DNA from: Malacoraja senta
Lineage: Eukaryota
Assembly: GCA_038087875.1 (NCBI GenBank)
Contig: CM075994.1
Coordinates: 4,030,001 to 4,094,000 of the forward strand
Direction of reading: 5' to 3'
DNA: 64,000 bases
The notes under the pieces are model-generated. The model did not search any database. It worked only from the letters and a program-made list of their open reading frames with translations, and was not told where the DNA came from. Shown here in pieces: positions 1 to 64,000 of the stretch (the stretch's first letter is position 1; every line of letters begins with the position of its first letter). The position numbers and the translations under genes are program-made.

Positions 1-906
1 GTTATTAACTCCATGAAACAGGAAGCTCACAACCGTTTCCACGTGCGCACCATTTATGCTGATTTATGTTGATATCCATTGCAGCGATCCAGTAGTTTTC
101 TTTCTCGCTAATTTTCAGACAGACTTACATCTCAGTATCACTGCCACCAATGGCGATCTGCAGAACTTGCCCCACAATAACCTGTCTACTTTCCTAGCCT
201 AAACCAAAGGGCTTAGATCTTTGAACTCTCTCCAGCGCGTTCTGTCTCCCTCGATAAAGCAATATTTCTAACTTAATAATCTTTTTATTCAATACATCTA
301 CTTCTTTACCCTTTTTCGTCACTATCCTTTTTGAACACTTGCTGCTCAGCAGCACATAATATCCAAATCTGCCCATATTTTCTTATGTTGAGCGTGTTTG
401 TTGAGACCGAAGAAGGGTCTCGAACCCAAACGTGACCCACTCGTTCTCTCTAGAGATACTGCCTGTCCCGCTGAGTTACTCCAGCATTTTGTGTCACTTT
501 TTCTTAACCTCGGTAACTTTGAGATTTTCAACAGTCGTTGCAATGACTAATGATACCAACAATTCTTCCTCAACTGTCACTGATCCTGCTCTCACAGACC
601 AGTCAATTGGTTTCCATTTTGTCTTCATTTCCCCAACGAGTATAAACATCATACTCTCCATAATCATTGAGCATGAAAGCCAAATATGGTATTATGTCTT
701 GTATAGGTTGTATTGCCAAAGAAATTGTTTGTTATTTGTGTTGTACAAACTCCTCTAAACTCGATTCGACATAGTTTTAGTATCGCCCACAGTACATACT
801 GACATGGTGCTTCGTTAGGATGGAATATCTATACAACCAATTCGGGGCCTGCAAATACTTACACAGCAGCTCGTCCTTATTTTTAAAACGTTTGTTTTCG
901 CAACAG

Positions 907-933
907 ATAAGAAGCTACAAGAAGTAGAAACAG
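907..933 (+). CDS. micro-exon 27 nt (x)KKLQEVET
   Basis: ttttcgcaacag|ATAAG...AACAG|gtgaac. Confidence 0.8.
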
Positions 934-3900
934 GTGAACCAGTTATTTCGTTAAATGAAACTGAGAAATAGGTCGCACCTGCAATAGAAACACTCGAGAA
1001 CTGAAAATTTACACAGTCAGCTGTTGAATTGAAGGCTGAGATCTATCAATCATACAGTAGTCTACAAGATGCGAATATCATGCATTGCCAATTAAAGAAA
1101 ACATGGTTATACGGATGGACATATTTCGTATTGAGTTTTCATCTGTTTCATTCAAACATTTTAACCTTCATAACACGAACAGCAATATTATATTTTAAAC
1201 CTTACCTATTGTTGTCCCTTTTTGTTTGAACATTTTAAACAGTAACGATACTTAAATTCCCAAGAAAGCCAGATCATTATAAAATAATATTAAACCTTGC
1301 TTGGAAGAAATAAAACAAAACTGTTCATGTCAATTTTCAGCATTATGTAACATCAATAATAGCATTCCTTATTTCACAATTCCACCTCACCCCTGGATTC
1401 TCCTAAACCTACGTAAGTGTGGTGAGGGCGGTGGGGGGGTGTTGATTGAGTGCTTCCAAATCACATACCATTTTGCATTGGCTACGGATATAAAACTACA
1501 GAGACACTCAGAGGAACACCAGAGGAACATCATAATTTTTTTGTCCTGATGCATGCATTCGTCAAACTATACATTAATTGCGCATTGGAATTAAAGCGAA
1601 ATGTTTAATATAGATTGGTGACCAAGAATCATTTCCCCAAAGCAAAATCATGAAACATATGATGTCTGTAGTAGATGCTAACTTGTTAGACAGCAGGCCC
1701 GGAATCATTTTTTTTAAAATTCAGGTGGAAGGCCAATAGCATTATTTACGGAACGATGTCAAGGAAAGGAGGTTACGAATATATCACTTTGATTTTTAGA
1801 ACTAAGAGATTTAAAAGAAAAGATAAAGGTATCAGGTAAGAAAATCATATGACCAATTTCAAATTATTACTCTTTCAAACTCACTTTCGTGAGACAATTT
1901 CACAGCAGATCAATCTCATGCACACAGCCTGAACAGTGAGCGTGCATGGCGATGTTTGTTACAGCTAGGCAATATTCCTATCTTGCGTCTGCCTCAAACA
2001 ACTTCAAGGCGTCGGTCACGATGCGATAGTGCGTGTTAATTATCGTATATATTATTACTTTGGAAGCTGAGTCGCCTCCATTGCTGTAAAACAAAAACGA
2101 CATTAGTCGTGTGCCGTCACAGGAATATTCAATTTTATTATTTTACCACAGTAATTGTACGATTTTTCATGCACATTTTTCCCAACGCAACCTCAACAAA
2201 ATAATTTCGTATTATTATCTGATAATAATATCTAAAATATATATAATTCCTGGTATGTTGCTCGTAAAAACAGCATATGAAGTCGTTGAATGTTATATTT
2301 TATTTCAGTGCTTTACTTTAAATAACATTTGCCCAATTGTTCTTTTTTTTCTTCTTTCAGCGGATGGATCACTACAGGCGAAATTCAGTAAGTGCCACAT
2401 TATTGTATCTGCGAGTGGGTGAAATTCTACTATTCAATCTCATATATATCGTGGACAATGCGTTCAGTACAAATATGTGAACATCGTGCATACCACATGT
2501 ATTGCAATCCATGAGCAAAATGGACATTTTGTTTTTGTAGATAGTCGTGTTTCGACTTGCAGAAAAGTCTTCCAATTGTTGCAATGAGAGAGTGTCATTC
2601 AACCAACCATACAAGTATCATTGTAGTCGTGTAACCTTAACTTCCATTGCGGCCGGATATTTGCGACCATAATGGACCCGTTAGGTTGATTTCATTTTAC
2701 TCAGACGTTACAATGGAGCCACGCTTCCACGAAGTAGTACAGCTTTGCAATGTCACATTGAATATCAGATGCGAAGCATCGGACCCGCAGCATTTGTGAA
2801 CATTACGCAAAACGAAGTGCAAGTCGCATTTAGGGCATTCAACGTTTGAATAAAAGAGACTTTGGATAGAATATCTACTTCGCAGTGTTCGGCATGCAGG
2901 GGGGCCTATTTGCAATTATTAATATTTCCCTTGGCAGCAATTCAGAGAAATAGCAGACTTTTTAAAAACTGACATTCCATTTCGAAACGCTCCTACTCTA
3001 CTGCCAAGACTGAAACATAACCTCGTTTCTCCGAGACTATTCTGCGTTGAACTGTTTCACATAAAGCAATGGTGATCCAAATTACCAACACAAAAAGAAG
3101 ACGCAAAGTCATGATTCTCAGTTACACATTACTCCATTTACAGCAATTGAAAATTGCCACGTGTTATTTTTAATTGCTCATTTGTTTTTCTTTCTTTAGT
3201 GGAAACACTTATGCAGATGAAAGGTCAGAACAGTTCAAACGCGATATGTGCGAATAAGATAGCAATGACGTTTGTGAAAAAATTGAATACCTCAAACCAA
3301 TATCTTGAACGTTCTTTTTTTTTTTGCTTTATCTAAAATGAACATATAATTCTTTGATTACCGTATCGTATGACATTGATTATGCAATATATAATTACGT
3401 GTGATTTATTTTTAAAAAATTGAAATATTATTCTGTCTGCTGGAATATAGTGTGAACAAATGATTACGTTCATGCAATATTAAACTAGAAACTACCGAGG
3501 TGTCTGGAAGAATAGTTCGGTATGCACAACGTGAGGAGACGAAATGTTTCTGATTTGAAGGTGAAGACCAGTATCTTGAAGCAGAAAGGTCTTTGCGGAA
3601 AATAATACATACACGATGCAATAGGTTTTACATGCGAGGAAAACGTTAGTGTGTATACAATGACGACACTGCAAATCTTGATTTGGGGTGATCAAAAGTG
3701 CAGTTTTGTTTAGCATGAAGATTAGAGAGAGTGGGTGAGAGAAATGTTCGTATATGTTGATAGGCAACTTATTAAAGTTCACAATGGTTTTGCGGAGCTA
3801 GATTATTACGAAGACGGGGGACACGTACACATTAGCCAGCTATAATGGAAATCTAAATTATAAAAACATTCATAATTAAATAGACTCAAGGGATTACTTT

Positions 3901-6900
3901 CGAATCTCGATGGTTCGTGACTGCAACTTGCAAATGTGGTGCAAAGAGAAAATTAATATTTTCACTGTTGCTATGTTAAAATAGGCTGTGCTTCAGCCAG
4001 AGCTAATTCGATTAAATCGTGGATCATAACACTAATTAGATATTTGGAACAGTGTTGTCGTTGTTCATATGGAAATGGAAATCTAAGTTCCGAAGTATAC
4101 TGTAATTACACATCGTCATGCAGCAGCATTGGCAAATTCGTTTCAACGTGTTAAGTTCCAATCTGCAGGTTCAATCTGAAGTTAAAATGTTTCTTAAAAC
4201 TTCACAACTGTCAGCCCTGAACAAAGATTAGCAAATATGATGAACACACGTTTCCTTCCAGTATGTTCCTTACCTTTGAGCTCCGTGCTGCGTAGGTTAC
4301 AACCTCATTCGGTAACGATTTTCGTGTTCCACGACCGAATTCGCAGATTAAATCGTGAACATAAGGTAGAATTGGAAGAAAGGCAAAAACTGACTCGCAC
4401 GTGTTTTGGGAAACATAATCATCAAAATACAATCAGCAATACATCACTGCACTAACAGTGTAATCGATTGTCCTCTTTTCAGAACTGCAAAGAATTAGTC
4501 GACGTTTTGGTATGTAATATAGCACGTCCCCTTCTTGAACACTCGATTGCAATAAGATAAATCCCAATCCATCAAACTATCTTACATGCTTATTACAAAC
4601 ATTACTACTCAACATTAAATATGTTTTCGTCGCTTGGATGCAAAATGCTTCAATGTTTGCTGATCTCGATTAATTTGCTATGACCGGTGCAATAATGACA
4701 TTATAATATGGAAACATTTCATTCAACAAATGAATCACTCATAAACATGTTGCTGCATCCGTGGTAATATTCGGTAACGGAAAATAGAACAATGGCATTG
4801 GAAGATGTTTTCCAACCAATGTATATTTCCTGGTTTGTAAATTAGTCACAAAATATTTCACCACTATATGTTCAATGATAAGATTTTTTCCATTTAGACG
4901 TTAAAAATATTTACATCTACGTGGAGAATTGAAACTAGGGATTGTCTACTTATCTTTTAATAATCTATTGATCTATTGCATGCTGCAATTGCAGAGGACA
5001 ATGTTGAAACAAAGATGAGAGGTAAACCTGCTTTCGGTGTGTTTGTTCATCAGTAGCAGACACAAATATTCCATGGGGCCACCAATGAGATCTGCTACCG
5101 AAGGTTGAAGAACTGTGTTATAAGCAGAAAGCTGCAAATCGTAGTTGTGGGGGATAGAGAATAGAGAGAGTGAGCTATGAATCAGCTCAATTTTCCTCAG
5201 AATCGGAATCGGCCAGTGACCTGAGACGTGAACGTTTTGCCTATCGTTGACACATACATAAGTATTTCTATCACTTTCGTTTATTATTTGCCGCAGACAA
5301 TTATTTTGTTATTTTTCTTTGTGAACGTATTAAGAAAATATATATTTCTGGATGTCAAAGTAAAGTTCTGAAACACCCTCTCCGCCCACCATTCTTTATT
5401 TCTCTCAAAGCAAGTTGCAACCGCCCGCTTCATGTGTTTACTTTTCACAGTCTGGAAAGTGCTGTCAGCGTACGACGTTAAACGATGTATCGGAAACATG
5501 GAAAAGTTTCTCCAACAGTTTGCTGACGCTTGTAACTATGTATTTTGTATAAGAAAGATTTATAAACAATAGCCCAGTTTAAATTTCCAGTTTGGAATTC
5601 ATTGACGATTCAGCGTGTTATGATCTCTTGGTTAATTCCTATCAGTCGCAACGCACTCAGCTTAATTTCACATTCCAACAGTTTGAGACTTCCTTTACCA
5701 TCATCCATTGCTGACTTAACCGCCGAACTTCCAAACAGCTGAACGCACCAGCTAAATGCTGAAATTTGAAGATCTGAATCTATGAAATGTACTTGTTCCT
5801 CATTTACAACTTTTTTAAAGTTCCACGTAGGAACAAACGTTTATAGAAGCAACAGGCAGAAAATTATGAACCCTCATTTTATATAAATCGTAAAACAGTA
5901 CTGTTGAAGATCATTAGTCTTTGTAATGTTTTGCAGAAATTGAATCGCTGAATATGGCACTGCAGAGCGTAGGTGAGGCGAAATTTTCTTTAGATAGCTA
6001 AAAAGCAACACTACAAAATTGATTTATACTACGATAAAATGTGAAAATTAAATTGACACTGCATTAAGTCTAGCTATTCACTTTAAATTGCGACTGGATC
6101 TGGAGTAATTAAATCATTACGGTTTAGTATATTAAAGAGACCAAAACTCACATTTTAATCAAACTAGGTTCTGCCATTCAAAAGAATAAAATAACATTTG
6201 TCAATTAATGAATCCGTGCTTCATTAAGCTTCGCAACCTTCTATGAGTTTATTTAGTCCCTCGCCGCAGGATATTTCTGCCCAGCCACTGCACTTAACAA
6301 AGGCGCATGCCATCTTCAACTTACTTCAACATTCTACCTGTAAGACTCAGGCGTGCTATAAGTAGACCTACGGGGAAGATGTCACCAATGATTCTGCACG
6401 CAATCACCAAATACAAAATGAGTGCATTTCAGCCACACAATTGTCTGCGTAATGTGTACCAACACGTTTACTTGTGGCACTTTCAATATTCAAATTGATT
6501 ACATTTCCTTATATCGAGTCATGAATAATAATGTGCTAATCTTAGTCACATTACAGAATCATATACTTTGTTATGCATCGCTTTCCAAATGTTTTTTTCA
6601 ATGCAAACATATGATGCAATAATCTGGTAATCTATCAATATAAAGTAATCGATAATGTCAGCAATTTTAACTAATCGTCACTGTTCCTTCCAAGAAACTA
6701 AATTGCGCCAGAAAGAAGCAGGTGAGTACTCGAAATATATAAAATAATCGTTGTATAATTTGCACCACTTCTTCAAAATGTCTGAATTCATTCATTGTTT
6801 ATAATGATACCTACAATACCTTTATGTCTCTGGGGCAATTGATCGTTGCGACTGTTATACTGTGATATCACTGTAGCTGCAATGTAACAGTGCGTTCGTA

Positions 6901-9900
6901 ATTAATATCATTTTAGAACTGGACACAAAATGTAAAACTCCTGGTGAGTAATTGTGTGATGATTTGTACGAACTGGATGAAGACTATGAATGTATTGTAT
7001 GTACTTATTATGTTTGTACCCACTAGAAACAAGGAACGAATTACGTTATTCGCAACTTGATGTACGATTTAACGTATGCTATTATCACCACTGAATACAT
7101 GCACTCACCTTTGGAAAATTGCAAAGCGCGGCGACAATATAGTTTGCATCAGAACCACTGATGAAAGGTAATGCATGTCAGTTCAGCATGGATTCTTAAT
7201 CCCTTTATTGCAATGTGCAAGTTGGCAGAACATTGGAGATCAGAACAAATGTGTGTTTTCTTCTAACGTTGAACATGGCAATAGATGGCCCATTTATCAT
7301 CTGGTTCATTGAATTTGTTAACTGTACGCTCAATCTAATCCTCTGAAGGTATGAACGGTGGATTGTCTGAATACATTAGATCATCAAGCACCAATTTATA
7401 ATATGTCACGAATTGCAAATGTTCTTGCCATATTCACGCCATCGACCCCTCACAGTTTCTACAGCGCATCTAAACATTAAAACTACTTTGCACCTGCCAA
7501 TTAATCTACATACTACCGTCTTTCGGCTGTGAGGAAAACACCCGAATATACATTGGAAGGCGATATCTTGTAGTGTGTCCCAGTCAACTGCACACACAGA
7601 GCACCCGAAATCAAGATTGAACCCTGGTCGCAGCGGAGTGAGGCTGTCGTTCTATCACCTTCGCCGCTCTTTCGCTCTGTCAGTAAAGCTAGTGCGGGGA
7701 TGTTGATGAATTATTTCCCATCAGGTATGAAGATTAGAGCCGGGGATACGTTCCCAACTTGAAAATGGCTTCTAGGTTTTTCATCCAGACCGCTGCATTT
7801 CGAACAACTTGACTTCTCTGCTCGGAAATATTATTTTTTAAACATATTAATCCTCATCAGATGGGAAAAAGTCTCTTGAATTTAATGTGATCTCTGAACG
7901 ATGAAAGATGCTTTCTCAGATCTTGATTTCAGTGGTTGCCTCGACGTTGTACTGGCCAGTCGCAGATCGATACTGTTCATACATAGCCCCTTAGATCTTG
8001 CATGCTGATGCCGACTCCACGTACTAAATTTTATTCCCATTTAATGGTTCTTTATCTTAGGTTAAATCCTTTATTCGATGGAAGGCAAATTGATACACGA
8101 GTTCAAGATTTCCATTCATACCGCAAAGTGATTTACTGCGATTTAGAATTAGGCACTAAAAAATAATAATAATTTTACCTCTAAAAGTATATCGTAGCTC
8201 GAATATCCCGACATTGGTAACAGTTGCAGAGTGATATTTACTTTCACAATCAGCTATATTTCAGGTTTCATTCTGTCATTATCATTTGCTTGTATTCTTA
8301 TTTTTGCCGCGCAGATGAAAGAACGACTGATCTCAGAAACGGTAAAATAAATTGCACTTCCGAAAAGAAACAATGAATTATCTTTACGCTCGTAATCATT
8401 GTTTCATAAGTTAATTTTGCTCGGTTTTCCATCTGCATATTTTATACATATATCAATTGCATGTAATTGCATACTAAAATTCTTATTGAAGAGTTGATAA
8501 AATGTTCTCCTTTTTTAAAAACAGAACTTGACCAGCTTCGCCAAAGCAATAGTTAGTATAAAAGTCAAACTCTTTTTGATTCATCTATTTAATGTGAAAA
8601 TAGATTTCATATGCGAAAGTGTGTATGGGATGTTATGGAGTGGACAAAACGGTCTGCGTGTGTCATTATGCAAGTACTTTAATTTTCTCTTTAGTATCAT
8701 TAATTACTATGCAAACATCTGTAACTGAATGATGTTTGCTTCTGCCATGGACATGCAAATTACATAATTCTGGCCGAAAGTTGATTATGACGGTAACATA
8801 TTATGTTATCCTCGGGTTAATACTTCCACCATTATTATATTTCGCGTTTATGGAAAATATGTTTTACAATAAATGGTGCGATATTCTCTGCTTCATAACA
8901 TTCCCATATGTTCACCAGAAGAAATGATCAACCAGAAGAACATCTGAGAGACAATTCACTCAAATTGATACTCACCCTTCCAGCCAAATAAACATAAATA
9001 TTTCCCTAGATTCGTGAAGAATTGCTGGATTATGTTATTATTTATTTCTGCAGAGGATATGCTAGAGAAAAAAGACAAAGGTAAGTTACTCTTGTGTCGT
9101 ACAGCAAACTCGAAAAATTTGTCTTTCCCGAAATATTCTTGTCGACTTAGCATTATGCAAATTCACTTATGTATTTGCCTTTAAACTAACAGATTGAAAA
9201 TTAAATTATTCAGGAACGGTTTGCATTAATGTGTAAACTGCAAATAATAAATACATGTTTAATCTGGAGGATCCGGGGTAGATCGATTGCGCAGAATCGT
9301 ATAATCTTCGATAAAGATCATTTAACTTACCCTGAACATCACCCCGTGATTTTATTCATCCAAAAGCATCATGCCAATTTCATCGGCACGACGTGACCAG
9401 TTTTACTTATGAAGAAACATGGCATGAATGAAAATGATACATTATTTCAGGGGATTGTGGTTATTTGCCGATACGCATTAGATTTAATAAATACATGAAT
9501 TGGGAATACAGGCTAGCGTTGCACATAATAAGCAAGATCGGTATTCCGAAAAACACAAGGAATCATGGGATTTGGCAAAGGCCATTCGCCATAAAGAAAA
9601 AGCAAACTAAGCACTGGCTGAAGAAACTGTGCATACGTTATTATTTTTATTCATAATTTATGCGTAAAAATATATTTAATCTGAGGAACGGGGGGTGCCG
9701 TGTGGTCACATTATAGGGAAATTAAGATGTTCCAGACTGAAACACAACAATGATAGTTTCTGAGTCGAATTTCACTGTTCTGTTAATGTCAAGGCAATGG
9801 AATTCTTCAGCCTCATCTATGAATACGAATGAGCAATAAAATTCTCGATTCCAGAGAGACTGCCATAAATGGTCAACTCCTCACCCCCCAAAGGAACAGG

Positions 9901-12900
9901 TAGCGAGATAGCGGGTGTAACAGCGAGAGAGATGGGGCAGATGCGAGTGGGAGACCGGAGTGAGCGCGCACACAGACCCGCGCCTCATCCGCAGCCAGGA
10001 TCGAACCCGGGTCCCCAACGCCGCAAGCTCGTTTATTAAAGGTCCTTGTATTATAATATCACACGTCAAAATTTTGAAGTTTTCCAAGGGCGTTACCCTG
10101 CTGTGCGTTCTGACACATGGCAGAATGTATTTAACAAATAAAATGATCAATATAGATTTGGCCACGTGCATCTCAGTTTCATGAAGTTGTGTTCTATTTG
10201 TCAGCTTAGCAATCCAGAAAGCTATCTTCAGAAACATTGAATGATAGCTATGAAATGGATTTAATATTTCCGAAAGGATCAAGCGGAAATTTGGCACTTC
10301 ATGCCGTTTCTCTTCTCATATATTCTAGAGTTGGAAACTCTGCGATCAACTCTGCATGATACAGGTGATTAAGCAAGAAATACTTAACTACTTGTTGTGA
10401 GATCATAATCATGAAATATTATTGGAACCAGTTTATTCCGGTGGCATGACGTCTCTTCAGTTGTTTGACATAACAGTTCAATAATTCCAAGAAACTTCTT
10501 GCTCTTTACATATTTTTTCACATCCTCATAATGCCACGTCACCTTTGTTTGTTCCATGCAGGACCACTGAATAGTCCCATTGCCGAATAGCACAACAGCC
10601 AGAGATCTAGAAAAGCATCGAGACAGTGTAAACTGCAGTTGATAAATCTTGTACCAGAAAAACATGTAATTATTTTGAGATAACCAAACTTGACACCGCA
10701 GGGGGTGATTTTCTGGTTTCGATTGAAATATGGCATCCTCAAGTGAAACAGGAATTTGATATGTGCAGTTTTTTCTCTGGTTGGTCAAATAATACGTGTT
10801 GTATTCCACAAGTATTGTTAATAAACCTCAACATTTTAAGTGTTGTGTGGATGATTTTGATGAATGCGTGAACTGCGTTTTGCTAATTTGGCTGATAACA
10901 TAAAGAAACTTAAGTTAGTGGGAGAAACGTCTGAAAAAAGACTAACTCCGGAAGAAGAGAAAACGTCCCATTTAGCAGGATAGTATTTGACGAAGAATCG
11001 TGCCACGCAAATAGTGATAAACTGCAGTTCCGAGAAGGGTAGTGCTCTGGGTATTCTAATGCGTGACTTCTATACCAGCTATTATGCAGCTGCTTGTATT
11101 TTACGAAGCTAAAATTATGCTACAATATATTGCTCGCGGTATTGAATATGAATCATGGATAGATGCACGGAATCTCTTGTCCAGAGTATGGGAATCGAGG
11201 ACCAGAGGACATAGGTTCAAGATGAAGGGGAAAACATTGAATAGGAATCTGAGGGTTGTAACTTTACAAAAAGTATCACACAAAGGGTTGTGGGTGCATG
11301 GAACAAGCTGCGAGAGGAGGTAGTTGAGGCTGGGACTATCCCAATGTTTAGGAAACAGTGAGACAGGTACATGAATAGGACATGTTTGAAGGGATAAATA
11401 GCAAGCGCAGGGAGGTGGGACTATTGTAGCTGAAACATGTTGGTCGGTGTGGGAATGTTGGGCCGAAGGGCCTGTTTCCACACTGTAGCTCTCTGTGAAT
11501 GTAAAGTCGTAATGTTTCCGATTAATAGCACGTTAGTGAGATAAAATCTGAAGTAACTTATCGAGCTCTTTGTTGGACGATTGATGGAAATGTACTGAAA
11601 GCTGCTCAAGGGAAATTCACTGGACCAATATATCTGTCATAAACCTGATATACGAGAGGTCATTCTGGTATGCCCGGGTATTTAGAACAAAGTGGGGTTG
11701 ATAGAAACAGGTAATATCGTGTCGGGTCTTCAATGAGATTGCAATATATATTTCCTCCAGTTCGAAAATATACATGAATCCATTGCATAATAAGAATGTT
11801 CTGCTTTAATATTGGGATGACGTTAATTATTTATCTCAAGTGTTGCGAATTTTCAGAACTCTCTTTCTCAATAGTCGACCTATGGGATTTAAATATGTGT
11901 AAGCAGCAGAAGAAACGTATTTGATATGCAAGTGCGAAATAGATTTTGCGCATAAACAAGAATCATCAGTTGGCGCAACCGCTCAAGGGGCAGAAGCCCA
12001 TGCCCGCTCATAGTATGTATAGCTATGTAACCTACAATCAGTTGAAACATTGACTTTATTCATTAATGTTGTGGCGTAAGTGCATTGCAAGAAAAAAAAC
12101 CAATAGTCACAATTCCCATAAAAACAATATATCCAATTAACTGACTACAAGCTATTCATGACTAACTCGATCAGAACAGTTCGGTGTAGCACAGCTGTAT
12201 GGATCGCGAGAGCATTGACAGAATGCCCTTCGAGCACATATCTTATCTACGGTGCATCTTTGGAATTTTATTGCAATAACTCCAAACAAGTGGGGGTCGT
12301 AGCTGGAGAAAGATGTCATGCGTCTTACACTTTATTTTACAGTCGTAAAACTGTAACAAAGAAATACTGAAAAATAAGTCATAATTCTGCTCTTCCGATG
12401 AGACAATCTCTGTTATTGGCTGGAAAAAACAAGAGAGCAAAGGCTCGTCGACTTCAAAGCAGCGTTAAAGTTAAACACTGACGCGACCACCCCTCTTGAT
12501 TTATTCAGTCCAAGGCCTCACATCATTGCGGATAAATATAATAGCAAAATTAAACATCATATGTTCATGGGCATAATGTGTTGCGTTGAATATAACTTGA
12601 AAAATATTGCACATATTCAAAGATGACTTGGAAATAGCTGCGTACTTTTCTGCGTGTGCCTTTGGAATGTAAACAATCTCCCTTCGAAATTACTTTCACT
12701 TTTGATCTGTTGATATACAGGTGTTAGAATTACTTCGTCTTATAAATAATGATCTACAAAAAATAGGAGTCGACCTGAGCGGCTTTTAATAAGTAATTAA
12801 ATGCTGATAGTGCAAACATTAATATGAAATAACTCGTTTTTCAATAGAAGCGAAATTGGGCAAAAAAGAAGAAGGTATATTATGCGCAAATTTGGATTAT

Positions 12901-15900
12901 TAAACGCGGATTGAAGAATGTTGATCTATGTATTACTTTTAAATCAAACATTTTCAAAAAAAATTCCAAATCTGCTATATAATTGTTATTACTGAATATT
13001 TTAATTCTTTAGATCAGCACGAACAGTGCTCAATCAATGGTGAGTAATGCGTAACGTCGTTTATAAGAATACAGGTTGTAAGAATGTCATATGCTCTTCG
13101 GAGGCATCTATAAACATCGAGAATAAGATTTAAATTCCTACATTTTTTTATGCCGCAGTTACCTTTGGAGACTGCAAGTGAACACATACCATTCCCTGCA
13201 GGTTCTGGTCAGATCTATTTGCAGATAGATTGGCGTCAATATTCCATATTCACCCTTAGCTTTTTTTACATTTCATCATCGCAACACATCTCATTTTCAA
13301 TCCAAAAACTAACTAAATGTAAATTGGTGCATTGGTGTTTTATAATACATATTCCCCGTGTTCAGCTCTTTCGGTTCACCCAGATAATACCAACGTTATA
13401 GATGCACTGGAATGCAATGTCTACTGTTTTATGTCCATGATTATTTATGGAATCATAATTTCTAATTTATTTTCAGCACAATCGCTTAACGTGGGTAAGA
13501 TAAACGAAAATATTTACAGAAAAATAATTGTGCTTTCAAACAGGCACACGAGAGATCGGGTACTATGGCAACAACAATTCCACTGTATAAAATGTTTCAA
13601 ACCATGAGATTTGTATGCCCATCAAAATTAGAAAAAACAACAATGAAAAATTCCAAACGTTTCTAGTAGATTGGTGAGAAAATCTAAGCAGATTCGGTGG
13701 CGAAAGACCCTCTTAGAAGATACGCGCTGATCTGTTATTTGCAGCATTTTCATTTTCATTTTCGATTTCAAAGTCACATTATTTCAAAAGTAGGATGTAC
13801 CATTTGCCAATAAACACATATGATTCTGTTTGATGTTTCTTTCTGGGCAGATATCTAGGAATATAACGTTTTGTGAATGATGTAGCAATATGCCGTGAAG
13901 TGTTTGGCTCATATGTTTTTAATGAATTCCAAAAAAAGCAACCGTTGGCCGTCGAAATGTCGATAAGAATATAGGCACAATAATAATTCTTCTCATGCCT
14001 AAAATTTCTACCGGTGTGGTTATTCATATTTCTAACCAAGATCTGCGGTAGATTTAGCGATAGTCAAGAACATGTTCCGCTTTACAATGGAGATTATATT
14101 ACTTCTGGTTCCGCTAAGGAAGAACGCGGTAGGTCTAGTTTCGCCTTTAAAATAAAACCTTGACATTTTGCGCCACTCGTTCACGGAAAGTGGACGTATA
14201 CATTCCTATATTATATTCACATTGCAGTATAGTCAGTTGAGAGTTAAATATATGTTGTGGTCTGGGGATCTTATACGGACACGGAGAAAAACTTCCATCG
14301 ATATGGCTTTTCAATGCAATTAATTATACGATAAAATAACACGGCGCTTGCAAAGAATCCGAATTCATTGACCGAATGTAATTTTTTATACTGGGAAACA
14401 AATTCGATCGTGGACCAAAAATACTAATATTTTATAGTGTTCCACCATGCAATATGAACATTCGTAGTTCCCAAGTTCTTCGTTGGATCTAATGCCTGGT
14501 CAGTCGCATTTAATCTTCGATCAGAGCTATAAATTTCCAACCACACAACTTCCTTCGATTGGGTATTTTGTTGTCCTATACCACAGCAAATATAAAATAA
14601 AGGCGTGAACTTTTTCTTGCTTACAGAAAATGAAACTCTACAGATAAAACTCGGTAATGTACAATACCATTCGTAATGTTCAAGTACTGTAACCTAACCA
14701 TGTTCTTGTTATTTGCAATGCAACTTCCCTCCGTTCAAAATATGAAGAAAAATCACCGGAAGCTACAATCCGTATTAAAGATCTGCATTTCAATTCATGG
14801 AAAAGAAATTGAGATGACGTAATTTATGAATCTCTTCACCTAAACTAACGTCTCGTTGAAGATGAGACAAAATTCACTACCAATATACCAGTGACTTGCT
14901 TTCTTCAATTTGCTGCAAAGATACTTCAAATGATTTTTTTCGGTTACAAGACAACTGGAAAATACAACATACAACAAAGAAGTGCACAGCGCAGAAATAG
15001 GCCCATCGGCCCATAATGCATATATCGACGTGATGCAGTTAAATTAATATGTTTAAACGCTGCACGTGGTTTGTATTCCTCAATTCCACAAATATCCATG
15101 GCCCTCTCCAGTATCCTCTTAAATGCCACTCTCGTATTTACATCCAGCACCGCACTCGACAGTGCGTTTCCGGCACTCGCCACATTCTGTGTAAACAAAA
15201 CATGCCCCGCACATCTGCTTTAAAGCTTTCCCCTTGCATAAAGCTACGCCTCCAATCCCTGACATATTCACCTCGGAAAAAAGGCCCCGATTGTTCTAAC
15301 AACGTACAGTAAGTAATCAGTAAACACAATCTGTTTCCAATCTGAACTGGAAATAAAACCAACTTCTAACATCCAGTGAAAACATAACTACGACAATATA
15401 GACACACACGTTTTTGGATTGTTTTAATTGAACTGTGGACGTCATGGAGTCCAAGAAATGTAATCAGGCTTTGGAAAATAATCAACAATAATCACCAATC
15501 ATAAAGGCATGCAGATGAGATCCACTTAGCTGCTGTATTTCGGGGATCCTCAATATATTTTTTCTCTTAGGATTCGAACATTTTGAATTATAATTCATAG
15601 AATCTGCGTACCATTATGTCTGTATCTGCGGAACTTCTAATTCGTAACTTATAGTACAGATTTAGCAGATAACTATTAAAATATCTCGTTCATTGCGATA
15701 TTTCTGAAATGAAGGTAATTGGAAGGTACTGTCCATATATCTAAATCTGCAGACTAAATTGATGCATTGCACAGATTCCATTAAAAATAATCCAAAGTTA
15801 TCAATTGTTCCACGGACGAAATATGCTTTAAGGCATCAAAATACCATCGTAGTTGCTCATCCCTGAGTATCTTATTGACAGTGGGCACTGGCTAGAATGT

Positions 15901-18900
15901 GTATGCATAAGACTAACACAGAACATATACTTTTCAAATAATGGCACTCAAGATGAGCAAATCCTTTGTTGCTGTACTTACCAAGAGTTGTACAGTTATC
16001 CACTTTGTTCCATTAATGGCATTCATCACGTTCATTATTCATGGATGGTATGTAAACACCTTTTAATCGTGATAGATTACCATTGAATCTATTCGACACT
16101 GCAGCATGGGCCATATTTGACCAATGAAAAATTAGTATTATATTTAGATGATAAATGTGTCAACCACTATGCTGTGAAAGTGCAAACTGCAATGTTTAGC
16201 CGGCAGGATATTGTGCGAAAATGTATGAATATCATTCAGAGAACAATCTGATAATTGAACATAAAGTGGTAGTTACAATGAAAACGTCAGTATGCAGAAA
16301 CTCTCAAGGATGCTGCTAAAATATATAACTATTGCTCCAAATAATTGTATGTCTGACTTGTCTATTCCTTTAGTTGAAAAAGCTATGGAAATTAAAGGTA
16401 ATTTGGAAATAAAATGTTGTGCAACCACTGCGTACATCACTTTGCTTAAAGATCTTCATTCGAAAATGGAAATGGGTCACTGGCTGGAATTTAGTGTGGA
16501 GGATTAGAGCTGAGGGAGAAATCAGTTACATAATAACCACCGGGATCCTTATCGGGAAATGGACGTAGTTGCGGTATAGCTGCAGAAGAAATTGCTCCGG
16601 GGAATGGTACCGTCCTCCATCCATTGATAAGGATTTCAGCGAACGGCAGCAGGAATTCTTGCAGTGTAGAAAATATGACTAAGATTATCAAGTTTCATAT
16701 GCTTACCACGCGAAGCGTGGATGACAGGATGAAACCAGAAGGAAGTCATAGTCAGGGTAGTAAAGACGCACGATTTCACAGGTAGGAAATAACTAAATTG
16801 CTCCATGTGTTAGGTGCTATTTCGTACAAACAAATATGAAAACAATGCAGAGAAATGCATTGCTGGAGAGCTGGTTAATGAGAAAAAGCTTTAGATTCCG
16901 CGGTAGGCTGACGTCTTAAGTGAACAGGCAAGACATTTCGCAACGTATCTAGGGTAAGGCCAATATCTTCATGTATGTGCTCACTAGAGGATTGGACCCG
17001 TGTGGATATAATTTAATAGAGGAAAAGCTGTAAAAGTGCCAGTGTAAGAAACTAAAATATTTCACAGAGAAGCGGTCAAAGGAGTAGTAAGTGTGCAGAA
17101 GGCGTAATATAATACATATATGTGGACACAGAAATGCTTTAGATTCCTCTATCCTTTGAAAAAATACCGTGATCATGTATGTTAAACATGCCCCGCTCAC
17201 GATTTGCTAAAAATGCAAGGATACCCCTCACCATCTTTCGTATCAGGGAAAACAATCGGAGACTCTTCAGTAACTCCTTGCAATTCCAAACTTCCAGTCC
17301 GCCAACATCCTTGTCATCGCCAGTCATCTTAAAACGATAAACATGTCGGGCTATGGAGTGATGGCAGGGTAGGAAATCGAAGCAGGTTCCACCTTCGAGG
17401 GATAGGTGAGAAGTTAACGGACCAATAATTACAACCAAAGTCTGAAATCAATATCACAATCCTCCATTATGGAAGACAAGACAACGCCGTACGAACCTGA
17501 ATATTTAAAATAATGCATGTAATATTCACATAGCTTTTCTTTATTTCTCCTTGGTGTAGTTCGGACGTATACATAATGTTGTATATTTTGACATTGTCGG
17601 AATGTGTGTAAAATGAATGTTGTGTTCATCTCCAGAATTGAAATCAAAACTGAAGGCCGGTAAGCCTGAATTCAATTAATATGCGCGGAATTGAGTTTAT
17701 TTTGCCTCTACCCAACTCTGTTTATCCCTATGTTTGACATTATGGTCCCTGGTAATGCAATGCCAAAACAATATAATACTTTAAAGTTTTCCGGGACAAT
17801 TCAAGCAACTGAAGAATCCTTCAGCACCAGACAGAATAATAAAACTGAAACTATTTTTTTTGTAATGGTTTATCTTTACCATATTAAATATAGTTAATGT
17901 GGAATCGGAAATAGGAGAGAAGGCATAATCAGGAAAATGTAGCCGTAGTATAAAATTAACTAAGTATGTGTCACTTTCGGGCGTTAGAAGAAAAATGGCA
18001 AATTTTAACTGCTGTTATCTTCAATCCTAACCTAGGAGGAATGTGTGTTCATGATAGTATTCGTTAGGCTAAACGTTGTCCTTTGTTGTTTGCAAACCGA
18101 ACCGTTTCCATGCCTGGTATCTTTATCTCTCTATCAACAACACTGAACAGGTGGAATTATCAGTCTCATCAAACCTAGCCTTGGGCATTTAATCGACGTG
18201 CCCTGACCAATGGAGTTGATATTATGGCAGGAGTGCAGAGAATATCATACAGTAAAGAATGTTGATGTTGGTGTTATGCTCTTGCTATGGGTTGGTAGAA
18301 TTTGTTGGCGCGCAGTTAATGGAATATCAGTTTTAATGTGCCCGTTATAGGACGTCCACTATTCGAAAACACGGAGAAAGATGGGGATTAATCTGGTGGC
18401 GGATCTCCAGATTTCTATCCCCGCGTTTCAGGTCTCCATCTCTAAACACCCCGTTTCTCACATTGTGCACGGAGTCCGAGCACAACTCAATGTTGTGAGC
18501 TGAGAAAACTATTCTGTCCCGGCGGATTAATGTCAAGTACTGATGACATGTTGAAGGGGAACGCTGTCTTCCATTAAAAGCTGGACATTACCGAAACTAA
18601 GTGTTTGCTCTTATATTAACTTTACTTGTTCGAAGACATTGTAATTAATTACACGTAGCACGTAATTTAAGATTAAATATAATTTTGTTTATGCGCTAAA
18701 ATCTGAGTTAGTTTAATGCATCGAATGGTCTTAAATGTTCAATAGTCTTTTAGGTTCATTGGTTCTTTTAGCGCTTCAGAAACAATCACCACTATATGAG
18801 GAGAAAATATGATGAGCGGGTTGGATCTGGGATGCTGCAGATGCTGCAGAAAAAAAGTGTTCGGCACTGAATTGAAGGGCCGAGATGGCCTGTTCCCTTG

Positions 18901-21900
18901 CTGCAATGGTTATATGGTTATATGGTTATATGGTTAGACATACTTTTTTAGAAATCGACTAAATAGGTGTAAAAACTAATATATGCCTCGCAGCCACATA
19001 TTTATTTTACATTTACAGGAGAAGAAGGTAAGGACCTGGCTGCTAAATGTATAGGTACAGTTGTATTTTATACTTTTAACATCTGTATTTTGACATTAAA
19101 ATTTTGGAGAGGTCAATCGATCTACATAGATATAAAAACAAAACTTAAATGTGTTCTTCACTGTTAACATTTCGTGGAATTGACATGTTTGCAGGTTGAA
19201 CTTTCTACTTGGACAGATCAGTAAGTGTAACAGACTCGCTGACATTTTGCAAGCGCGCTATTTTCGGGATATATATTTTTGTAAATAACACTGATTATTA
19301 CAATTAGCTTCAACAAAGATACAAACGATACAAGTTACGATTACAGGTATAACATTAGTTGAGGTATTCCTCTTGGTGACGCTGGAGACTCTTATCATTT
19401 CCCCTCTTCTTACCCTGCGCCCCTCTCAGCTACAGATTTACTTTATCCTTCTTCCAATTGATATCATATTTTATCTCTTCAAATCCAAGGACATCATACC
19501 TTTCAGTTCAAGTTTTAAATCAATTTGATTCGCCTTTTATTTCTGTATCCCTGCCCGGCTCCTTTATTCCCTTCTTTTTTACCAAATAACCTCCATAGTG
19601 GTTGGTTGGAGAAGACATTGTTCGTAATGTTCCTTTTCCGTGATTTTAATTGCGATCCTACAAAAGATGATTTTAAATGTGGTTCTATTCTGCGAGGAGA
19701 TCGACATATTTCCAAAACAGATACATCAGCACAAAAATCTACAGCATACCAAAGGTACGAACGAGTAATTCCAATATTTGATAAAAGATCATCAGTTGTA
19801 CCAAGTGGGTAAGTCGTGTTTTCCCCATTATGTGTCACATTCAAACCATAGGGTCCACAAGCCGTGTCTCTAAAATTGAGACTGAATGACTTTGTGGATA
19901 TGCAAATACAATCTGTACTTATTTGTTTTTCTTTGTTTAAGGTGTGAAAGAGGTGACGTTCTGCTGTTTAAATTACCTTTTTCCCTACCGACCGTTTTTT
20001 CATCCCGGAGCTATTACCTTCGACTACCTTCGACCACATTCGACTACCTACGACTAGCATCACGACCTACTACGACCGGCTTCGACTAGACCTACTACAC
20101 TAAAATAATATCGATTTTTCCCACGGCAACCTATATTTAGTCGCGGTCAATTTTTAACATTTTGAAAAATTCGCCGCGACCTAGCTGAAGCCTTGAGACC
20201 ACTCTCGACCATGAAGGAGAGGAACGAAGACCTCCGACGACCACGTGGCGACCTTGCCGCGACTATGGGTCGCGGGCAAGCTCGCCAGAGGTCGCGGTGG
20301 AGGTCGCCCAAGTGGGACAGGGTTTTTATGCAAACAAAACACCAGTAAGTCAACGTAAAGAACAGCCTGCTAGAAATGTTTATTTTAAAGTGTTGCGATA
20401 GTGAAATTTCTTATTCATGAAACTAAATTTTCGTCAAAAGGAACCTCGGTATTCTCGGAAAGTGTGTACGCGAGTCAGATGAAAAAATTAAGGAATATCG
20501 CTCTGATTATTCAAGATGTTATTGCACCTTTAATAATTTTAGAATTATTCTCTGCCCATTTGAATTCAATTACAATAGGATTTGGAAGATGGGATCACGA
20601 AACAATTGCTGCACCCTCTTGAGCAGCTTAAACTGTTTTGGCTTATACATCCTGAAAACTGTTCGTGGGAGATTATATTAACATCAGCCCAATGTCCATC
20701 AGGATTTCTTGCCTTTTTCATTTGCAGAAGCAACAAGTAATGTTTGCCAGCAGTACAATTCACGGGTTGGAAATTTTATGTAGCATGCTGACTACGTTAT
20801 TAGTGCATTTAGTTAAATGTTGGAGACTAAGTATGTGAGATGGAACTTAAGGTTAATTAATGGCATTCTACTTGAATATAAGGGGAGCTTGGTAAAATAT
20901 CAGTCAGAAATTCTCAAGTCTGAAATCTGTTAAATAAACATGCAGTGCAAATGTCCGAATTTAAACAGCCTACTTGTACTTTAGGGCACTGCAAAATGAT
21001 AGTGATGAGGAACTGAATAATATGTAGCGCTTAGTTTTCCATTATACGTTTCCTGCCGTAACCGAAATTGCCGCAACGCTCAGTGCTGGGACCGCAAATA
21101 TTTACAATATATATTAATTATTTAGATGATGGGATTAAAAGTAAAACTAGAAAATTTGTAGATGACACAAAGCTGGGTGGCAGTGTGAACTGCGAAGAGG
21201 ATGTTAGGAGGTTGCAGGGTGACTTGGACAGATTGAGTGAGTTGAAGGATGCATGGCGGATGCAGTGTAACGTAGATAAACGTGAGGTTATCCACTTTGG
21301 CGGCAAGAACAAGAAAGCAGATTATTATCGAAATGGAGTTAGATTAGGAAAAAGGGAAGCGCCTCGAGACGTGGGTGTCCTTGTACATCAGTCACTGAAA
21401 GTAAATTTGCAGATACAGGATACAAGATACAAGATACAAGATATATTTATTTGTCACATGTGCCAGATGGCACAGTGAAATGTGATCACAATGTGATACA
21501 GCAGGCAGTGAAGAAAGGTAATGGCATGTTGGCCTTCATAACAAGAGGATTTGAGTATAGGAGTAAAGAGGTCCTGCTGCAGGTGTACATGGCTCCGGTG
21601 AGACCACATTTTGAGTATTGTGTGTAATTTTGCTCTCCTAATATAAGGAAGGACATCCTTGCTATTGAGGCACGGCATCGTAAATTCACGAGGTTAATCC
21701 CAGGCATGACGGTACTGTCACATGAGGATAGATTGTAAAGGCTGGGCTTACATTTAACAGAATTTAGAAGGATGAGAGGTGATGTTATAGTAACGTATAA
21801 AATTATAAAAGAACTGGACAAGCTAGATGCAGAAATAAAATTCCCTATTTTGGGGGAGTCCTGAACCACGGGCACAGTCTAAGAATAAAGGGGAGTCCAT

Positions 21901-24900
21901 TTAAAACTGAGATGAGAAAAACTTTTTTACCCAGAGAGTTGTGAATTTGTGGAATTTTCTGTGGCGGAAGGCAATAGAGGCCAATTCCCTAGATGAATTT
22001 GAAAGAGTCAGATAGAGCTCTGAGAGCTAGCGGAATCAAGCGATATGGGGAGAAGGCAGGCACGGGTTACTGATTGTGGATGATCAGCCATGATGGACAA
22101 TGGACAAATGGCCTCGAATGGACAAATGGCCTCCTCCTGCACCTATTTTCTATGTTTCTATGTTAACGATGATAGATAATTGATCGTCTAACGTTAAAGT
22201 GAGTAATTCTGATTTTTTTTAATTTTTTTTTATTAGGAGCGCCCATATGGGAACGATATCTAGGTAAAAAAACATGAACTATTTTTTTGACATTTAATGT
22301 CTTTGAGAGCTTATATGTCTTTATGATACTTACTAGATTTTTCTGACACGAAGAGGCAATAAAATACCAATGAACATAAAATGATCCACCCAAAAGGCGA
22401 CATAAAGAGAACGAAAATAAATACTATGCCCTCTTCACCAGCTCAACACTTATCAGCTTATCTCTCCTGAAATCTCTTCGTTGGAGATTATATAACATCA
22501 GCCCAATGTACATCTCGATTTATTGCCATTTTCATTCGCAGCAACATATAATATCAAGCAGGACCAATAATGCGAAGGGACCTTTATGTAACATGCTGGC
22601 AACGTTATTATTGTATTTAGATATACAGTGCATTCAGAAAGTATTCAGAACCCTTCACTCTTTCCACATTTTGTTATATTGCAGCCTTATATTAAAATTG
22701 ATTACATTCTTTTTTTAAATCATCAATCTACACACGATTCCCCATAATGAAGAAGAGAAAACAGGTGTTTGGACATTGTTGTTAAGTAATTAAAAAGAAA
22801 TAACTGAAATATCACATTTACACATCTATTCAGACCCTTTGATATGACACTCAAATGTGTTTATCTGTTTCCATTCATTATCCTTGAGATGTTTCTATAA
22901 CTTGATTGGAGTCCACCAGTGGTAAACCAAATTGTTTGGACGTGATTTGGAAAGGCGCACACCTGTCTACATAAGTTCTCACGGTTGGCAGTGCACGTCA
23001 GAGCAAAAACCAAGCCATGAAGACGAAGGAATTGGCCGTAGACCTCCAAGACAGGGTGGTGTCGAGACACATATATGCGGAAGGGTATAAAAAATGTCTG
23101 CAGCATTGCATGCCCCGGAGAGCACAGTGGGCTCCGTCATTCTTAAATGGAAGAAGTTTGGAACCACCAGGTATCTTCATAGAGCCGGCCGCCGGCCAAA
23201 CTGAGCAAACGGGCGAGAAGGGCCTTGGTCAGGGAGGTGACCAAGAACCCGATGGTCACTCTGACAGAGCTCCAGTTCCGCTGGTGAGATGGGAGAACCT
23301 TCCAGAAGGACAATTATATCTGCAGCACTCCACCAATCAGGCTTGTCTGGTAGAGTGGGCAGACGGAAACCACGCCTCAGTAAAAGGCTCATGACAGCCC
23401 GCTTGGAGTTTAGCAAAAGGCATGAGAAACAAGATTCTCCGGTCTGGTGAAACCAAGATTGAATTATTTGGCCTGAATGCCAAGCATCACGCCTAGAGGA
23501 AGCCAGACACCGCTCATCACCTGGCGAATACAATACCAAGCGTGAAACATGGTGGTGGCAGCATCATGCTGTGGTGATGTGGGGAGCGGCAGGAACTGGG
23601 AGACTAGTCACGATCGAGGGAAAGATGAACGGAGCAATGTACAGAGAGATCATTGATGAGAACATGCTCCAGAGCGTTCTGGACTTCAGACTGGGGCGGA
23701 GGTTCACATTCCAAAGCGACAATTACCCTAAGCACACACCCAAGACAACGGAGGAGTGGCTTTGTGACAAGTCTGTGAATTTCCTAGAGTGGCCCAGCCA
23801 GAATACGGACTTGAACTCGATCGAACATCTCCGGAGGGTCCTGAAAATAGCTGTGCATCGACGCTCTCCATCCAACCTGACAGAGCTTGAGAGGATCTGC
23901 AGATAAGAATGGGAGAATCTACCCAAATACAGGTGTGCCAAGCTTGTAGCGTCATACCCAAGCTCACTTGGGGCTGTAATCGCTGCCAAAGGCCCCTCAA
24001 CAAAGTACTGAGTGCGATATTTCAGTTCTTTCTTTTGAATTACATTGCAAAATTGTCTAAACACCTGTCTTCGATTTTTTATTATGGGGTATTGTGTGTG
24101 GATTGATGATTAAAAAATGAATTTAATTCATTTTAAAATAAGGCTGTGTCGTAACAAAATGTGGGGAAAGTGAATGGTCTGAATACTTTCTGAACGGACG
24201 GTATGTTGATAGCGAAGGCCAACATAGTTTTACTGATGTTCGTTTTATTCACAAAATGGCATTTGCTACAACTTAAACTGTTATAATTAACGCTCGGATT
24301 CATAGATCCCTATTTACGAAAACAAAATCTTTATATTCTCTAAAGAAACACTGATGTTCCGTTGACTTCATGGTTTGGCCCACTTCATAAAAGACAAATG
24401 TCGGTTCTGAAATGATTGATGGTGAAACACATGAACCACAATATAACTCCTGCAATTAAATGTTATTTCGGATCAAATCGGAACTAATGGACCTTGAACC
24501 AAACCTGTTGAAAGTGTACCGCGTCTCTGGTAGCTTGGCCACAATTTCTGATGCAGTGCAGACAATTAATATCTGGTTTACTGGCAAAAAACCCTGCATT
24601 ATGCGAGACAAGCTTTTGATTTGAAGGAAACATGTTAATTCCACTCTCTGCCCCATTCCTACCCTTACTCGAAGATAGACACAAAAAGCTGGAGTAACTC
24701 AGCGGGACAGGCAGCATCTCTTGAGAGAAAGAATGGGTCACGTTTCGGGTCAAGCCACTTCTTCAGACTGAATGTCATGGGAAAGAAAAACGAGAGATAT
24801 AGACGATGATGTCGCCCATTCAAGTCGCACCAGCTTCTCGTTTTCCCCCAAACAAACAGCTAACATTGGCCTGTTTCCTTTATCGTTGTTATTTTCTTGC

Positions 24901-27900
24901 ATATCTTTCATCCATTGTTCTATATTTCTCTACATCATCATCCATATCTCCCTTTCCCGTGACTTTCCGTCTGAAGAAGGGTCTCGACCCGAAACACCAC
25001 CCATTCCTTCTCTCCAGAGATACTGCTTGTCCCCATGAGTTACCCCAGCTTTTGTGACAATCTTCGATTTAACCCAGCATCTGCAGTTCCTCACTACACA
25101 CCCTTAACTCTCTGTTTTCGGTGTTCTGCATATATTTTACACAATCCAACCTAATCAGAAGTAACAACGTCTTATATGTGTCTTTTTATCGGCAAGATAT
25201 TACAGCTTAGTATTAAAATTAACAATTCCATGAAGCGAACCATTTCCTCTCAATAGATGTGGCTGTCCATTTCAATTTCAATTGGTTTATTTTCTCTCGC
25301 TCTCTCTTCTCGATCTCACTGTTTTCGAAGGAGTTACTATCCTGTTACCATTGATGTATAACTCATCACAGACATAATCTCGCTACCATTTTGCAATTCA
25401 TAACAAGTTTTACCTCCTCATTATTAGTTCCACCTGAAATAATGCGTCGTTTTCTCTTCCCGCGGTCGTGATTTATCCGCAAAATGATCCCGCGATTTTC
25501 TGGACTTATTTTTCGGATACCTAGCATGTGCAGTTAATTTAAACAAATTCTGTTCAAATTCGTAAAGTGGCCCCATTGCCAGAAGATTTCCTTTTGAATT
25601 GTTATCGTTTTATACTGACGCGTATGTACGTATCCATTTTTCTTTAAGAATGCAAAGAACTGCTCCAAAAGACAAGTAAGTAGAACGTGAAAAGACGTGC
25701 TTATTTCTTTTGCTTTTTGGGAATTCCTGGCATAGTTTTGCAACAACGCAAAGCAAACGCAAATTGCACTAACATCATATCTGAGCTAACTTTTAGAATA
25801 TTTCCATGACAAAATCGGTGCAATACTTTGTGCCAAACACATAGCTATTAAAAATTAAAGTAAAATCATGCATTCAACATGAAATGGATATATGTCAACC
25901 CTAAGATAATCCATACTGAAAATAGGTTATATTTGAAACATGTGCATTTCGCCAGAGCATCCACCCCAATTTCTTCGTTTTACCACAAGAAAGTTACAAC
26001 TTCGGGAATCACGGTATGTCACAGAAAAGCAATTGCTTAGATGCTCAGAAATCTATTACTAGGGTAATGCATTTGCAGCCTACCTGTCTGGAAGATTAGC
26101 GTTTCGAACTTATTTAACCAGTATAGTCTCTGACGTTACAGCTACGTCTGAAAAGCATGAGCTACATTTACTTAAGGGTCATGTTTTCCTAAAACAAACT
26201 TTGATTTGCACAAACATACAAATGGTACATATTGCGTCTATTGCTAAAAATTCGATGCACGGCGACAAATCGACGGAGGGTAATGGAAGGCTATGTAGCA
26301 TTGTTCTATAGCAATACATTGGCATACATTACAAGAGAGTCAAGCAGGCAACCCAATCACTGTGATTATGATACAGAGCATCGAAAATTTCAACTAGATA
26401 TTTATTTAAAAGTTCGATTTCAAGATCAACGCCATGGAGATCAGTAAGATTATGCACATCGAATTAACGTCTCGACATTTGGCATACTGCGTTATAAAAA
26501 CGTTGTGGAAAAGTCTGTTAATGTTAAAAAATAAATCTTCTGGGTCATTATTGAGTAGCGGTTTTATATTCCGTTCGTGATATTCCCGAAGTAGCACTAA
26601 ACGGTCTAATGTTAAATAAAGTACGTTCTTCGATACATTTTATTGGTATCTATAATATAATGTATGCACGTTTATATTCATTTATTTGCTTTCAGTGCGA
26701 CAGATCCTTCTTAAAAATGCAGGTAAATAGTCCAGTATTCTGGCCGTTTGAGCTAGTATCCTGGAAAGGGAAAAGTATATCCAGACAATCTTTAGACCTC
26801 TGCCCAATGCATCAAAGATATGCATTTCGTAAATACAAAATGTTTGCTATTCATATTTCTTCTAATATAACCAAATCATTAATACAATATTGATTAATTT
26901 TATTCCCCACTATGGAAATCATTTTCGAGACAGTAGTTGCAGGTCTGACTAAACTTACGCATCCTCAGCCTAATGAATAAACGATGTATTTTACGTACTT
27001 CGTTTATAGCCCGCACAATAATTATTAAAAGTTATCTATTTTGTTAAAACAAAAGGTTATGACTTTAATTGTTTTCTACAATATTTATTTATTTCGCCTC
27101 AAATTTTAATTGGTTCTATTTCAAAAGTGGAGTTTTGACTTTCTAATCGGACGTAACAGGTTAATGATCCTTCACGGTGATCTGATTACATTCGGGACGC
27201 TATCAGGCAATAAATTATTTCGACGCGGCTTTTGTTATTGTATAAATATTCAACACCCGACCACTATAATTTTCGTATCCATCTATATTGTATTCAAGGT
27301 ATATTTTATGTTTATTTCTACATTCCAATACTGTATTGACTTTGTAGACGTTGTTTTTTTAATTCTCTTACACCGGCGTCAAATATAAGAAACGTCATGT
27401 ATTTTATTCCTTTCTCATTGTGATATTAAGAAAATCATTACAATCACATCGCAAGCCTCATTGGAAGAATGGCTACATTTAATTTAAAACAACAGAAGCA
27501 AAGCCTGCGTTCCAGTTTCTTCATGACGACTCATTTTTTTGGGAAAATGCTCTTCTGTAAATTAATTTAATCGCTTGGAAGAAATTTCAAGTATTCGGTG
27601 TGTACCTTTGGAAATGTTATGCCCACATATTTTACAATGCTTTGCCAGTTTAAAATGTAATATCTCGAACGTTCATTTATTGGATTAGGGATTGTTTTCT
27701 TGAATATTAAAAAATAAACGACAAAGGTAAAACCACGCCGACATTAGCTATTGATAACCATTTCTCTCTTTTCTAGAAATTATCCAACTGCAGACAAAGA
27801 TTAAGGAAGCATGTGAGCTTTATTTTAAAAAGGAAATACGTGTTATTTACATCGAACGTGTTTTCAGTTCATAAATAAGTAGCTTTTCCATCAGCTGACG

Positions 27901-30900
27901 CTATGCACATATTATAATGTAACTGTTCTGCCAGTGCAGTTAATATTTTAATTGTTTTGTTTGATACTTATTTCAATTCTCCGAAGTTCTATTTGTTTGC
28001 ACTCGAAGACAGAGTGGAGATCTGACTTTCTCCCAGAGTGGTCTGCAATCGTGGACTTCTTGGTGATGTTGCACAATTATCTATTTCCAACATGATTGAG
28101 GAACAGCAAGATCGCGATTGTTCTGGGGCGATTTGGTTAGAGGCGCAACTAGGTCTTGAGTGCAGATTTTCGGCTTAAGTGTTGAGTTGCATGATTGGGA
28201 TATCACGCGAAGCGAATCGAGTACCCTGAGTGGTTATATTTTTGATTGTGGGGGTTGCAAGACGAAGATGAGATGAATGTTTGCTCGGCACTTCTAACTT
28301 ATTATCGTTGTATTCACGTTTAATTATGCCGTGTCCCGTAATTCTTCAGGATGTCTGTTTGCTAGTACCTTCTACTTGACTGTTTGGGTACCCACAATAA
28401 AACGTGAATTGATAGTGACTGATGACCACGATCACAGCCGCTGTTCGAGAGATGGCCTAGCTTTTCTGTTCTGTGCAACACGTGTTTAATATCATCTCGA
28501 CGTATAATCCGGTGTTGCAACATTGGTATGAATGGTGTTTCATTTGGGCATGCCGATGCTAATCTACGTTTCTGTTTCTACCTCCTCCTTGAAAAACTGT
28601 TGGACTCTCGATTGGTGATATGCCGAATCACGGGTCGCAAGTTCCAACGGTGTATGTTTCTGTGAGTGCTATTTGTTCGCTGGTCCGATCAGGATATTTT
28701 CTCTGCCGATTGGTATAATGTAGTGTCAGGTAATACGAAGGACAGCATCGTACAGTTCAAATGAGACGCCACAGAATTCAGCGATTATAATTTCACGTGG
28801 AACTGCCGCGATCTGCTGCATCTGCCGCAGTAATATTGGTGAGAAGGATGTCAAGTACGATGAGCCCTGACTTTGTTTCATGACGGTCGTGTCGAGTCCT
28901 AGTCTGGCAAATATATCATGCAGTATGCAAGTTGCCGATTCCGTGGCCAATCTACCAAACCAGCTTTTGTATTTGGATGATTCCTGCACACGGTGCAGTT
29001 TGCGTCATTGTTACTTTCATCACTTCTTCCATGTAGTTAAACATGGATGGCCACGGCAGCACTCATAAACATAGTGCGTGTAGATCAGCAGGATGAATCC
29101 TTCCCCAAATGTTATATGGAATTTCGTGGGATAAAATTCAATCTGGAGAACGACAACTCTGCGCCCTCTGTGTGCATATCACCCTGCACCAATATTCTGT
29201 ATTCATTTATGTAAAAGGGAGAGAACGTAGCCAGAAATCAAAAGCCTGCGTGTTACGGTTTATACGCCCCCCCCCCCCATCCACACTCCAAATACATTGG
29301 TTCATTGACCACGGTAATTTGTAAATTGTCACGTGTGTGTGTGTGATAGTGTTAATATGCAGGCATCGCTGGTCGGCGTGGACTCGGTGGGATGAAGGGA
29401 CTGGTTTCACGCAATGTCTCTAAACTAAACTAAACCTAATTAGTGAGGGGATATTGCACGATGATGGAAGGTACATTTCCATTGTATGAACTGTTCTGTG
29501 GATCGGCTCCCCCGGCTTACGCACGAAGTTCCGAATGGTTTTATTTTGAAGAAGTCTTTGAAAGATCGATTAAGATGGGCATCTCCAACACTCGTGACAT
29601 GGACGCAAATAGATGGTGCACATTGCTTCTCCGTTTCAGTGCGTGCTCGGCCTTGTATCTTTTAAACTGAAGATGGTATGAAAACATTAATAATCAGATG
29701 TTTCCAAGGTACATCTAGTTCACAGGACTATTTCACTCCCGCAATAAGTAATACACAATACTTATCAATAATAATCAAGCTTAAGGGACGAATTATTATA
29801 ATTAATAAGTGTAATGTGTTTCCTATCGTAACATAGAATAATTATGTTATTTTTTCTGGTTTGATTTATGCCAGCGGATTCCAGAATTCCAGGTACAGTT
29901 CTAATCCCTTGTATACAAATGGTGTTCCATAAGCATATCATCATATCATGTTATCGAAATGTTTACTTGCAAGTGCAGACTCGCGTGTCGACGTCTGTAA
30001 ATGTGGCGATTGCGCAGAAAATTAAACAGGGATCTCGTTACTAAGATGGGACACGGAGGTTTTATGGACAGAGATGCATGGAGGTCTTTGCCCTGCCTTG
30101 AGGGTTTGGGGGCCATTTCAACATACCTGTTTCTATCAAAGGAGAAACAAATAACTACAGCTTCTTCTTAGGAAAATAAGACACAAATTCCTGCATAAAG
30201 TGAGCTAGTCATGCAGCATATCTGGAGAACATCGATAGTTGACATTTCGGGTCTGGACCCTTCTGCCGATTCTTTATGTGGGGGGGAGGGCGGGAAGTGA
30301 AGAGGGACAGGAGATAACAATTATTCAAGGTGCAAGGCTGCAAAGGTTGAAAGCTTGACAATTGAACAATTGAACAATTGACAATTGACAATTGCCAGCT
30401 TATCGTGTATGACGCCCAGTCCCATGTGTGTTTTTGGAAATTACCTAAGATAGAGAAACTAAAAGGTTTCCTTTATTAAACGGTATTACAACTAAAAGGT
30501 TTCCACGGTTGTTTGTTCGTGATGATTCGGATCATTATTATTATTATAATTTTAACAACATAAGTAGCAGGAGACAACAACGAGAAACATAGTTAGAATG
30601 TTCAAAAGTACTCAATTAGGGGCAAATTGAAATTGTTAAAATGAACAATTCTTCAAACTGAAAACATATTAACATGAAAACAGAAAGAATGGATGATTTG
30701 AGCATTTTACGACCAGCAAACTGATGCCGCTTATTTGCAATTAGGATACCATAGTCCATCGGTTCATCGCATTCTGTATTAATTACAGATGGTACGAAAC
30801 AACGAGACGATAGTATCATTGCGAATATTAAGATATATCTGTATCTTATTAAGATATAGCTGTGCGAAATGTGACCGTTTCTCTATTACAAATGGGCAAT

Positions 30901-33900
30901 GCATATTACGTAAGGTTGAACACACTGTCTTCATGTGTTCAGTGGAAGTTATTTTTCTCTCGAATTCGAGGGTGCAAATTTAATGCTAACCATTTGCGAG
31001 GCATTGGCATTTATGACATTTCTTATATGTATATTCATGACGTCAGTTATAACAGCTCTGACATGATTACATTTCGTTCTCAACAGGCTCATTCAACAGA
31101 GATGATGAACCATTCAATGGTAATGTATTTCTGCTAAGGTTTTATCATTCACTTCAAACGATTCACATGAAGATGCCTGATATACATTTAGATATGGGAC
31201 CAGATAAATTACTGAAACGGGAAAACAGTAAAAACCAGGAAGTAAGATCTTGCTCACCCCATCAGCAAAATGCTAAATTCCAATTTCAGCACTGCTGTGG
31301 TATCAAATTAATTTTATTTCTGTAAAACTTCAACTGATTTACGATTACGGATATTAGCTCAAGTGGCTTTCTCCAACTCTTAAACGTGCTTTTATCATAT
31401 GTCTAATTGCTTGTTTGTTACTTTTCTTATCAGAATGCAAGAAGCTTCTTCAAGCGAGCAGTGAGTAATAAATATCAAATCGCAGGAACGGGTTATTTTT
31501 GATTTGATGTTTCTATGATCTGTTGTGTGTCTGCGGCATGTATGTTATGTGCGATATTCGATTGTTTTTGGGGGGAAAGTTTGGGGCGCCATATTCCTCG
31601 CCAGACCTACATTTTAGTCCGGGGGTAACAATTACATCATTACCACCGGCAAGTTGGTACAATATCGTAGAGGACGATGCCTCCACTACTGCCAACGTAC
31701 TGATCACAGAGCTACATGGTTTACCGTGAAAGTTTGAATCGGTCTGGAAAACCCTATCTTTCTCGTTTCCCTTCTCCCCCTTACCAGTCTGAAGAAAGAT
31801 CTCGACCCGGAACGTCTGTTCATTCTCTCCAGAGATGCTGCCTGTCCCGCTGAGTTATTCCAGCATGTTGTGTCTATCTTTGAAAAACCTAACGTATGTG
31901 TCAACAGTTCACTCGACCCCTCCAGGATAGTTTCTAATATTTCATATATTCTACATAAAGCTGTTAATGCCCGCGTGGATTTAGGCTCAGTTCACTAATT
32001 AGGAAAGTAATTCGGCAAGGAAAGGAAAATATAATTAAAACACGGACATCTAGAGGTGTAATTTTCAAAATGTGAATTATTTATGAATTTATACTAGGCC
32101 GAAAATATCTTTAACAACAGTTCACGATATCTGTTCTGCATTGTAATGGAGCGAACGTTTAATATGTGTTTTCAGGTTCCATGTGTGTAATGTTAGTGAC
32201 AGTGACTATAAAGCACTATTGTGTTCAGTTGTTTTAATTTCAATGGATTATTCTCTCGCAGTGAGACAACTACTTGTAAAAGATATCGGTGAGTTCTAAT
32301 ATCTATCTACATACTTTCAGTTCTTCTTGCTTTATTTTCACACCATCAATCCAAACATTTGATTTGATTTTTACTGAATCATTATTTTTGCGCCGTTTAT
32401 TTGTGTCCTGCATTAAACACAACTCTTGGCAAATAGGTGACAACTAATTGACAACACGTATCCTGCAGCAATATCAATTCGAAGCGAAGGGACCAAACTG
32501 AAATAGTGCATATAGCAACACATACAAATCAGAAATTTCTCTTGGCTGATGCAAGTCAATAGACAATAGACAATAGACAATAGAAAATAGGTGCAGGAGT
32601 TGACCATTCGGCCCTTCGAGCCTGCACCACCATTCACTGTGATCATGGCTGATCATCCCCAATCAGTACCCCGTTCCTGCCTTCTCCCCATATCCCCTGA
32701 CTCCGCTATTTTTAAGAGCCCTATCTAGCTCCCTCTTGAAAGTATCCAGAGAACCCGCCTCCACCGCCCTCTGGGACAGAGAATTCCAAAGAATCACCAC
32801 TCTCGGTGAGAAAAAGTGTTTCCTCGTCTCCGTTCTAAATGGCTTACTCCTTATTCTTAAACTGTGGCCCCTGGTTCTGGACTCCCCCAACATCGGGAAC
32901 ATGTTTCCTGCCTCTAGCGTGTCCAAACCCTTAACAGTCTTATATGTTTCAATTAGAATACCTCTCATCCTTCTAAACTCCAGAGTGTACAAGCCCAGTT
33001 GCTCCATTCTCTCAGCATATGACAGTCCCGCCATCCCGGGACTTAACCTTGTAAAGCTACGCTGCACTCCCTCAATAGCAAAAATGTCCTTCCTCAAATT
33101 AGGGGACCAAAACTGTACACAATACTCCAGGTGTGATCTCACTAGGGCTCTGTACAAATGCAGAAGGACCTATTTGCTCCTATATTCGATTCCTCTTGTT
33201 GTAAAGGCTAACATGCCATTTGCTTTCTTCACAGCCTGATATACCTGCATGCTTACTTTCATGGACTGATGTACAAAGACCCACAGATCCCGTTGTACTT
33301 CCCCTTTTCTCAACTTGACGCCATTTAGATAGTAATCTGCCTTCCTGTTTTTGCTACCAAAGTGGATAACCTCACATTTATCCACATTAAACTTCATCTG
33401 CCATGCATCTGCCCACTCACCCAACCTGTCCAAGTCACCCTGCATTCTCATAGCATCCTCCTCGCCGTTCACACTGCCACCCAGCTTTGTGTCATCTGCA
33501 AATTTGATAATATTACTTTGAATCCCTTCATCCAAATCATTGATGTAAACAGCTGCGTTCCCAGCACCGAGCCTTGCGGTATCCCACAGGTCGCTTCCTG
33601 CCATTGTGAAAGGGACCCGTTAGTCCCTACTCTTTGTTTCTTGTCTGCCAACCACTTCTCTATCCATGTCAGCACTCTACCCCCAATACAATGTTCCCTA
33701 ATTTTGCCCATGAATCTCCTATGTGGGACCTTATCAACCATAATTTTCTTCCACATCCACAAGTGATAGCGTGGTAGGACTACAGTAACAGAGTAACAAT
33801 GCGCCTGGACTACCAGGTTGAATTCTAATTTCCGGTGCTGTCGTATTTGTATTGTCTCCACGTTGTCGATTTTCTCACACAATACATGTATAGATCAAAT

Positions 33901-36900
33901 GGCCGGAGTAAGATCTCCGAAAGTGAGTCGTCAAATGCCGAAGGGCTACACGGCTATCCACTTCGAGTAAAACGTGATTACTGTGAATCGGTACTTGATG
34001 GCCGCCATTGATGTGGCGAGGGTCTCCTCCATATTAGTTTAGTTTAAAGGTACAGCGCGGAAACTGGCCCTTAGGCTCACCGGTTCCGCGCCAACCAGCG
34101 ATCCCCGCATATTAACACTATCCTATACCCATAGGGACATTTTTTACATTTACCAAGCCAATTAACACACAAACCTGTACGTCTTAGGATTGTGGGAGGA
34201 AGCCCAAGATCTCGGAGAAAACACACGCAGGTCACGGGAGCAACGTACAAACTCCGGACAAACAGCAACCGTAATCGGGATCGAACCCGGGTCTCTGGCG
34301 CTGCATTCGTTGTAAGGCAAATATTGTAATATAATCGTATTGTATGATTCTATTAGACCAGTCCCTGAATTTCCTTGTCATACATTAGGCACGCATGCAC
34401 ATTGCGAATTGTTTTATATTCTGAACAATGTAGTAGCAATGTTACAAAATTTTGAGATTTAAAAAATAAAGTCTGCAATTTATCCCATCAGATAAAGCAT
34501 AAAAAGAAGTTTAATTTGACACCTAATTCACTTTCATATCTTCAGTAATAAAACATTTATGGCCATTTTCATACTCGGAAATTAGCATCTTGTTCCCTAT
34601 TGCTTTTCCATTAACTTAACACAAAAGCTGTGATCGAGGACAGTTAAAAGCCCAAAACTTTCTTAAAAATTAAGAGAACTGAAAGAAATTTTCAGTTATT
34701 ATAGATTGAAGCATTCTGAAACAAATATGAAACAATCCTACTTAGAAGACATGAAATTAAAGCATATAATAAGTTAGTTACCTAATTGTAGCTAATTACA
34801 AAACTCAATTACTAGATCTAAACATCTATCAATTTCTTTAGAATAGATTAACATTTTTAAATAGCCTAAGTGTCCAAATAACATTCACACAAGAACTCAC
34901 AATATAACATCATTTTTAAATCTCATTGTCATGAATTTACAGGCCAAATGGAAGGAATTGAATGTTTAATACCTGTAAATTAATGGGCATTTAAATCATC
35001 TTGCGAGTGAGGATTTCTGGAACGCGATCTTTTGGACCGTTGATTTGCGGTGAATTTAACCCCATATCGGCATGAAAAATTCTGCCGTTAGTTCGGGGAA
35101 TAAAATCACCGTTTCGCAAGCAAAAATGTGAATTAAAGGCCTCTTAAGAAGCACTTTTATACATTAAAATAAATCACTTTCGTTTACCTGTCCCTTATGT
35201 GAAATCCGTCCCCGTTATCGGCGTTGACGGCTTCAGGAGCTGATTTTAAAATGACTCCAGCGCTGACATTGTCAATTTAATAAAAAATAAAAAATTCACA
35301 AAACACCCCTAGGAACGATTTTTCAGCAAACGCTTGTACTCCAACGAAATATAATACAGGACAAGGTAGGAGAAACCTGCGTTTTAACCCCGCCCGCCCC
35401 CCCCCCTCTAAAGGCGCCTAAATCGCGCACACGGCCAGTGGCAGAATTACAGCGCGACTGAAGGAAAGTATTGTAACATACCTAAATGTAGCACATTGAG
35501 AAGATTCAACGTCTTTTTTTTTTTAATTTTGCACAGAATCAGTTAGCTTACTCAATACATTTCCGCATCTTCTCTTTTCAACTTCTCCCTCTGTCAACAA
35601 TTGTTTCCGGGTCGTTTTAATATCCAGGTCCTAATCACCTTCGCTTCAATGAAATTTGTACGCATTGGTTCCCAGTTTACATGCACTTTAGCCATAAAGA
35701 AATTGGCTTTCTCTTGCATATACCTGTGCGTTTAGCATCAAGTAATGCTGACTGGCCCTTCGATCCCCAGTAAAGGGAAATCGTTACTCCTATTTCATTC
35801 ATTTCAGCATATATCACGCCTTTATATACTTCCATTATTTCCAAGGAAAGATAACGGATTTTCCCATCAAACCTGCACGCGCAGTAGTGCATTATGTTTC
35901 CATATATCTTTACGACCTGGAAGAAGAAAATTTACTACTGTCAAGAGAATGCCGGCTCAAGGAACAAAGTTATTCCTTGGTATTTTCTCGTAATCTATTC
36001 TCTTCGCATTTTCAACGACTGCCCTGCTCTACATTTTACCATTACTTGGTCACTGTAGGTAATTTACATTGGGCAATTAACCTACCAAATCGCGTCCCTT
36101 TGGGATATGAGAGTAAATCGGATCATCCGCAGTAAACCCACACGATAATCGTGGGAACGTATTAATTGTGTACAAATAGTTGGTTAAACAACGCACCGCC
36201 AATGTCTTTCCTATCACATGTTAATCGTAAGTATAAGTGAAATACCACTGCTCTATTAAAGTTTATAGGCATTCGACATGACTATTTGAGATTTAAATTC
36301 CCAGTTTCCATTTACTTTCCATAACCTTCCGCAACCCACTCATTCAATCTATCTACAATATATGGGAATGTTGCTCTTCCTTAATGTAGTGATAACCCAG
36401 GTGAAATATATTCGTACTGAACTATCAAACTAGAGTTTATTTTATAATGCTAACAATTCGGCAATAACACAAAGGAATATATTTAAAACACCACCCGAAA
36501 ATGTTAGTGATTCGAAATAATCAGATAATATTCAGATTTATACCATGGCAATAATGCATTTATAGCATATTCATCCGTTGCTCACGAACTGACAAATGAT
36601 ATACCACATCATGCTTGTGGAGAGCTGGAATTAATCTTTGCATGGCTTATCTGTTACAGAAATAGGGAAACTGAACGCTAGAGTGCAAGATGCTGGTAAG
36701 CCTTCCGTGCCTTAATTTGTAAATATACTTTCTCAACATCCTTTGAACGACTTTGGATGTTTGCGCTTTATGCCCCTTTCAAAATAATACCTACATTTGT
36801 AAAGATTTGTGTTGCCTATTATTGCTAGCTTTGCGATTGGATGGGTAGTACATTGCACATATTCGCCTTCTAAGTTGAGACATGTTTCGGTTTAGACATT

Positions 36901-39900
36901 AAAGGCTAAGAAAAACATCGATACTGATATGCAAAAATTATATCTTCGTTTTTGGACCAAGTCTTTCGAAGCTTCATCCTATCTACTTCCTCCTCCTGAA
37001 TATTCAGACTTTTTATAGCTTGTTTTGAGTAAAGCGTCATGTGTTGTCCAACCGTAACTGCCCTTGATAATGTAGTGGTGAAAACCTTTCCTTATTCTGT
37101 TCCATCCGTTACAAATAACCAAATGGTCTTTTTAGAAATGGAGATTCGAAATCCAGAGCCAAAGATGCTTCGGAAATAGCAAGAGTTTGTAAAATCAGGA
37201 TGCTGTTTACCTAAACGTGAACCTAAACTAGTAGTAATAATAGTATAATCTAAATTGGAACAGCTAATGTTCAATATCTTGTGCACCAAAAAAACACTAG
37301 TTTGGATTGCGTTTGATGGCACATATAGCAACACATAAGCTGTACGTGCCTTTTTGGACAAATATCTTACAGAGGAAGGTCTGCGTGCAAAGGATGCAGG
37401 TAAAACAAATTTACTCAAATAATATGTTTTTCTTTAACTGGTGGTTCCACCAACATCTAAAACCATCAGAAAATCGCGTGACGTTTTTTGCGTCAGTCTT
37501 CTCAGTGGTAAGCATCGGCAAAATACCAAGTTTGTGGATGATCCGAAGATAGGTGGAAGGGCAATTCTGTGACGGATAATGGGATTTGCAGAAGGATGTC
37601 AGCAGGTTGGGAGAGCGGCCTAAGTGGGTCAAAATGGCAACGGAATACAAAGTAGCAAAATGTACGGCCATGCACTTCTCTAACGAGAATAACGACGAAG
37701 AATGATTTCTAAATCGGAGGTGCAAGGGGTCTTGAATGTACTGGTGCGGGATACTCCACAATCCTTCTTGTCGTTCTCCTATCCTCATTGCAGCACAACT
37801 ATACCCATTCATATCGCTATAAAACTCTGATACATCTCACACATTTAATATACACTCGGATGTATCCCAAAACCCTCGCTCGAACACTCGGATACTCAAT
37901 TGGCAACTCATTTTTACACTCCTGTACAATCCATAACCTCTCTATAACGCTCTGGTACAACTGCACCTCGTCAATGAAACACTGTAATAGACCACCTCAT
38001 CCTACATCGCTGTGCCACTCTGATGCAAGCAACACCCTTCACTGCACATTTCTGATTAACCGAATCAGGGAATACATGGAATAATTGAATTTCACCAAAT
38101 GAAATCAGGCCGTGTCGCAAAGGGCTACATTTTTTTTTAAATTCATACACGGTGTTTCAATATTCGTACACGGCACCCATCTCTATTAATTCCACCGCAC
38201 AATACTTGCCCTGTATGGCTGAGCAATTCATGTTTCATATACCACACACAGTTCAGTTTAACTCTGTGATGCACACGGTTTCCGTCAGTGTTACGTCTTG
38301 ATGTACACCATATCCCTCACAGTCGTGCTTTGATGCAGCCCGCATCCCTCACTGGATTATACTTTTTCTTGCGTATGGGTGCACAGCCTAAAGTTGTAGG
38401 TCAATTTGTTCTATTTGATATATTTGTTTGTGCACGTCGGGTTGATTGCATTATTCGAAACATGGTGGACCACGTGAAGTTGCAATCTCCCACCCCACTG
38501 GATTATACTGTAAACATAGCATTAATTGGTATTAACAGTGATAACTGATGCTTAATTGCAGAATTGTTTTATTTCGACATATTTTAACTCCGCAGCTCTC
38601 GCAATCAAGTTCGAATATATTTATGGATACTTCGCACAGTTCAGTGGAAAGATTTGTAGTAACTTCTTTATTACAGTTAAAAATAAAGGCAAAAGATAAA
38701 TATTGCACACGGGAAAGAAATCGTATACTTACTTTACCTATACGTGTAGACAGTAATGCAAGTGAAACTCAGCGGTTGAGGCAGCAACTATGGAGCGAAG
38801 GAAATAGGCGGCGTTTCGGGTCGAGACCCTTCTTCGGTGTGTGTTGTAGCGTCATTGCAGAATATAGGGTCTAACCACCTATATGTGTGTGTTGTCGCGT
38901 CATTGCAGAAGGGTCGTGCTCCGAATTCCATATCAAGACAATTCTCCCACGAATCACAAGCTCAGCAAAATAATGTATTTCTATTCGATGTTTAAAATTC
39001 AAACAAATATTGTGCCCTCCCCTAGAATAATCCCATTAATGCAGGTGCATCTCCAAATCGAGATGCGAGAATTAGAATCATGCACATACGTTCATGAATT
39101 TCCTCGACTTCATATGATGTATTAAGATGGCGACTGCCTTTGTTTTTGAGGGTCACTATAAAAGATCCCGTTATTCAAAGAAGAGTCCGAAAACTAACCT
39201 CGATAATACCAAAATAAATTCATCTGTTTTTATTATTTCCACTTCCTTGCAGTTTACATATTGGCTAGCGTGCTACCTGTATTAACATACAACCGTAATA
39301 GTATACTGCCCGGCATTTTTTTCTTTCAACGTTAAGTATCTGCTGATAGGAATTAGTTGAATAAATACATCTTGGGCGTTCCGAATGCTGTCCATATTTT
39401 CTTTCCTCTCTCAGAACTGGAATCATTAATAATGACTAAGGTAATCAAAGTCTATAAATAATCGAACGACCACTCGAGTAGTCATTCTATCCGCTCTGAG
39501 AAAGTAACATTTACAACACAACTTGCCGTATAAACATATCAATTCACTTGCAATTGTCAGACTCTGAACTTTGAAACACATGCGAATGTTATAACTCCTG
39601 AAAAGTAACACTATTCATCAATGCAATATGAAAGGGGAACGGTTTAAAAGGGACATACGGTCAATATTTTCACACAGACGGTCGTGTGTAAGCTGCCAGA
39701 AAAAGTTGTCGAGGAAATTACAATTACAATGTAACAAAGTTATTGACACAACTTTAGAGTGATATAGACTAATGGGAATAGGACTAACTCGGATAGATGT
39801 CTTCATCGGCATTGACGAGGTGCGCCAAAGGGCATTTGCGTTATATGACCCTTATAGTATGAAAATCGTGCGTTACAGTGTCCTTGAATACTGTTCTTGA

Positions 39901-42900
39901 ATAATTGCGTGCAATTTGTGATTATCTGCAGAGTGGAATTATTTTCTTTGAGGTCTCCGTAAGTATAAAACACGCAACGTTGTTTCCCCAACACCTGCTA
40001 CTCATCTGTAAATATTTTGAAAATGTAAACACTGGCCATTTTCGAATTGGTGTTGATGTAATGGCTTCATTTGCTTTAAATATATTTTGCAGAAGTATTC
40101 GCTTAACTTATGCTTCAAACATTTTATAGATCTGAAGAAACGTTTGCTATCCTCTTTTATATTATTAACTAGCTTACCTTCTTGTTTTATCTTTTCTCAT
40201 CCTATTTTCTTTTTAGTTACCTCAGTTGGTTTTTAAAAGCTTTCCAATCCTCTGGCTTCCCACTATTCTTTGCGATATTATATGCCTTCTCTTTTAGTTT
40301 TATTCTCTTTCACTTGCAATGTCAGCCTTTCGCTTTAAGATGAAAAGATTCTGCGTCGGCCGAGTCTATCCCAGTAACTCCTGTTATTGCTGATCCACTG
40401 TCATTCCTGCAAGGGTCCCTTTCCAAGCAACTTTAGCCAGCTCTTCACTCATGCCTGTATTTATCTTTGCTCAACAGTATTCCCGGCACATCTGATTTTA
40501 TCTTCTCCCTCTCAAACTGCAGTTTGAATTTTATCATATTATGGTCATTACCTCCTGGGGGTTCCTTTACTTTAAGCTCCCTTATCAAATCTAGTTTGTT
40601 TCACGACCCCAAATCTTGAATTTAATTTTCCCCAGTTGGATCGATTGCAAACTGCTCTGAGAAGACATCTCGTACGCACTTTTCAAATTCCTTCTTTTCG
40701 GATTCAATATCAACCTGACGTTTCCAGTCTGCCTGCATATTAAATTCCCTAAGGACCACTGGAATATTTCCATTCTTACATGCCGATTGCATCTCCTGAT
40801 TTAATTTCTACCCTACATCCTGGGAACAGAGGCCTGTATACAACTCCCATCGGGTTATTTTTACCCTTGTAGTTTCACTCGATCTTATCGGTTTCCCAAA
40901 AATGCCTTTTAAATTTTCTGCCGACGAATCGGCTCATCCATGTCTGTGTACTTCCAGGGGCTGAACATATAAGCCCATGCACAATACACACATAACATAG
41001 TCCGTTAGACTTGAACCGGTGCCGCGATCATTCAACATTTTCTAACATTTTTGTCTGAGCACTGCAGTTTCTAATGGTTTTCCTCACTTCCGGAAGTATC
41101 GCGTGTGCGCCAAGTCTGCATTTTGCCTCAATCCATGATGTTTGCGTTTTCGTCCGTTGTATTGAATTATGAGCGTTAACCTGTCTTAGTAAATGTAAAC
41201 ATTAGACTTACCAATCTACAATACTCTTTTACAGTGAGCGACTTGCGAAGGAAAGAACAAGGTAAATGCGGTAGCATTGTTATACTGTGCGCTGAGCAAT
41301 GTTAAATGACTTCAAATTTCTGATTGTGAAGTGGCAGATCCAGAAAAGGTCCAATGTTTGCCTAATTAATATTCATCTCTGCAATCACGATTCCACTCTT
41401 CCTTATTTATTTTGCATTTCACAACAAATCGTTTCATCAGAGAAGCTCCCGGAAACACGGCAGCTTTAGATTGCTAAGCTTGTATTTTTTATAAAATCCG
41501 TGCCACTATAATTGGTAGGGCTATAACATTGCTTTGTGCTACTGGTTGATTTCAGAAATAGAAAAATTGAAAAAGAGTCTGCAGGACGCAGGTGAGTTAT
41601 CATGTAATGAATATTTTCTTCTAAATAATTACATCAAAATTGGTAACATGTCCTACATTTTCTGTTGTTGACCTGTATAAGGCGAGTAGAACGTTTATAA
41701 TGTTTCTCTGCATATTTACGCAGGTACATGCATATCAAAATATGAAGAAGAAACGACGTTTGTCCAATGCTCCGCTTTTTGCTTGCTTGCTTCCCCGACA
41801 GCGAACGTTCAATTAATTTTGACTTGAAATGCACTGTTAAATGTGCACTCCGCTATGACATGTCAAGAGGTGTTGGGCCTTGCCGTTAACGTCATCATTT
41901 TCTGGTTTAATACACGACTTCAATATGAAGTGTTTCGATGCTTATTGTTATTCTATATTTCATAATGTGATTCCTACTTTAATTATTATGACATTTTCAT
42001 ATACTCTGTAAATATCACAGCGTTTCCTGAAAAAGCAAGGACGCTGTCAGAAGGGTCATTAATCAGCCTGGGCGATTTTCTCAACCTTATGACTGTCATA
42101 AGCCGCATCTGAAATAATTTCGCTGCATAATTTATACACAAACCATCTCGGACTAGGTTGACTAAATAGATCCTAAAATATGTCTGTAACATAATAGATA
42201 TCAGTATTGGTATCATCAAGATTCTTGGGAAAACAAACAGTCCGCCTTCAGTTTAACAGGCCTGAACCTCACTTTCATTTGCCTCCGCACCAAGAAATCT
42301 ATCAATATATTATTGCTGATGTGCTCTTTCCATTATTTATAAAAGCACCAAGAATTAAAATTGAGCGAATTTCGCGTTAGTTTCTCTTATTGCCATAAAT
42401 CAAGGAATTATATCTGTAATGTTCTTACTTTTAATAAGAGCTATAAACTGTTCATATCAATTGCTCCACAGAATGCATCGCGCATCTTATGCAGCGCCGA
42501 TATCCCCTCCGTTTATTTAGTCACGTCGTTCTTCGCCTTTCAATTCTTTCAGATGAAATAAATACCGGCACTTTTGCCCAGAGCGATAACATGTAAATGT
42601 TAATTCCGACTGAATAGCGTGCCATAATCACATTTGTTGATTACAAGGTATGGAATGTCATCCGAAAGATTGTTGTGCTGTAGTTTTAAATGAGATACCG
42701 AAGATGGTGGGACAGTAATTCCTCTGCTTTATTTTCCACTTCTCGTCATTCAGCTCTACAATCCATTTTCTTCCACCCAACTCCTTGCTGTCCTATCAAC
42801 GAAGCTGTTTGTGTAAATACAAATCTAGTTGTTCTATGATGGCACGATCCAAGCTGTAAATGTATGATTTATTTTAAATTAACTTCAGCGGCTCGAAATA

Positions 42901-45900
42901 TTTAAACAAGAACCGAATTATTTTGTTCATGTTCACAATTAAACTGACAATCTACAGTCCCCCAAATAGTAGCCCGGATGTAGGGTGTACGTTGCAGCAG
43001 GAGTTAAAACTGGCATGTAACAACGGTAATGCCACTGTGGTGATGGGGGGTTTCAATGTGCAGGTAGACTGGGAAAACCAGGTTGGTTCAGGATCCCAAG
43101 AAAGAGAGTTTGTAGAGTACCTCCGAGATGAATTCTGAGAGCAGCTTGTAATGGAGCCGACCAGAGAAAAGGCAATTCTGCATTTAGTGATGTCCAATGA
43201 ACCAGAAATTATAAGAGAACTCGAGGTAAAGGAAGCGCTTGGAGGTAGTGATCATAATATGCTTAGTTTTAATCTGCAATTTGAGAAGGAGAAGGTTAAA
43301 TCGGAAGTGTCAGTGATGCCGTTGAACAAAGGGGACTATGAAGGCATGAGAGAGGAGGTAGAAGGCAAGGTAGACTGGAAAGGGATCCTAGCATCAATGG
43401 CTGGAATTTCTGGGCATAATCCGGAAGACGTAGGATAATTTCATTCCAAAAAGGAAGAGAGATTCTAAGGGGAGTAGGAGGCAACCGTGACTGACAAGAG
43501 AAGCTAGGGATAGAATAAAATTAAAAGAAAAGATGTATAACACAGCAAACAGTAGCGGCAAGCCAGAGGCTTGGGAAACTTCATAGGACAACAGAAGGAA
43601 ACAAAACGGGCGATACGGGCAGAAAAAGATGAAGTTCGAGGGGAAGCTGGCCAGGAATATAAAGGACAGTAAAAGGTTATTTAAATATGTTAAGGGAAAA
43701 AGAGTAGCAAAGTCAAATGTGGGTCCCTTGATGGCAGACACGGGTGAAATTATTATGGGTACAAGCAAATGGCAGAAAGGTTGTACAGGTACTTGGGATC
43801 TATCTTCACTAATGAAGACACGAACAATCTCCCAGATGTACTGGAGGACAGAGAAACTAAGGGGGTAGAGGAACTGAAATAACTTTTCATTAGGCGAGAA
43901 ATATTATTGGCTAGGCTAATGGGACTGAAGGATGATAAATCCCCTGGGCCGGGTGGTCTGCATCTAGAAATAGTGGACGCATTTGATGATCATTATCCAA
44001 TGTTCAATAGATTCAGCATCAGTTCCTGTGGATTGGAGGATAGCTAATGTAATCCCACTTTTCAAGAAAGGAGCGAGAGAGAAAACGGGGAATTACAGAC
44101 CAGTTAGCCTCACTTCGGTGGTGGGAAAGATGCTGGAGTCAATTATTAAAGAGGTAATAATGGAGCATTTGGATAGCAGTAAAAGGATTACTCCGTCAAC
44201 ATGGATTTATGAAAGGGAAATCATGCTTGACTAATCTTTTGGAATTTTTTGAGGATGTGACAAGTAAAATGGACGAAGAGGAGCTATTGGATGTACTGTA
44301 TCCAGACTTTCAGAAAGCCTTTGATAAGGTCCCGCACGGGAGACTAGTGACTAAAATTAGAGCACATGCCATTGGGGGTAGGGTGTTGACATGGATAGAA
44401 AATTGTTTGGCAGACAGGAAGCAAAGTGTAGGAGTGAACTGGTCCTTTTCAGAATGGCAGGCAGTGGCGAGTGGGGTGCTGCAAGGCTCGGTGTTGTGGC
44501 CGCAACTGTTTACCATATATATTAATGGTTTGGAAGAGGGAATTAGGAGCAAACCTAGCAAGTTTGCGGATGACACAAAGCTGGGTGGCAGTGTGAACTG
44601 TGAAGAGGATGGTAGGAGTGAGGAGTGAGTCACAGTTTCAGGGTGACCTGGACAGTTTGAGTGAGTGGGCAGATGCGTGGCAGATGCAGTATAATATAGA
44701 TAAATGTGAGGTTATCCACTTTGGCGGCAAAAACAAGGGAGCAAATTATTATCTCAATGGGGTTAGGTTCGGTAAGGTGGAGGTACAGCGAGACCTGGGT
44801 GTCCTTGTACACCGGTCACTGAAAGTTGGCGTGCAGGTACAGCAGGCAGTGAAGAAAGCTAATGGAATGTTGGCCTTCATAAGATGAGGATTTCAGTATA
44901 GGACTAACAGGTTCTACTGCAGTTGTATAGGGCTCTGGTAAGACCACATCTGGAGTATTGTGTACAGTTTTGGTCTCCTAATTTGAGGAAGGACATCCTT
45001 GTGATTGATGCAGTGCAGCGAAGGTTCACGAGTTTGATCCCTGTGATTGCGGGACTGCCATATGAGGAAAGAATGAAAAGACTAAGCTTATATTCACTGG
45101 CGTTTAGAGGGATGAGGGGGGATCTAATAGAAACAGGTAAAATTATAAAAGGACTGGACAAGCTAGATGCAGGAAAAAAATTCTCAATTACTCCAGAACC
45201 AGGGACCACAGTCTTATAATAAAGGGGATGCCATTTAAGACTGAGGTGAGAAAAAACGTTTTCACCCACAGATTTGTGAATTTGTGGAATTCCCTGCCAC
45301 AGAGGGCAGTGGAGGCCAAATCACTGGATGGATTTAAGAGAGAGTTAGATAGAGCCCTAGGGGCTAGTGGAATCAAGGGATATGGGGAGAAGGCAGGCAC
45401 AGGTTATTGATTGGGGACGATCAGCCATGATCACAATGAATGGCGGTGCTTGCTCGAAGGGCCGAATGGCCTCCTGCACCTATTTTCTATGTATATAATA
45501 ATATTATAATAAACACTGTTGATATCTTTAATTAAGAAATTATTTAATGCATTTGCAGAATCTGTTGTCCGCAAAAAGGATACAGGTAATAAGGGAGAAT
45601 GTATTACTCCACTTGGTGTTGATTACTATTAAGTTGAACTTGGTATTGATAATGACTGGATAATCACATCGCGTTCAAAACATCTTCGATCAGCTGCTTG
45701 GGCAATAATCCCGTTTGTCTGATCAAGTACTTGCATTTTAAAAAACGGCTATGGCCATACTGGGAGAAATAACCAATATATTATCGCTCGATTTAACGAA
45801 TTACACGCTGATATTAGATTGTTAGCGCGGACTGTTCAGCGAAAACACGGCGATTTAAAGAATTTTGTAGAAGGAATTTACCCAAGCATGCTTTCGAGGA

Positions 45901-48900
45901 ATTAGTGATGGTGTTGAACGCATTTATTTCTACCGGCGTCTTGCTAAGCTGATCATCAAGTAGGGTGGAACTGTCTCAATGATCATCAAAAGGTAGAAGG
46001 ACAACAGTTTCGGATTCAGATTCAGGTTTAGATTCAGACGAGTATATTGTCACCACGGCGCAATACCCCTTTTTGTTCGAGTAAATAATAATAATAATAA
46101 TAATAGGTTTTATTTATGGGTGTCTTTCACAAAGTCTCAAGGACACCTTACAAAGTTTAACAAATAACGTAGAAACATATAAGCGGAATGAAATAAATAG
46201 CAAAGACATCACCAGAACACAAATTAAAGATAGAATTAAATCCAAAAACTAAAATCAAAAACACAATATGAAACACAATATGAAATACAATATGAAATAG
46301 CATACATTCATGAAAGATAAACACAGCAATAAATATCAGGACGAATGCAGAAATACAGAATTGGAAAAAATTGTTGTACAAACTATATTAACATATAGTG
46401 ATGGAATGAACCTCGACTGAAGGGGAAAAAGACGATGAAGAGGTCATTGATTCAGGAGTGAGATAGCAGTGGCGAAGAAGCGGTTCTTAAATCTGAGCTT
46501 TCAAGAAGATATGAGAAAAAGGAATGGCCAGCGTGGCAGTCATCCTTGCCGATTCTTACAGCTTTTCGGATGTAACCCACCCTGAAGCTGGATTGGATGG
46601 GAGGAATCGATGGACTGGGCTCTGCTCACCACAACTATCCGCGGGCTTTCTGTGTCTCCTAACCTAATTTATCTTGATATTTTGTAATCTTCGATGCAAA
46701 CAGGTCATATATTCTTCAGTATTAAACCATTTACTTAGCATGCCCTTGCCTTGCTTGACATCACAGCAGCCATCAAACACCCCTTCCTTAAGATCGCATG
46801 CAATTCTTTCACGCCGTTTACATATGTCGTTCAGACCTTCGTCAAATTCCGTGTTAGGTCTTGCAGGCGTTATTCAAAATGATGCTCCCATCGATTCTAC
46901 CTTTCACTTCCTCAGAATAAACATTCCAAATGATTTAGCAAGATCTTTTCTGAGCAGTTCCACTTCCACTACTCTGACAAATGTGCTGCTCTCGCTATGC
47001 CTTTATTGGCCATTTTCAATATATGCTGCCTCTCGGTACTTGGGTTCCTTCCAGCATACTAAGGCCTACTGGTGGATATCGTGTAATTAAGAAGAAACAG
47101 TACCTTCCTGTCTGGAGCAAATCTATTGTTACCCCAGTGGAAATGATACAGGTACAGTATATTGTCATAGATTGCAACGCGGAGCAAATTCTTCACTGCA
47201 TATGTTGCAGCCTATAAGATAAATATTTTCCCATGGAAGGAAGTGGAAAATAAGCTTGTGTAAGAATAAAAGATTTCGTGCAAAATCAATGTTCAACGAA
47301 ATAGAAGTAATACATCACAAAACACATCGAGGAAAAGTGGACAATTGAAACGAAGGAACAGCAGCGAAATGGAAAAATAATAAATAAATAAGTTCCACGG
47401 GGGAAACAAAAAAAATTGTCAGGTAAAGGGAAGTTCCTATACTGGACAGAGGGTGCCCTATTAGGGTGGATTATCAATACGATACGATACGATACGATGG
47501 CACAATATTGTCAGACCGAGGTCTGAAATTTATTTTTGCATACAGCCATACAGTAAAACAAAGAACACAACACACAATAGAGTCCAACACAAAACATCCC
47601 CACACAGCAGAGTCGAAAAGTTTCCCAAGGTGAGGGAAGGCACCAAAGTCAGTCATCTTCCTGTAATGTTCATGATGTTCACCCGTGGTCGGGGCCTCCG
47701 GAGCCCTCCGCAGTCGCCGCTACGGGCGGCCCGCCGCACAGGCCCACTCGCTGGGTTGATGGAACTCCGCAGTCGGGACTGGAGGACATCCTCAGCGGCT
47801 CGGCCGCTTCCCACTGGAGTCCGCGGCTCCCGACGTCCCCACGCAGCGCCGGGCGGAGAATCACGCTGGCGGCCGTCGGCAAAGGGCCCCAGGGACTACG
47901 CGATGTTGCAGTCAGCGCCGCCCACGTTGGGAGCTCCGCGATGTTGGAGCAACGGTACCAACATTCCGGAGCTCCAAACGGCGATCCAGGTAGGCATCGC
48001 CCGTTCCGCGGTGAATCCAGTGCCGCGCCGCCGCTGCCGAAGCTCTGGTCCGGTCCCCGGTCTCCGGTAGGAAAGGCCGCTCCGATCCAGTGGTAGGCCG
48101 CGAGGAGGGCGGGCGAGGAGGCGACTCGGAGAAATTGTCGCATCCTCGCCAGGAAGCGACTGGGAAACGGTTCCCCTCTTACCCTACCCCCCTCCCCCAC
48201 ATAGAAAAACTAAAGAATCACCAAAACAAACTGTTTAGACAAACTAAAATTTTAAAAAATAGGGAAAAAACGGACAGGCTGCAGGCAGAGGCTGCTAGCA
48301 GTGCAGCCCCCCCCTTAAGCAATAAAAGGCGACCCCTGGAGTTTAAAAAAGCTAACTACACCAACACAGTTATGATCCATTGTTATTATTAATATTATTA
48401 CAGATATGTCTGATCATTTGAAAACCGATGGTGAGTAATGTGACATGTCGAGTTGAAATGAGGTAAACAGTTGCACAAACGTTATTTAGTATTGAAAACA
48501 CAACCCAGAACCTGTATCTTCCCGCATTTCAATAATTCCATTGCATCAAGTTAGACGCACTCTCGAAGTTGTTGCCAACCCATTTACTTAATTTTATACA
48601 TTCATTTTATCCTGGTTAATACAACAAACCAATTTTCCAAATTTCATTTCGTTATTCATATGTAATTTCGAGTTTTGGATCTCCACTTCTATACCATGTC
48701 GCATAAAACGCTTTATGTTACATCTGCTGTTAATTTGTTATGCTCAAGTGGACTTTGGCACTTCTTTTTTCAGTTGTTTCACGACCAGCCCACCCTACCT
48801 CTGCCGTGCACAAGGGCTGCATTTGTTTGAAGAAGGGTCTGAAGAAGGGTCCCGACCATCTGCAGTTCCTTCCTACACATAATACACTTGTTCAATACGG

Positions 48901-51900
48901 CCAACAGTCAGACCAGAACAAGCAGCGTGCCTTTCCCTCCACTTTAAAAAAGCCGTTTTAAGAATATGAAACTAGGCCTTTACTAACGGTTTATTTTTCT
49001 TACAGACGAGAAGCTGAAAGAAGCAAAAACGGGTAGGATCCTAGAATTTGTATGCATATCACCGGCAACAAAACGTTACATTTTGTCACGCTCAGTAGCC
49101 GTTCTCCATAAAAGCGACAGTTTATCGAAAATTGCATTAACCAATTCGCGACGCAACTCCATCGAAGAAATCTAAATACATGGAATGGTTGCATTTCGCA
49201 GTAGAAATTAAAAAAAATGTTAAGTTCACGCTAATAAATGTTCGTGTTATGCTCTCCTGTGAGAAGCAATTTGGGCACAGTCTAAATAGACGTCTTAGAT
49301 CATTATTGTCAACCCCCATCAGCAAAAATAACGTTTGCGTTTGATCAGTGATTACAGTACCATGAGAATAGCAGACTGAATTTAAGTACAGATCTCTGGG
49401 CTGGAGGTGTTCATCTCTATATTGTTTCAGATCATTTCACGTTATCTCCATTTGGCCCGTCTAAAATATGCCGAGTTCACAGCAATTCCAACAGTCTTCC
49501 TCATCCACTTAATTCCCACTCCGCACAAATTAACACCAATTCTCTTTTCATCCATCTATCCGATGGACATGTCGCCAAATGACCCAATAGCGAGCTCATA
49601 TTTGGGATGTAGGTGGAAACCGAATCACCTGCAGGAAATCGAAACGTAATTCCATAACATGACAAAAAGATAAATGTTCAGTGAGATGTCCTCAAAATTG
49701 CGAATGTGTTTAGTCTTTGGTAATCTATTCACATGGTTGTTGTAAATAGACAATGTGATCGAAGCATATATATTTCCAGAACTCGAGCAATTAGAGGCAA
49801 TTCGAGCGGATATCGGTGAGTCAATTAGAACTATTTCATGGAATTTTAAAATGTCAATGAGGACGTTAAATTTAGTTTGTTTTAGCAATGTTCTGCCCCA
49901 CAATATGTGTGAGGTCCTTCGAATGATTTGGAAAAATGGTTTAATTACTTTCTTAATTATGTGATAATTTTCATAGAGAAACTACTACGTATGAAGGATG
50001 CCGGTAAACAAACACTATCTTTAAATTTAATTTAGCAGTGGAATTTAATTGGTAATCCAGTTCAATTGCGGCACTTCTTAAAAATGCCAATGTTGTCTTG
50101 ACAACCCAGCATTCACATCTGCCAATTTTTGTTGCAACTATATTCGATAAAAACTGGAATACTATGACAATTTCTCATCCTTCCACTGACCTCAGTGACC
50201 AATTTCGTCGCTAGGCCCCACTCTATTTATGCCCATCGAAAAAAGTTGAAGGAAAAGTCCTTTAGCAATCAGAAAGAAATCCATATAAAGCATTTTATCG
50301 CGAATATGTGGTTTTGTTCTGAAGAACAAATGACAAGCTAATCTCACGCTGTTCCAAGTATGTTTGCTTCACAACGAATCTCAGAAGAGATGAACACATT
50401 ATTCCCAGCTTTCTCTAATTGAAGCTGAAGCGGAATAACAGGTGTCTTCATTCGGATGCAGCCTTCATGCAATATTCGCTTTATTCTTTCTTAATATTTG
50501 AGTCAATGGGCATAAATAATTTGGCGAGGTAAGGGGTAAGGTAACGTCTAACAATGGCACAGGATTTCCCTGATTTTACAGCTGGAAACTAAACAGAGAA
50601 AGGCATATTGATTGATATAGGCAGTTCCAAAAGTTAATACAAACCGTTTGAATTGCCATCCTCTGAGAAATTAAAAAGGTTAATTGTCACGTGCGTGCAG
50701 CTGGGCGCCGATTTATTAATAATGTAATTTCTTTTGGTTTCAAGAGTTTCAAAAATGCATTTAAATTATCTTTCATATTCACTCTTTTTCCAATATTTCC
50801 GTACTAGTTATTCAATGTATCAAACAACCACAGATATTGATTTAAAAATAATATCACCGAGCTTTCAGCCATTGCGAGGCTGTTTTAGGCTTGGAGCGTC
50901 AATGAGATGAGTCTATGTCCTTAAACCCACGGACCACGTTTCAACTCAAAGGACGCTCCTCGATATTAATGCCTTGGCGCGCCTAAGCCCTGGCTTTGAG
51001 TATGATCATGGTGAGGTCCCCGCTCGCGCAAACATTACGCATGTTGCTAGTCCTTGGCATACGTACTGACAGTGAATGTGAATAGAATAAACATTATGAT
51101 TTACATCAAGGTTCCAGCATCTGTAATATCTTATGCCCCTCGTCTGATCTGCTTGTGTTCTTATAGACAATAGACAATAGGTGCAGGAGTAGGCCATTCG
51201 GCCATTCGAGCCAGCACCGCCATTGAATGTGATCATGGCTGACCATCCCCAATCAGTACCCCGTTCATGCCTTCTCCCCACATCCCCTGACTCCGCTATC
51301 ATTAAGAGCCCTATTTAGCTCTCTCTTGAAAATATTCAGAGAACCGGCCTCCACCGCCCTCTGAGGCAGAGAATTCAACAGACTCACAACTCTCTGTGAG
51401 AAAAGGTGTTTCCTCGTCTCCGTTCTAAATGGCTTACCCCTTATTGTGAAACTTTGGTCCCTGGTTCTGGACTCCCCCAACATCGGGAACATATTTCCTG
51501 CCTCTAGCGCGTCCAAACCCTTAACAGTCTTATATATTTCAATAAGATCCTCATCCTTCTAAACACAAGAGTGTACAAGCGCAGCCGCTCCATTCTCTCA
51601 GCATATGACAGTCCCGCCATCCCGGGAAGTAACCTTGTAACCCCACGCTGCACCCCCTCAATAGCATGAACGTCCTTCCTCAAATTAGTGGACTAAAACT
51701 GTACACAATCCTCCATGTGTGCTCTCACTAGGGCTCTGTACAACTGCAGTAGGACCTCTTTGCTCCTATACTCGACTCCTCTTGTCATAAAGGCCAACAT
51801 GCCATTCGCTTACTGCACTGCCTGCTGTACCTGCGTGTTTACTTTCATAGACTGATGAACAAGGACCCGCAGATCCCGTTGTACTTCCCCTTTTCCCAAC

Positions 51901-54900
51901 TTGACGCCATTTAGATAGTAATCTGCCTTCCTTTTTTTGATACCAAAGTGGATAACATCACATTTATCAACATTAAACTTCATCTCCCATGCTGCTGCCC
52001 ACGCCCCCAACCTGTCCAAGTCACTCTGCATTCTCATAGCATCCTCCTCACAGTTCACACTGCCACCCAGCTTTGTGTCATCTGCAAATTTGCTAATGTT
52101 ATTTTGAATCCCTTCATCCAAATCATTGATGTATATTACAAATAGCTGCGGTCCCAGCACCGAGCCTTGCGGTACCCCACTAGTCACTGACCAAGGAATA
52201 CCGCTTCAGTGCAACGTGATACTGATTTGTTCTGAGCATTCTTCCACTCACTGTGCAAACCCATTTGCAACCAAAACGCTCCAAACCTTTCGTTTAGCAG
52301 ATAACTTTCCTATCAATTGATTCAAACTATTTGCTGTGTTATTATCTCAGCATGTGTATGTGTTTATTTGCAGAAATTAAAGCACTACAGAAATCGAATG
52401 GTATGTATCAACTCAAATATATAATAAGATTATTTTATTTCAACAAAGAAATAAAATCATTCTTTATTTTTATTCAGAAACAGCTCCCAAATGAACGCGC
52501 CCTTCCAAATGTAGACGGTTGCCGTCATTTCAGCTGCCGTCCGATATATCGTGCCCAATTCCCATTATTTGCCTGGTCGTCCCAAAACATCTTTCCTAGA
52601 ATATTGGTTCGGGGCGACGTTTTCTCGCAAAGATATAAAATAATATACTTCAAACTAATTTCTATCTTTTAGCGAAGTCTTACTTGTTTACGGGAATGTA
52701 AAAAAAACATGCCATTAGGTTAATAAGTTCAAGGAGCAGAATAATGTAATTCGGCCCATCCAGCCTACCACGCCAATCAATCACGGCTGATCGATTTCCC
52801 CTCAATCCAATCCTCCTATCCTCTCCATAACCCTTCACATCCTTACTAATCAAGAATCTATCAATCTCCACTTTAAAAAGATTCATTGCTTGGCCTCCAT
52901 GGCCGTCTGTGCAAGTGAATTCCACTTTTTTTCCACACTCTGCCTCAAGCAATTCCTCCTAATCTCCTTTCTAAAGCCACGTCCTGTTCTGAGCTATGGC
53001 CTCTGATTCTAGACTCTCCCACTAGTGGGAACTTCCTCTCCTCATCCAGTCTATCCAGGTTTTTCACTATTCAGTTAGTTTTAATGAGGTTCCCCCTCAT
53101 CCTACTAACTTCCACGGGTACAGGCCCGTTGCCTTGTGTTAACACAATCATTCCTGGAATCATTTTAGTAAACCTCCCCTGCACCAACGACACCACATCC
53201 TCTCTCAGATATGCGGCCCACAACTGCTCACAATACTGGAAATGCGGTCTGAGCAATGTCCTTTAAACCATCAGCAAGACATACGGGATTTTCTATTCCA
53301 GCACTCTCGAAAGAAATGACAGCATTGCATCCACCCTCCTTACTACCGATTCAACTAACAAATTAACTTTGTAGGAATCCTGCACCAGCACTCCCAAGTA
53401 CATTTGCACTTCCGATTTGTGAACTCTCTCTCCCTATTTAGAAAATACTAGACGCCTTTATTCCTACTAACAAAATGCACGACTCCGCGCTTTGCTATGC
53501 TGTATTCCATCTGCCACTTTTCAGCCCACTCTCCGAACCTGTCCAAGTCCTTCTGAAGAGTCCTTACTTTCTCTTAGCTATCTACACCTCCAAATATCTT
53601 AGTGTCATCTGCAAATGTAGCCACAAAGCCTTCTGTTCCCACATCTAAATAATTGATATACCTTGTAATGTCCCCAGCACTGCCCCTTGCGGAACACCAA
53701 TAATTGATATACCTCGTAATGCCCCCAGCACTGCCCCCTGCGGAACACCAATAGTCCTTGGCAGAAAATAGGAAAAAGGTTCCCTTTATTGCCATTCTTT
53801 GCCTTCTGCCATCCAGCCAACATGCTATCCGTGCTTGCATCTTCCTTCTCATATCTTCGGCTTTCATCTTCTTCAGCAGCCTCACGTGCGGCACCTACTC
53901 AAAGGTTTGCTGAAAATCCAGGTAAACCACATCCATTCACTCTTCTTTGTCTATCCTGCTATTTACCTCCTCAAAGAATTCTAACAGGCTCGTCAGGCAA
54001 GATCTCCCTTTCGCAAAACAATGCTAGTTATTTATATTGTCAGATATTTCTGGGAAAGTAGCGTAAGATGTGAACAGAAATTCGGTTTGAAATGGAGCAA
54101 CAACAAATTCCAAATGTGTAGGAAGGACAGGACCCGAAACGCCACCCATTTCTTTTCTCCAGGGATGCTGCGTGCTGAGGTACCCCAGCAATGTGGGTCG
54201 ATCTTAAGTGTATACCAGCATCTGCAGTCCCTTTTACAGTAATCCCGTGAAGTGTCTCGACCCGAAACGTCACCTATTTCTTTTGTCCAGCGATGCTGCC
54301 TGACCCGCTGTGTTACTCCAGCACTTTGAGTCTATCTTCGGTGTTAACGAGCATCTGCAGTTACTTCCTATCAAATTCTGAATGGTCATTTCATTTAAGT
54401 TTATAGCCTTTAAAGACAAATGTTGTCTATTTTCAAATGATGAATTTTATATCGATGAGCTAGCGTCGTCTCCGATCTCTGTTGCTATTTGTGTTATTTA
54501 TCTCGTGGGATCCGCATTCATCCCATATCTCAAAACCGTGCTGGGTGGTTGGTTGGTCGCTGTATTGTTTCCCTGTGGTGATATTTGGCAGGAGCATCTA
54601 AGAGGGTTGGGCTGGTACTTGGGAGATATATCTGAGAGACTTGAATGCGGAAATGTGGTTGTTGCGAATGCTTTAAGTGGCTGTATTTATTTGATGTTCG
54701 GGATAGTCGGCTTCTATATTCTTATAAAGTATGCAATAAGGAAAAGCTCTTGGAGATGCAGCTCGATACAAAATCCATGGAATGTTTTCTACGGGCTCTT
54801 CAAGAATATGCTAATGAATCTATTGCAATCTTAATTATGTGAATGTAGACGATGATTAGAAAGTCAACGGTTAATGTGTATCTTTAATTGTTATTAGACA

Positions 54901-57900
54901 TATTTTAATTATCAGCACAGGCTTCTATTGAGGCAAATTAAACTTTGATTTGAGAAGTAAATGTATGTGGAAACGTTTTAAAAAACCCGAACAACTGATG
55001 TAAGAGTGCTTTCTCTTTTAGAGTTGAAAGAAAACTGCGCAACAGGTGAATTGATTTCCACGTGTTTGTTTTCCAATCCATTCTATTGCGTCTTCCTCGA
55101 ATTGGATCTACAATCTGAAACAAATATGCACCTGTTAATTACTCTGAGATCATGAATGCTATCAATGACTGAATTTTCAGTAAGCGAAAAGCAAATGGAT
55201 TCATCCATAAGTAAATAAAGATCTGAAATCATTTTGGTAGACCATTAACAACATTTCGCATGACATATAACAGTAGAAATCACCGAAGAGCTATAGTTTC
55301 CACAATGCTTATTGCTGTATCTTGTACAGCAATAGAATACAGAATACAGCAACAAACACTGCTATTTGGATATAGCCGTTTCCGTTCAGAATCATGCCAG
55401 CAAGACGAAAGAGTACAAAGCTTTGATCAAAGCAGCACTTGTTATAGATTGGCCAGAATGAACAACAGCAGAACAGTCCAGATGAAACTATCATTGAAAG
55501 AAATTGAGGAAAGTTAGGTCGAACAACTTGAAGATAATGTTGTCACATTCTGAGCGGCACACTAGCGCAACGGTAGAGTTGCTGTCCTACACCGCTGACC
55601 CGCTGAGTTACTCGAGCACTTTGTGTCTATATCTGTTATATACCAGCATCGCCAGTTCCTTTCACTATGTCTTTAACCATTCATAGAAACATAGAAAATA
55701 GGTGCAGGAGGAGGCCATTCGGCCCTTCGAGCCAGCACGGCCATTCATTGTGATCATGGCTGATCGTCCCCAATCAATAACCTGTGCCTGCCTTCTCCCC
55801 ATATCCCTTGACTCCACTAGCCCCTAGAGCTCTATCTAACTCTCTCTTAAATCCATCCAGTGACTTGGCCTCCACTGCCCTCTGTGGCAGGGAGTTCAAT
55901 AAATTCACAACTCTCTGGGTGAAAACGTTTTTTCTCACCTAAGCCTTAAATGACCTCCCCTTTATTCGCCACACAGTTCCGAATGTCTTCGTTAACCAGT
56001 GATATTTAGTGACATTCGAAGTTGGCATAAACAGCTCAAGAACACTGTATCCCAAATATAGTGCTATATGTACGTTTTGTACAAATTTACACGCCGTGTG
56101 ATAAAATGCACAAATAAATCCCTCTTCCCAAAGTAGTTTCTTCTGCGTTTCGAAATGGGAAATAGCCTTTCCCATGCGACTTAAACATTAATGATAAAAT
56201 CCCATTTGACTCGACATTACTCCAAAACATATCCATATAACCATATAACCATATAACCATAACAACACGGAAACAGGCCATCTCGGCCCTTCAAGTCCGT
56301 GCCGAACATTTTATTATTATTATATTTTTTTTAAATTAAAAATAAATACTTCCCCCTAGTCCCATCTACCTGCACTCAGACCATAACCCTCCATTCCTTT
56401 CCCGTCCATATACCCATCCAATCTATTTTTAAAGGAAAACATCGAACCTGCCTTCACCACTTCCACTGGAAGCTCATTCCACACAGCTACCACTCTCTGA
56501 GTAAAGAAGTTCCCCCTAATGTTCCCCCTATACTTCTGTCCCTTAATTCTCAAGTCATGTCCCCTTGTTTGAATCTTCCCTACTCTCAATGGGAACAGCT
56601 TATCCACGTCCACTCTGTCAAACCCGCTCATAATTTTAAAGACCTCTATCAAGTATCGTCATCCTGGAAGCTTCAACTACCAGATCATCGATTACTTTCA
56701 AGAATGATATCCGTCCTCAAACAGACTTTCTGCTCACCTTTTCACAGTTGTCACTGCATGCCATATCCCCACATGTATTTGCCCCCATATCGACAAATCG
56801 CTTACCGTAATTACGAGTAACTGGTTTGCTTACGAGGAGTTAATACACATCTCAAAAGTCGGAAACATAATCCGCTGGATATGCAATCACTAAAATTACT
56901 TATTAGGCTCGAAGCATTCCCATATCAAATAAAAAACTGCGTTTATTATTTCCAGCATAAAGAAAACCGTATAACCCGCCTTCATTACATTCTCTCGGAA
57001 CTCTTACACAACTAACAGGAGGCATCAGCGAACGTCTGCTATTGAGGTCCGGAGATCGTTCGGTAGATTTCATTACCCGTTCTCTCAATGAAGAGTCCCC
57101 AGTTCATGGTAACATTTTGCCTTTCAGGATTATTCACGTCTCTATTTGAGCTCTTTAAGTCTATATCAAAAATCATTCTGCATATGCCTTACTTTTATCG
57201 CTGCGAATGTTATCTTGACGTTCATAATGTGACTACCTGCAGAGCCGGATGAGAATGATTGATCGATCATATATTTCAGACGAAGATAAGCTGTCAGCTA
57301 TTCAAAGAGACATAGGTAAGTTACTCCAATAAAATGTGACATATTTATGGCTAATGTTGAACTTATGGGACTACATTTCAACAAGATGTTCTCAACCCAG
57401 GTGTAATTGACTGAAAGCAAACCATTGCATTATCTTTAATATATCATTTACTTTCATGTTCACAGTGCAACTGTTGCGTCTGAAAGATAAAGGTACAAGT
57501 TATCCGGCCAAACATGATGTTGTGACTAATATTTTGTTATGTGATAAAATAGGACGGATCAAAAATAAGCGGGATATTCCTGATAGAAACAACAGCAAAG
57601 AGGATGCTATAAAATAAAATAATGAAGACACCGAATGAGGAGAAATTGTGATGCGTTTAGTCACAACTTAATTGTTGTGGTTTAAATATAAAAGTGACGT
57701 GACTTGATGATGACAATAAAAGCATTAATAATCAGTAAAACGATGTAATAAAGAGCAGAACTCAAATAAAATAACAATTAACAAGTTGTTCGTTTATACA
57801 CCAGTGTTGACTATCGGTTAAGGGGACATTGGGGGGGGGGGGTGCAGACCCTCATTAGTTCAATGTATCAAATAGGCAAAGAGTATAGTAGAGTGCAAGA

Positions 57901-60900
57901 GGTAGAAACCCTGAAATGATACTGCAATCACTTTAACCTGAGTCGAAAATACACTTAAATTTGAATTAAAAAACAATGAGAATTCCACGGATTTTCATTG
58001 GCTTTGCATTGCTTACAAAGTGGGAGTCGTGAACAGTTCATGCATGATTACCACGGCGGGCGGTGGGGCTGCAACAGTCATTGCTACTACATAAAGAAGT
58101 GTGCAACAAAAGCTCTTAATATAATTTTACATTACTTATATTTATTTTAATTAATGCGCGGGATTTTTTCTTTAGAACTTGAAGAACTTCGTCGACAGAA
58201 TAGTAAGCTATACTATCTGATGATCACAATTTCCACCAACCATTTTCTTTTCCTGTGGTATTCAGAATGACGGTAACGTTGCAGCACTGATATTTATATA
58301 TTTATATATTCCCGTAAATTAGAAAGCACAGTTGAAATTCATGCAAAACGTGAAGTATTGGAATCAATGGCGCAGAATGGAAATGCAAATAAATAATAAC
58401 GTTCAGTTTGTTTTGAGCAGGCTCGTTGAAATAAAACAACATTAGATTCATCAGGTTACATCAATGCAAATTGTCCCAACAAAAAAAACATGTTAGTATT
58501 GATCACAATCAGCATCAGGTAGAAGCTAATGTCATAGTTTGAATTTCAATGGGCCGTAATTTAACTAAATATATCGGAAATTTACCTGGCCAAAGTGCAT
58601 CGACCATAGGGATTGGCTGAGGGGACCAGGGAAGTAAAAGCATGAAAATGCATGTCCGTGTTAATTCCTCGCAGTTGCACCAAATGTTATCAGAGTAACA
58701 ATTCATTAACACGAGCTCGGAAAAGTACTATTCATTTTTTTAAATGTGCTGCATTTTTGATGTTTTCTTTCAGGTAGATCCGTGCAGGAATGCGGTAAGA
58801 ACGCAAAACCAAATCAAAGATAAATATAATTTCAAACTGAGACTTCCTCTGTGCGTCGTTTAACTGTCCGCTTACATATTTTCAGAGAAAGAACTTTATG
58901 CAGCCAAATCAGGCACGTAAATATAAAATGACTTGGAAGACTTACAAAATGTAATTTCCGACAAAATGCAACAACAGACAACAGACAATAGACAATAGGT
59001 GCAGGAGGATCCCAGTCGGCCCTTCGAGCCAGCATCGCCATTCAATGTGATCATGGCTGATCATCCCCAATCAGTACCCCGTTCCTGCCTTCGGTTCGCA
59101 AGCCACGAGAACACATCCCAGACAATAACCATTACCGTGATTTTATTTAATTCGACTGATAGATGTTGTCTCACGATCTACAGAATATCACCAGGGACAA
59201 TAATTAAGCACAAGCAACTATAGCACTATTCCCAGATTTTTTTTCCCCAAGAAAAATATTGTTCAAATATAAAAATTGTCCCCTTTTGGTTTTCATGATA
59301 TATATTTCAATCATCCAATCCTGGAGTGCAGCATACGCAGCGCAATCGATACGCAAACACCTGAAATCAGACTTATGCAGATAACGTTGTGTAACCGGAA
59401 GAAAAATGTCATTGGCACAACGTCTAATAAGAACTGACGGAACATTTCTCCTCTGCTGTATGAATGTATTGCGATTGTCGTGTTATCCGAATTATAGTAG
59501 TAACATATATGGGGAAACATATCATTTTATCAGTTAATTAAAATTAAGGAGCAGCGGTATTGAATTCCAAATGGAAGCTATGAAAATTATTGTTTTGTAA
59601 TTTCAGAACTTGAAACTATTAAATCTGCGCTGAAGTCAGCAAGTAAGGGATTTCTTCTCCTGATGGTTGCGGAAATTTAAACCCAAAATACGTGGAAAGT
59701 CGGGATATCTGTGGAGAATTAATATGCATCTGAGAGGGAATTGGTTACAGAGAAAATACAGAACGAATTAAATGAGAGATTGATTTGAGAGATAGCATCA
59801 AAACAATGGGCGGCAAAGCATCATTCCATGCCGTTAGGAAATTAAACGACGAAATCGCAAATCTTTGAATTCATCTACAGCTTGCCTGAAGTGCAATATC
59901 AATAAAAAATGACAAACCTTCAGTATATGAACTTTTTGATGGAGTCTAATAAATGACAACTAATTGTATAATCCCTCATCGTCAAAACGCCCACTAATGG
60001 TCGACATGCTCTCTTCGCAAATAAAAAATAATGTGTCAGAAACGAAACGAAAACTGAATTTTGAATTCAGAAACTATATATTCGCATTATATGCAGAAAA
60101 TCTACATTTATCGGGTTAACCTATTCGTCCAGAATTTCTTCCACGTCATTGTCGAGGTAGATATATATGTCATCTAATACTATGCCAACATCTATTACTA
60201 TTGGCAGAACGTGGCTGATATCCGTTGTGCGGCCCATATTAACATATTTTACATTCATCGTTGTATTTTCCAAGACCTAACATTTCCATGGGTTCTTCAA
60301 AAATGTGCCCCTGATAGAGCAGGGGTTCCCAACATTTTTCGTCCGGTTTACCCTGGCAACCTTAATAGCACATAACATTGTTATTTCACTTATTTATGCG
60401 CAATTAATGATGAACATATACCAGAACCAAACACTGTCAGTCAATGAGAAAAAATATGTACAAAATCCAGAATCAACAAATTTTTAACCTGGGTAGGCGA
60501 AACTTACCGCATGGGGTTAATATTTACCCCAGGTTGGGAGCCCTTTTGATAGAGAAACAAAAGGTATGCCACTCCAATTGACTGCGTACAACTATGTTGA
60601 GTAATTAATGAATAAAAGGTTAAATCTGTCTTGGTTAAACTGGATATGAGAAATAGGGAGAAGAGTGCGGAACAAATTATATGCATTGTCAAGCAGCGCT
60701 CTTGTTTTACCCATGGAAAACCTGTCTAATTTAACTGGAGTGAACTCTGGTATTTTTGTATCGCACCTCTAAATCCTTTTTATTTTATTCTTCAATGTAA
60801 AGGAAAATGCTCAGAATACGTACTAACGTCGACATTTTATCCCAAAAGAGACTGATTTGCAAGTCAAAGAGGATGGTAATTAACACTAATACAGTTTTAA

Positions 60901-63193
60901 ATGCTATTTAAATGCTAATTTGGATCTATAACATTCACATTTTTGCAAGCTAAAAGTTGACCAAAATGTATTTGTTGGCATTTTCAACTCAGAACTTCAG
61001 AAACATGTAAAGAGCGATGGTGAGTGACAACAACATACCGCACGATTTTTCGCTGATTCATCTTGAAAAATGCCGAAACAGGCCTGCTGAAGCAACAAAT
61101 GTACATATTATTGCGACTCAATTCACCTCATTTGAAAGTTATTAAAATGTTGGAGACAGATAAGCCAATTTAGACAATGCCAAATGTCCCACTCCCCAGC
61201 CTTTCAGGGTAACATACCTATCGATGTTTCACGATCTTAAAATCCACAGGCCCCGCTGTTGCAGATTCGATCCCCGGCAAAGGGATCGCAAGCTCCGCGA
61301 TGTTAAAGTCCCACAGACTCCCGCGGCTTGGAGCGCCGGGTCAGTCTCGAGGAAAGGTCGCCAACTCCACGATGTTAGGCCGTAGTGCGGACGGAGATAC
61401 GATACGGAAAATAATCGCATCTCCGTCGAGGTAAGAGAGTGAAAAAAGTTTCCCCCAATCTCCCCCCCCCCCCCCGCACACCCCCCCAACATAAAACCAA
61501 CCAAGGTACACTAAAACATAATTTAACACTACCTTAAAATAACAAAACCATAAGAAAGGACAGACATTGGTGAGGCAGCCATTGCTGGTGGCGCCACTGG
61601 CGCAGTATTAAATCACCCATATTCTTTGCAACAGCGCCGCTTCCAATATTCTGCTAAGTGATAGCCTGTGATGGCATTCTAATACACGTATTGTCAGAAG
61701 ATTTTTTTTTTGTTCCATGCCAATCTTGCGCATGGTCAGATGGACTACATTTAAGTAAATATCGAAAAGCGAATATGAGGGAAAAGAAGAGACAAGACCA
61801 CGACATAAGAAATCTTGTGCTCAACTGCAGGAGAAGGGAATAAATGAATAACAAAGATAAGAACAGTATGACATTTCAACTTTGTCGTTGTTGCTTAATG
61901 CAAGTTGTTTCAATTTTTATACGTTGCAGAGGAACAGATACGTGAAACACAAGAGGGTAAAACAATTCGTTTTTATCAATTTTCAACCATCGTTTCTGTG
62001 GCTGGTATGAATGTAGAACAAATGCTGTGAAGAAATGCTGCCATTGTGTCAGTGTCAGACAAAAGTGTTTTATGAAGGACCCGTCATGAACATAGTGGAA
62101 TGCGAGGAAGCATTGAGGGACTGGGTGAGCTATTCCTGGTGCCTGCGATCTTGCACTTTCCTATGCAATTAAAATTATTCTTACAATGTCATTGGGCTGA
62201 ATGATAAGCGGCTGTTCTGTGGCGAGTTGTCGATTATCTGCACTGCTCATCAGAATGGACAAGACATTCAGCATCGCACCGAACACAATTGAATTTCAAA
62301 CCACGTGCGAGGACAAATGTCGACGCACGCGGTCAGTATCCCTGCCGGTTGATTTTTTTTTCTAAGATCTAATTCCGAAAGCTGAAAGCACGGAAACTAC
62401 CCTCTTCCCCAGCCTCTCCGCAGCCAGGCCACATTATGTTAATTGAGTTCACTCGACTACAGTTAAATATAAATATATGTGTATTATAATTCACATAATG
62501 GTTTAATCTACCAACATATATAATGACCGTCCTTTAAAAAAAGTGAGATGTTTTCTTTAGCTGAAATATTCAAATTATTTAAGTATTGTTCAATCGAATA
62601 TGTTTGCAAAGGACTTCAGACAAAGGCATGAGGTTTCTGCCTGTTAAGGCCTGATCAACTGCGTTCTGTTACTCCTCGCGTCAGGCCATAGCACTGCACA
62701 TCACTTGAGAATTCCACGGCTGAAATAAGATCATTTTACGATCGTTTTCAGTCTTATTTTTTAATAATAAATATTTAATTTATCGTAAAAATTGCAAGAG
62801 GTACACTTTTTCTACAGGGACAAACACACATTTGATTGGCACTTTAAATGTTACCATTGACCTAATAGATAACGATGATATATTTCCTAGAACGTAAGAA
62901 AATAGAAGCGATTCGACTGAACGTTGGTAAGAACACTGATTTCCCATGTATTTTATTGCTTTGGTTATTTACGTGAAAGCAATTCCCATTGTTTTATCGA
63001 TTAATCTAAGCTCCAACCGCATTTTCAAATAGACGCAATTTCACTAAATAACTGAGTCAAACGATCACAACTAAAATCCTTTTGTGCATTGCGCAATCAC
63101 TGATCTATGATATTATGAAATATTATTGAAAATATAACATGTAAAACTCTGCCTCTTATATTGTAGAGGAACTACTCCGTCGGCAGGAAACAG
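907..63193 (+). CDS. Internal part of a multi-micro-exon gene encoding a long coiled-coil protein (46 phase 1-1 exons of 18-36 nt, about 438 aa; both ends outside the window)
   Basis: Manual splice-site reading. Each exon has a pyrimidine tract plus AG, a GT donor, a length divisible by 3 and an open phase-1 frame. The joined peptide begins DKKLQEVET-ELRDLKEKIKVS and ends ERKKIEAIRLNV-EELLRRQET, with heptad-like Leu/Ile spacing. Confidence 0.9.
1800..1835 (+). CDS. micro-exon 36 nt ELRDLKEKIKVS
   Basis: gatttttag|AACTA...ATCAG|gtaaga. Confidence 0.88.
2361..2387 (+). CDS. micro-exon 27 nt ADGSLQAKF
   Basis: cttctttcag|CGGAT...ATTCA|gtaagt. Confidence 0.88.
3200..3223 (+). CDS. micro-exon 24 nt METLMQMK
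   Basis: ttctttctttag|TGGAA...GAAAG|gtcaga. Confidence 0.7.
4483..4509 (+). CDS. micro-exon 27 nt ELQRISRRF
   Basis: tcctcttttcag|AACTG...TTTTG|gtatgt. Confidence 0.85.
4995..5021 (+). CDS. micro-exon 27 nt EDNVETKMR
   Basis: aattgcag|AGGAC...GAGAG|gtaaac. Confidence 0.8.
5937..5972 (+). CDS. micro-exon 36 nt EIESLNMALQSV
   Basis: gttttgcag|AAATT...CGTAG|gtgagg. Confidence 0.88.
6695..6721 (+). CDS. micro-exon 27 nt ETKLRQKEA
   Basis: ttccttccaag|AAACT...AGCAG|gtgagt. Confidence 0.88.
6917..6943 (+). CDS. micro-exon 27 nt ELDTKCKTP
   Basis: cattttag|AACTG...TCCTG|gtgagt. Confidence 0.85.
7450..7670 (-). mobile_element. decayed tRNA-derived SINE
   Basis: similar to 34130-34320. Confidence 0.6.
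8315..8341 (+). CDS. micro-exon 27 nt DERTTDLRN
   Basis: tttttgccgcgcag|ATGAA...AAACG|gtaaaa. Confidence 0.8.
8525..8551 (+). CDS. micro-exon 27 nt ELDQLRQSN
   Basis: ttttttaaaaacag|AACTT...CAATA|gttagt; paralogous to exon 58176. Confidence 0.8.
9054..9080 (+). CDS. micro-exon 27 nt KDMLEKKDK
   Basis: tatttctgcag|AGGAT...CAAAG|gtaagt. Confidence 0.9.
10329..10364 (+). CDS. micro-exon 36 nt ELETLRSTLHDT
   Basis: tattctag|AGTTG...TACAG|gtgatt. Confidence 0.85.
11155..11495 (+). mobile_element. CR1 3' end fragment
   Basis: ESRTRGHRFKMKG; tail gggccgaagggcctgtttcc. Confidence 0.85.
13013..13039 (+). CDS. micro-exon 27 nt DQHEQCSIN
   Basis: attctttag|ATCAG...CAATG|gtgagt. Confidence 0.85.
13477..13494 (+). 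CDS. micro-exon 18 nt AQSLNV
   Basis: tttattttcag|CACAA...CGTGG|gtaaga. Confidence 0.75.
14627..14653 (+). CDS. micro-exon 27 nt ENETLQIKL
   Basis: cttgcttacag|AAAAT...ACTCG|gtaatg. Confidence 0.8.
14960..15280 (-). mobile_element. decayed CR1 3' end
   Basis: degenerate FTQNVASAGNAL, FKRILER. Confidence 0.65.
17636..17659 (+). CDS. micro-exon 24 nt ELKSKLKA
   Basis: catctccag|AATTG...GGCCG|gtaagc. Confidence 0.82.
19019..19054 (+). CDS. micro-exon 36 nt GEEGKDLAAKCI (or 9-nt GEE using the internal donor at 19028)
   Basis: atttacag|GAGAAGAAG|gtaagg, or extended to ...TATAG|gtacag. Confidence 0.7.
   Translation, partial: EKKVRTWLLNV
19195..19220 (+). other. 26-nt exon-like unit, 1 nt short (xLNFLLGQI if one base is restored)
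   Basis: tgtttgcag|GTTGA...GATCA|gtaagt; as written it gives GGT TGA (stop). Confidence 0.5.
20010..20323. mobile_element. partial PIF/Harbinger-like MITE
   Basis: CGACC/GGTCG-rich internal repeats; terminus AAGTGGGACAGG; other end missing. Confidence 0.55.
20813..20830 (+). CDS. tentative micro-exon 18 nt (x)KCWRL
   Basis: gctgac...tgcatttag|TTAAA...ACTAA|gtatgt; weak pyrimidine tract; not counted among the 46. Confidence 0.35.
   Translation, partial: LNVGD
21068..22163 (+). mobile_element. CR1-type LINE, 5'-truncated (RT C-terminus and 3' UTR)
   Basis: PQRSVLGPQIFTIYIN, KFVDDTKLGG; (TTCTATGT)n tail. Confidence 0.93.
22626..24201 (+). mobile_element. Tc1/mariner DNA transposon, full length, transposase disrupted
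   Basis: TA flanks at 22624-25 and 24202-03; TIR CAGTGCATTCAGAAAGTATTCAG / CTGAATACTTTCTGAACGGACGG; peptide remnants MKTKEL, ETKIELFG, VKHGGGSIM, FQSDNYPKHT, WPSQNTDLNSIEHL with frameshifts and stops. Confidence 0.95.
24675..25100. mobile_element. Penelope-type terminal repeats in inverted arrangement (non-autonomous element)
   Basis: arm 24675-24770 is the reverse complement of arm 24966-25060; motif CTGAAGAAGGGTCTCGACCCGAAAC; other copies near 405-495, 30180-30265, 31786-31880, 38760-38835, 48825-48880, 54120-54370 and 55590-55670. Confidence 0.75.
25649..25675 (+). CDS. micro-exon 27 nt (E/K)CKELLQKT
   Basis: tttttctttaag|AATGC...GACAA|gtaagt. Confidence 0.88.
26696..26722 (+). CDS. micro-exon 27 nt MRQILLKNA
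   Basis: ttgctttcag|TGCGA...TGCAG|gtaaat. Confidence 0.88.
27777..27812 (+). CDS. micro-exon 36 nt EIIQLQTKIKEA
   Basis: ctcttttctag|AAATT...AGCAT|gtgagc. Confidence 0.85.
28050..29100 (-). mobile_element. very decayed Gypsy-like pol/integrase remnant
   Basis: minus-strand remnants only loosely resemble integrase motifs; many stops. Confidence 0.3.
29240..29435 (+). mobile_element. SINE 3' portion
   Basis: gctggtcggcgtggactcggtggg...taaactaaactaaac. Confidence 0.75.
29875..29892 (+). CDS. micro-exon 18 nt SDSRIP
   Basis: ttatgccag|CGGAT...TCCAG|gtacag. Confidence 0.6.
31087..31119 (+). CDS. micro-exon 33 nt GSFNRDDEPFN
   Basis: ctctgac...tttcgttctcaacag|GCTCA...CAATG|gtaatg. Confidence 0.55.
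31434..31460 (+). CDS. micro-exon 27 nt ECKKLLQAS
   Basis: ttcttatcag|AATGC...GAGCA|gtgagt; paralogous to 25649. Confidence 0.9.
32262..32288 (+). CDS. micro-exon 27 nt MRQLLVKDI
   Basis: ttctctcgcag|TGAGA...TATCG|gtgagt; paralogous to 26696. Confidence 0.9.
32558..33737 (-). mobile_element. CR1-type LINE, 5'-truncated
   Basis: KFADDTKLGG, YRALVRSHLEYCVQFWSP; (TCTATTG)n tail. Confidence 0.95.
34035..34320 (-). mobile_element. tRNA-derived SINE
   Basis: B-box-like GGTTCGATCCC on the minus strand; (TAAAC)n tail; related copies at 7450-7670, 29240-29435, 36030-36200 and 49500-49650. Confidence 0.85.
34434..35484. mobile_element. non-autonomous DNA transposon, 1051 bp
   Basis: TIR TAGCAATGTTACAA / TTGTAACATACCTA; direct repeat AATGTAG on both sides. 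Confidence 0.85.
36660..36695 (+). CDS. micro-exon 36 nt EIGKLNARVQDA
   Basis: ctgttacag|AAATA...TGCTG|gtaagc. Confidence 0.88.
37373..37399 (+). CDS. micro-exon 27 nt EEGLRAKDA
   Basis: atcttacag|AGGAA...TGCAG|gtaaaa. Confidence 0.85.
37500..37745 (+). mobile_element. decayed CR1 RT fragment
   Basis: aagtttgtggatgatccgaagataggtgg resembles KFADDTKIGG. Confidence 0.65.
39415..39440 (+). other. 26-nt exon ELESLIMTK, 1 nt short of the expected 27 nt
   Basis: ctttcctctctcag|AACTG...CTAAG|gtaatc; occupies the third slot of a 36-27-27-27 module. Confidence 0.75.
39625..39850 (+). mobile_element. decayed CR1 3' end
   Basis: tttttcacacagacggtcgtg resembles FFTQRVV. Confidence 0.55.
40110..40875 (-). 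mobile_element. decayed CR1 internal fragment (endonuclease/linker region)
   Basis: reverse-complement similarity to 42953-43700. Confidence 0.7.
41235..41261 (+). CDS. micro-exon 27 nt (V)SDLRRKEQ
   Basis: ctcttttacag|TGAGC...ACAAG|gtaaat. Confidence 0.88.
41556..41591 (+). CDS. micro-exon 36 nt EIEKLKKSLQDA
   Basis: gatttcag|AAATA...CGCAG|gtgagt. Confidence 0.9.
42953..45495 (+). mobile_element. CR1-type LINE ORF2 (partial endonuclease, RT, 3' UTR), frameshifted
   Basis: EPTREKAILHLV, GSDHNML, NYRPVSLTSVVGKMLE, DFQKAFDKVPH, FADDTKLGG. Confidence 0.96.
45559..45585 (+). CDS. micro-exon 27 nt ESVVRKKDT
   Basis: catttgcag|AATCT...TACAG|gtaata. Confidence 0.85.
46010..46640 (-). mobile_element. 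nested, decayed non-CR1 LINE 3' ends
   Basis: (GATTCA)n and (TAA)n tails followed by tttatt, typical of antisense LINE termini. Confidence 0.45.
47476..48310 (-). repeat. retroelement 3' end with (TATCG)n tail plus GC-rich interspersed repeat
   Basis: microsatellite tail at 47476-47497; GC-rich body; a related GC-rich repeat lies at 61230-61600. Confidence 0.6.
48404..48430 (+). CDS. micro-exon 27 nt DMSDHLKTD
   Basis: tattacag|ATATG...CGATG|gtgagt; paralogous to 60993. Confidence 0.88.
49006..49032 (+). CDS. micro-exon 27 nt DEKLKEAKT
   Basis: branch site TACTAAC at 48981; tttttcttacag|ACGAG...AACGG|gtagga. Confidence 0.9.
49780..49815 (+). CDS. micro-exon 36 nt ELEQLEAIRADI
   Basis: tatttccag|AACTC...TATCG|gtgagt. 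Confidence 0.9.
49977..50003 (+). CDS. micro-exon 27 nt EKLLRMKDA
   Basis: ttttcatag|AGAAA...TGCCG|gtaaac. Confidence 0.85.
51163..52190 (-). mobile_element. CR1-type LINE, 5'-truncated
   Basis: SGVPQGSVLGPQLFVIYINDLD, FADDTKLGG; same tail as the 32558 copy. Confidence 0.95.
52374..52400 (+). CDS. micro-exon 27 nt EIKALQKSN
   Basis: tttatttgcag|AAATT...GAATG|gtatgt. Confidence 0.88.
52700..54020 (-). mobile_element. older CR1-type LINE fragment with an internal ~50-bp tandem duplication (53650-53752)
   Basis: FADDTKIFGG, LRPHFQYCEQLW. Confidence 0.85.
55022..55045 (+). CDS. micro-exon 24 nt ELKENCAT
   Basis: ttctcttttag|AGTTG...AACAG|gtgaat. Confidence 0.82.
55682..55965 (-). mobile_element. 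CR1 3' end fragment
   Basis: near-identical to the reverse complement of 45230-45490. Confidence 0.9.
56233..56652 (-). mobile_element. CR1 3' end, different subfamily
   Basis: IEVFKIMSGFDRVD, TRGHDLRI, FFTQRVVAVWNELP; (ATGGTTAT)n tail. Confidence 0.88.
57280..57315 (+). CDS. micro-exon 36 nt DEDKLSAIQRDI
   Basis: atatttcag|ACGAA...CATAG|gtaagt. Confidence 0.9.
   Translation, partial: TKISCQLFKET
57466..57492 (+). CDS. micro-exon 27 nt VQLLRLKDK
   Basis: tgttcacag|TGCAA...TAAAG|gtacaa. Confidence 0.85.
58176..58202 (+). CDS. micro-exon 27 nt ELEELRRQN
   Basis: ttttctttag|AACTT...GAATA|gtaagc. Confidence 0.88.
58774..58794 (+). CDS. micro-exon 21 nt SRSVQEC
   Basis: ttttctttcag|GTAGA...ATGCG|gtaaga. 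Confidence 0.78.
58975..59090 (-). mobile_element. CR1 3' UTR/tail fragment
   Basis: matches 51163-51270. Confidence 0.85.
59607..59642 (+). CDS. micro-exon 36 nt ELETIKSALKSA
   Basis: aatttcag|AACTT...AGCAA|gtaagg. Confidence 0.88.
60320..60546. mobile_element. hAT (Charlie-like) MITE
   Basis: TIR CAGGGGTTCCCAAC / GTTGGGAGCCCTTT; 8-bp TSD TGATAGAG. Confidence 0.88.
60849..60875 (+). CDS. micro-exon 27 nt KTDLQVKED
   Basis: branch site TACTAAC at 60821; ttatcccaaaag|AGACT...GGATG|gtaatt. Confidence 0.82.
60993..61019 (+). CDS. micro-exon 27 nt ELQKHVKSD
   Basis: ttcaactcag|AACTT...CGATG|gtgagt. Confidence 0.88.
61230..61600 (-). repeat. GC-rich interspersed repeat
   Basis: shares gctccgcgatgtt and poly-C/A-rich architecture with 47930-48310. 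Confidence 0.55.
61930..61956 (+). CDS. micro-exon 27 nt EEQIRETQE
   Basis: acgttgcag|AGGAA...AGAGG|gtaaaa. Confidence 0.82.
62891..62926 (+). CDS. micro-exon 36 nt ERKKIEAIRLNV
   Basis: tatttcctag|AACGT...CGTTG|gtaaga; paralogous to 49780. Confidence 0.88.
63167..63193 (+). CDS. micro-exon 27 nt EELLRRQET
   Basis: atattgtag|AGGAA...AACAG|gtacga; paralogous to 49977. Confidence 0.85.
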
Positions 63194-64000
63194 GTACGAT
63201 AATTCATTAAACAGACTTGAAATAGGCAAAATAGTAAGATATTAAAATTATCATACTGTAGCTCTTATCTGTTGTACGATATGATATTTAGTTGCACATG
63301 AACTCATCAAGACAACGCCCCTGAAAATGACCTTCCATCAAGATTCACAGCCCAAAACGTCTGCAATATCTAAATTAAGTAAAAACCTAAATAAGCTAAA
63401 TTCAAGGTGAAAATCAGTTCCTTCCATTCAGACTTATATGCCAAGTCATCGACACCTGTCAGATGTCCGGATTGTGGCATATAACTGTGGAGTTGATCAC
63501 TGTTACATATCTTCCATGTAATCGCTTAGGTCAACGTGACGAAGAATAACTATGTAACAGAGATCTGTTCCACAGGTAACCAATAGATCTAACGGGAATT
63601 CGGTGTGAGCAGAATTTAGGCAGCGATGCCGATTTGGACAGAATGTTATTCCCATCGTAATGCTGAGACCTCTTTACTTCTCGGTTTCCTTTCTCCGTGA
63701 AACCCACGACACATTTAGAACTAGTACTTTCGCTGTACTTTTGTTGAATACTGTAAACTTGATTCCAGTTTTAACTCAATTGTTTGGCCGCAAGAGGTCC
63801 CTGAAGATTTTGTCCGACAAGAGGTTTTCAAAGCGATCGTGGGCATCCGTGAGAACGATGATAATAATCTGTGTACTTTTCAAAGCAATTTACAATAATG
63901 TTACAAAGAATATATGCGATGCGAGTGTAATAAGGTGTAATACACTCGCAAAATATCAGAAAATAAGGAGATGAGCAGGTTGCATATTCAATTCAATTCA

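Follow-up and report, generated by a model that had tools for sequence, protein, structure and literature searches.

The window analysed here, a 64,000-nt stretch of the skate Malacoraja senta genome (GCA_038087875.1 CM075994.1:4030001-4094000), carries on its plus strand, between positions 907 and 63193, a chain of 46 very short exons that join into 1314 nt, or 437 codons. Most are 27 nt (n = 29) or 36 nt (n = 11) long, with the remainder at 24 nt (n = 4), 21 nt (n = 1) and 18 nt (n = 1), and coding sequence accounts for 2.1% of the span. A polypyrimidine tract and AG lie in front of each exon and GT lies directly behind it; the exon itself is built of two nucleotides closing a codon, a run of whole codons and one nucleotide opening the next (phase 1-1), and none of the 46 contains an internal stop. 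Because most junctions (27 of 45) split a Glu codon, as G|AA or G|AG, the splice-site consensus coincides with a charged heptad flank. Including one 26-nt exon described below, the window holds about 47 micro-exons.

An earlier note on this DNA had proposed such a gene and quoted 31 of its peptides. All 31 were found on the plus strand, in ascending order and at the positions implied, and a rescan recovered the same totals of 46 exons, 1314 nt and approximately 2% coding; the AG/GT borders, phase 1-1 and lengths in multiples of three that it had described were seen in 46/46 exons. A scan combining a splice-site matrix with amino-acid composition contributed the 15 exons beyond those quoted, which lie between 10.4 and 41.5 kb. 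The intervening introns have a median length of 0.9 kb, a mean above 1 kb and a maximum of 6.6 kb, with transposon debris inside them. Open reading frames within the introns match RVT_1 and DDE_3 transposon fragments (Pfam). A high CpG observed/expected ratio had suggested a source other than a vertebrate, an idea dismissed because a CR1-type reverse transcriptase is closest to Callorhinchus and because the little skate protein described below is 93% identical.

Exons shared with a skate and an electric ray

The N-terminal piece of the joined peptide matches XP_055520638.1, a 115-aa protein of the little skate Leucoraja erinacea, with 93% identity. This protein corresponds to an exact concatenation of 12 window exons, from 3200 to 13013 and 27 nt long unless noted: METLMQMK (24 nt, 3200-3223), which is its first coding exon, ELQRISRRF (4483-4509), EDNVETKMR (4995-5021), EIESLNMALQSV (36 nt, 5937-5972), ETKLRQKEA (6695-6721), ELDTKCKTP (6917-6943), DERTTDLRN (8315-8341), ELDQLRQSN (8525-8551, with an A|GT donor), KDMLEKKDK (9054-9080), ELETLRSTLHDT (36 nt, 10329-10364), EAKLGKKEE (12848-12874) and DQHEQCSIN (13013-13039). 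The last two had come from the scan alone. All 12 are present at the L. erinacea genomic locus and in the electric ray protein introduced below. The KTP|DE junction that follows exon 6917-6943 is a predicted helix break in that orthologue, exon 4483-4509 is identical in L. erinacea and unchanged in three other species among the differences listed, and a 9067 G>C substitution (E>D, exon 9054-9080) occurs in three relatives.

XP_055520638.1 starts at an ATG whose A and TG lie on either side of an intron, the A being the last base of exon 2361-2387, and it ends with a donor read-through after exon 13013 (GE, then stop). It is therefore a truncated fragment, and conserved in-frame exons flank it on either side. 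Upstream of it are KKLQEVET (27 nt, 907-933), found at 8477-8503 of the L. erinacea locus (locus coordinates) and aligned to the electric ray protein from residue 422, ELRDLKEKIKVS (36 nt, 1800-1835) and ADGSLQAKF (27 nt, 2361-2387), the latter two likewise kept in L. erinacea and in the electric ray alignment. Downstream of it, the scan placed AQSLNV (18 nt, 13477-13494), ENETLQIKL (27 nt, 14627-14653), VEKAMEIK (24 nt, 16374-16397), ELKSKLKA (24 nt, 17636-17659), GEEGKDLAAKCI (36 nt, 19019-19054) and ECKELLQKT (27 nt, 25649-25675). All of these are kept in L. erinacea, where GEEGKDLAAKCI, with its AG and GT, and ECKELLQKT are identical; AQSLNV, ENETLQIKL and ELKSKLKA also lie within the electric ray alignment.

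Along window positions 2-25780, the L. erinacea locus (31.5 kb of CM054048.1) is collinear at approximately 90% DNA identity, and AG, GT and exon length are kept in 21/21 exons; this comparison covers those 21, and the 25 exons after 25.7 kb are judged on internal evidence. There are no gapped positions in 585 exon nucleotides, compared with 78 in the 150-nt flanks, and 84 splice bases are unchanged (P ~0.005 at 6.1% divergence). Substitutions are less frequent in exons (4.3%) than in intron flanks (6.1%), a modest gap (p = 0.08). Within the predicted frame, dN/dS is 0.18 (Nei-Gojobori, 194 codons; Sd 14, Nd 11, pS 0.12, pN 0.024, Fisher p = 5e-5). The predicted frame is therefore under purifying selection, which extends to exons that lie outside the RefSeq model, before its start and after its stop. 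Contigs of three other species covering 4400-10399 show ~93-94% identity. The sequencing runs that matched the window were DNA-like, apart from a small candidate transcriptome run belonging to their study. Over 4400-10399 this small run touched only a repeat at 9.7-10.0 kb and nothing on the nine exons, a silence that does not count against transcription; 27-nt exons may escape the aligner.

A HMMER search with the 115-aa skate protein against 1.84 billion representatives returned a single match, XP_069775413.1, a 663-aa protein of the electric ray Narcine bancroftii annotated as isoform X17. From residue 422 to 597 it aligns with joined residues 1-187 at 74% identity over 18 exons, and the window begins at about its residue 432. 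The sole internal gap in this alignment is of 8 residues and corresponds to exon 16374-16397, which is intact in skate and missing from the Narcine isoform exactly at its boundaries. Three further exons of the L. erinacea locus, at 1182-1208, 4248-4271 and 5724-5750, correspond successively to Narcine residues 389-413, indicating that the micro-exon architecture reaches 5′ of the window. For the 135-aa C-terminal piece of the joined peptide, we found no protein match among candidates of 74-236 aa.

The RefSeq models of both relatives are automated predictions, cut short by apparent intron read-through, and their names are fillers. XP_055520638.1 is called 'SMC3-like', and neither XP_069775413.1 nor the joined C-terminal piece has a Pfam match to SMC ATPase head or hinge domains. 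XP_069775413.1 is called 'putative leucine-rich repeat-containing protein DDB_G0290503 isoform X17', and it shows no Pfam match to LRR motifs and an all-helical structure model. The gene is not as hidden as had been claimed, since these models join many of its exons; its attribution to a cartilaginous fish agrees with the close L. erinacea orthologue, in both protein and DNA. Together, these comparisons indicate a real gene under purifying selection that is conserved in skates and electric rays, apparently with no detectable relatives outside batoids.

The 3′ part of the array and its two defective exons

Beyond the reach of the L. erinacea comparison, the exons are initially less regular in sequence. 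MRQILLKNA (27 nt, 26696-26722) is known from the scan and splice context only, and the T-ending exon EIIQLQTKIKEA (36 nt, 27777-27812) from splice context and a joining test. Scan and splice context together identify xCKKLLQAS (27 nt, 31434-31460), a paralogue of exon 25649; MRQLLVKDI (27 nt, 32262-32288), a paralogue of exon 26696; EIGKLNARVQDA (36 nt, 36660-36695); EEGLRAKDA (27 nt, 37373-37399); and VSDLRRKEQ (27 nt, 41235-41261). Between the last two lies ELESLIMTK (26 nt, 39415-39440), which has a good AG and GT and occupies the third-exon slot of its module.

From 36.6 kb on, the exons follow a series of 36-27-27-27(24/21) nt, with approximately 38-39 residues per module, and from 41.5 kb each was also recovered by the scan. 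EIEKLKKSLQDA (41556-41591) is the first exon of the regular 36-27-27-27 modules and is followed by ESVVRKKDT (45559-45585), DMSDHLKTD (48404-48430) and DEKLKEAKT (49006-49032). The next module comprises ELEQLEAIRADI (49780-49815), EKLLRMKDA (49977-50003), EIKALQKSN (52374-52400) and the 24-nt ELKENCAT (55022-55045), and the one after it DEDKLSAIQRDI (57280-57315), VQLLRLKDK (57466-57492), ELEELRRQN (58176-58202, with an A|GT donor) and the 21-nt SRSVQEC (58774-58794). ELETIKSALKSA (59607-59642, also with an A|GT donor) then precedes KTDLQVKED (60849-60875), ELQKHVKSD (60993-61019) and EEQIRETQE (61930-61956), before ERKKIEAIRLNV (62891-62926) and EELLRRQET (63167-63193), the last exon seen. 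In these modules the five EIEKLKKSLQDA-ERKKIEAIRLNV exons are 36 nt long, and the others 27 nt unless noted. As the module pattern still holds at 63167-63193, the gene runs on beyond the window, and as a whole it has at least 50 exons and probably about 100.

The four-exon modules of the 3′ half are old: same-length exons are 37-43% identical to one another, compared with 26-30% for intron blocks, while self-BLAST detects no intron similarity between modules and matches only intronic transposon copies. A recent tandem array was considered and ruled out, as self-BLAST gave no exon-bearing duplicates.

Two exons of the array are defective. The last base of exon 27777-27812 is T, which together with the AA opening exon 31434 produces TAA at the junction. 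Tested against five downstream exons, this T-ending exon gives T|AA or T|AG stops with three (31434, 36660 and 37373) and Leu with the other two (32262 and 41235). Exon 39415-39440, at 26 nt, is one base short, and its inclusion leads to a TGA in the next exon. The earlier description of the exons as stop-free when joined thus holds inside every one of the 46 and fails at the 27812/31434 junction. Either defect could be bypassed, since skipping one symmetric exon preserves the frame; omission of 27777-27812, for instance, leaves G|AA (Glu) at the new junction. We infer that both exons are skipped in mature transcripts. Both the junction stop and the missing base could reflect decay or assembly errors.

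The predicted rod and its possible identities

The joined peptide is rich in Glu (15%), Lys (14%) and Leu (13.5%), and Pro, Gly and aromatic residues are nearly absent from it. Its hydrophobic residues autocorrelate most strongly at lag 7 (+0.22), a signal that returns at 14 and 21, and its heptad register path scores 169.9, compared with 115 +/- 8 for shuffled sequences, while passing through 21 register breaks. The two main exon classes contribute differently to this pattern: 36-nt exons carry hydrophobic residues or Ala at positions 2, 5, 9 and 12 (a, d, a, d), and 27-nt exons favour Glu1, Leu4 and Lys7. One 12-residue and one 9-residue exon together span 21 residues, or three heptads, with the register unbroken, and additional 9-residue exons introduce breaks. 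With a break approximately every 21 residues, the rod need not form a canonical coiled coil without interruption.

An AlphaFold (AF2) single-sequence model of XP_069775413.1 (mean pLDDT 64, helices ~70-89) shows residues 47-584 as a near-continuous helix of about 540 residues with six short breaks, flanked by a disordered head (residues 1-46) and a disordered isoform-specific tail. This orthologue model and the heptad pattern of the joined peptide both support a heptad-patterned helical rod of the kind that had been proposed. Counting ~385 residues upstream of the window, 437 inside it and more beyond, the predicted rod would be well over 800 residues long. Its helices probably assemble into a dimeric or oligomeric coiled coil, in which stutters would be frequent and hinges few. 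The head of XP_069775413.1 (~46 residues) is acidic, proline-rich and hydrophilic; the protein has no signal peptide or N-terminal hydrophobic segment (KD19 maximum -0.35) and no transmembrane-grade segment, with a KD19 maximum of 1.35 reached only in the isoform-specific tail and nothing before the rod. Judged by these sequence features, the protein is apparently cytoplasmic. Pfam finds no domains in XP_069775413.1, including Ig, B30.2, lectin and C1q, and only sub-threshold noise in the joined C-terminal piece, and a PDB sequence search found no relative of the orthologue protein.

Short AG...GT intervals are common in AT-rich DNA, with more than 300 raw open candidates per phase and strand in this window, and a chance line-up of such intervals might be suspected. 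Several lines of evidence make this explanation next to impossible. With PWM matrices trained on the exons quoted in the earlier note, combined with composition, candidates of at least 20 bits number 35 on the plus strand in phase 1-1, compared with 7 in each other phase and 0 on the minus strand in all three phases. An untrained filter likewise gives 26 candidates in phase 1-1 on the plus strand, versus 5-10 in controls. The joined sequence has 31 and 40 stops in its other two frames, the 3′ half runs for 243 codons without a stop (chance ~1e-7), two independent protein models match the exons in order, and dN/dS is 0.18. Another possibility is decay of the gene in this species, wholly or at least in its 3′ half, which would leave the array as a relic without a full protein. 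The T|AA stop at 27812/31434, the frameshifting exon at 39415 and the less regular middle exons would fit such a relic, and the small run mentioned above was silent over its nine exons, at lengths that an aligner may miss. We nevertheless regard decay as improbable: AG/GT borders and freedom from internal stops extend to 46/46 exons, the 3′ half has kept its 243 open codons, purifying selection acts on the 21 exons at the 5′ end, and each defect is avoidable by skipping a single symmetric exon.

The exons might alternatively belong to an immune-type protein, membrane-bound or secreted, and form its cytoplasmic tail or its stalk, whether BG/butyrophilin-like, a type II lectin, C1q or MEG-like. 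Modules in phase 1-1 commonly occur in extracellular or IgSF genes, the same split-codon phase is found in the 21-nt heptad exons of chicken BG, and the C-terminus of the protein lies outside the sequence seen. The head of XP_069775413.1, however, is hydrophilic and disordered, the protein has no transmembrane-grade segment and no Ig, B30.2, lectin or C1q match in Pfam, and its helix begins at residue 47, ~385 residues before the first window exon, all of which renders an immune-type identity very improbable. The kinship or analogy to BG/butyrophilin tails and to C-type lectin or C1q stalks put forward earlier accordingly finds no support, the orthologue having neither signal peptide, transmembrane segment nor Pfam domain. 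Somewhat less improbable, but still unlikely, is that the gene is the batoid orthologue of a named, widespread vertebrate coiled-coil gene (centrosomal, golgin or CCDC) that has diverged past recognition. Coiled coils diverge fast, and an Atlas feature search with XP_069775413.1 returned clusters of the CCDC170, TSGA10, HMMR, CCHCR1 and CEP128 type at 0.95-0.96. Proteins of the CCDC170, TSGA10, HMMR and CEP128 type are built like the batoid protein, with a head, then a helical rod of great length, and no enzymatic domain; their genes are not known to depart from ordinary exon sizes. The shared-feature counts of 132-147, however, fall below the ~170 typical of true family members, Pfam and PDB are blank, the HMMER search with the 115-aa query yielded one cluster among 1.84 billion representatives, and the names given by NCBI are only fillers.

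In its exon design, the gene most resembles two known systems. Chicken BG genes have serial symmetric micro-exons whose codons are split one base plus two and whose product is a tail of alpha-helical heptads; the 'true' heptad crosses exon borders, exon number differs between genes, and intron read-through isoforms are known (PMC5938342; PMC8813856). The skate gene has in common with them the phase 1-1 split codon, dozens of consecutive micro-exons and a heptad product. BG exons, however, are 21 nt long (a few 18 or 24), one heptad each, whereas those of the skate gene are mostly 27 or 36 nt, so that any BG skip preserves the register while the skate gene needs 12 + 9 residues. BG tails comprise 27-37 exons, whereas the skate gene has at least 50 and probably ~100, with far longer, transposon-filled introns, and BG proteins possess the signal peptide, Ig-V domain and transmembrane segment that XP_069775413.1 lacks. 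Membership in the BG/butyrophilin group was therefore rejected, there being no Ig-V, no signal peptide, no transmembrane segment before the rod and no 21-nt exon pattern; B30.2/PRY-SPRY is absent from the window and from XP_069775413.1, with the true C-terminus, which might carry a terminal domain or tail anchor, lying outside the window. Schistosome MEGs are described as carrying their coding sequence mostly in very short symmetric exons, with long introns and splice variants (bioRxiv 10.1101/2023.06.21.545858). The resemblance is confined to symmetric micro-exon design: MEGs encode small secreted flatworm proteins, whereas the skate gene belongs to a vertebrate, encodes at least 663 aa with strong heptads and no signal peptide, and shows no sequence relationship to them. 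The label 'MEG-like locus' accordingly suits the 46/46 symmetric micro-exons and not the batoid protein. The literature we searched holds no description of a gene with 27/36-nt coiled-coil exons, in line with the earlier note, which likewise knew of no such vertebrate gene.

Taken together, the window very probably covers the middle and the 3′ portion of a genuine skate micro-exon gene, encoding a long, apparently cytoplasmic, heptad-patterned rod.

Cassette usage and significance

In the skate micro-exon gene proposed here, the exon chain would be spliced together in this species, and its symmetric exons could be added, lost or skipped with the frame intact. This symmetry would explain both the many annotated Narcine isoforms, of which the name 'isoform X17' implies at least 17, and the possibility of bypassing the two defective exons. 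A Narcine isoform without exactly one exon (16374-16397) fits the symmetric cassettes that had been predicted. The prediction that any subset of exons can be skipped needs narrowing. The frame is indeed kept, but the T-ending exon gives a stop with 3/5 of the exons tried downstream of it; leaving out one 9-residue exon also keeps the frame but loses the heptad register, and only removal of 12 + 9 = 21 residues is neutral. A 36-nt and a 27-nt exon form a seamless 21-residue unit, with further 27-nt exons adding register breaks. The resulting helices may pair into a coiled coil whose length would be set by cassette usage, and the rod might serve as a scaffold or tether in the cytoplasm.

This cassette micro-exon coiled coil is present as fragmentary automated models in relatives and is otherwise undescribed. 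Because the RefSeq models of its orthologues are truncated and misnamed, the gene is under-annotated in cartilaginous fish genomes. It offers an extreme vertebrate case of a protein built almost wholly from micro-exons, in which exon length follows the fold (36 + 27 nt for three heptads) and symmetric cassettes let a rod protein alter its length and tolerate damaged exons. The exon-definition machinery of vertebrates struggles with exons shorter than ~50 nt, and the micro-exons known so far mostly occur singly and depend on special factors. With at least 47 of them in series, introns averaging more than 1 kb and purifying selection on the frame, this gene is a natural test case for serial micro-exon recognition.

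More tentatively, and as a reading less likely than not, we suggest that batoids may possess a small family of giant genes restricted to them, each with ~100 serial 27/36-nt symmetric micro-exons and kilobase-long, transposon-rich introns, which would encode combinatorial cytoplasmic rods of graded length. If true, such a family would constitute a vertebrate molecular-ruler system, as well as a natural stress test of exon definition in which so many exons of less than 40 nt are recognised serially.

An automated gene model and a substitution in the micro-exon series

The automated RefSeq model XP_055520638.1 from the little skate Leucoraja erinacea (115 aa; positions 10001-21500 of L003, the 31.5-kb stretch of CM054048.1 with the orthologous locus) joins only a slice of the micro-exon gene and is incomplete at either end. 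An intron of 800 nt divides the start codon of the model as A|TG, and the stop codon arises by read-through of a donor. Conserved micro-exons continue in frame beyond the model in L003, for at least 8.8 kb upstream and at least 9.8 kb downstream.

Within the 27-nt window exon 9054-9080, a G>C difference at position 9067 exchanges Glu for Asp. The C is present in all three related species whose contigs cover this exon, as well as in L. erinacea, a distribution suggesting that Malacoraja senta probably carries the derived base.

Transposon remnants and repeats in the introns

The introns contain fragments of both retrotransposons and DNA transposons. A CR1-type reverse-transcriptase fragment lies on the + strand at 44161-44625 (Pfam RVT_1, E = 1.4e-14); its best named relatives are from Callorhinchus milii (68%), followed by turtles and birds. 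Copies of this repeat family are found at 21.0-22.2, 32.6-33.7, 44.3-45.5, 51.2-52.2 and 55.7-56.0 kb. The 6.6-kb intron, the longest in the window, houses a Tc1/mariner-type DDE_3 transposase fragment (23463-23903, + strand), and an intronic tandem repeat occupies 53648-53753, with 2.1 copies of a 51-nt unit and 94% matches.

Judged by contig depth in the three related species, positions 9400-10200 and 7400-7800 hold interspersed repeats of very high copy number, where summed depth reaches up to ~1000-fold over the single-copy level. Numerous internal deletion variants, about 220-385 nt each, lie between 9582 and 9968.

CpG content of the locus

In the unique sequence of this locus, CpG depletion is barely present. 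The observed/expected CpG ratio is 0.90-0.92 at 37-38% GC across unique intron and exon sequence and 1.02 in the exons; transposon copies within the introns show ratios of 0.37-0.54. The orthologous skate locus has an overall ratio of 0.77. In a vertebrate gene body under global methylation, CpG depletion this slight would not be expected.

What the first reader, a model, noticed from the sequence alone, without database searches (positions are those of the whole stretch)
4483..63193. Exon lengths encode coiled-coil register: alternating A and B exons give 21-aa and 18-aa units
Seen: A-type exons start E-[LI]-x-x-L (36 or 27 nt) and mostly alternate with 27-nt B-type exons (xxx-L-xx-K-[DE]-x). 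A36+B27 is 21 aa, exactly three heptads (core positions 2,5,9,12,16,19,23). A27+B27 is 18 aa, a heptad plus a hendecad (one stutter). Inference: the splice unit that keeps helical register is the exon pair. Skipping one exon keeps the reading frame but shifts the hydrophobic stripe, so pairwise co-skipping would be predicted.
Basis: inference. Interest (0 to 1): 0.7.

Follow-up and report, generated by a model that had tools for sequence, protein, structure and literature searches.

The report
Mini-exon array encoding a helical rod
About forty tiny coding pieces of 27 or 36 letters, spread over 62 kb of a skate gene, spell a long charged helical rod whose greasy stripe is locked to the exon borders; the exon-pair arithmetic is correct, but the genome itself breaks the pair rule in several places.

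Summary
The exons are real. On the + strand, 43 candidate mini-exons (29 of 27 nt, 10 of 36 nt, three of 24, one of 26) run from 907 to 63193, all phase 1/1; I count 37 as solid. Splice-only selection gives 17 candidates of 27 nt on + and 2 on -. Of 23 such candidates, 22 are open in phase 1, against 12 in each other frame. The two exon classes alternate at 31 of 42 junctions (shuffles reach at most 29).

In the ten 36+27 pairs, 37 of 56 LIVMF residues sit on one heptad register, at positions 2, 5, 9, 12 and 16.

The pair is not a strict unit:
- Three-exon (30-aa) units are about as common as four-exon (39-aa) units.
- One A-type exon is 26 nt and breaks the frame.
- One 36-nt exon ends in T and makes a stop with the next exon.
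- Heptad order fades beyond one heptad.

Co-skipping could not be tested because there is no RNA. Searches and folds of the joined product were left out by rule, so the gene is unnamed.

The scan noted the same kind of array before on other DNA of this genome (s1-179733, s1-203272).

The parts
907..933 (+). first exon seen in the window, 27 nt, B type
   Evidence: Splice scores 6.9/5.5. Open only in phase 1.
1800..5021 (+). unit 1: five exons
   Evidence: Exons: 1800-1835 (36, A); 2361-2387 (27, B-like with Leu and Lys one residue late, ends in A); 3200-3223 (24, doubtful, weak donor); 4483-4509 (27, A); 4995-5021 (27, B)..
5937..9080 (+). unit 2: six exons
   Evidence: Exons: 5937-5972 (36, A); 6695-6721 (27, strict B); 6917-6943 (27, weak A, ends with Pro); 8315-8341 (27, class unclear); 8525-8551 (27, A, ends in A); 9054-9080 (27, strict B)..
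10329..17659 (+). unit 3: five exons, degenerate 3' part
   Evidence: Exons: 10329-10364 (36, A); 12848-12874 (27, strict B); 13013-13039 (27, no hydrophobic pattern); 14627-14653 (27, weak); 17636-17659 (24, doubtful)..
25649..27812 (+). unit 4: three exons after an 8-kb repeat-filled intron
   Evidence: Exons: 25649-25675 (27, weak A); 26696-26722 (27, B); 27777-27812 (36, A). The last is the only exon ending in T..
31434..32288 (+). unit 5: two exons resembling the first two of unit 4
   Evidence: Exons: 31434-31460 (27, weak A); 32262-32288 (27, strict B). Joining 27812 to 31434 reads T|AA, a stop. Joining 27812 to 32262 reads T|TG, Leu..
36660..41261 (+). unit 6: four exons, one broken
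   Evidence: Exons: 36660-36695 (36, A); 37373-37399 (27, strict B); 39415-39440 (26 nt, A type, one base short, shifts the frame); 41235-41261 (27, strict B).
41556..49032 (+). unit 7: four exons, 39 aa
   Evidence: Exons: 41556-41591 (36, A); 45559-45585 (27, strict B); 48404-48430 (27, weak A); 49006-49032 (27, B)..
49780..55045 (+). unit 8: three solid exons, 30 aa
   Evidence: Exons: 49780-49815 (36, A, core at 2, 5, 8, 12); 49977-50003 (27, strict B, intron 161 nt); 52374-52400 (27, A); 55022-55045 (24, doubtful)..
57280..58202 (+). unit 9: three exons, 30 aa
   Evidence: Exons: 57280-57315 (36, core at 5, 8, 12); 57466-57492 (27, strict B, intron 150 nt); 58176-58202 (27, A, ends in A). 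No B-type exon was found before the next 36-nt exon.
59607..61956 (+). unit 10: four exons, 39 aa
   Evidence: Exons: 59607-59642 (36, A); 60849-60875 (27, strict B); 60993-61019 (27, weak A, intron 117 nt); 61930-61956 (27, B)..
62891..63193 (+). unit 11, cut by the window end
   Evidence: Exons: 62891-62926 (36, core at 5, 8, 12); 63167-63193 (27, B, intron 240 nt)..
49755..49779 (+). conserved intron stretch just before a 36-nt exon
   Evidence: The motif ATATATT, then 1-5 pyrimidines, then AG has 5 hits on +. Four are the acceptors of the 36-nt exons at 10329, 49780, 57280 and 62891. About 25 nt upstream align in three of these modules, while the rest of the introns do not. Other copies: 10318-10328, 57269-57279, 62878-62890.

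Best explanation
This is a stretch of a real protein-coding gene on the + strand; both ends lie outside the window.

Its product is a long, Glu/Lys/Leu-rich alpha-helical rod, most likely a coiled coil with frequent register breaks. It is built from phase-1/phase-1 mini-exons.

The array grew by old duplications of a multi-exon unit of 36-27-27-27 nt (39 aa). That unit is often reduced to 36-27-27 nt (30 aa).

Because whole units were copied, every exon border sits at a fixed place in the local heptad pattern:
- A exons give core residues 2, 5, 9 and 12.
- B exons give one core Leu at residue 4, followed by a conserved Arg, Lys and Asp/Glu.
- The split junction codon G|AR puts Glu at the first residue of most exons.

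The 36+27 pair adds up to three heptads and the 27+27 pair to a stutter. I read this as a consequence of the repeat's history and of selection on the helix, not as a demonstrated splicing rule.

Shown: the exons, the phase, the classes, the alternation and the local register.

Inferred: helix and coiled coil, duplication history, and expression.
For: Length peaks at 27 and 36 nt occur on + only.

22 of 23 splice-selected candidates are open in phase 1, against 12 of 23 in each other frame.

The strict B motif occurs 10 times on + and 0 times on -.

Among paralogous exons, codon position 2 is the most conserved (0.51-0.57) and position 3 is at intron level (0.36-0.37 for the A36 and B/D27 classes; 0.44 for C27).

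Introns are not alignable between units, so the copies are old, yet lengths and motifs are kept.

Alternation holds at 31 of 42 junctions.

37 of 56 LIVMF residues lie in one heptad register in the 36+27 pairs.

Lag-7 hydrophobic autocorrelation is 0.24 and is reached by 0 of 1000 shuffles of residues or of exon order.

The composition favours a helix: E 15.5%, K 14.9%, L 14.1%, G 0.8%, P 0.3%.

27 of 43 exons begin with Glu and 36 of 43 end in G.
Against: I had no RNA and no cross-species evidence.

The joined product could not be searched, scored by a coiled-coil predictor or folded.

Heptad order does not persist: autocorrelation at lags 14, 21 and 28 is 0.05, 0.07 and 0.00.

A 3/4-step threading needs about one discontinuity per 16 residues.

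Three of eleven expected core positions per 39 aa are conserved polar residues: Lys, Asn/Asp, Lys.

Full inclusion of all exons is impossible, because of one 26-nt exon and one junction stop.

Several exons in the 5' half lack the pattern.
Confidence: 0.6

Rival explanations
1. The exon pair is the regulated splice unit, and A and B neighbours are included or skipped together so that the hydrophobic stripe stays in register. Rod length would then be tuned in steps of 21 or 18 residues.
For: All exons are symmetric in phase 1, so any skip keeps the frame.

Pairs sum to 21 or 18 aa and single exons shift the register by 2 or 5.

Three 36-nt exons are tied to their B partner by introns of only 150-240 nt and share a conserved acceptor motif.

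The broken 26-nt exon and the T-ending exon show that some skipping must occur.
Against: Three-exon units leave an A27 exon without a partner at 52374 and 58176, and no hidden B exon was found there.

Equally short introns (117-195 nt) tie B27 exons to the A27 of the next pair.

The partner exons of the broken 26-nt exon are intact with strong sites.

No expression data were available.
Confidence: 0.2
2. The product is not a self-associating coiled coil. It is a single amphipathic helix or a weakly supercoiled rod that lies along another polymer. Its 39-residue unit, made of two unequal halves (21 + 18), would play the part of tropomyosin's 39-40-residue pseudo-repeat of two 19-20-residue bands.
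For: Four-exon units are 39 aa.

Eleven core positions per 39 residues give 3.55 residues per turn, close to a straight helix.

Conserved surface charges recur once per unit.

Tropomyosin pseudo-repeats of 39-40 residues target successive actin subunits (PMC4714992).
Against: Only about three or four of nine units are 39 aa.

Autocorrelation at lag 39 is about zero, while lag 30 gives 0.25.

No sequence comparison with tropomyosin was possible.
Confidence: 0.1
3. The array is a decaying, unexpressed gene remnant.
For: There is one frameshifting 26-nt exon and one junction stop.

Several exons lack the hydrophobic pattern or carry Pro or Cys, mostly between 6900 and 17700.

The introns are full of interspersed repeats.
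Against: About forty AG/GT pairs are still intact.

22 of 23 candidates are open in the right phase.

Codon position 2 is conserved above intron level.

The motifs are kept although the introns have diverged beyond alignment.
Confidence: 0.1

Closest known systems
[quoted passage not shown]
   Same: Exon sizes follow the helical repeat. The exons encode 7, 14 or 21 aa, and a pair of exons was duplicated as a unit, lengthening a coiled-coil interface (PMC10152394).
   Different: There each exon is a whole number of heptads and only a few exons are involved. Here single exons are 9 or 12 aa, only pairs reach 21 aa, and there are about forty exons.
Collagen and tropoelastin type genes (from my own knowledge, not tested here)
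   Same: These are long arrays of short symmetric exons whose lengths are multiples of the structural repeat (multiples of 9 nt in collagens). In non-fibrillar collagens and elastin a codon is split after its first base, G.
   Different: There is no Gly-X-Y pattern here; Gly is 0.8% of residues. The period is heptad-like, not a triplet.
Schistosome micro-exon genes
   Same: Very short symmetric exons are separated by long introns (exons of 3-81 bp, introns up to 5 kb; PMC10526429).
   Different: Those encode small secreted, mostly disordered proteins of flukes. This is a vertebrate array encoding a regular charged helix.
Tropomyosin
   Same: It is a charged helical rod with a 39-40-residue super-period made of two bands of 19-20 residues (PMC4714992).
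   Different: Tropomyosin has unbroken heptads and ordinary exons. Here the register breaks often and the 39-aa unit is not uniform.
Other micro-exon rod loci of this genome (s1-179733, s1-203272)
   Same: They have the same 27/36-nt exon lengths and a 21-residue repeat, according to earlier notes of this scan.
   Different: I did not examine them. One lies 932 kb downstream on the other strand and the other on a different piece.

Membership tests
heptad coiled coil | hydrophobic residues at a and d positions (3,4 spacing) | tested here: met
   37 of 56 LIVMF residues fall on one register in the 36+27 pairs (p = 6.5e-9). Lag-7 autocorrelation is 0.24.
heptad coiled coil | register kept over many heptads | tested here: not met
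   Autocorrelation at lags 14, 21 and 28 is 0.05, 0.07 and 0.00. Threading finds 12 discontinuities in 189 aa.
heptad coiled coil | call by a trained predictor or an oligomer model | not testable with these tools
collagen-type exon array | exon lengths in multiples of 9 nt with a codon split after G | tested here: met
   There are 29 exons of 27 nt and 10 of 36 nt, and 36 of 43 end in G.
collagen-type exon array | Gly at every third residue | tested here: not met
   Gly is 0.8% of residues.
tropomyosin | uniform 39-40-residue pseudo-repeat | tested here: inconclusive
   Units of 39 aa and 30 aa are mixed. Lag-39 autocorrelation is about zero.
tropomyosin | sequence match to the family profile | not testable with these tools
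   Exons of 9-12 aa are below every tool's minimum length, and the joined query is barred.
schistosome-type micro-exon gene | symmetric micro-exons between long introns | tested here: met
   All exons are phase 1/1. Introns are 117-7989 nt with a median of 924.
schistosome-type micro-exon gene | small secreted protein with a signal peptide | not tested
   The gene ends lie outside the window.

The most novel reading that the evidence does not exclude
The array is a splicing-programmable rod. Inclusion of a 36+27 pair adds three in-register heptads, a 27+27 pair adds a stutter, and an unpaired 27-nt exon adds a hard register break. Exon choice would then set both the length of a coiled coil and the positions of its hinges. 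Junction codons (a T-ending exon) and a frame-breaking exon would enforce which combinations are allowed.
Probability: 0.15. Interest if true: 0.75.

Novelty: new variant of a known kind. Interest (0 to 1): 0.42.

Why it matters
Arrays of short symmetric exons are known for collagens, elastin, titin PEVK and mucins. I found no paper describing one for a coiled-coil-like rod in which single exons are fractions of a heptad.

If the exons are alternatively used, the locus would be a natural system for asking how register breaks are tolerated or exploited in long helical rods. If they are constitutive, it is a tidy example of duplication history fixing intron positions relative to a structural repeat.

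In both cases these exons are invisible to ORF-based annotation, and this genome has several such loci.

Tried and rejected
- Global Fourier analysis of hydrophobicity over the whole chain gave only a weak peak (best period 3.40-3.44). Exon-order shuffles beat it 5-14 times in 300. Phase slips destroy long-range coherence, so I turned to local tests.
- Two 3/4-step threadings were sensitive to the scoring scheme and showed many discontinuities. I use them only qualitatively.
- In-silico single and pair skips did not separate clearly by threading score.
- BLAST of exon flanks, and alignments of the introns, found no homology between units apart from a short stretch at the acceptor.
- A search for hidden B-type exons between 52400-57280 and 58202-59607 found none.
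- A TGC motif upstream of the acceptors is not enriched: 14 of 43 exons against 26% of control sites.
- Rfam gave no hit.
- Pfam gave nothing for the four ORFs of 150 aa or more.
- Tandem repeats are only short ones inside introns.
I redid it from coordinates.

Full report
**What is there**

The window is AT-rich vertebrate-type DNA (GC 0.34-0.44). It has no long ORFs of known family and no Rfam hit, and it holds many interspersed repeats. Earlier notes of this scan call the genome a skate; I did not verify that. I do not take the contig for human.

On the + strand I find a chain of 43 candidate mini-exons from 907 to 63193. There are 29 of 27 nt, 10 of 36 nt, three of 24 nt and one of 26 nt. 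I count 37 as solid. Introns run from 117 to 7989 nt, with a median of 924. The gene continues beyond both ends of the window.

**Are the exons real?**

- I selected candidates with criteria that use no training on these exons: YAG preceded by a pyrimidine tract, and GTR with two further consensus matches.
- Under those criteria, 27-nt AG...GT intervals occur 17 times on + and 2 times on -. The 36-nt intervals occur 6 times against 1. All other lengths average 1.7.
- Of the 23 intervals chosen this way, 22 are open in phase 1 and only 12 in each other frame.
- A strict B-type motif between AG and GT occurs 10 times on + and never on -.
- Among exons of one class, codon position 2 is the best conserved (0.51-0.57 pairwise identity). 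Position 3 sits at the level of the flanking introns for the A36 and B/D27 classes (0.36-0.37); it is 0.44 for C27.
- The introns of different units cannot be aligned. The copies are therefore old, and the kept lengths, phases and motifs point to selection on a protein.
- The exons are purine-rich (65% against 50% elsewhere). The product is 15.5% Glu, 14.9% Lys, 14.1% Leu, 0.8% Gly and 0.3% Pro.

**Classes and order**

- The 36-nt exons mostly start E-[LI]-x-x-[LI] and carry hydrophobic residues at 2, 5, 9 and 12.
- The 27-nt exon after them has Leu at 4, Arg at 5, Lys at 7 and Asp/Glu at 8.
- A second kind of 27-nt exon again starts E-L-x-x-L and tends to end in Asn. It is followed by another B-like exon.
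- By a fixed rule, A-like and B-like exons alternate at 31 of 42 junctions. Shuffled orders average 19 and never exceed 29 in 20000 trials.
- The recurring genomic unit is 36-27-27-27 nt (39 aa: 41556-49032, 59607-61956, and 36660-41261 if its broken exon is counted). The alternative is 36-27-27 nt (30 aa: 49780-52400, 57280-58202, and 27777 with 31434 and 32262).
- 27 of 43 exons begin with Glu, because the split codon is G|AA or G|AG. 36 of 43 exons end in G.

**The register claim**

- In the ten 36+27 pairs, 37 of 56 LIVMF residues fall on positions equal to 2 or 5 modulo 7. The expected number is 16 (p = 6.5e-9), and the next best register holds 24. So the pair does carry one continuous heptad frame, fixed relative to the exon borders.
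- Five of the six core places are hydrophobic. The sixth, position 19, never is; it is a conserved Lys.
- The junction from a B exon into the next A exon keeps a spacing of seven.
- The natural exon order lifts the lag-7 hydrophobic autocorrelation to 0.24, against 0.11 for shuffled exon orders (0 of 1000 reach it).
- The 27+27 pairs are less regular: LIVMF at positions 2, 5/6 and 13 only. They are compatible with the heptad-plus-hendecad reading but do not prove it.

**Where the pair rule fails**

- Heptad order does not persist. Lags 14, 21 and 28 give 0.05, 0.07 and 0.00, lag 39 gives about zero, and lag 30 gives 0.25.
- Threading a 3/4 ladder through the product needs roughly one discontinuity per 16 residues.
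- Two intact A27 exons (52374 and 58176) are followed directly by a 36-nt exon. A search for hidden B exons in those introns found none.
- The shortest introns tie 36-nt exons to their B partner in three units (150, 161 and 240 nt). They tie B exons to the following A27 exon just as often (117, 138 and 195 nt).
- Exon 39415-39440 is A-type but only 26 nt long, so including it shifts the frame. Both flanking B exons are intact.
- Exon 27777-27812 is the only exon ending in T. Joined to 31434 it makes TAA; joined to 32262 it makes a Leu codon. These two exons therefore cannot both be in a productive message.
- It follows that some skipping must occur, or these exons are dead. The sequence alone does not say whether skipping goes by pairs.

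**A subfamily**

The 36-nt exons at 49780, 57280 and 62891 have their core at 5, 8 and 12. Each has a B partner with a Leu-Leu-Arg centre close behind. They share about 25 nt of intron just before the acceptor.

The motif ATATATT, then pyrimidines, then AG occurs five times on the + strand. Four of those hits are acceptors of 36-nt exons. This may be residual homology or a splicing signal.

**What it most likely is**

It is a segment of a gene for a long charged helical rod that grew by duplication of multi-exon units. The copying history and selection on the helix fix each intron at a set place in the local heptad pattern.

The pair as a functional splice unit remains a hypothesis, and the genome offers as much against it as for it.

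**Comparison with known cases**

- The nearest precedents are exon arrays that follow a structural repeat.
- In plant MIKC K-domains, exons encode 7, 14 or 21 aa and an exon pair was duplicated (PMC10152394).
- In collagens and elastin, short symmetric exons carry a codon split after G (my own knowledge).
- Schistosome micro-exon genes share the gene anatomy (PMC10526429).
- The 39-aa unit of two unequal halves recalls tropomyosin's 39-40-residue pseudo-repeat of two bands (PMC4714992), but the unit is not uniform here.
- Four literature searches for a coiled-coil micro-exon array found nothing relevant.
- The scan has noted the same kind of array at two other places in this genome.

**Limits**

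- These exons encode 8-12 residues, below the minimum of every search tool. No homology search, family scan, solved-structure search or structure prediction of the product was therefore made. The joined step was left out.
- Register statistics on the conceptual product were computed locally from window coordinates only.
- No RNA data and no other vertebrate genome were available. Expression, splicing pattern, conservation and the gene's name all remain open.

Noticed in passing
window 39415-39440 (+): An A-type exon with good splice sites is 26 nt instead of 27. If included, it shifts the frame and the next exon opens with a stop. It is either a dead exon, an obligatorily skipped one, or a one-base assembly error.
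   Followed up: partly
window 27777-27812 and 31434-31460 (+): The only exon ending in T is followed by an exon starting AA, so the junction reads TAA. Skipping to 32262 gives a Leu codon. The two exons look mutually exclusive through their junction codon. Exons 25649/26696 and 31434/32262 are similar pairs.
   Followed up: partly
window 10318-10328, 49768-49779, 57269-57279, 62878-62890 (+): A shared acceptor-proximal motif (ATATATT, pyrimidines, AG) marks four of the ten 36-nt exons. There is one other hit on + (46707-46719) and three on -. About 25 nt upstream align in three modules although the rest of the introns do not.
   Followed up: partly
window 21069-22094, 44477-45475 (direct); 32573-33547, 51153-52189, 55684-55983 (inverted to these): Five copies of an interspersed repeat about 1 kb long, 74-95% alike, lie in both orientations inside the introns. 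ORFs of 150-173 aa in or near them have no Pfam match.
   Followed up: partly
window 409-489, 24973-25053, 31788-31868, 54246-54326, with inverted copies near 24678-24772 and 31819-31883: A short dispersed element of about 81 nt (62-86% identity) occurs several times. It is probably a SINE-like repeat.
   Followed up: no
window 53648-53753: A 51-nt unit repeated 2.1 times in tandem (94% match) lies inside an intron.
   Followed up: no
window 6722-6916, 12875-13012, 60876-60992: Very short introns (195, 138 and 117 nt) join a B-type exon to the following A27-type exon in three units. The 117-nt one is a multiple of three.
   Followed up: no

Follow-up and report, generated by a model that had tools for sequence, protein, structure and literature searches.

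The 64,000-nt stretch of Malacoraja senta DNA analyzed here (the window) probably represents an interior segment of a large + strand protein-coding gene, in which phase-1 micro-exons, arranged as duplicated four-exon cassettes, would encode a coiled-coil rod. A preliminary description of this DNA had pointed to 22 such exons at 36660-63193, grouped into modules of 36, 27, 27, and 27 nt, and as far as sequence can tell, the array is confirmed as real. The limits that were drawn around it do not hold. Rather than being confined to six modules in 36660-63193, the array covers the whole window, from 907 to 63193, contains at least ten 36-nt exons, and runs past both window ends. The 36-27-27-27 pattern, in which the last exon is sometimes shortened, occurs 5.5 times in 36660-63193 and at least two more times upstream (Table 1).

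An Array of Phase-1 Micro-exons

Exon calls were made from the sequence alone. The ten peptides quoted in the preliminary description were all located on the + strand of the window, and 22 of 22 exons were recovered on that strand at the coordinates listed in Table 1, with AG/GT splice sites and phase-1 split codons. The exon lengths described for the six cassettes were borne out, positions 36660, 49780, 57280, 62891, and 63193 proved to be true exon borders, and the introns that follow 49815, 57315, and 62926 measure 161, 150, and 240 nt, as had been described. The element ATATATTTC is indeed common to the acceptors at 49780, 57280, and 62891, directly upstream of each; the window contains nine copies of it, where 1.5 are expected. 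Because every intron is in phase 1, the true exons are shifted rightward by one base relative to the peptide frames. Exon borders follow the pattern ...ag/exon...G/gt, and the split codon is G/AA, G/AT, or G/TG. The acceptors of the 22 exons comprise 16 CAG, five TAG, and one AAG, the donor is GTAAG, GTGAG, or GTAAA in most cases, and G is the last base of all but two exons (20/22).

Table 1. Exons and exon groups of the array (window coordinates)
Feature	Position	Strand	Length (nt)	Peptide and remarks
Upstream extension	907..4509	+		exons 907-933 (27), 1800-1835 (36), 4483-4509 (27)
Complete cassette 36-27-27-27	5937..9080	+		5937-5972, 6695-6721, 8525-8551, 9054-9080
Complete cassette 36-27-27-27	10329..14653	+		10329-10364, 12848-12874, 13013-13039, 14627-14653
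Two 24-nt exons outside the 36-27-27-27 rule	16374..17659	+		16374-16397, 17636-17659
Irregular group	25649..32288	+		25649-25675 (27), 26696-26722 (27), 27777-27812 (36), 31434-31460 (27), 32262-32288 (27)
Cassette 1 slot 1	36660..36695	+	36	EIGKLNARVQDA, alpha type
Cassette 1 slot 2	37373..37399	+	27	EEGLRAKDA
Cassette 1 slot 3	39415..39440	+	26	ELESLIMTK, one base short
Cassette 1 slot 4	41235..41261	+	27	VSDLRRKEQ
Cassette 2 slot 1	41556..41591	+	36	EIEKLKKSLQDA, alpha type
Cassette 2 slot 2	45559..45585	+	27	ESVVRKKDT
Cassette 2 slot 3	48404..48430	+	27	DMSDHLKTD
Cassette 2 slot 4	49006..49032	+	27	DEKLKEAKT
Cassette 3 slot 1	49780..49815	+	36	ELEQLEAIRADI, beta type; ATATATTTC at 49768-49776; next intron 161 nt
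Cassette 3 slot 2	49977..50003	+	27	EKLLRMKDA
Cassette 3 slot 3	52374..52400	+	27	EIKALQKSN
Cassette 3 slot 4	55022..55045	+	24	ELKENCAT
Cassette 4 slot 1	57280..57315	+	36	DEDKLSAIQRDI, beta type; ATATATTTC at 57269-57277; next intron 150 nt
Cassette 4 slot 2	57466..57492	+	27	VQLLRLKDK
Cassette 4 slot 3	58176..58202	+	27	ELEELRRQN, last base A
Cassette 4 slot 4	58774..58794	+	21	SRSVQEC; weakest call by peptide, splice sites good
Cassette 5 slot 1	59607..59642	+	36	ELETIKSALKSA, alpha type, last base A
Cassette 5 slot 2	60849..60875	+	27	KTDLQVKED
Cassette 5 slot 3	60993..61019	+	27	ELQKHVKSD; preceding intron 117 nt
Cassette 5 slot 4	61930..61956	+	27	EEQIRETQE
Cassette 6 slot 1	62891..62926	+	36	ERKKIEAIRLNV, beta type; ATATATTTC at 62878-62886; next intron 240 nt
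Cassette 6 slot 2	63167..63193	+	27	EELLRRQET; slots 3 and 4 beyond the window end

In the upstream part, two exons expected within 1835-4483 are uncertain, with candidates at 2361-2387 and 3200-3223, and the 8-kb intron after 17659 carries LINE remains. A search with slot-specific peptide profiles and splice models gave no convincing extra exon in the gaps 2387-4483, 14653-25649, 27812-31434, and 32288-36660.

The signal is specific to one strand and one phase. In phase 1 of the + strand, 43 candidates flanked by AG and GT are free of stops, measure 27 or 36 nt, and share this composition, versus 4 on the − strand, and 20 Markov simulations returned between 1 and 12 candidates of the same type. 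The enrichment is restricted to lengths 27 and 36, and the six 36-nt exons fall at every fourth of 22 positions (p ~3e-5). Chance is excluded as the source of the array. The exons are also richer in purines than the region as a whole (66% vs 50%).

An Open Frame with Skippable Defects

Splicing of 21 exons leads to one frame with no stops in 203 codons, versus 16 and 19 stops in the other two, and the 13 upstream exons, when spliced, likewise give no stops in 120 codons, versus 6 and 12 in the other frames. Two exons do not conform, and they bring up the reading in which the array is a segment of a dying or dead gene and its exons are relics that splicing no longer joins into a functional protein. 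The 26-nt exon at 39415 causes a frameshift, such that the next exon would open with TGA, but skipping it keeps the frame, and a single-base assembly error at this site is possible. The 36-nt exon 27777-27812 ends in T, and joining it to the next recognizable exon at 31434 yields TAA; its slot-2 partner, expected 3′ of 27812, was not found, but here too the frame is kept when the exon is skipped. Both defective exons can be skipped in frame because all exons are phase 1-1. The loss of pattern regularity between 14.6 and 25.6 kb adds to the case for decay, as does the lack of an annotated homologue in a search limited to proteins of 59-187 aa. Set against these points, ∼40 exons retain AG/GT sites, pyrimidine tracts, and a single open frame, the product is proline-free, and nonsynonymous divergence (pN) is lower than synonymous divergence (pS) in the proposed frame only. 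We consider it unlikely that the gene is dying or dead.

Four-Exon Cassettes and an Older Two-Exon Unit

Clustering of the exons by slot was the check set beforehand. Over 27 exons, the mean BLOSUM score is 6.1 within slots and −0.7 between them (z = 7), and restricting the comparison to 36660-63193 gives z = 5.5. The earlier observation that peptides match by slot is upheld for slots 1, 2, and 3, each of which is coherent (within-slot scores of 13.2, 14.3, and 8.9, respectively), and fails for slot 4, which is conserved in neither sequence nor length. The proposed module of 39 aa is similarly correct only for modules with four full-length exons, as cassettes 3 and 4 amount to 38 and 37 aa. 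Between modules, pairwise identity is 26%, compared to 9% for the null. Slot 1 is similar to slot 3 (+4.4) and slot 2 to slot 4 (+5.0), while the cross pairs are negative; the four-exon cassette is built on an older two-exon unit (21 + 18 aa).

Features of neighboring slots also travel together. The three slot-1 exons with an AIRxDI peptide (beta) share the acceptor motif, a short next intron, and a slot-2 exon with LL, and in the two beta cassettes that are complete in the window, the slot-4 exon is shortened and contains a Cys. Linked features across neighboring slots are expected of duplicated multi-exon cassettes. In the alpha cassettes at 10329 and 59607, the intron between slots 2 and 3 is short (138 and 117 nt, respectively).

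It could be argued that the array grew by single exons or by two-exon units, and that selection for a 39-residue period produced the 36-27-27-27 rhythm and the slot likeness by convergence. The two-exon A/B alternation is clear, slot 4 has no slot-specific sequence, a structural rationale for a 39-aa period exists, and the intron homology that would prove common descent of whole cassettes is absent, all of which speak for such growth. However, the beta cassettes link the ATATATTTC acceptor and the short next intron to a slot-2 exon with LL and a shortened slot-4 exon with Cys, and a linkage of coding with non-coding features is not readily explained by convergence at the protein level. The short slot-2/slot-3 intron common to the two alpha cassettes speaks against it as well. 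Growth of this kind is, in our judgment, improbable, and we favor duplication of whole cassettes.

Diverged Introns and the Age of the Proposed Duplications

The preliminary description had taken the array to be an ancient tandem duplication of multi-exon cassettes whose introns have since diverged, and our results agree with both parts of this proposal. Slot clustering, linked neighbor features, and saturated synonymous sites support the ancient duplication. As for the introns, self-BLAST matches on both strands are transposon copies only, and the sole trace of intron homology between cassettes is ∼25 nt upstream of the three beta acceptors. This lack of intron homology fits great age and is not contrary to duplication. 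Exons of the same slot differ at synonymous sites to saturation (pS 0.69-0.72), compared to a pN of 0.43-0.53, a contrast that vanishes in the wrong frames, and they are 45-53% identical, versus ∼30% in flanking intron. With synonymous positions saturated but the amino acids preserved, the duplications appear to be ancient and under constraint, which fits cassette duplication under protein-level selection.

The introns of the array range from 117 to about 8000 nt and contain many LINE remains with reverse-transcriptase fragments together with a very high-copy short element. The window ORFs of at least 90 aa contain no Pfam domains other than transposon ones. Despite this repeat-rich setting, we give almost no credence to the idea that the exons are random open frames or transposon fragments, as no exon lies inside a repeated segment, the excess is confined to a single strand, a single phase, and two lengths, and one frame is open across 203 codons.

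A Probable Helical Rod with a 39-Residue Period

The 204 aa encoded by the spliced exons contain no Pro and only two Gly, so that helix breakers are near-absent; there are no aromatics, 47% of the residues are charged, and 12.7% are Leu. Hydrophobic residues recur with a period of ∼3.5. In the module-averaged hydrophobic profile, the harmonic k = 11 of 39 dominates (permutation p = 0.009), which corresponds to 39/11 = 3.545 residues per turn, or 11 helical turns in 39 aa; formally, the module equals four heptads plus one hendecad. We note that Fourier analysis of the long segment obtained by concatenation gives a weak peak, at 3.47, and that the 38 and 37 aa of cassettes 3 and 4 break the 11-turn closure. 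Judged by composition and periodicity, the product here is most likely a proline-free, highly charged, leucine-periodic alpha-helix that forms a coiled-coil rod.

Proposed Origin and Significance

The gene that we propose probably arose in three stages. An old two-exon unit, made of an EL..L exon and a ...LR.KD. exon, would have come first; two such units would then have formed the four-exon cassette, in which 36 + 27 + 27 + 27 nt encode 21 + 18 = 39 aa; and many tandem duplications of the cassette, presumably by unequal crossing-over, would have given the at least ten 36-nt exons in the window. Each full cassette would bring the hydrophobic stripe back to the same face of the helix and add ∼5.8 nm of rod. 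Since the exons are phase 1-1 and G is the last base of almost every one, the frame is kept whenever an exon or a cassette is duplicated, lost, or skipped, and because such changes are frame-neutral, rod length can be changed in steps. The purine-rich exon sequence may act as a splicing enhancer. If the exons are spliced in vivo and the helices pair as coiled coils, the rod could serve as a spacer or ruler.

Should the array be expressed, the structural rule (21 + 18 = 39 residues = 11 turns) would be carried by exon lengths rather than by exon sequences, and this length rule would have outlasted duplications old enough to randomize both synonymous sites and introns. Genes of this class are overlooked by standard gene finders and ORF scans, the coding share of the span being 2.4%.

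More speculatively, and against the odds as we see them, the array may belong to an unrecognized elasmobranch (or wider vertebrate) gene family of long micro-exon coiled-coil rods, the length quantum of which would be the four-exon, 11-turn, ∼5.8-nm cassette, possibly acting as a filament ruler or as a BG-like tail. As the 39-residue period equals that of tropomyosin, a rod of such a family could be a ruler or side-binder of a periodic filament, e.g., F-actin. Another possibility is that the rod forms the giant tail of a membrane protein of the BG kind, in which case micro-exon coiled-coil tails would date back to the base of the jawed vertebrates. The name of the gene and its end domains would tell whether it encodes a tether, the tail of a receptor, or a ruler of the cytoskeleton.

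Comparison with Known Systems

The 107-aa spliced peptide has no homologue at E ≤ 0.01 among proteins of 59-187 aa; because the search covered only this size range, its negative outcome does not speak for novelty. Searches of Pfam and PDB by sequence returned only sub-threshold coiled-coil noise, and our search of the literature found no named vertebrate gene with 27/36-nt coiled-coil exons. Two sequencing runs that match a 6-kb part of the window proved to be genomic DNA and show no splice joints. An 80-nt sequence around exon 49780 is present in sequencing runs of five organism labels, including one polyA RNA run of a related label.

With its phase-1 split codons, G-ending exons, and lengths of 27 and 36 nt, the array resembles the genes for tropoelastin and non-fibrillar collagens, in which phase-1 split codons, a last exon base of G, and small multiples of 9 nt are the rule; in elastin, two exon types alternate. 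A collagen or elastin reading can nevertheless be eliminated, because the product has no Gly-X-Y, no Pro/Gly/Val-rich sequence, and no KA cross-link sequence (its 204 aa include two Gly and no Pro). The neck of a CLEC4F-type lectin was also rejected as a model, as one exon encodes all of it.

Nebulin super-repeats and titin PEVK blocks show how duplication of multi-small-exon blocks leads to hierarchical repeats, with exon length tied to the structural period, and the array has in common with them both block-duplicated small exons and a structural-period constraint on length. Nebulin and titin PEVK exons, at 84-105 nt or more, do not code for coiled-coil sequence, and their block duplications are partly recent, with introns that can still be aligned. 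The exons of the array, in contrast, are shorter, the predicted product is helical, and the introns have no homology.

Tropomyosin offers a match in period. McLachlan and Stewart reportedly found periods of 39.3 and 19.7 residues in tropomyosin in 1976, and the array has a ∼39-residue period, a half-period of ∼19.5 (21 + 18), and helical sequence of the two-stranded type. The resemblance is numerical only: a Pfam scan of the 107 aa at E up to 1 gave no tropomyosin family, the heptads of tropomyosin are unbroken, and its exons are of ordinary size (63-134 nt).

The closest precedent, in terms of architecture, is the cytoplasmic tail of the chicken BG proteins, since in both cases a long run of micro-exons encodes a region that forms, or here would form, a coiled coil. 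In BG tails, this region is encoded by 13-36 micro-exons of 21 (sometimes 24) nt, each specifying one heptad, while butyrophilins have few heptad exons (PMC4046983). BG exons share their first and last residues with their neighbors, which allows in-frame gain, loss, and skipping, and tail length varies with exon number (PMC4046983). The array differs from BG in that its exons measure 27 and 36 nt (24 or 21 nt in a few cases) and form a four-exon, 39-aa super-repeat, and in that its introns are long and transposon-filled whereas BG introns are short. No IgV or transmembrane exon is visible, as the window is limited to the central portion of the gene. If the array is expressed, it would extend the BG principle, by which coiled-coil length is set through micro-exon number, to another exon grammar and to a lineage that is much older.

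Results

The array had been described as a cassette of four micro-exons (slots 1−4; 36, 27, 27, and 27 nt, or 39 residues) repeated six times in 36660−63193. Exactly the 22 exons listed for that interval were recovered, with lengths of 36,27,26,27; 36,27,27,27; 36,27,27,24; 36,27,27,21; 36,27,27,27; and 36,27, and all ten peptides quoted in the preliminary description were found on the forward strand, each flanked by AG and GT. The acceptors of the 22 exons are CAG (16), TAG (5), or AAG (1), with a pyrimidine tract before each, and most donors read GTAAG, GTGAG, or GTAAA. Because the final exon base, almost always G, opens a codon that is completed in the next exon, all of the introns are phase 1 and all of the exons symmetric.

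We counted as candidates stop-free AG..GT segments of 27 or 36 nt with an amino acid composition like that of the array. There are 43 in phase 1 on the forward strand, whereas the reverse strand has 4 and twenty simulations under a second-order Markov model gave 1−12. Of the lengths from 15 to 60 nt, only 27 (27 vs 3) and 36 (16 vs 1) are enriched, and the probability of six 36-nt exons falling at every fourth of 22 positions is ∼3e-5. When 21 exons of 36660−63193 are spliced, with the 26-nt exon left out, one frame is open over all 203 codons and the other two contain 16 and 19 stops; for thirteen upstream exons one frame is likewise free of stops, over 120 codons, against 6 and 12 stops in the others. 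No exon lies within repeated DNA, as judged by self-comparison of the window.

The modules are thus present where they were described, but they are not confined there, as like exons span 907−63193 (see the table). Exons 907 and 63167, the first and last of the series, are both mid-cassette, so the putative gene extends past both window ends. The 36-27-27-27 rule does not hold in 14.6−25.6 kb, which has a pair of 24-nt exons followed by an intron of 8 kb containing LINE remains, and a search of the 3.6-kb intron 27813−31433 did not find the slot-2 exon expected 3′ of 27812.

Positions of the 36-nt exons and of complete upstream cassettes
Feature	Position	Strand
36-nt exons	1800, 5937, 10329, 27777, 36660, 41556, 49780, 57280, 59607, 62891	+
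Complete 36-27-27-27 cassette upstream	5937-9080	+
Complete 36-27-27-27 cassette upstream	10329-14653	+

Two exons carry frame defects. The 26-nt exon at 39415−39440 (cassette 1, slot 3) is one base short, and its inclusion makes the next exon begin with an in-frame TGA; exon 27777−27812 ends in T, not G, and joining it to the next recognisable exon creates a TAA. Skipping either exon keeps the frame. An assembly error, pseudo-exons in a live gene, and early gene decay are all possible explanations.

Coding sequence makes up only 2.4% of the span. The introns, from 117 nt to ∼8 kb long, hold fragments of reverse transcriptase as well as a short element of very high copy number. One LINE family has four copies in array introns, on both strands and with reverse-transcriptase remains (Pfam RVT_1), at 21068−22160, 32573−33737, 44209−45500, and 51160−52190; these copies are 75−90% identical. 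The short intronic elements at 58850−59250, 60250−60650, and 61250−61650 have summed contig word depths of ∼3,000 to 3,000,000 in two genomic runs, by far the highest at 58850−59250. Relatives of this last element (22052−22153, 32563−32684, 45389−45490, 51165−51274, and 55691−55795) all sit at LINE-fragment ends, which suggests a SINE sharing its tail with the LINE. An intronic tandem repeat at 53648−53753 consists of 2.1 copies of a 51-nt unit, with 94% matches.

The exons cluster by slot, with a mean BLOSUM62 score of 6.1 within and −0.7 between slots (27 short exons, z = 7.0, 0/3000 permutations as high; z = 5.5 when limited to 36660−63193). Coherence is greatest in slot 2 (E..LR.KD.), with a within-slot score of 14.3; slot 1 scores 13.2 over 12 residues and slot 3 (EL..L.KSN) 8.9. 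Slot 4 is coherent neither in sequence (−1.2 and 1.5 in two scorings) nor in length, its exons being 27, 24, or 21 nt. Slot 1 scores +4.4 against slot 3 and slot 2 scores +5.0 against slot 4, with every cross pair negative, a pattern that identifies the predicted four-exon cassette as itself a doubled two-exon unit (12+9 and 9+9 residues).

Slot-1 exons are of an alpha type (..L.DA; 19.4 within type) and a beta type (..AIR.DI; 23.7), which score 5.5 against each other. In all three beta cassettes (49780, 57280, and 62891), the acceptor motif is the same, the next intron is short, and the slot-2 exon is of the "LL" kind; both complete ones also have a shortened slot-4 exon with a Cys. The introns of 161, 150, and 240 nt and the sequence ATATATTTC that precedes all three acceptors are real, as first noticed; this 9-mer has 9 copies in the whole window vs 1.5 expected. 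Such linkage of coding and noncoding features over adjacent exons is a prediction of whole-cassette duplication. Separately, the alpha cassettes at 10329 and 59607, which both begin with ELET, have very short slot-2/slot-3 introns of 138 nt (12875−13012) and 117 nt (60876−60992), both multiples of three, which may mark a third cassette sub-lineage.

Self-BLAST detected no collinear similarity between cassettes; all of the repeats that it picks up are transposons, which occur on both strands. Synonymous sites have reached saturation between exons of one slot (pS 0.69−0.72), and pN is lower, 0.43−0.53, vs 0.69 between slots; the pS/pN contrast is lost or reversed in both wrong frames. Exon identity is 45−53% vs ∼30% in 30 nt of intron on each side, and whole-module protein identity is 26% vs 9% with shuffled residues. 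From these comparisons we infer that the duplications are ancient and that the exons have been retained by selection on the predicted protein. Slot clustering, linked features, and saturated pS with lower pN support the proposed ancient tandem duplication of multi-exon cassettes under length constraint. The six-module reading is corrected in that the extent is wider, slot 4 is not conserved, and an older two-exon unit lies beneath.

The predicted product (204 residues) contains 0 Pro, 2 Gly, no aromatics, 47% charged residues, and 12.7% Leu. Its module-averaged hydrophobic profile peaks at positions 2, 5, 9, 12, 16, 23, 26, and 34, and its main harmonic, k = 11 of 39, corresponds to one beat every 3.545 residues (p = 0.009 by permutation). 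These features point to an alpha-helical coiled-coil rod in which a full cassette would reset the phase of the hydrophobic stripe, which would explain why exon lengths were held while sequences drifted. Formally, the 39-residue period consists of one hendecad and four heptads; it can also be divided into 21 residues (six turns) and 18 (five turns). With a rise of 0.148 nm per residue, each full cassette would lengthen the rod by ∼5.8 nm. The lengths of cassettes 3 and 4 (38 and 37 residues) and the weak spectrum of a long concatenated segment weaken the case for a phase-restoring rod.

No RNA matching a 6-kb stretch of the array was found among public runs; both matching runs are genomic DNA, without splice joints. 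Index words from the 80 nt around exon 49780 (49758−49837), only three in number, occur in runs under five organism labels and six studies, which hints that the locus is common to close relatives. A polyA RNA run exists for one of these labels and is a lead only, as a candidate for expression. No homologue of a 107-residue spliced peptide was found among proteins of 59−187 residues, and Pfam and PDB matches were weak coiled-coil noise only.

Discussion

Collagen and elastin genes, too, carry phase-1 exons 27 and 36 nt long, but composition rules these families out. Tropomyosin has periods of 39 and 19.5 residues, equal to those of the skate array; the likeness is numerical only, because a Pfam scan of the 107-residue spliced peptide gave no tropomyosin profile match. 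Nebulin and titin PEVK, in which small exons are duplicated in blocks, resemble the array in that block duplication. Coiled coils that conserve length and not sequence are thought, in the abstract of PMC5082667, to be molecular spacers, an idea that fits the length-kept, sequence-drifted pattern seen here.

The chicken BG cytoplasmic tail is encoded by 13−36 exons of 21 (sometimes 24) nt, one heptad each, with border residues common to adjacent exons and exon number setting tail length (PMC4046983). The skate array is without the 21-nt exon feature that defines these tails and, since the end domains lie outside a view limited to mid-gene, we do not file it under BG or butyrophilin. Chicken BG tails are nonetheless the nearest documented precedent, and the array follows the same principle; it is a variant of a known gene architecture, in a putative gene read from genomic sequence.
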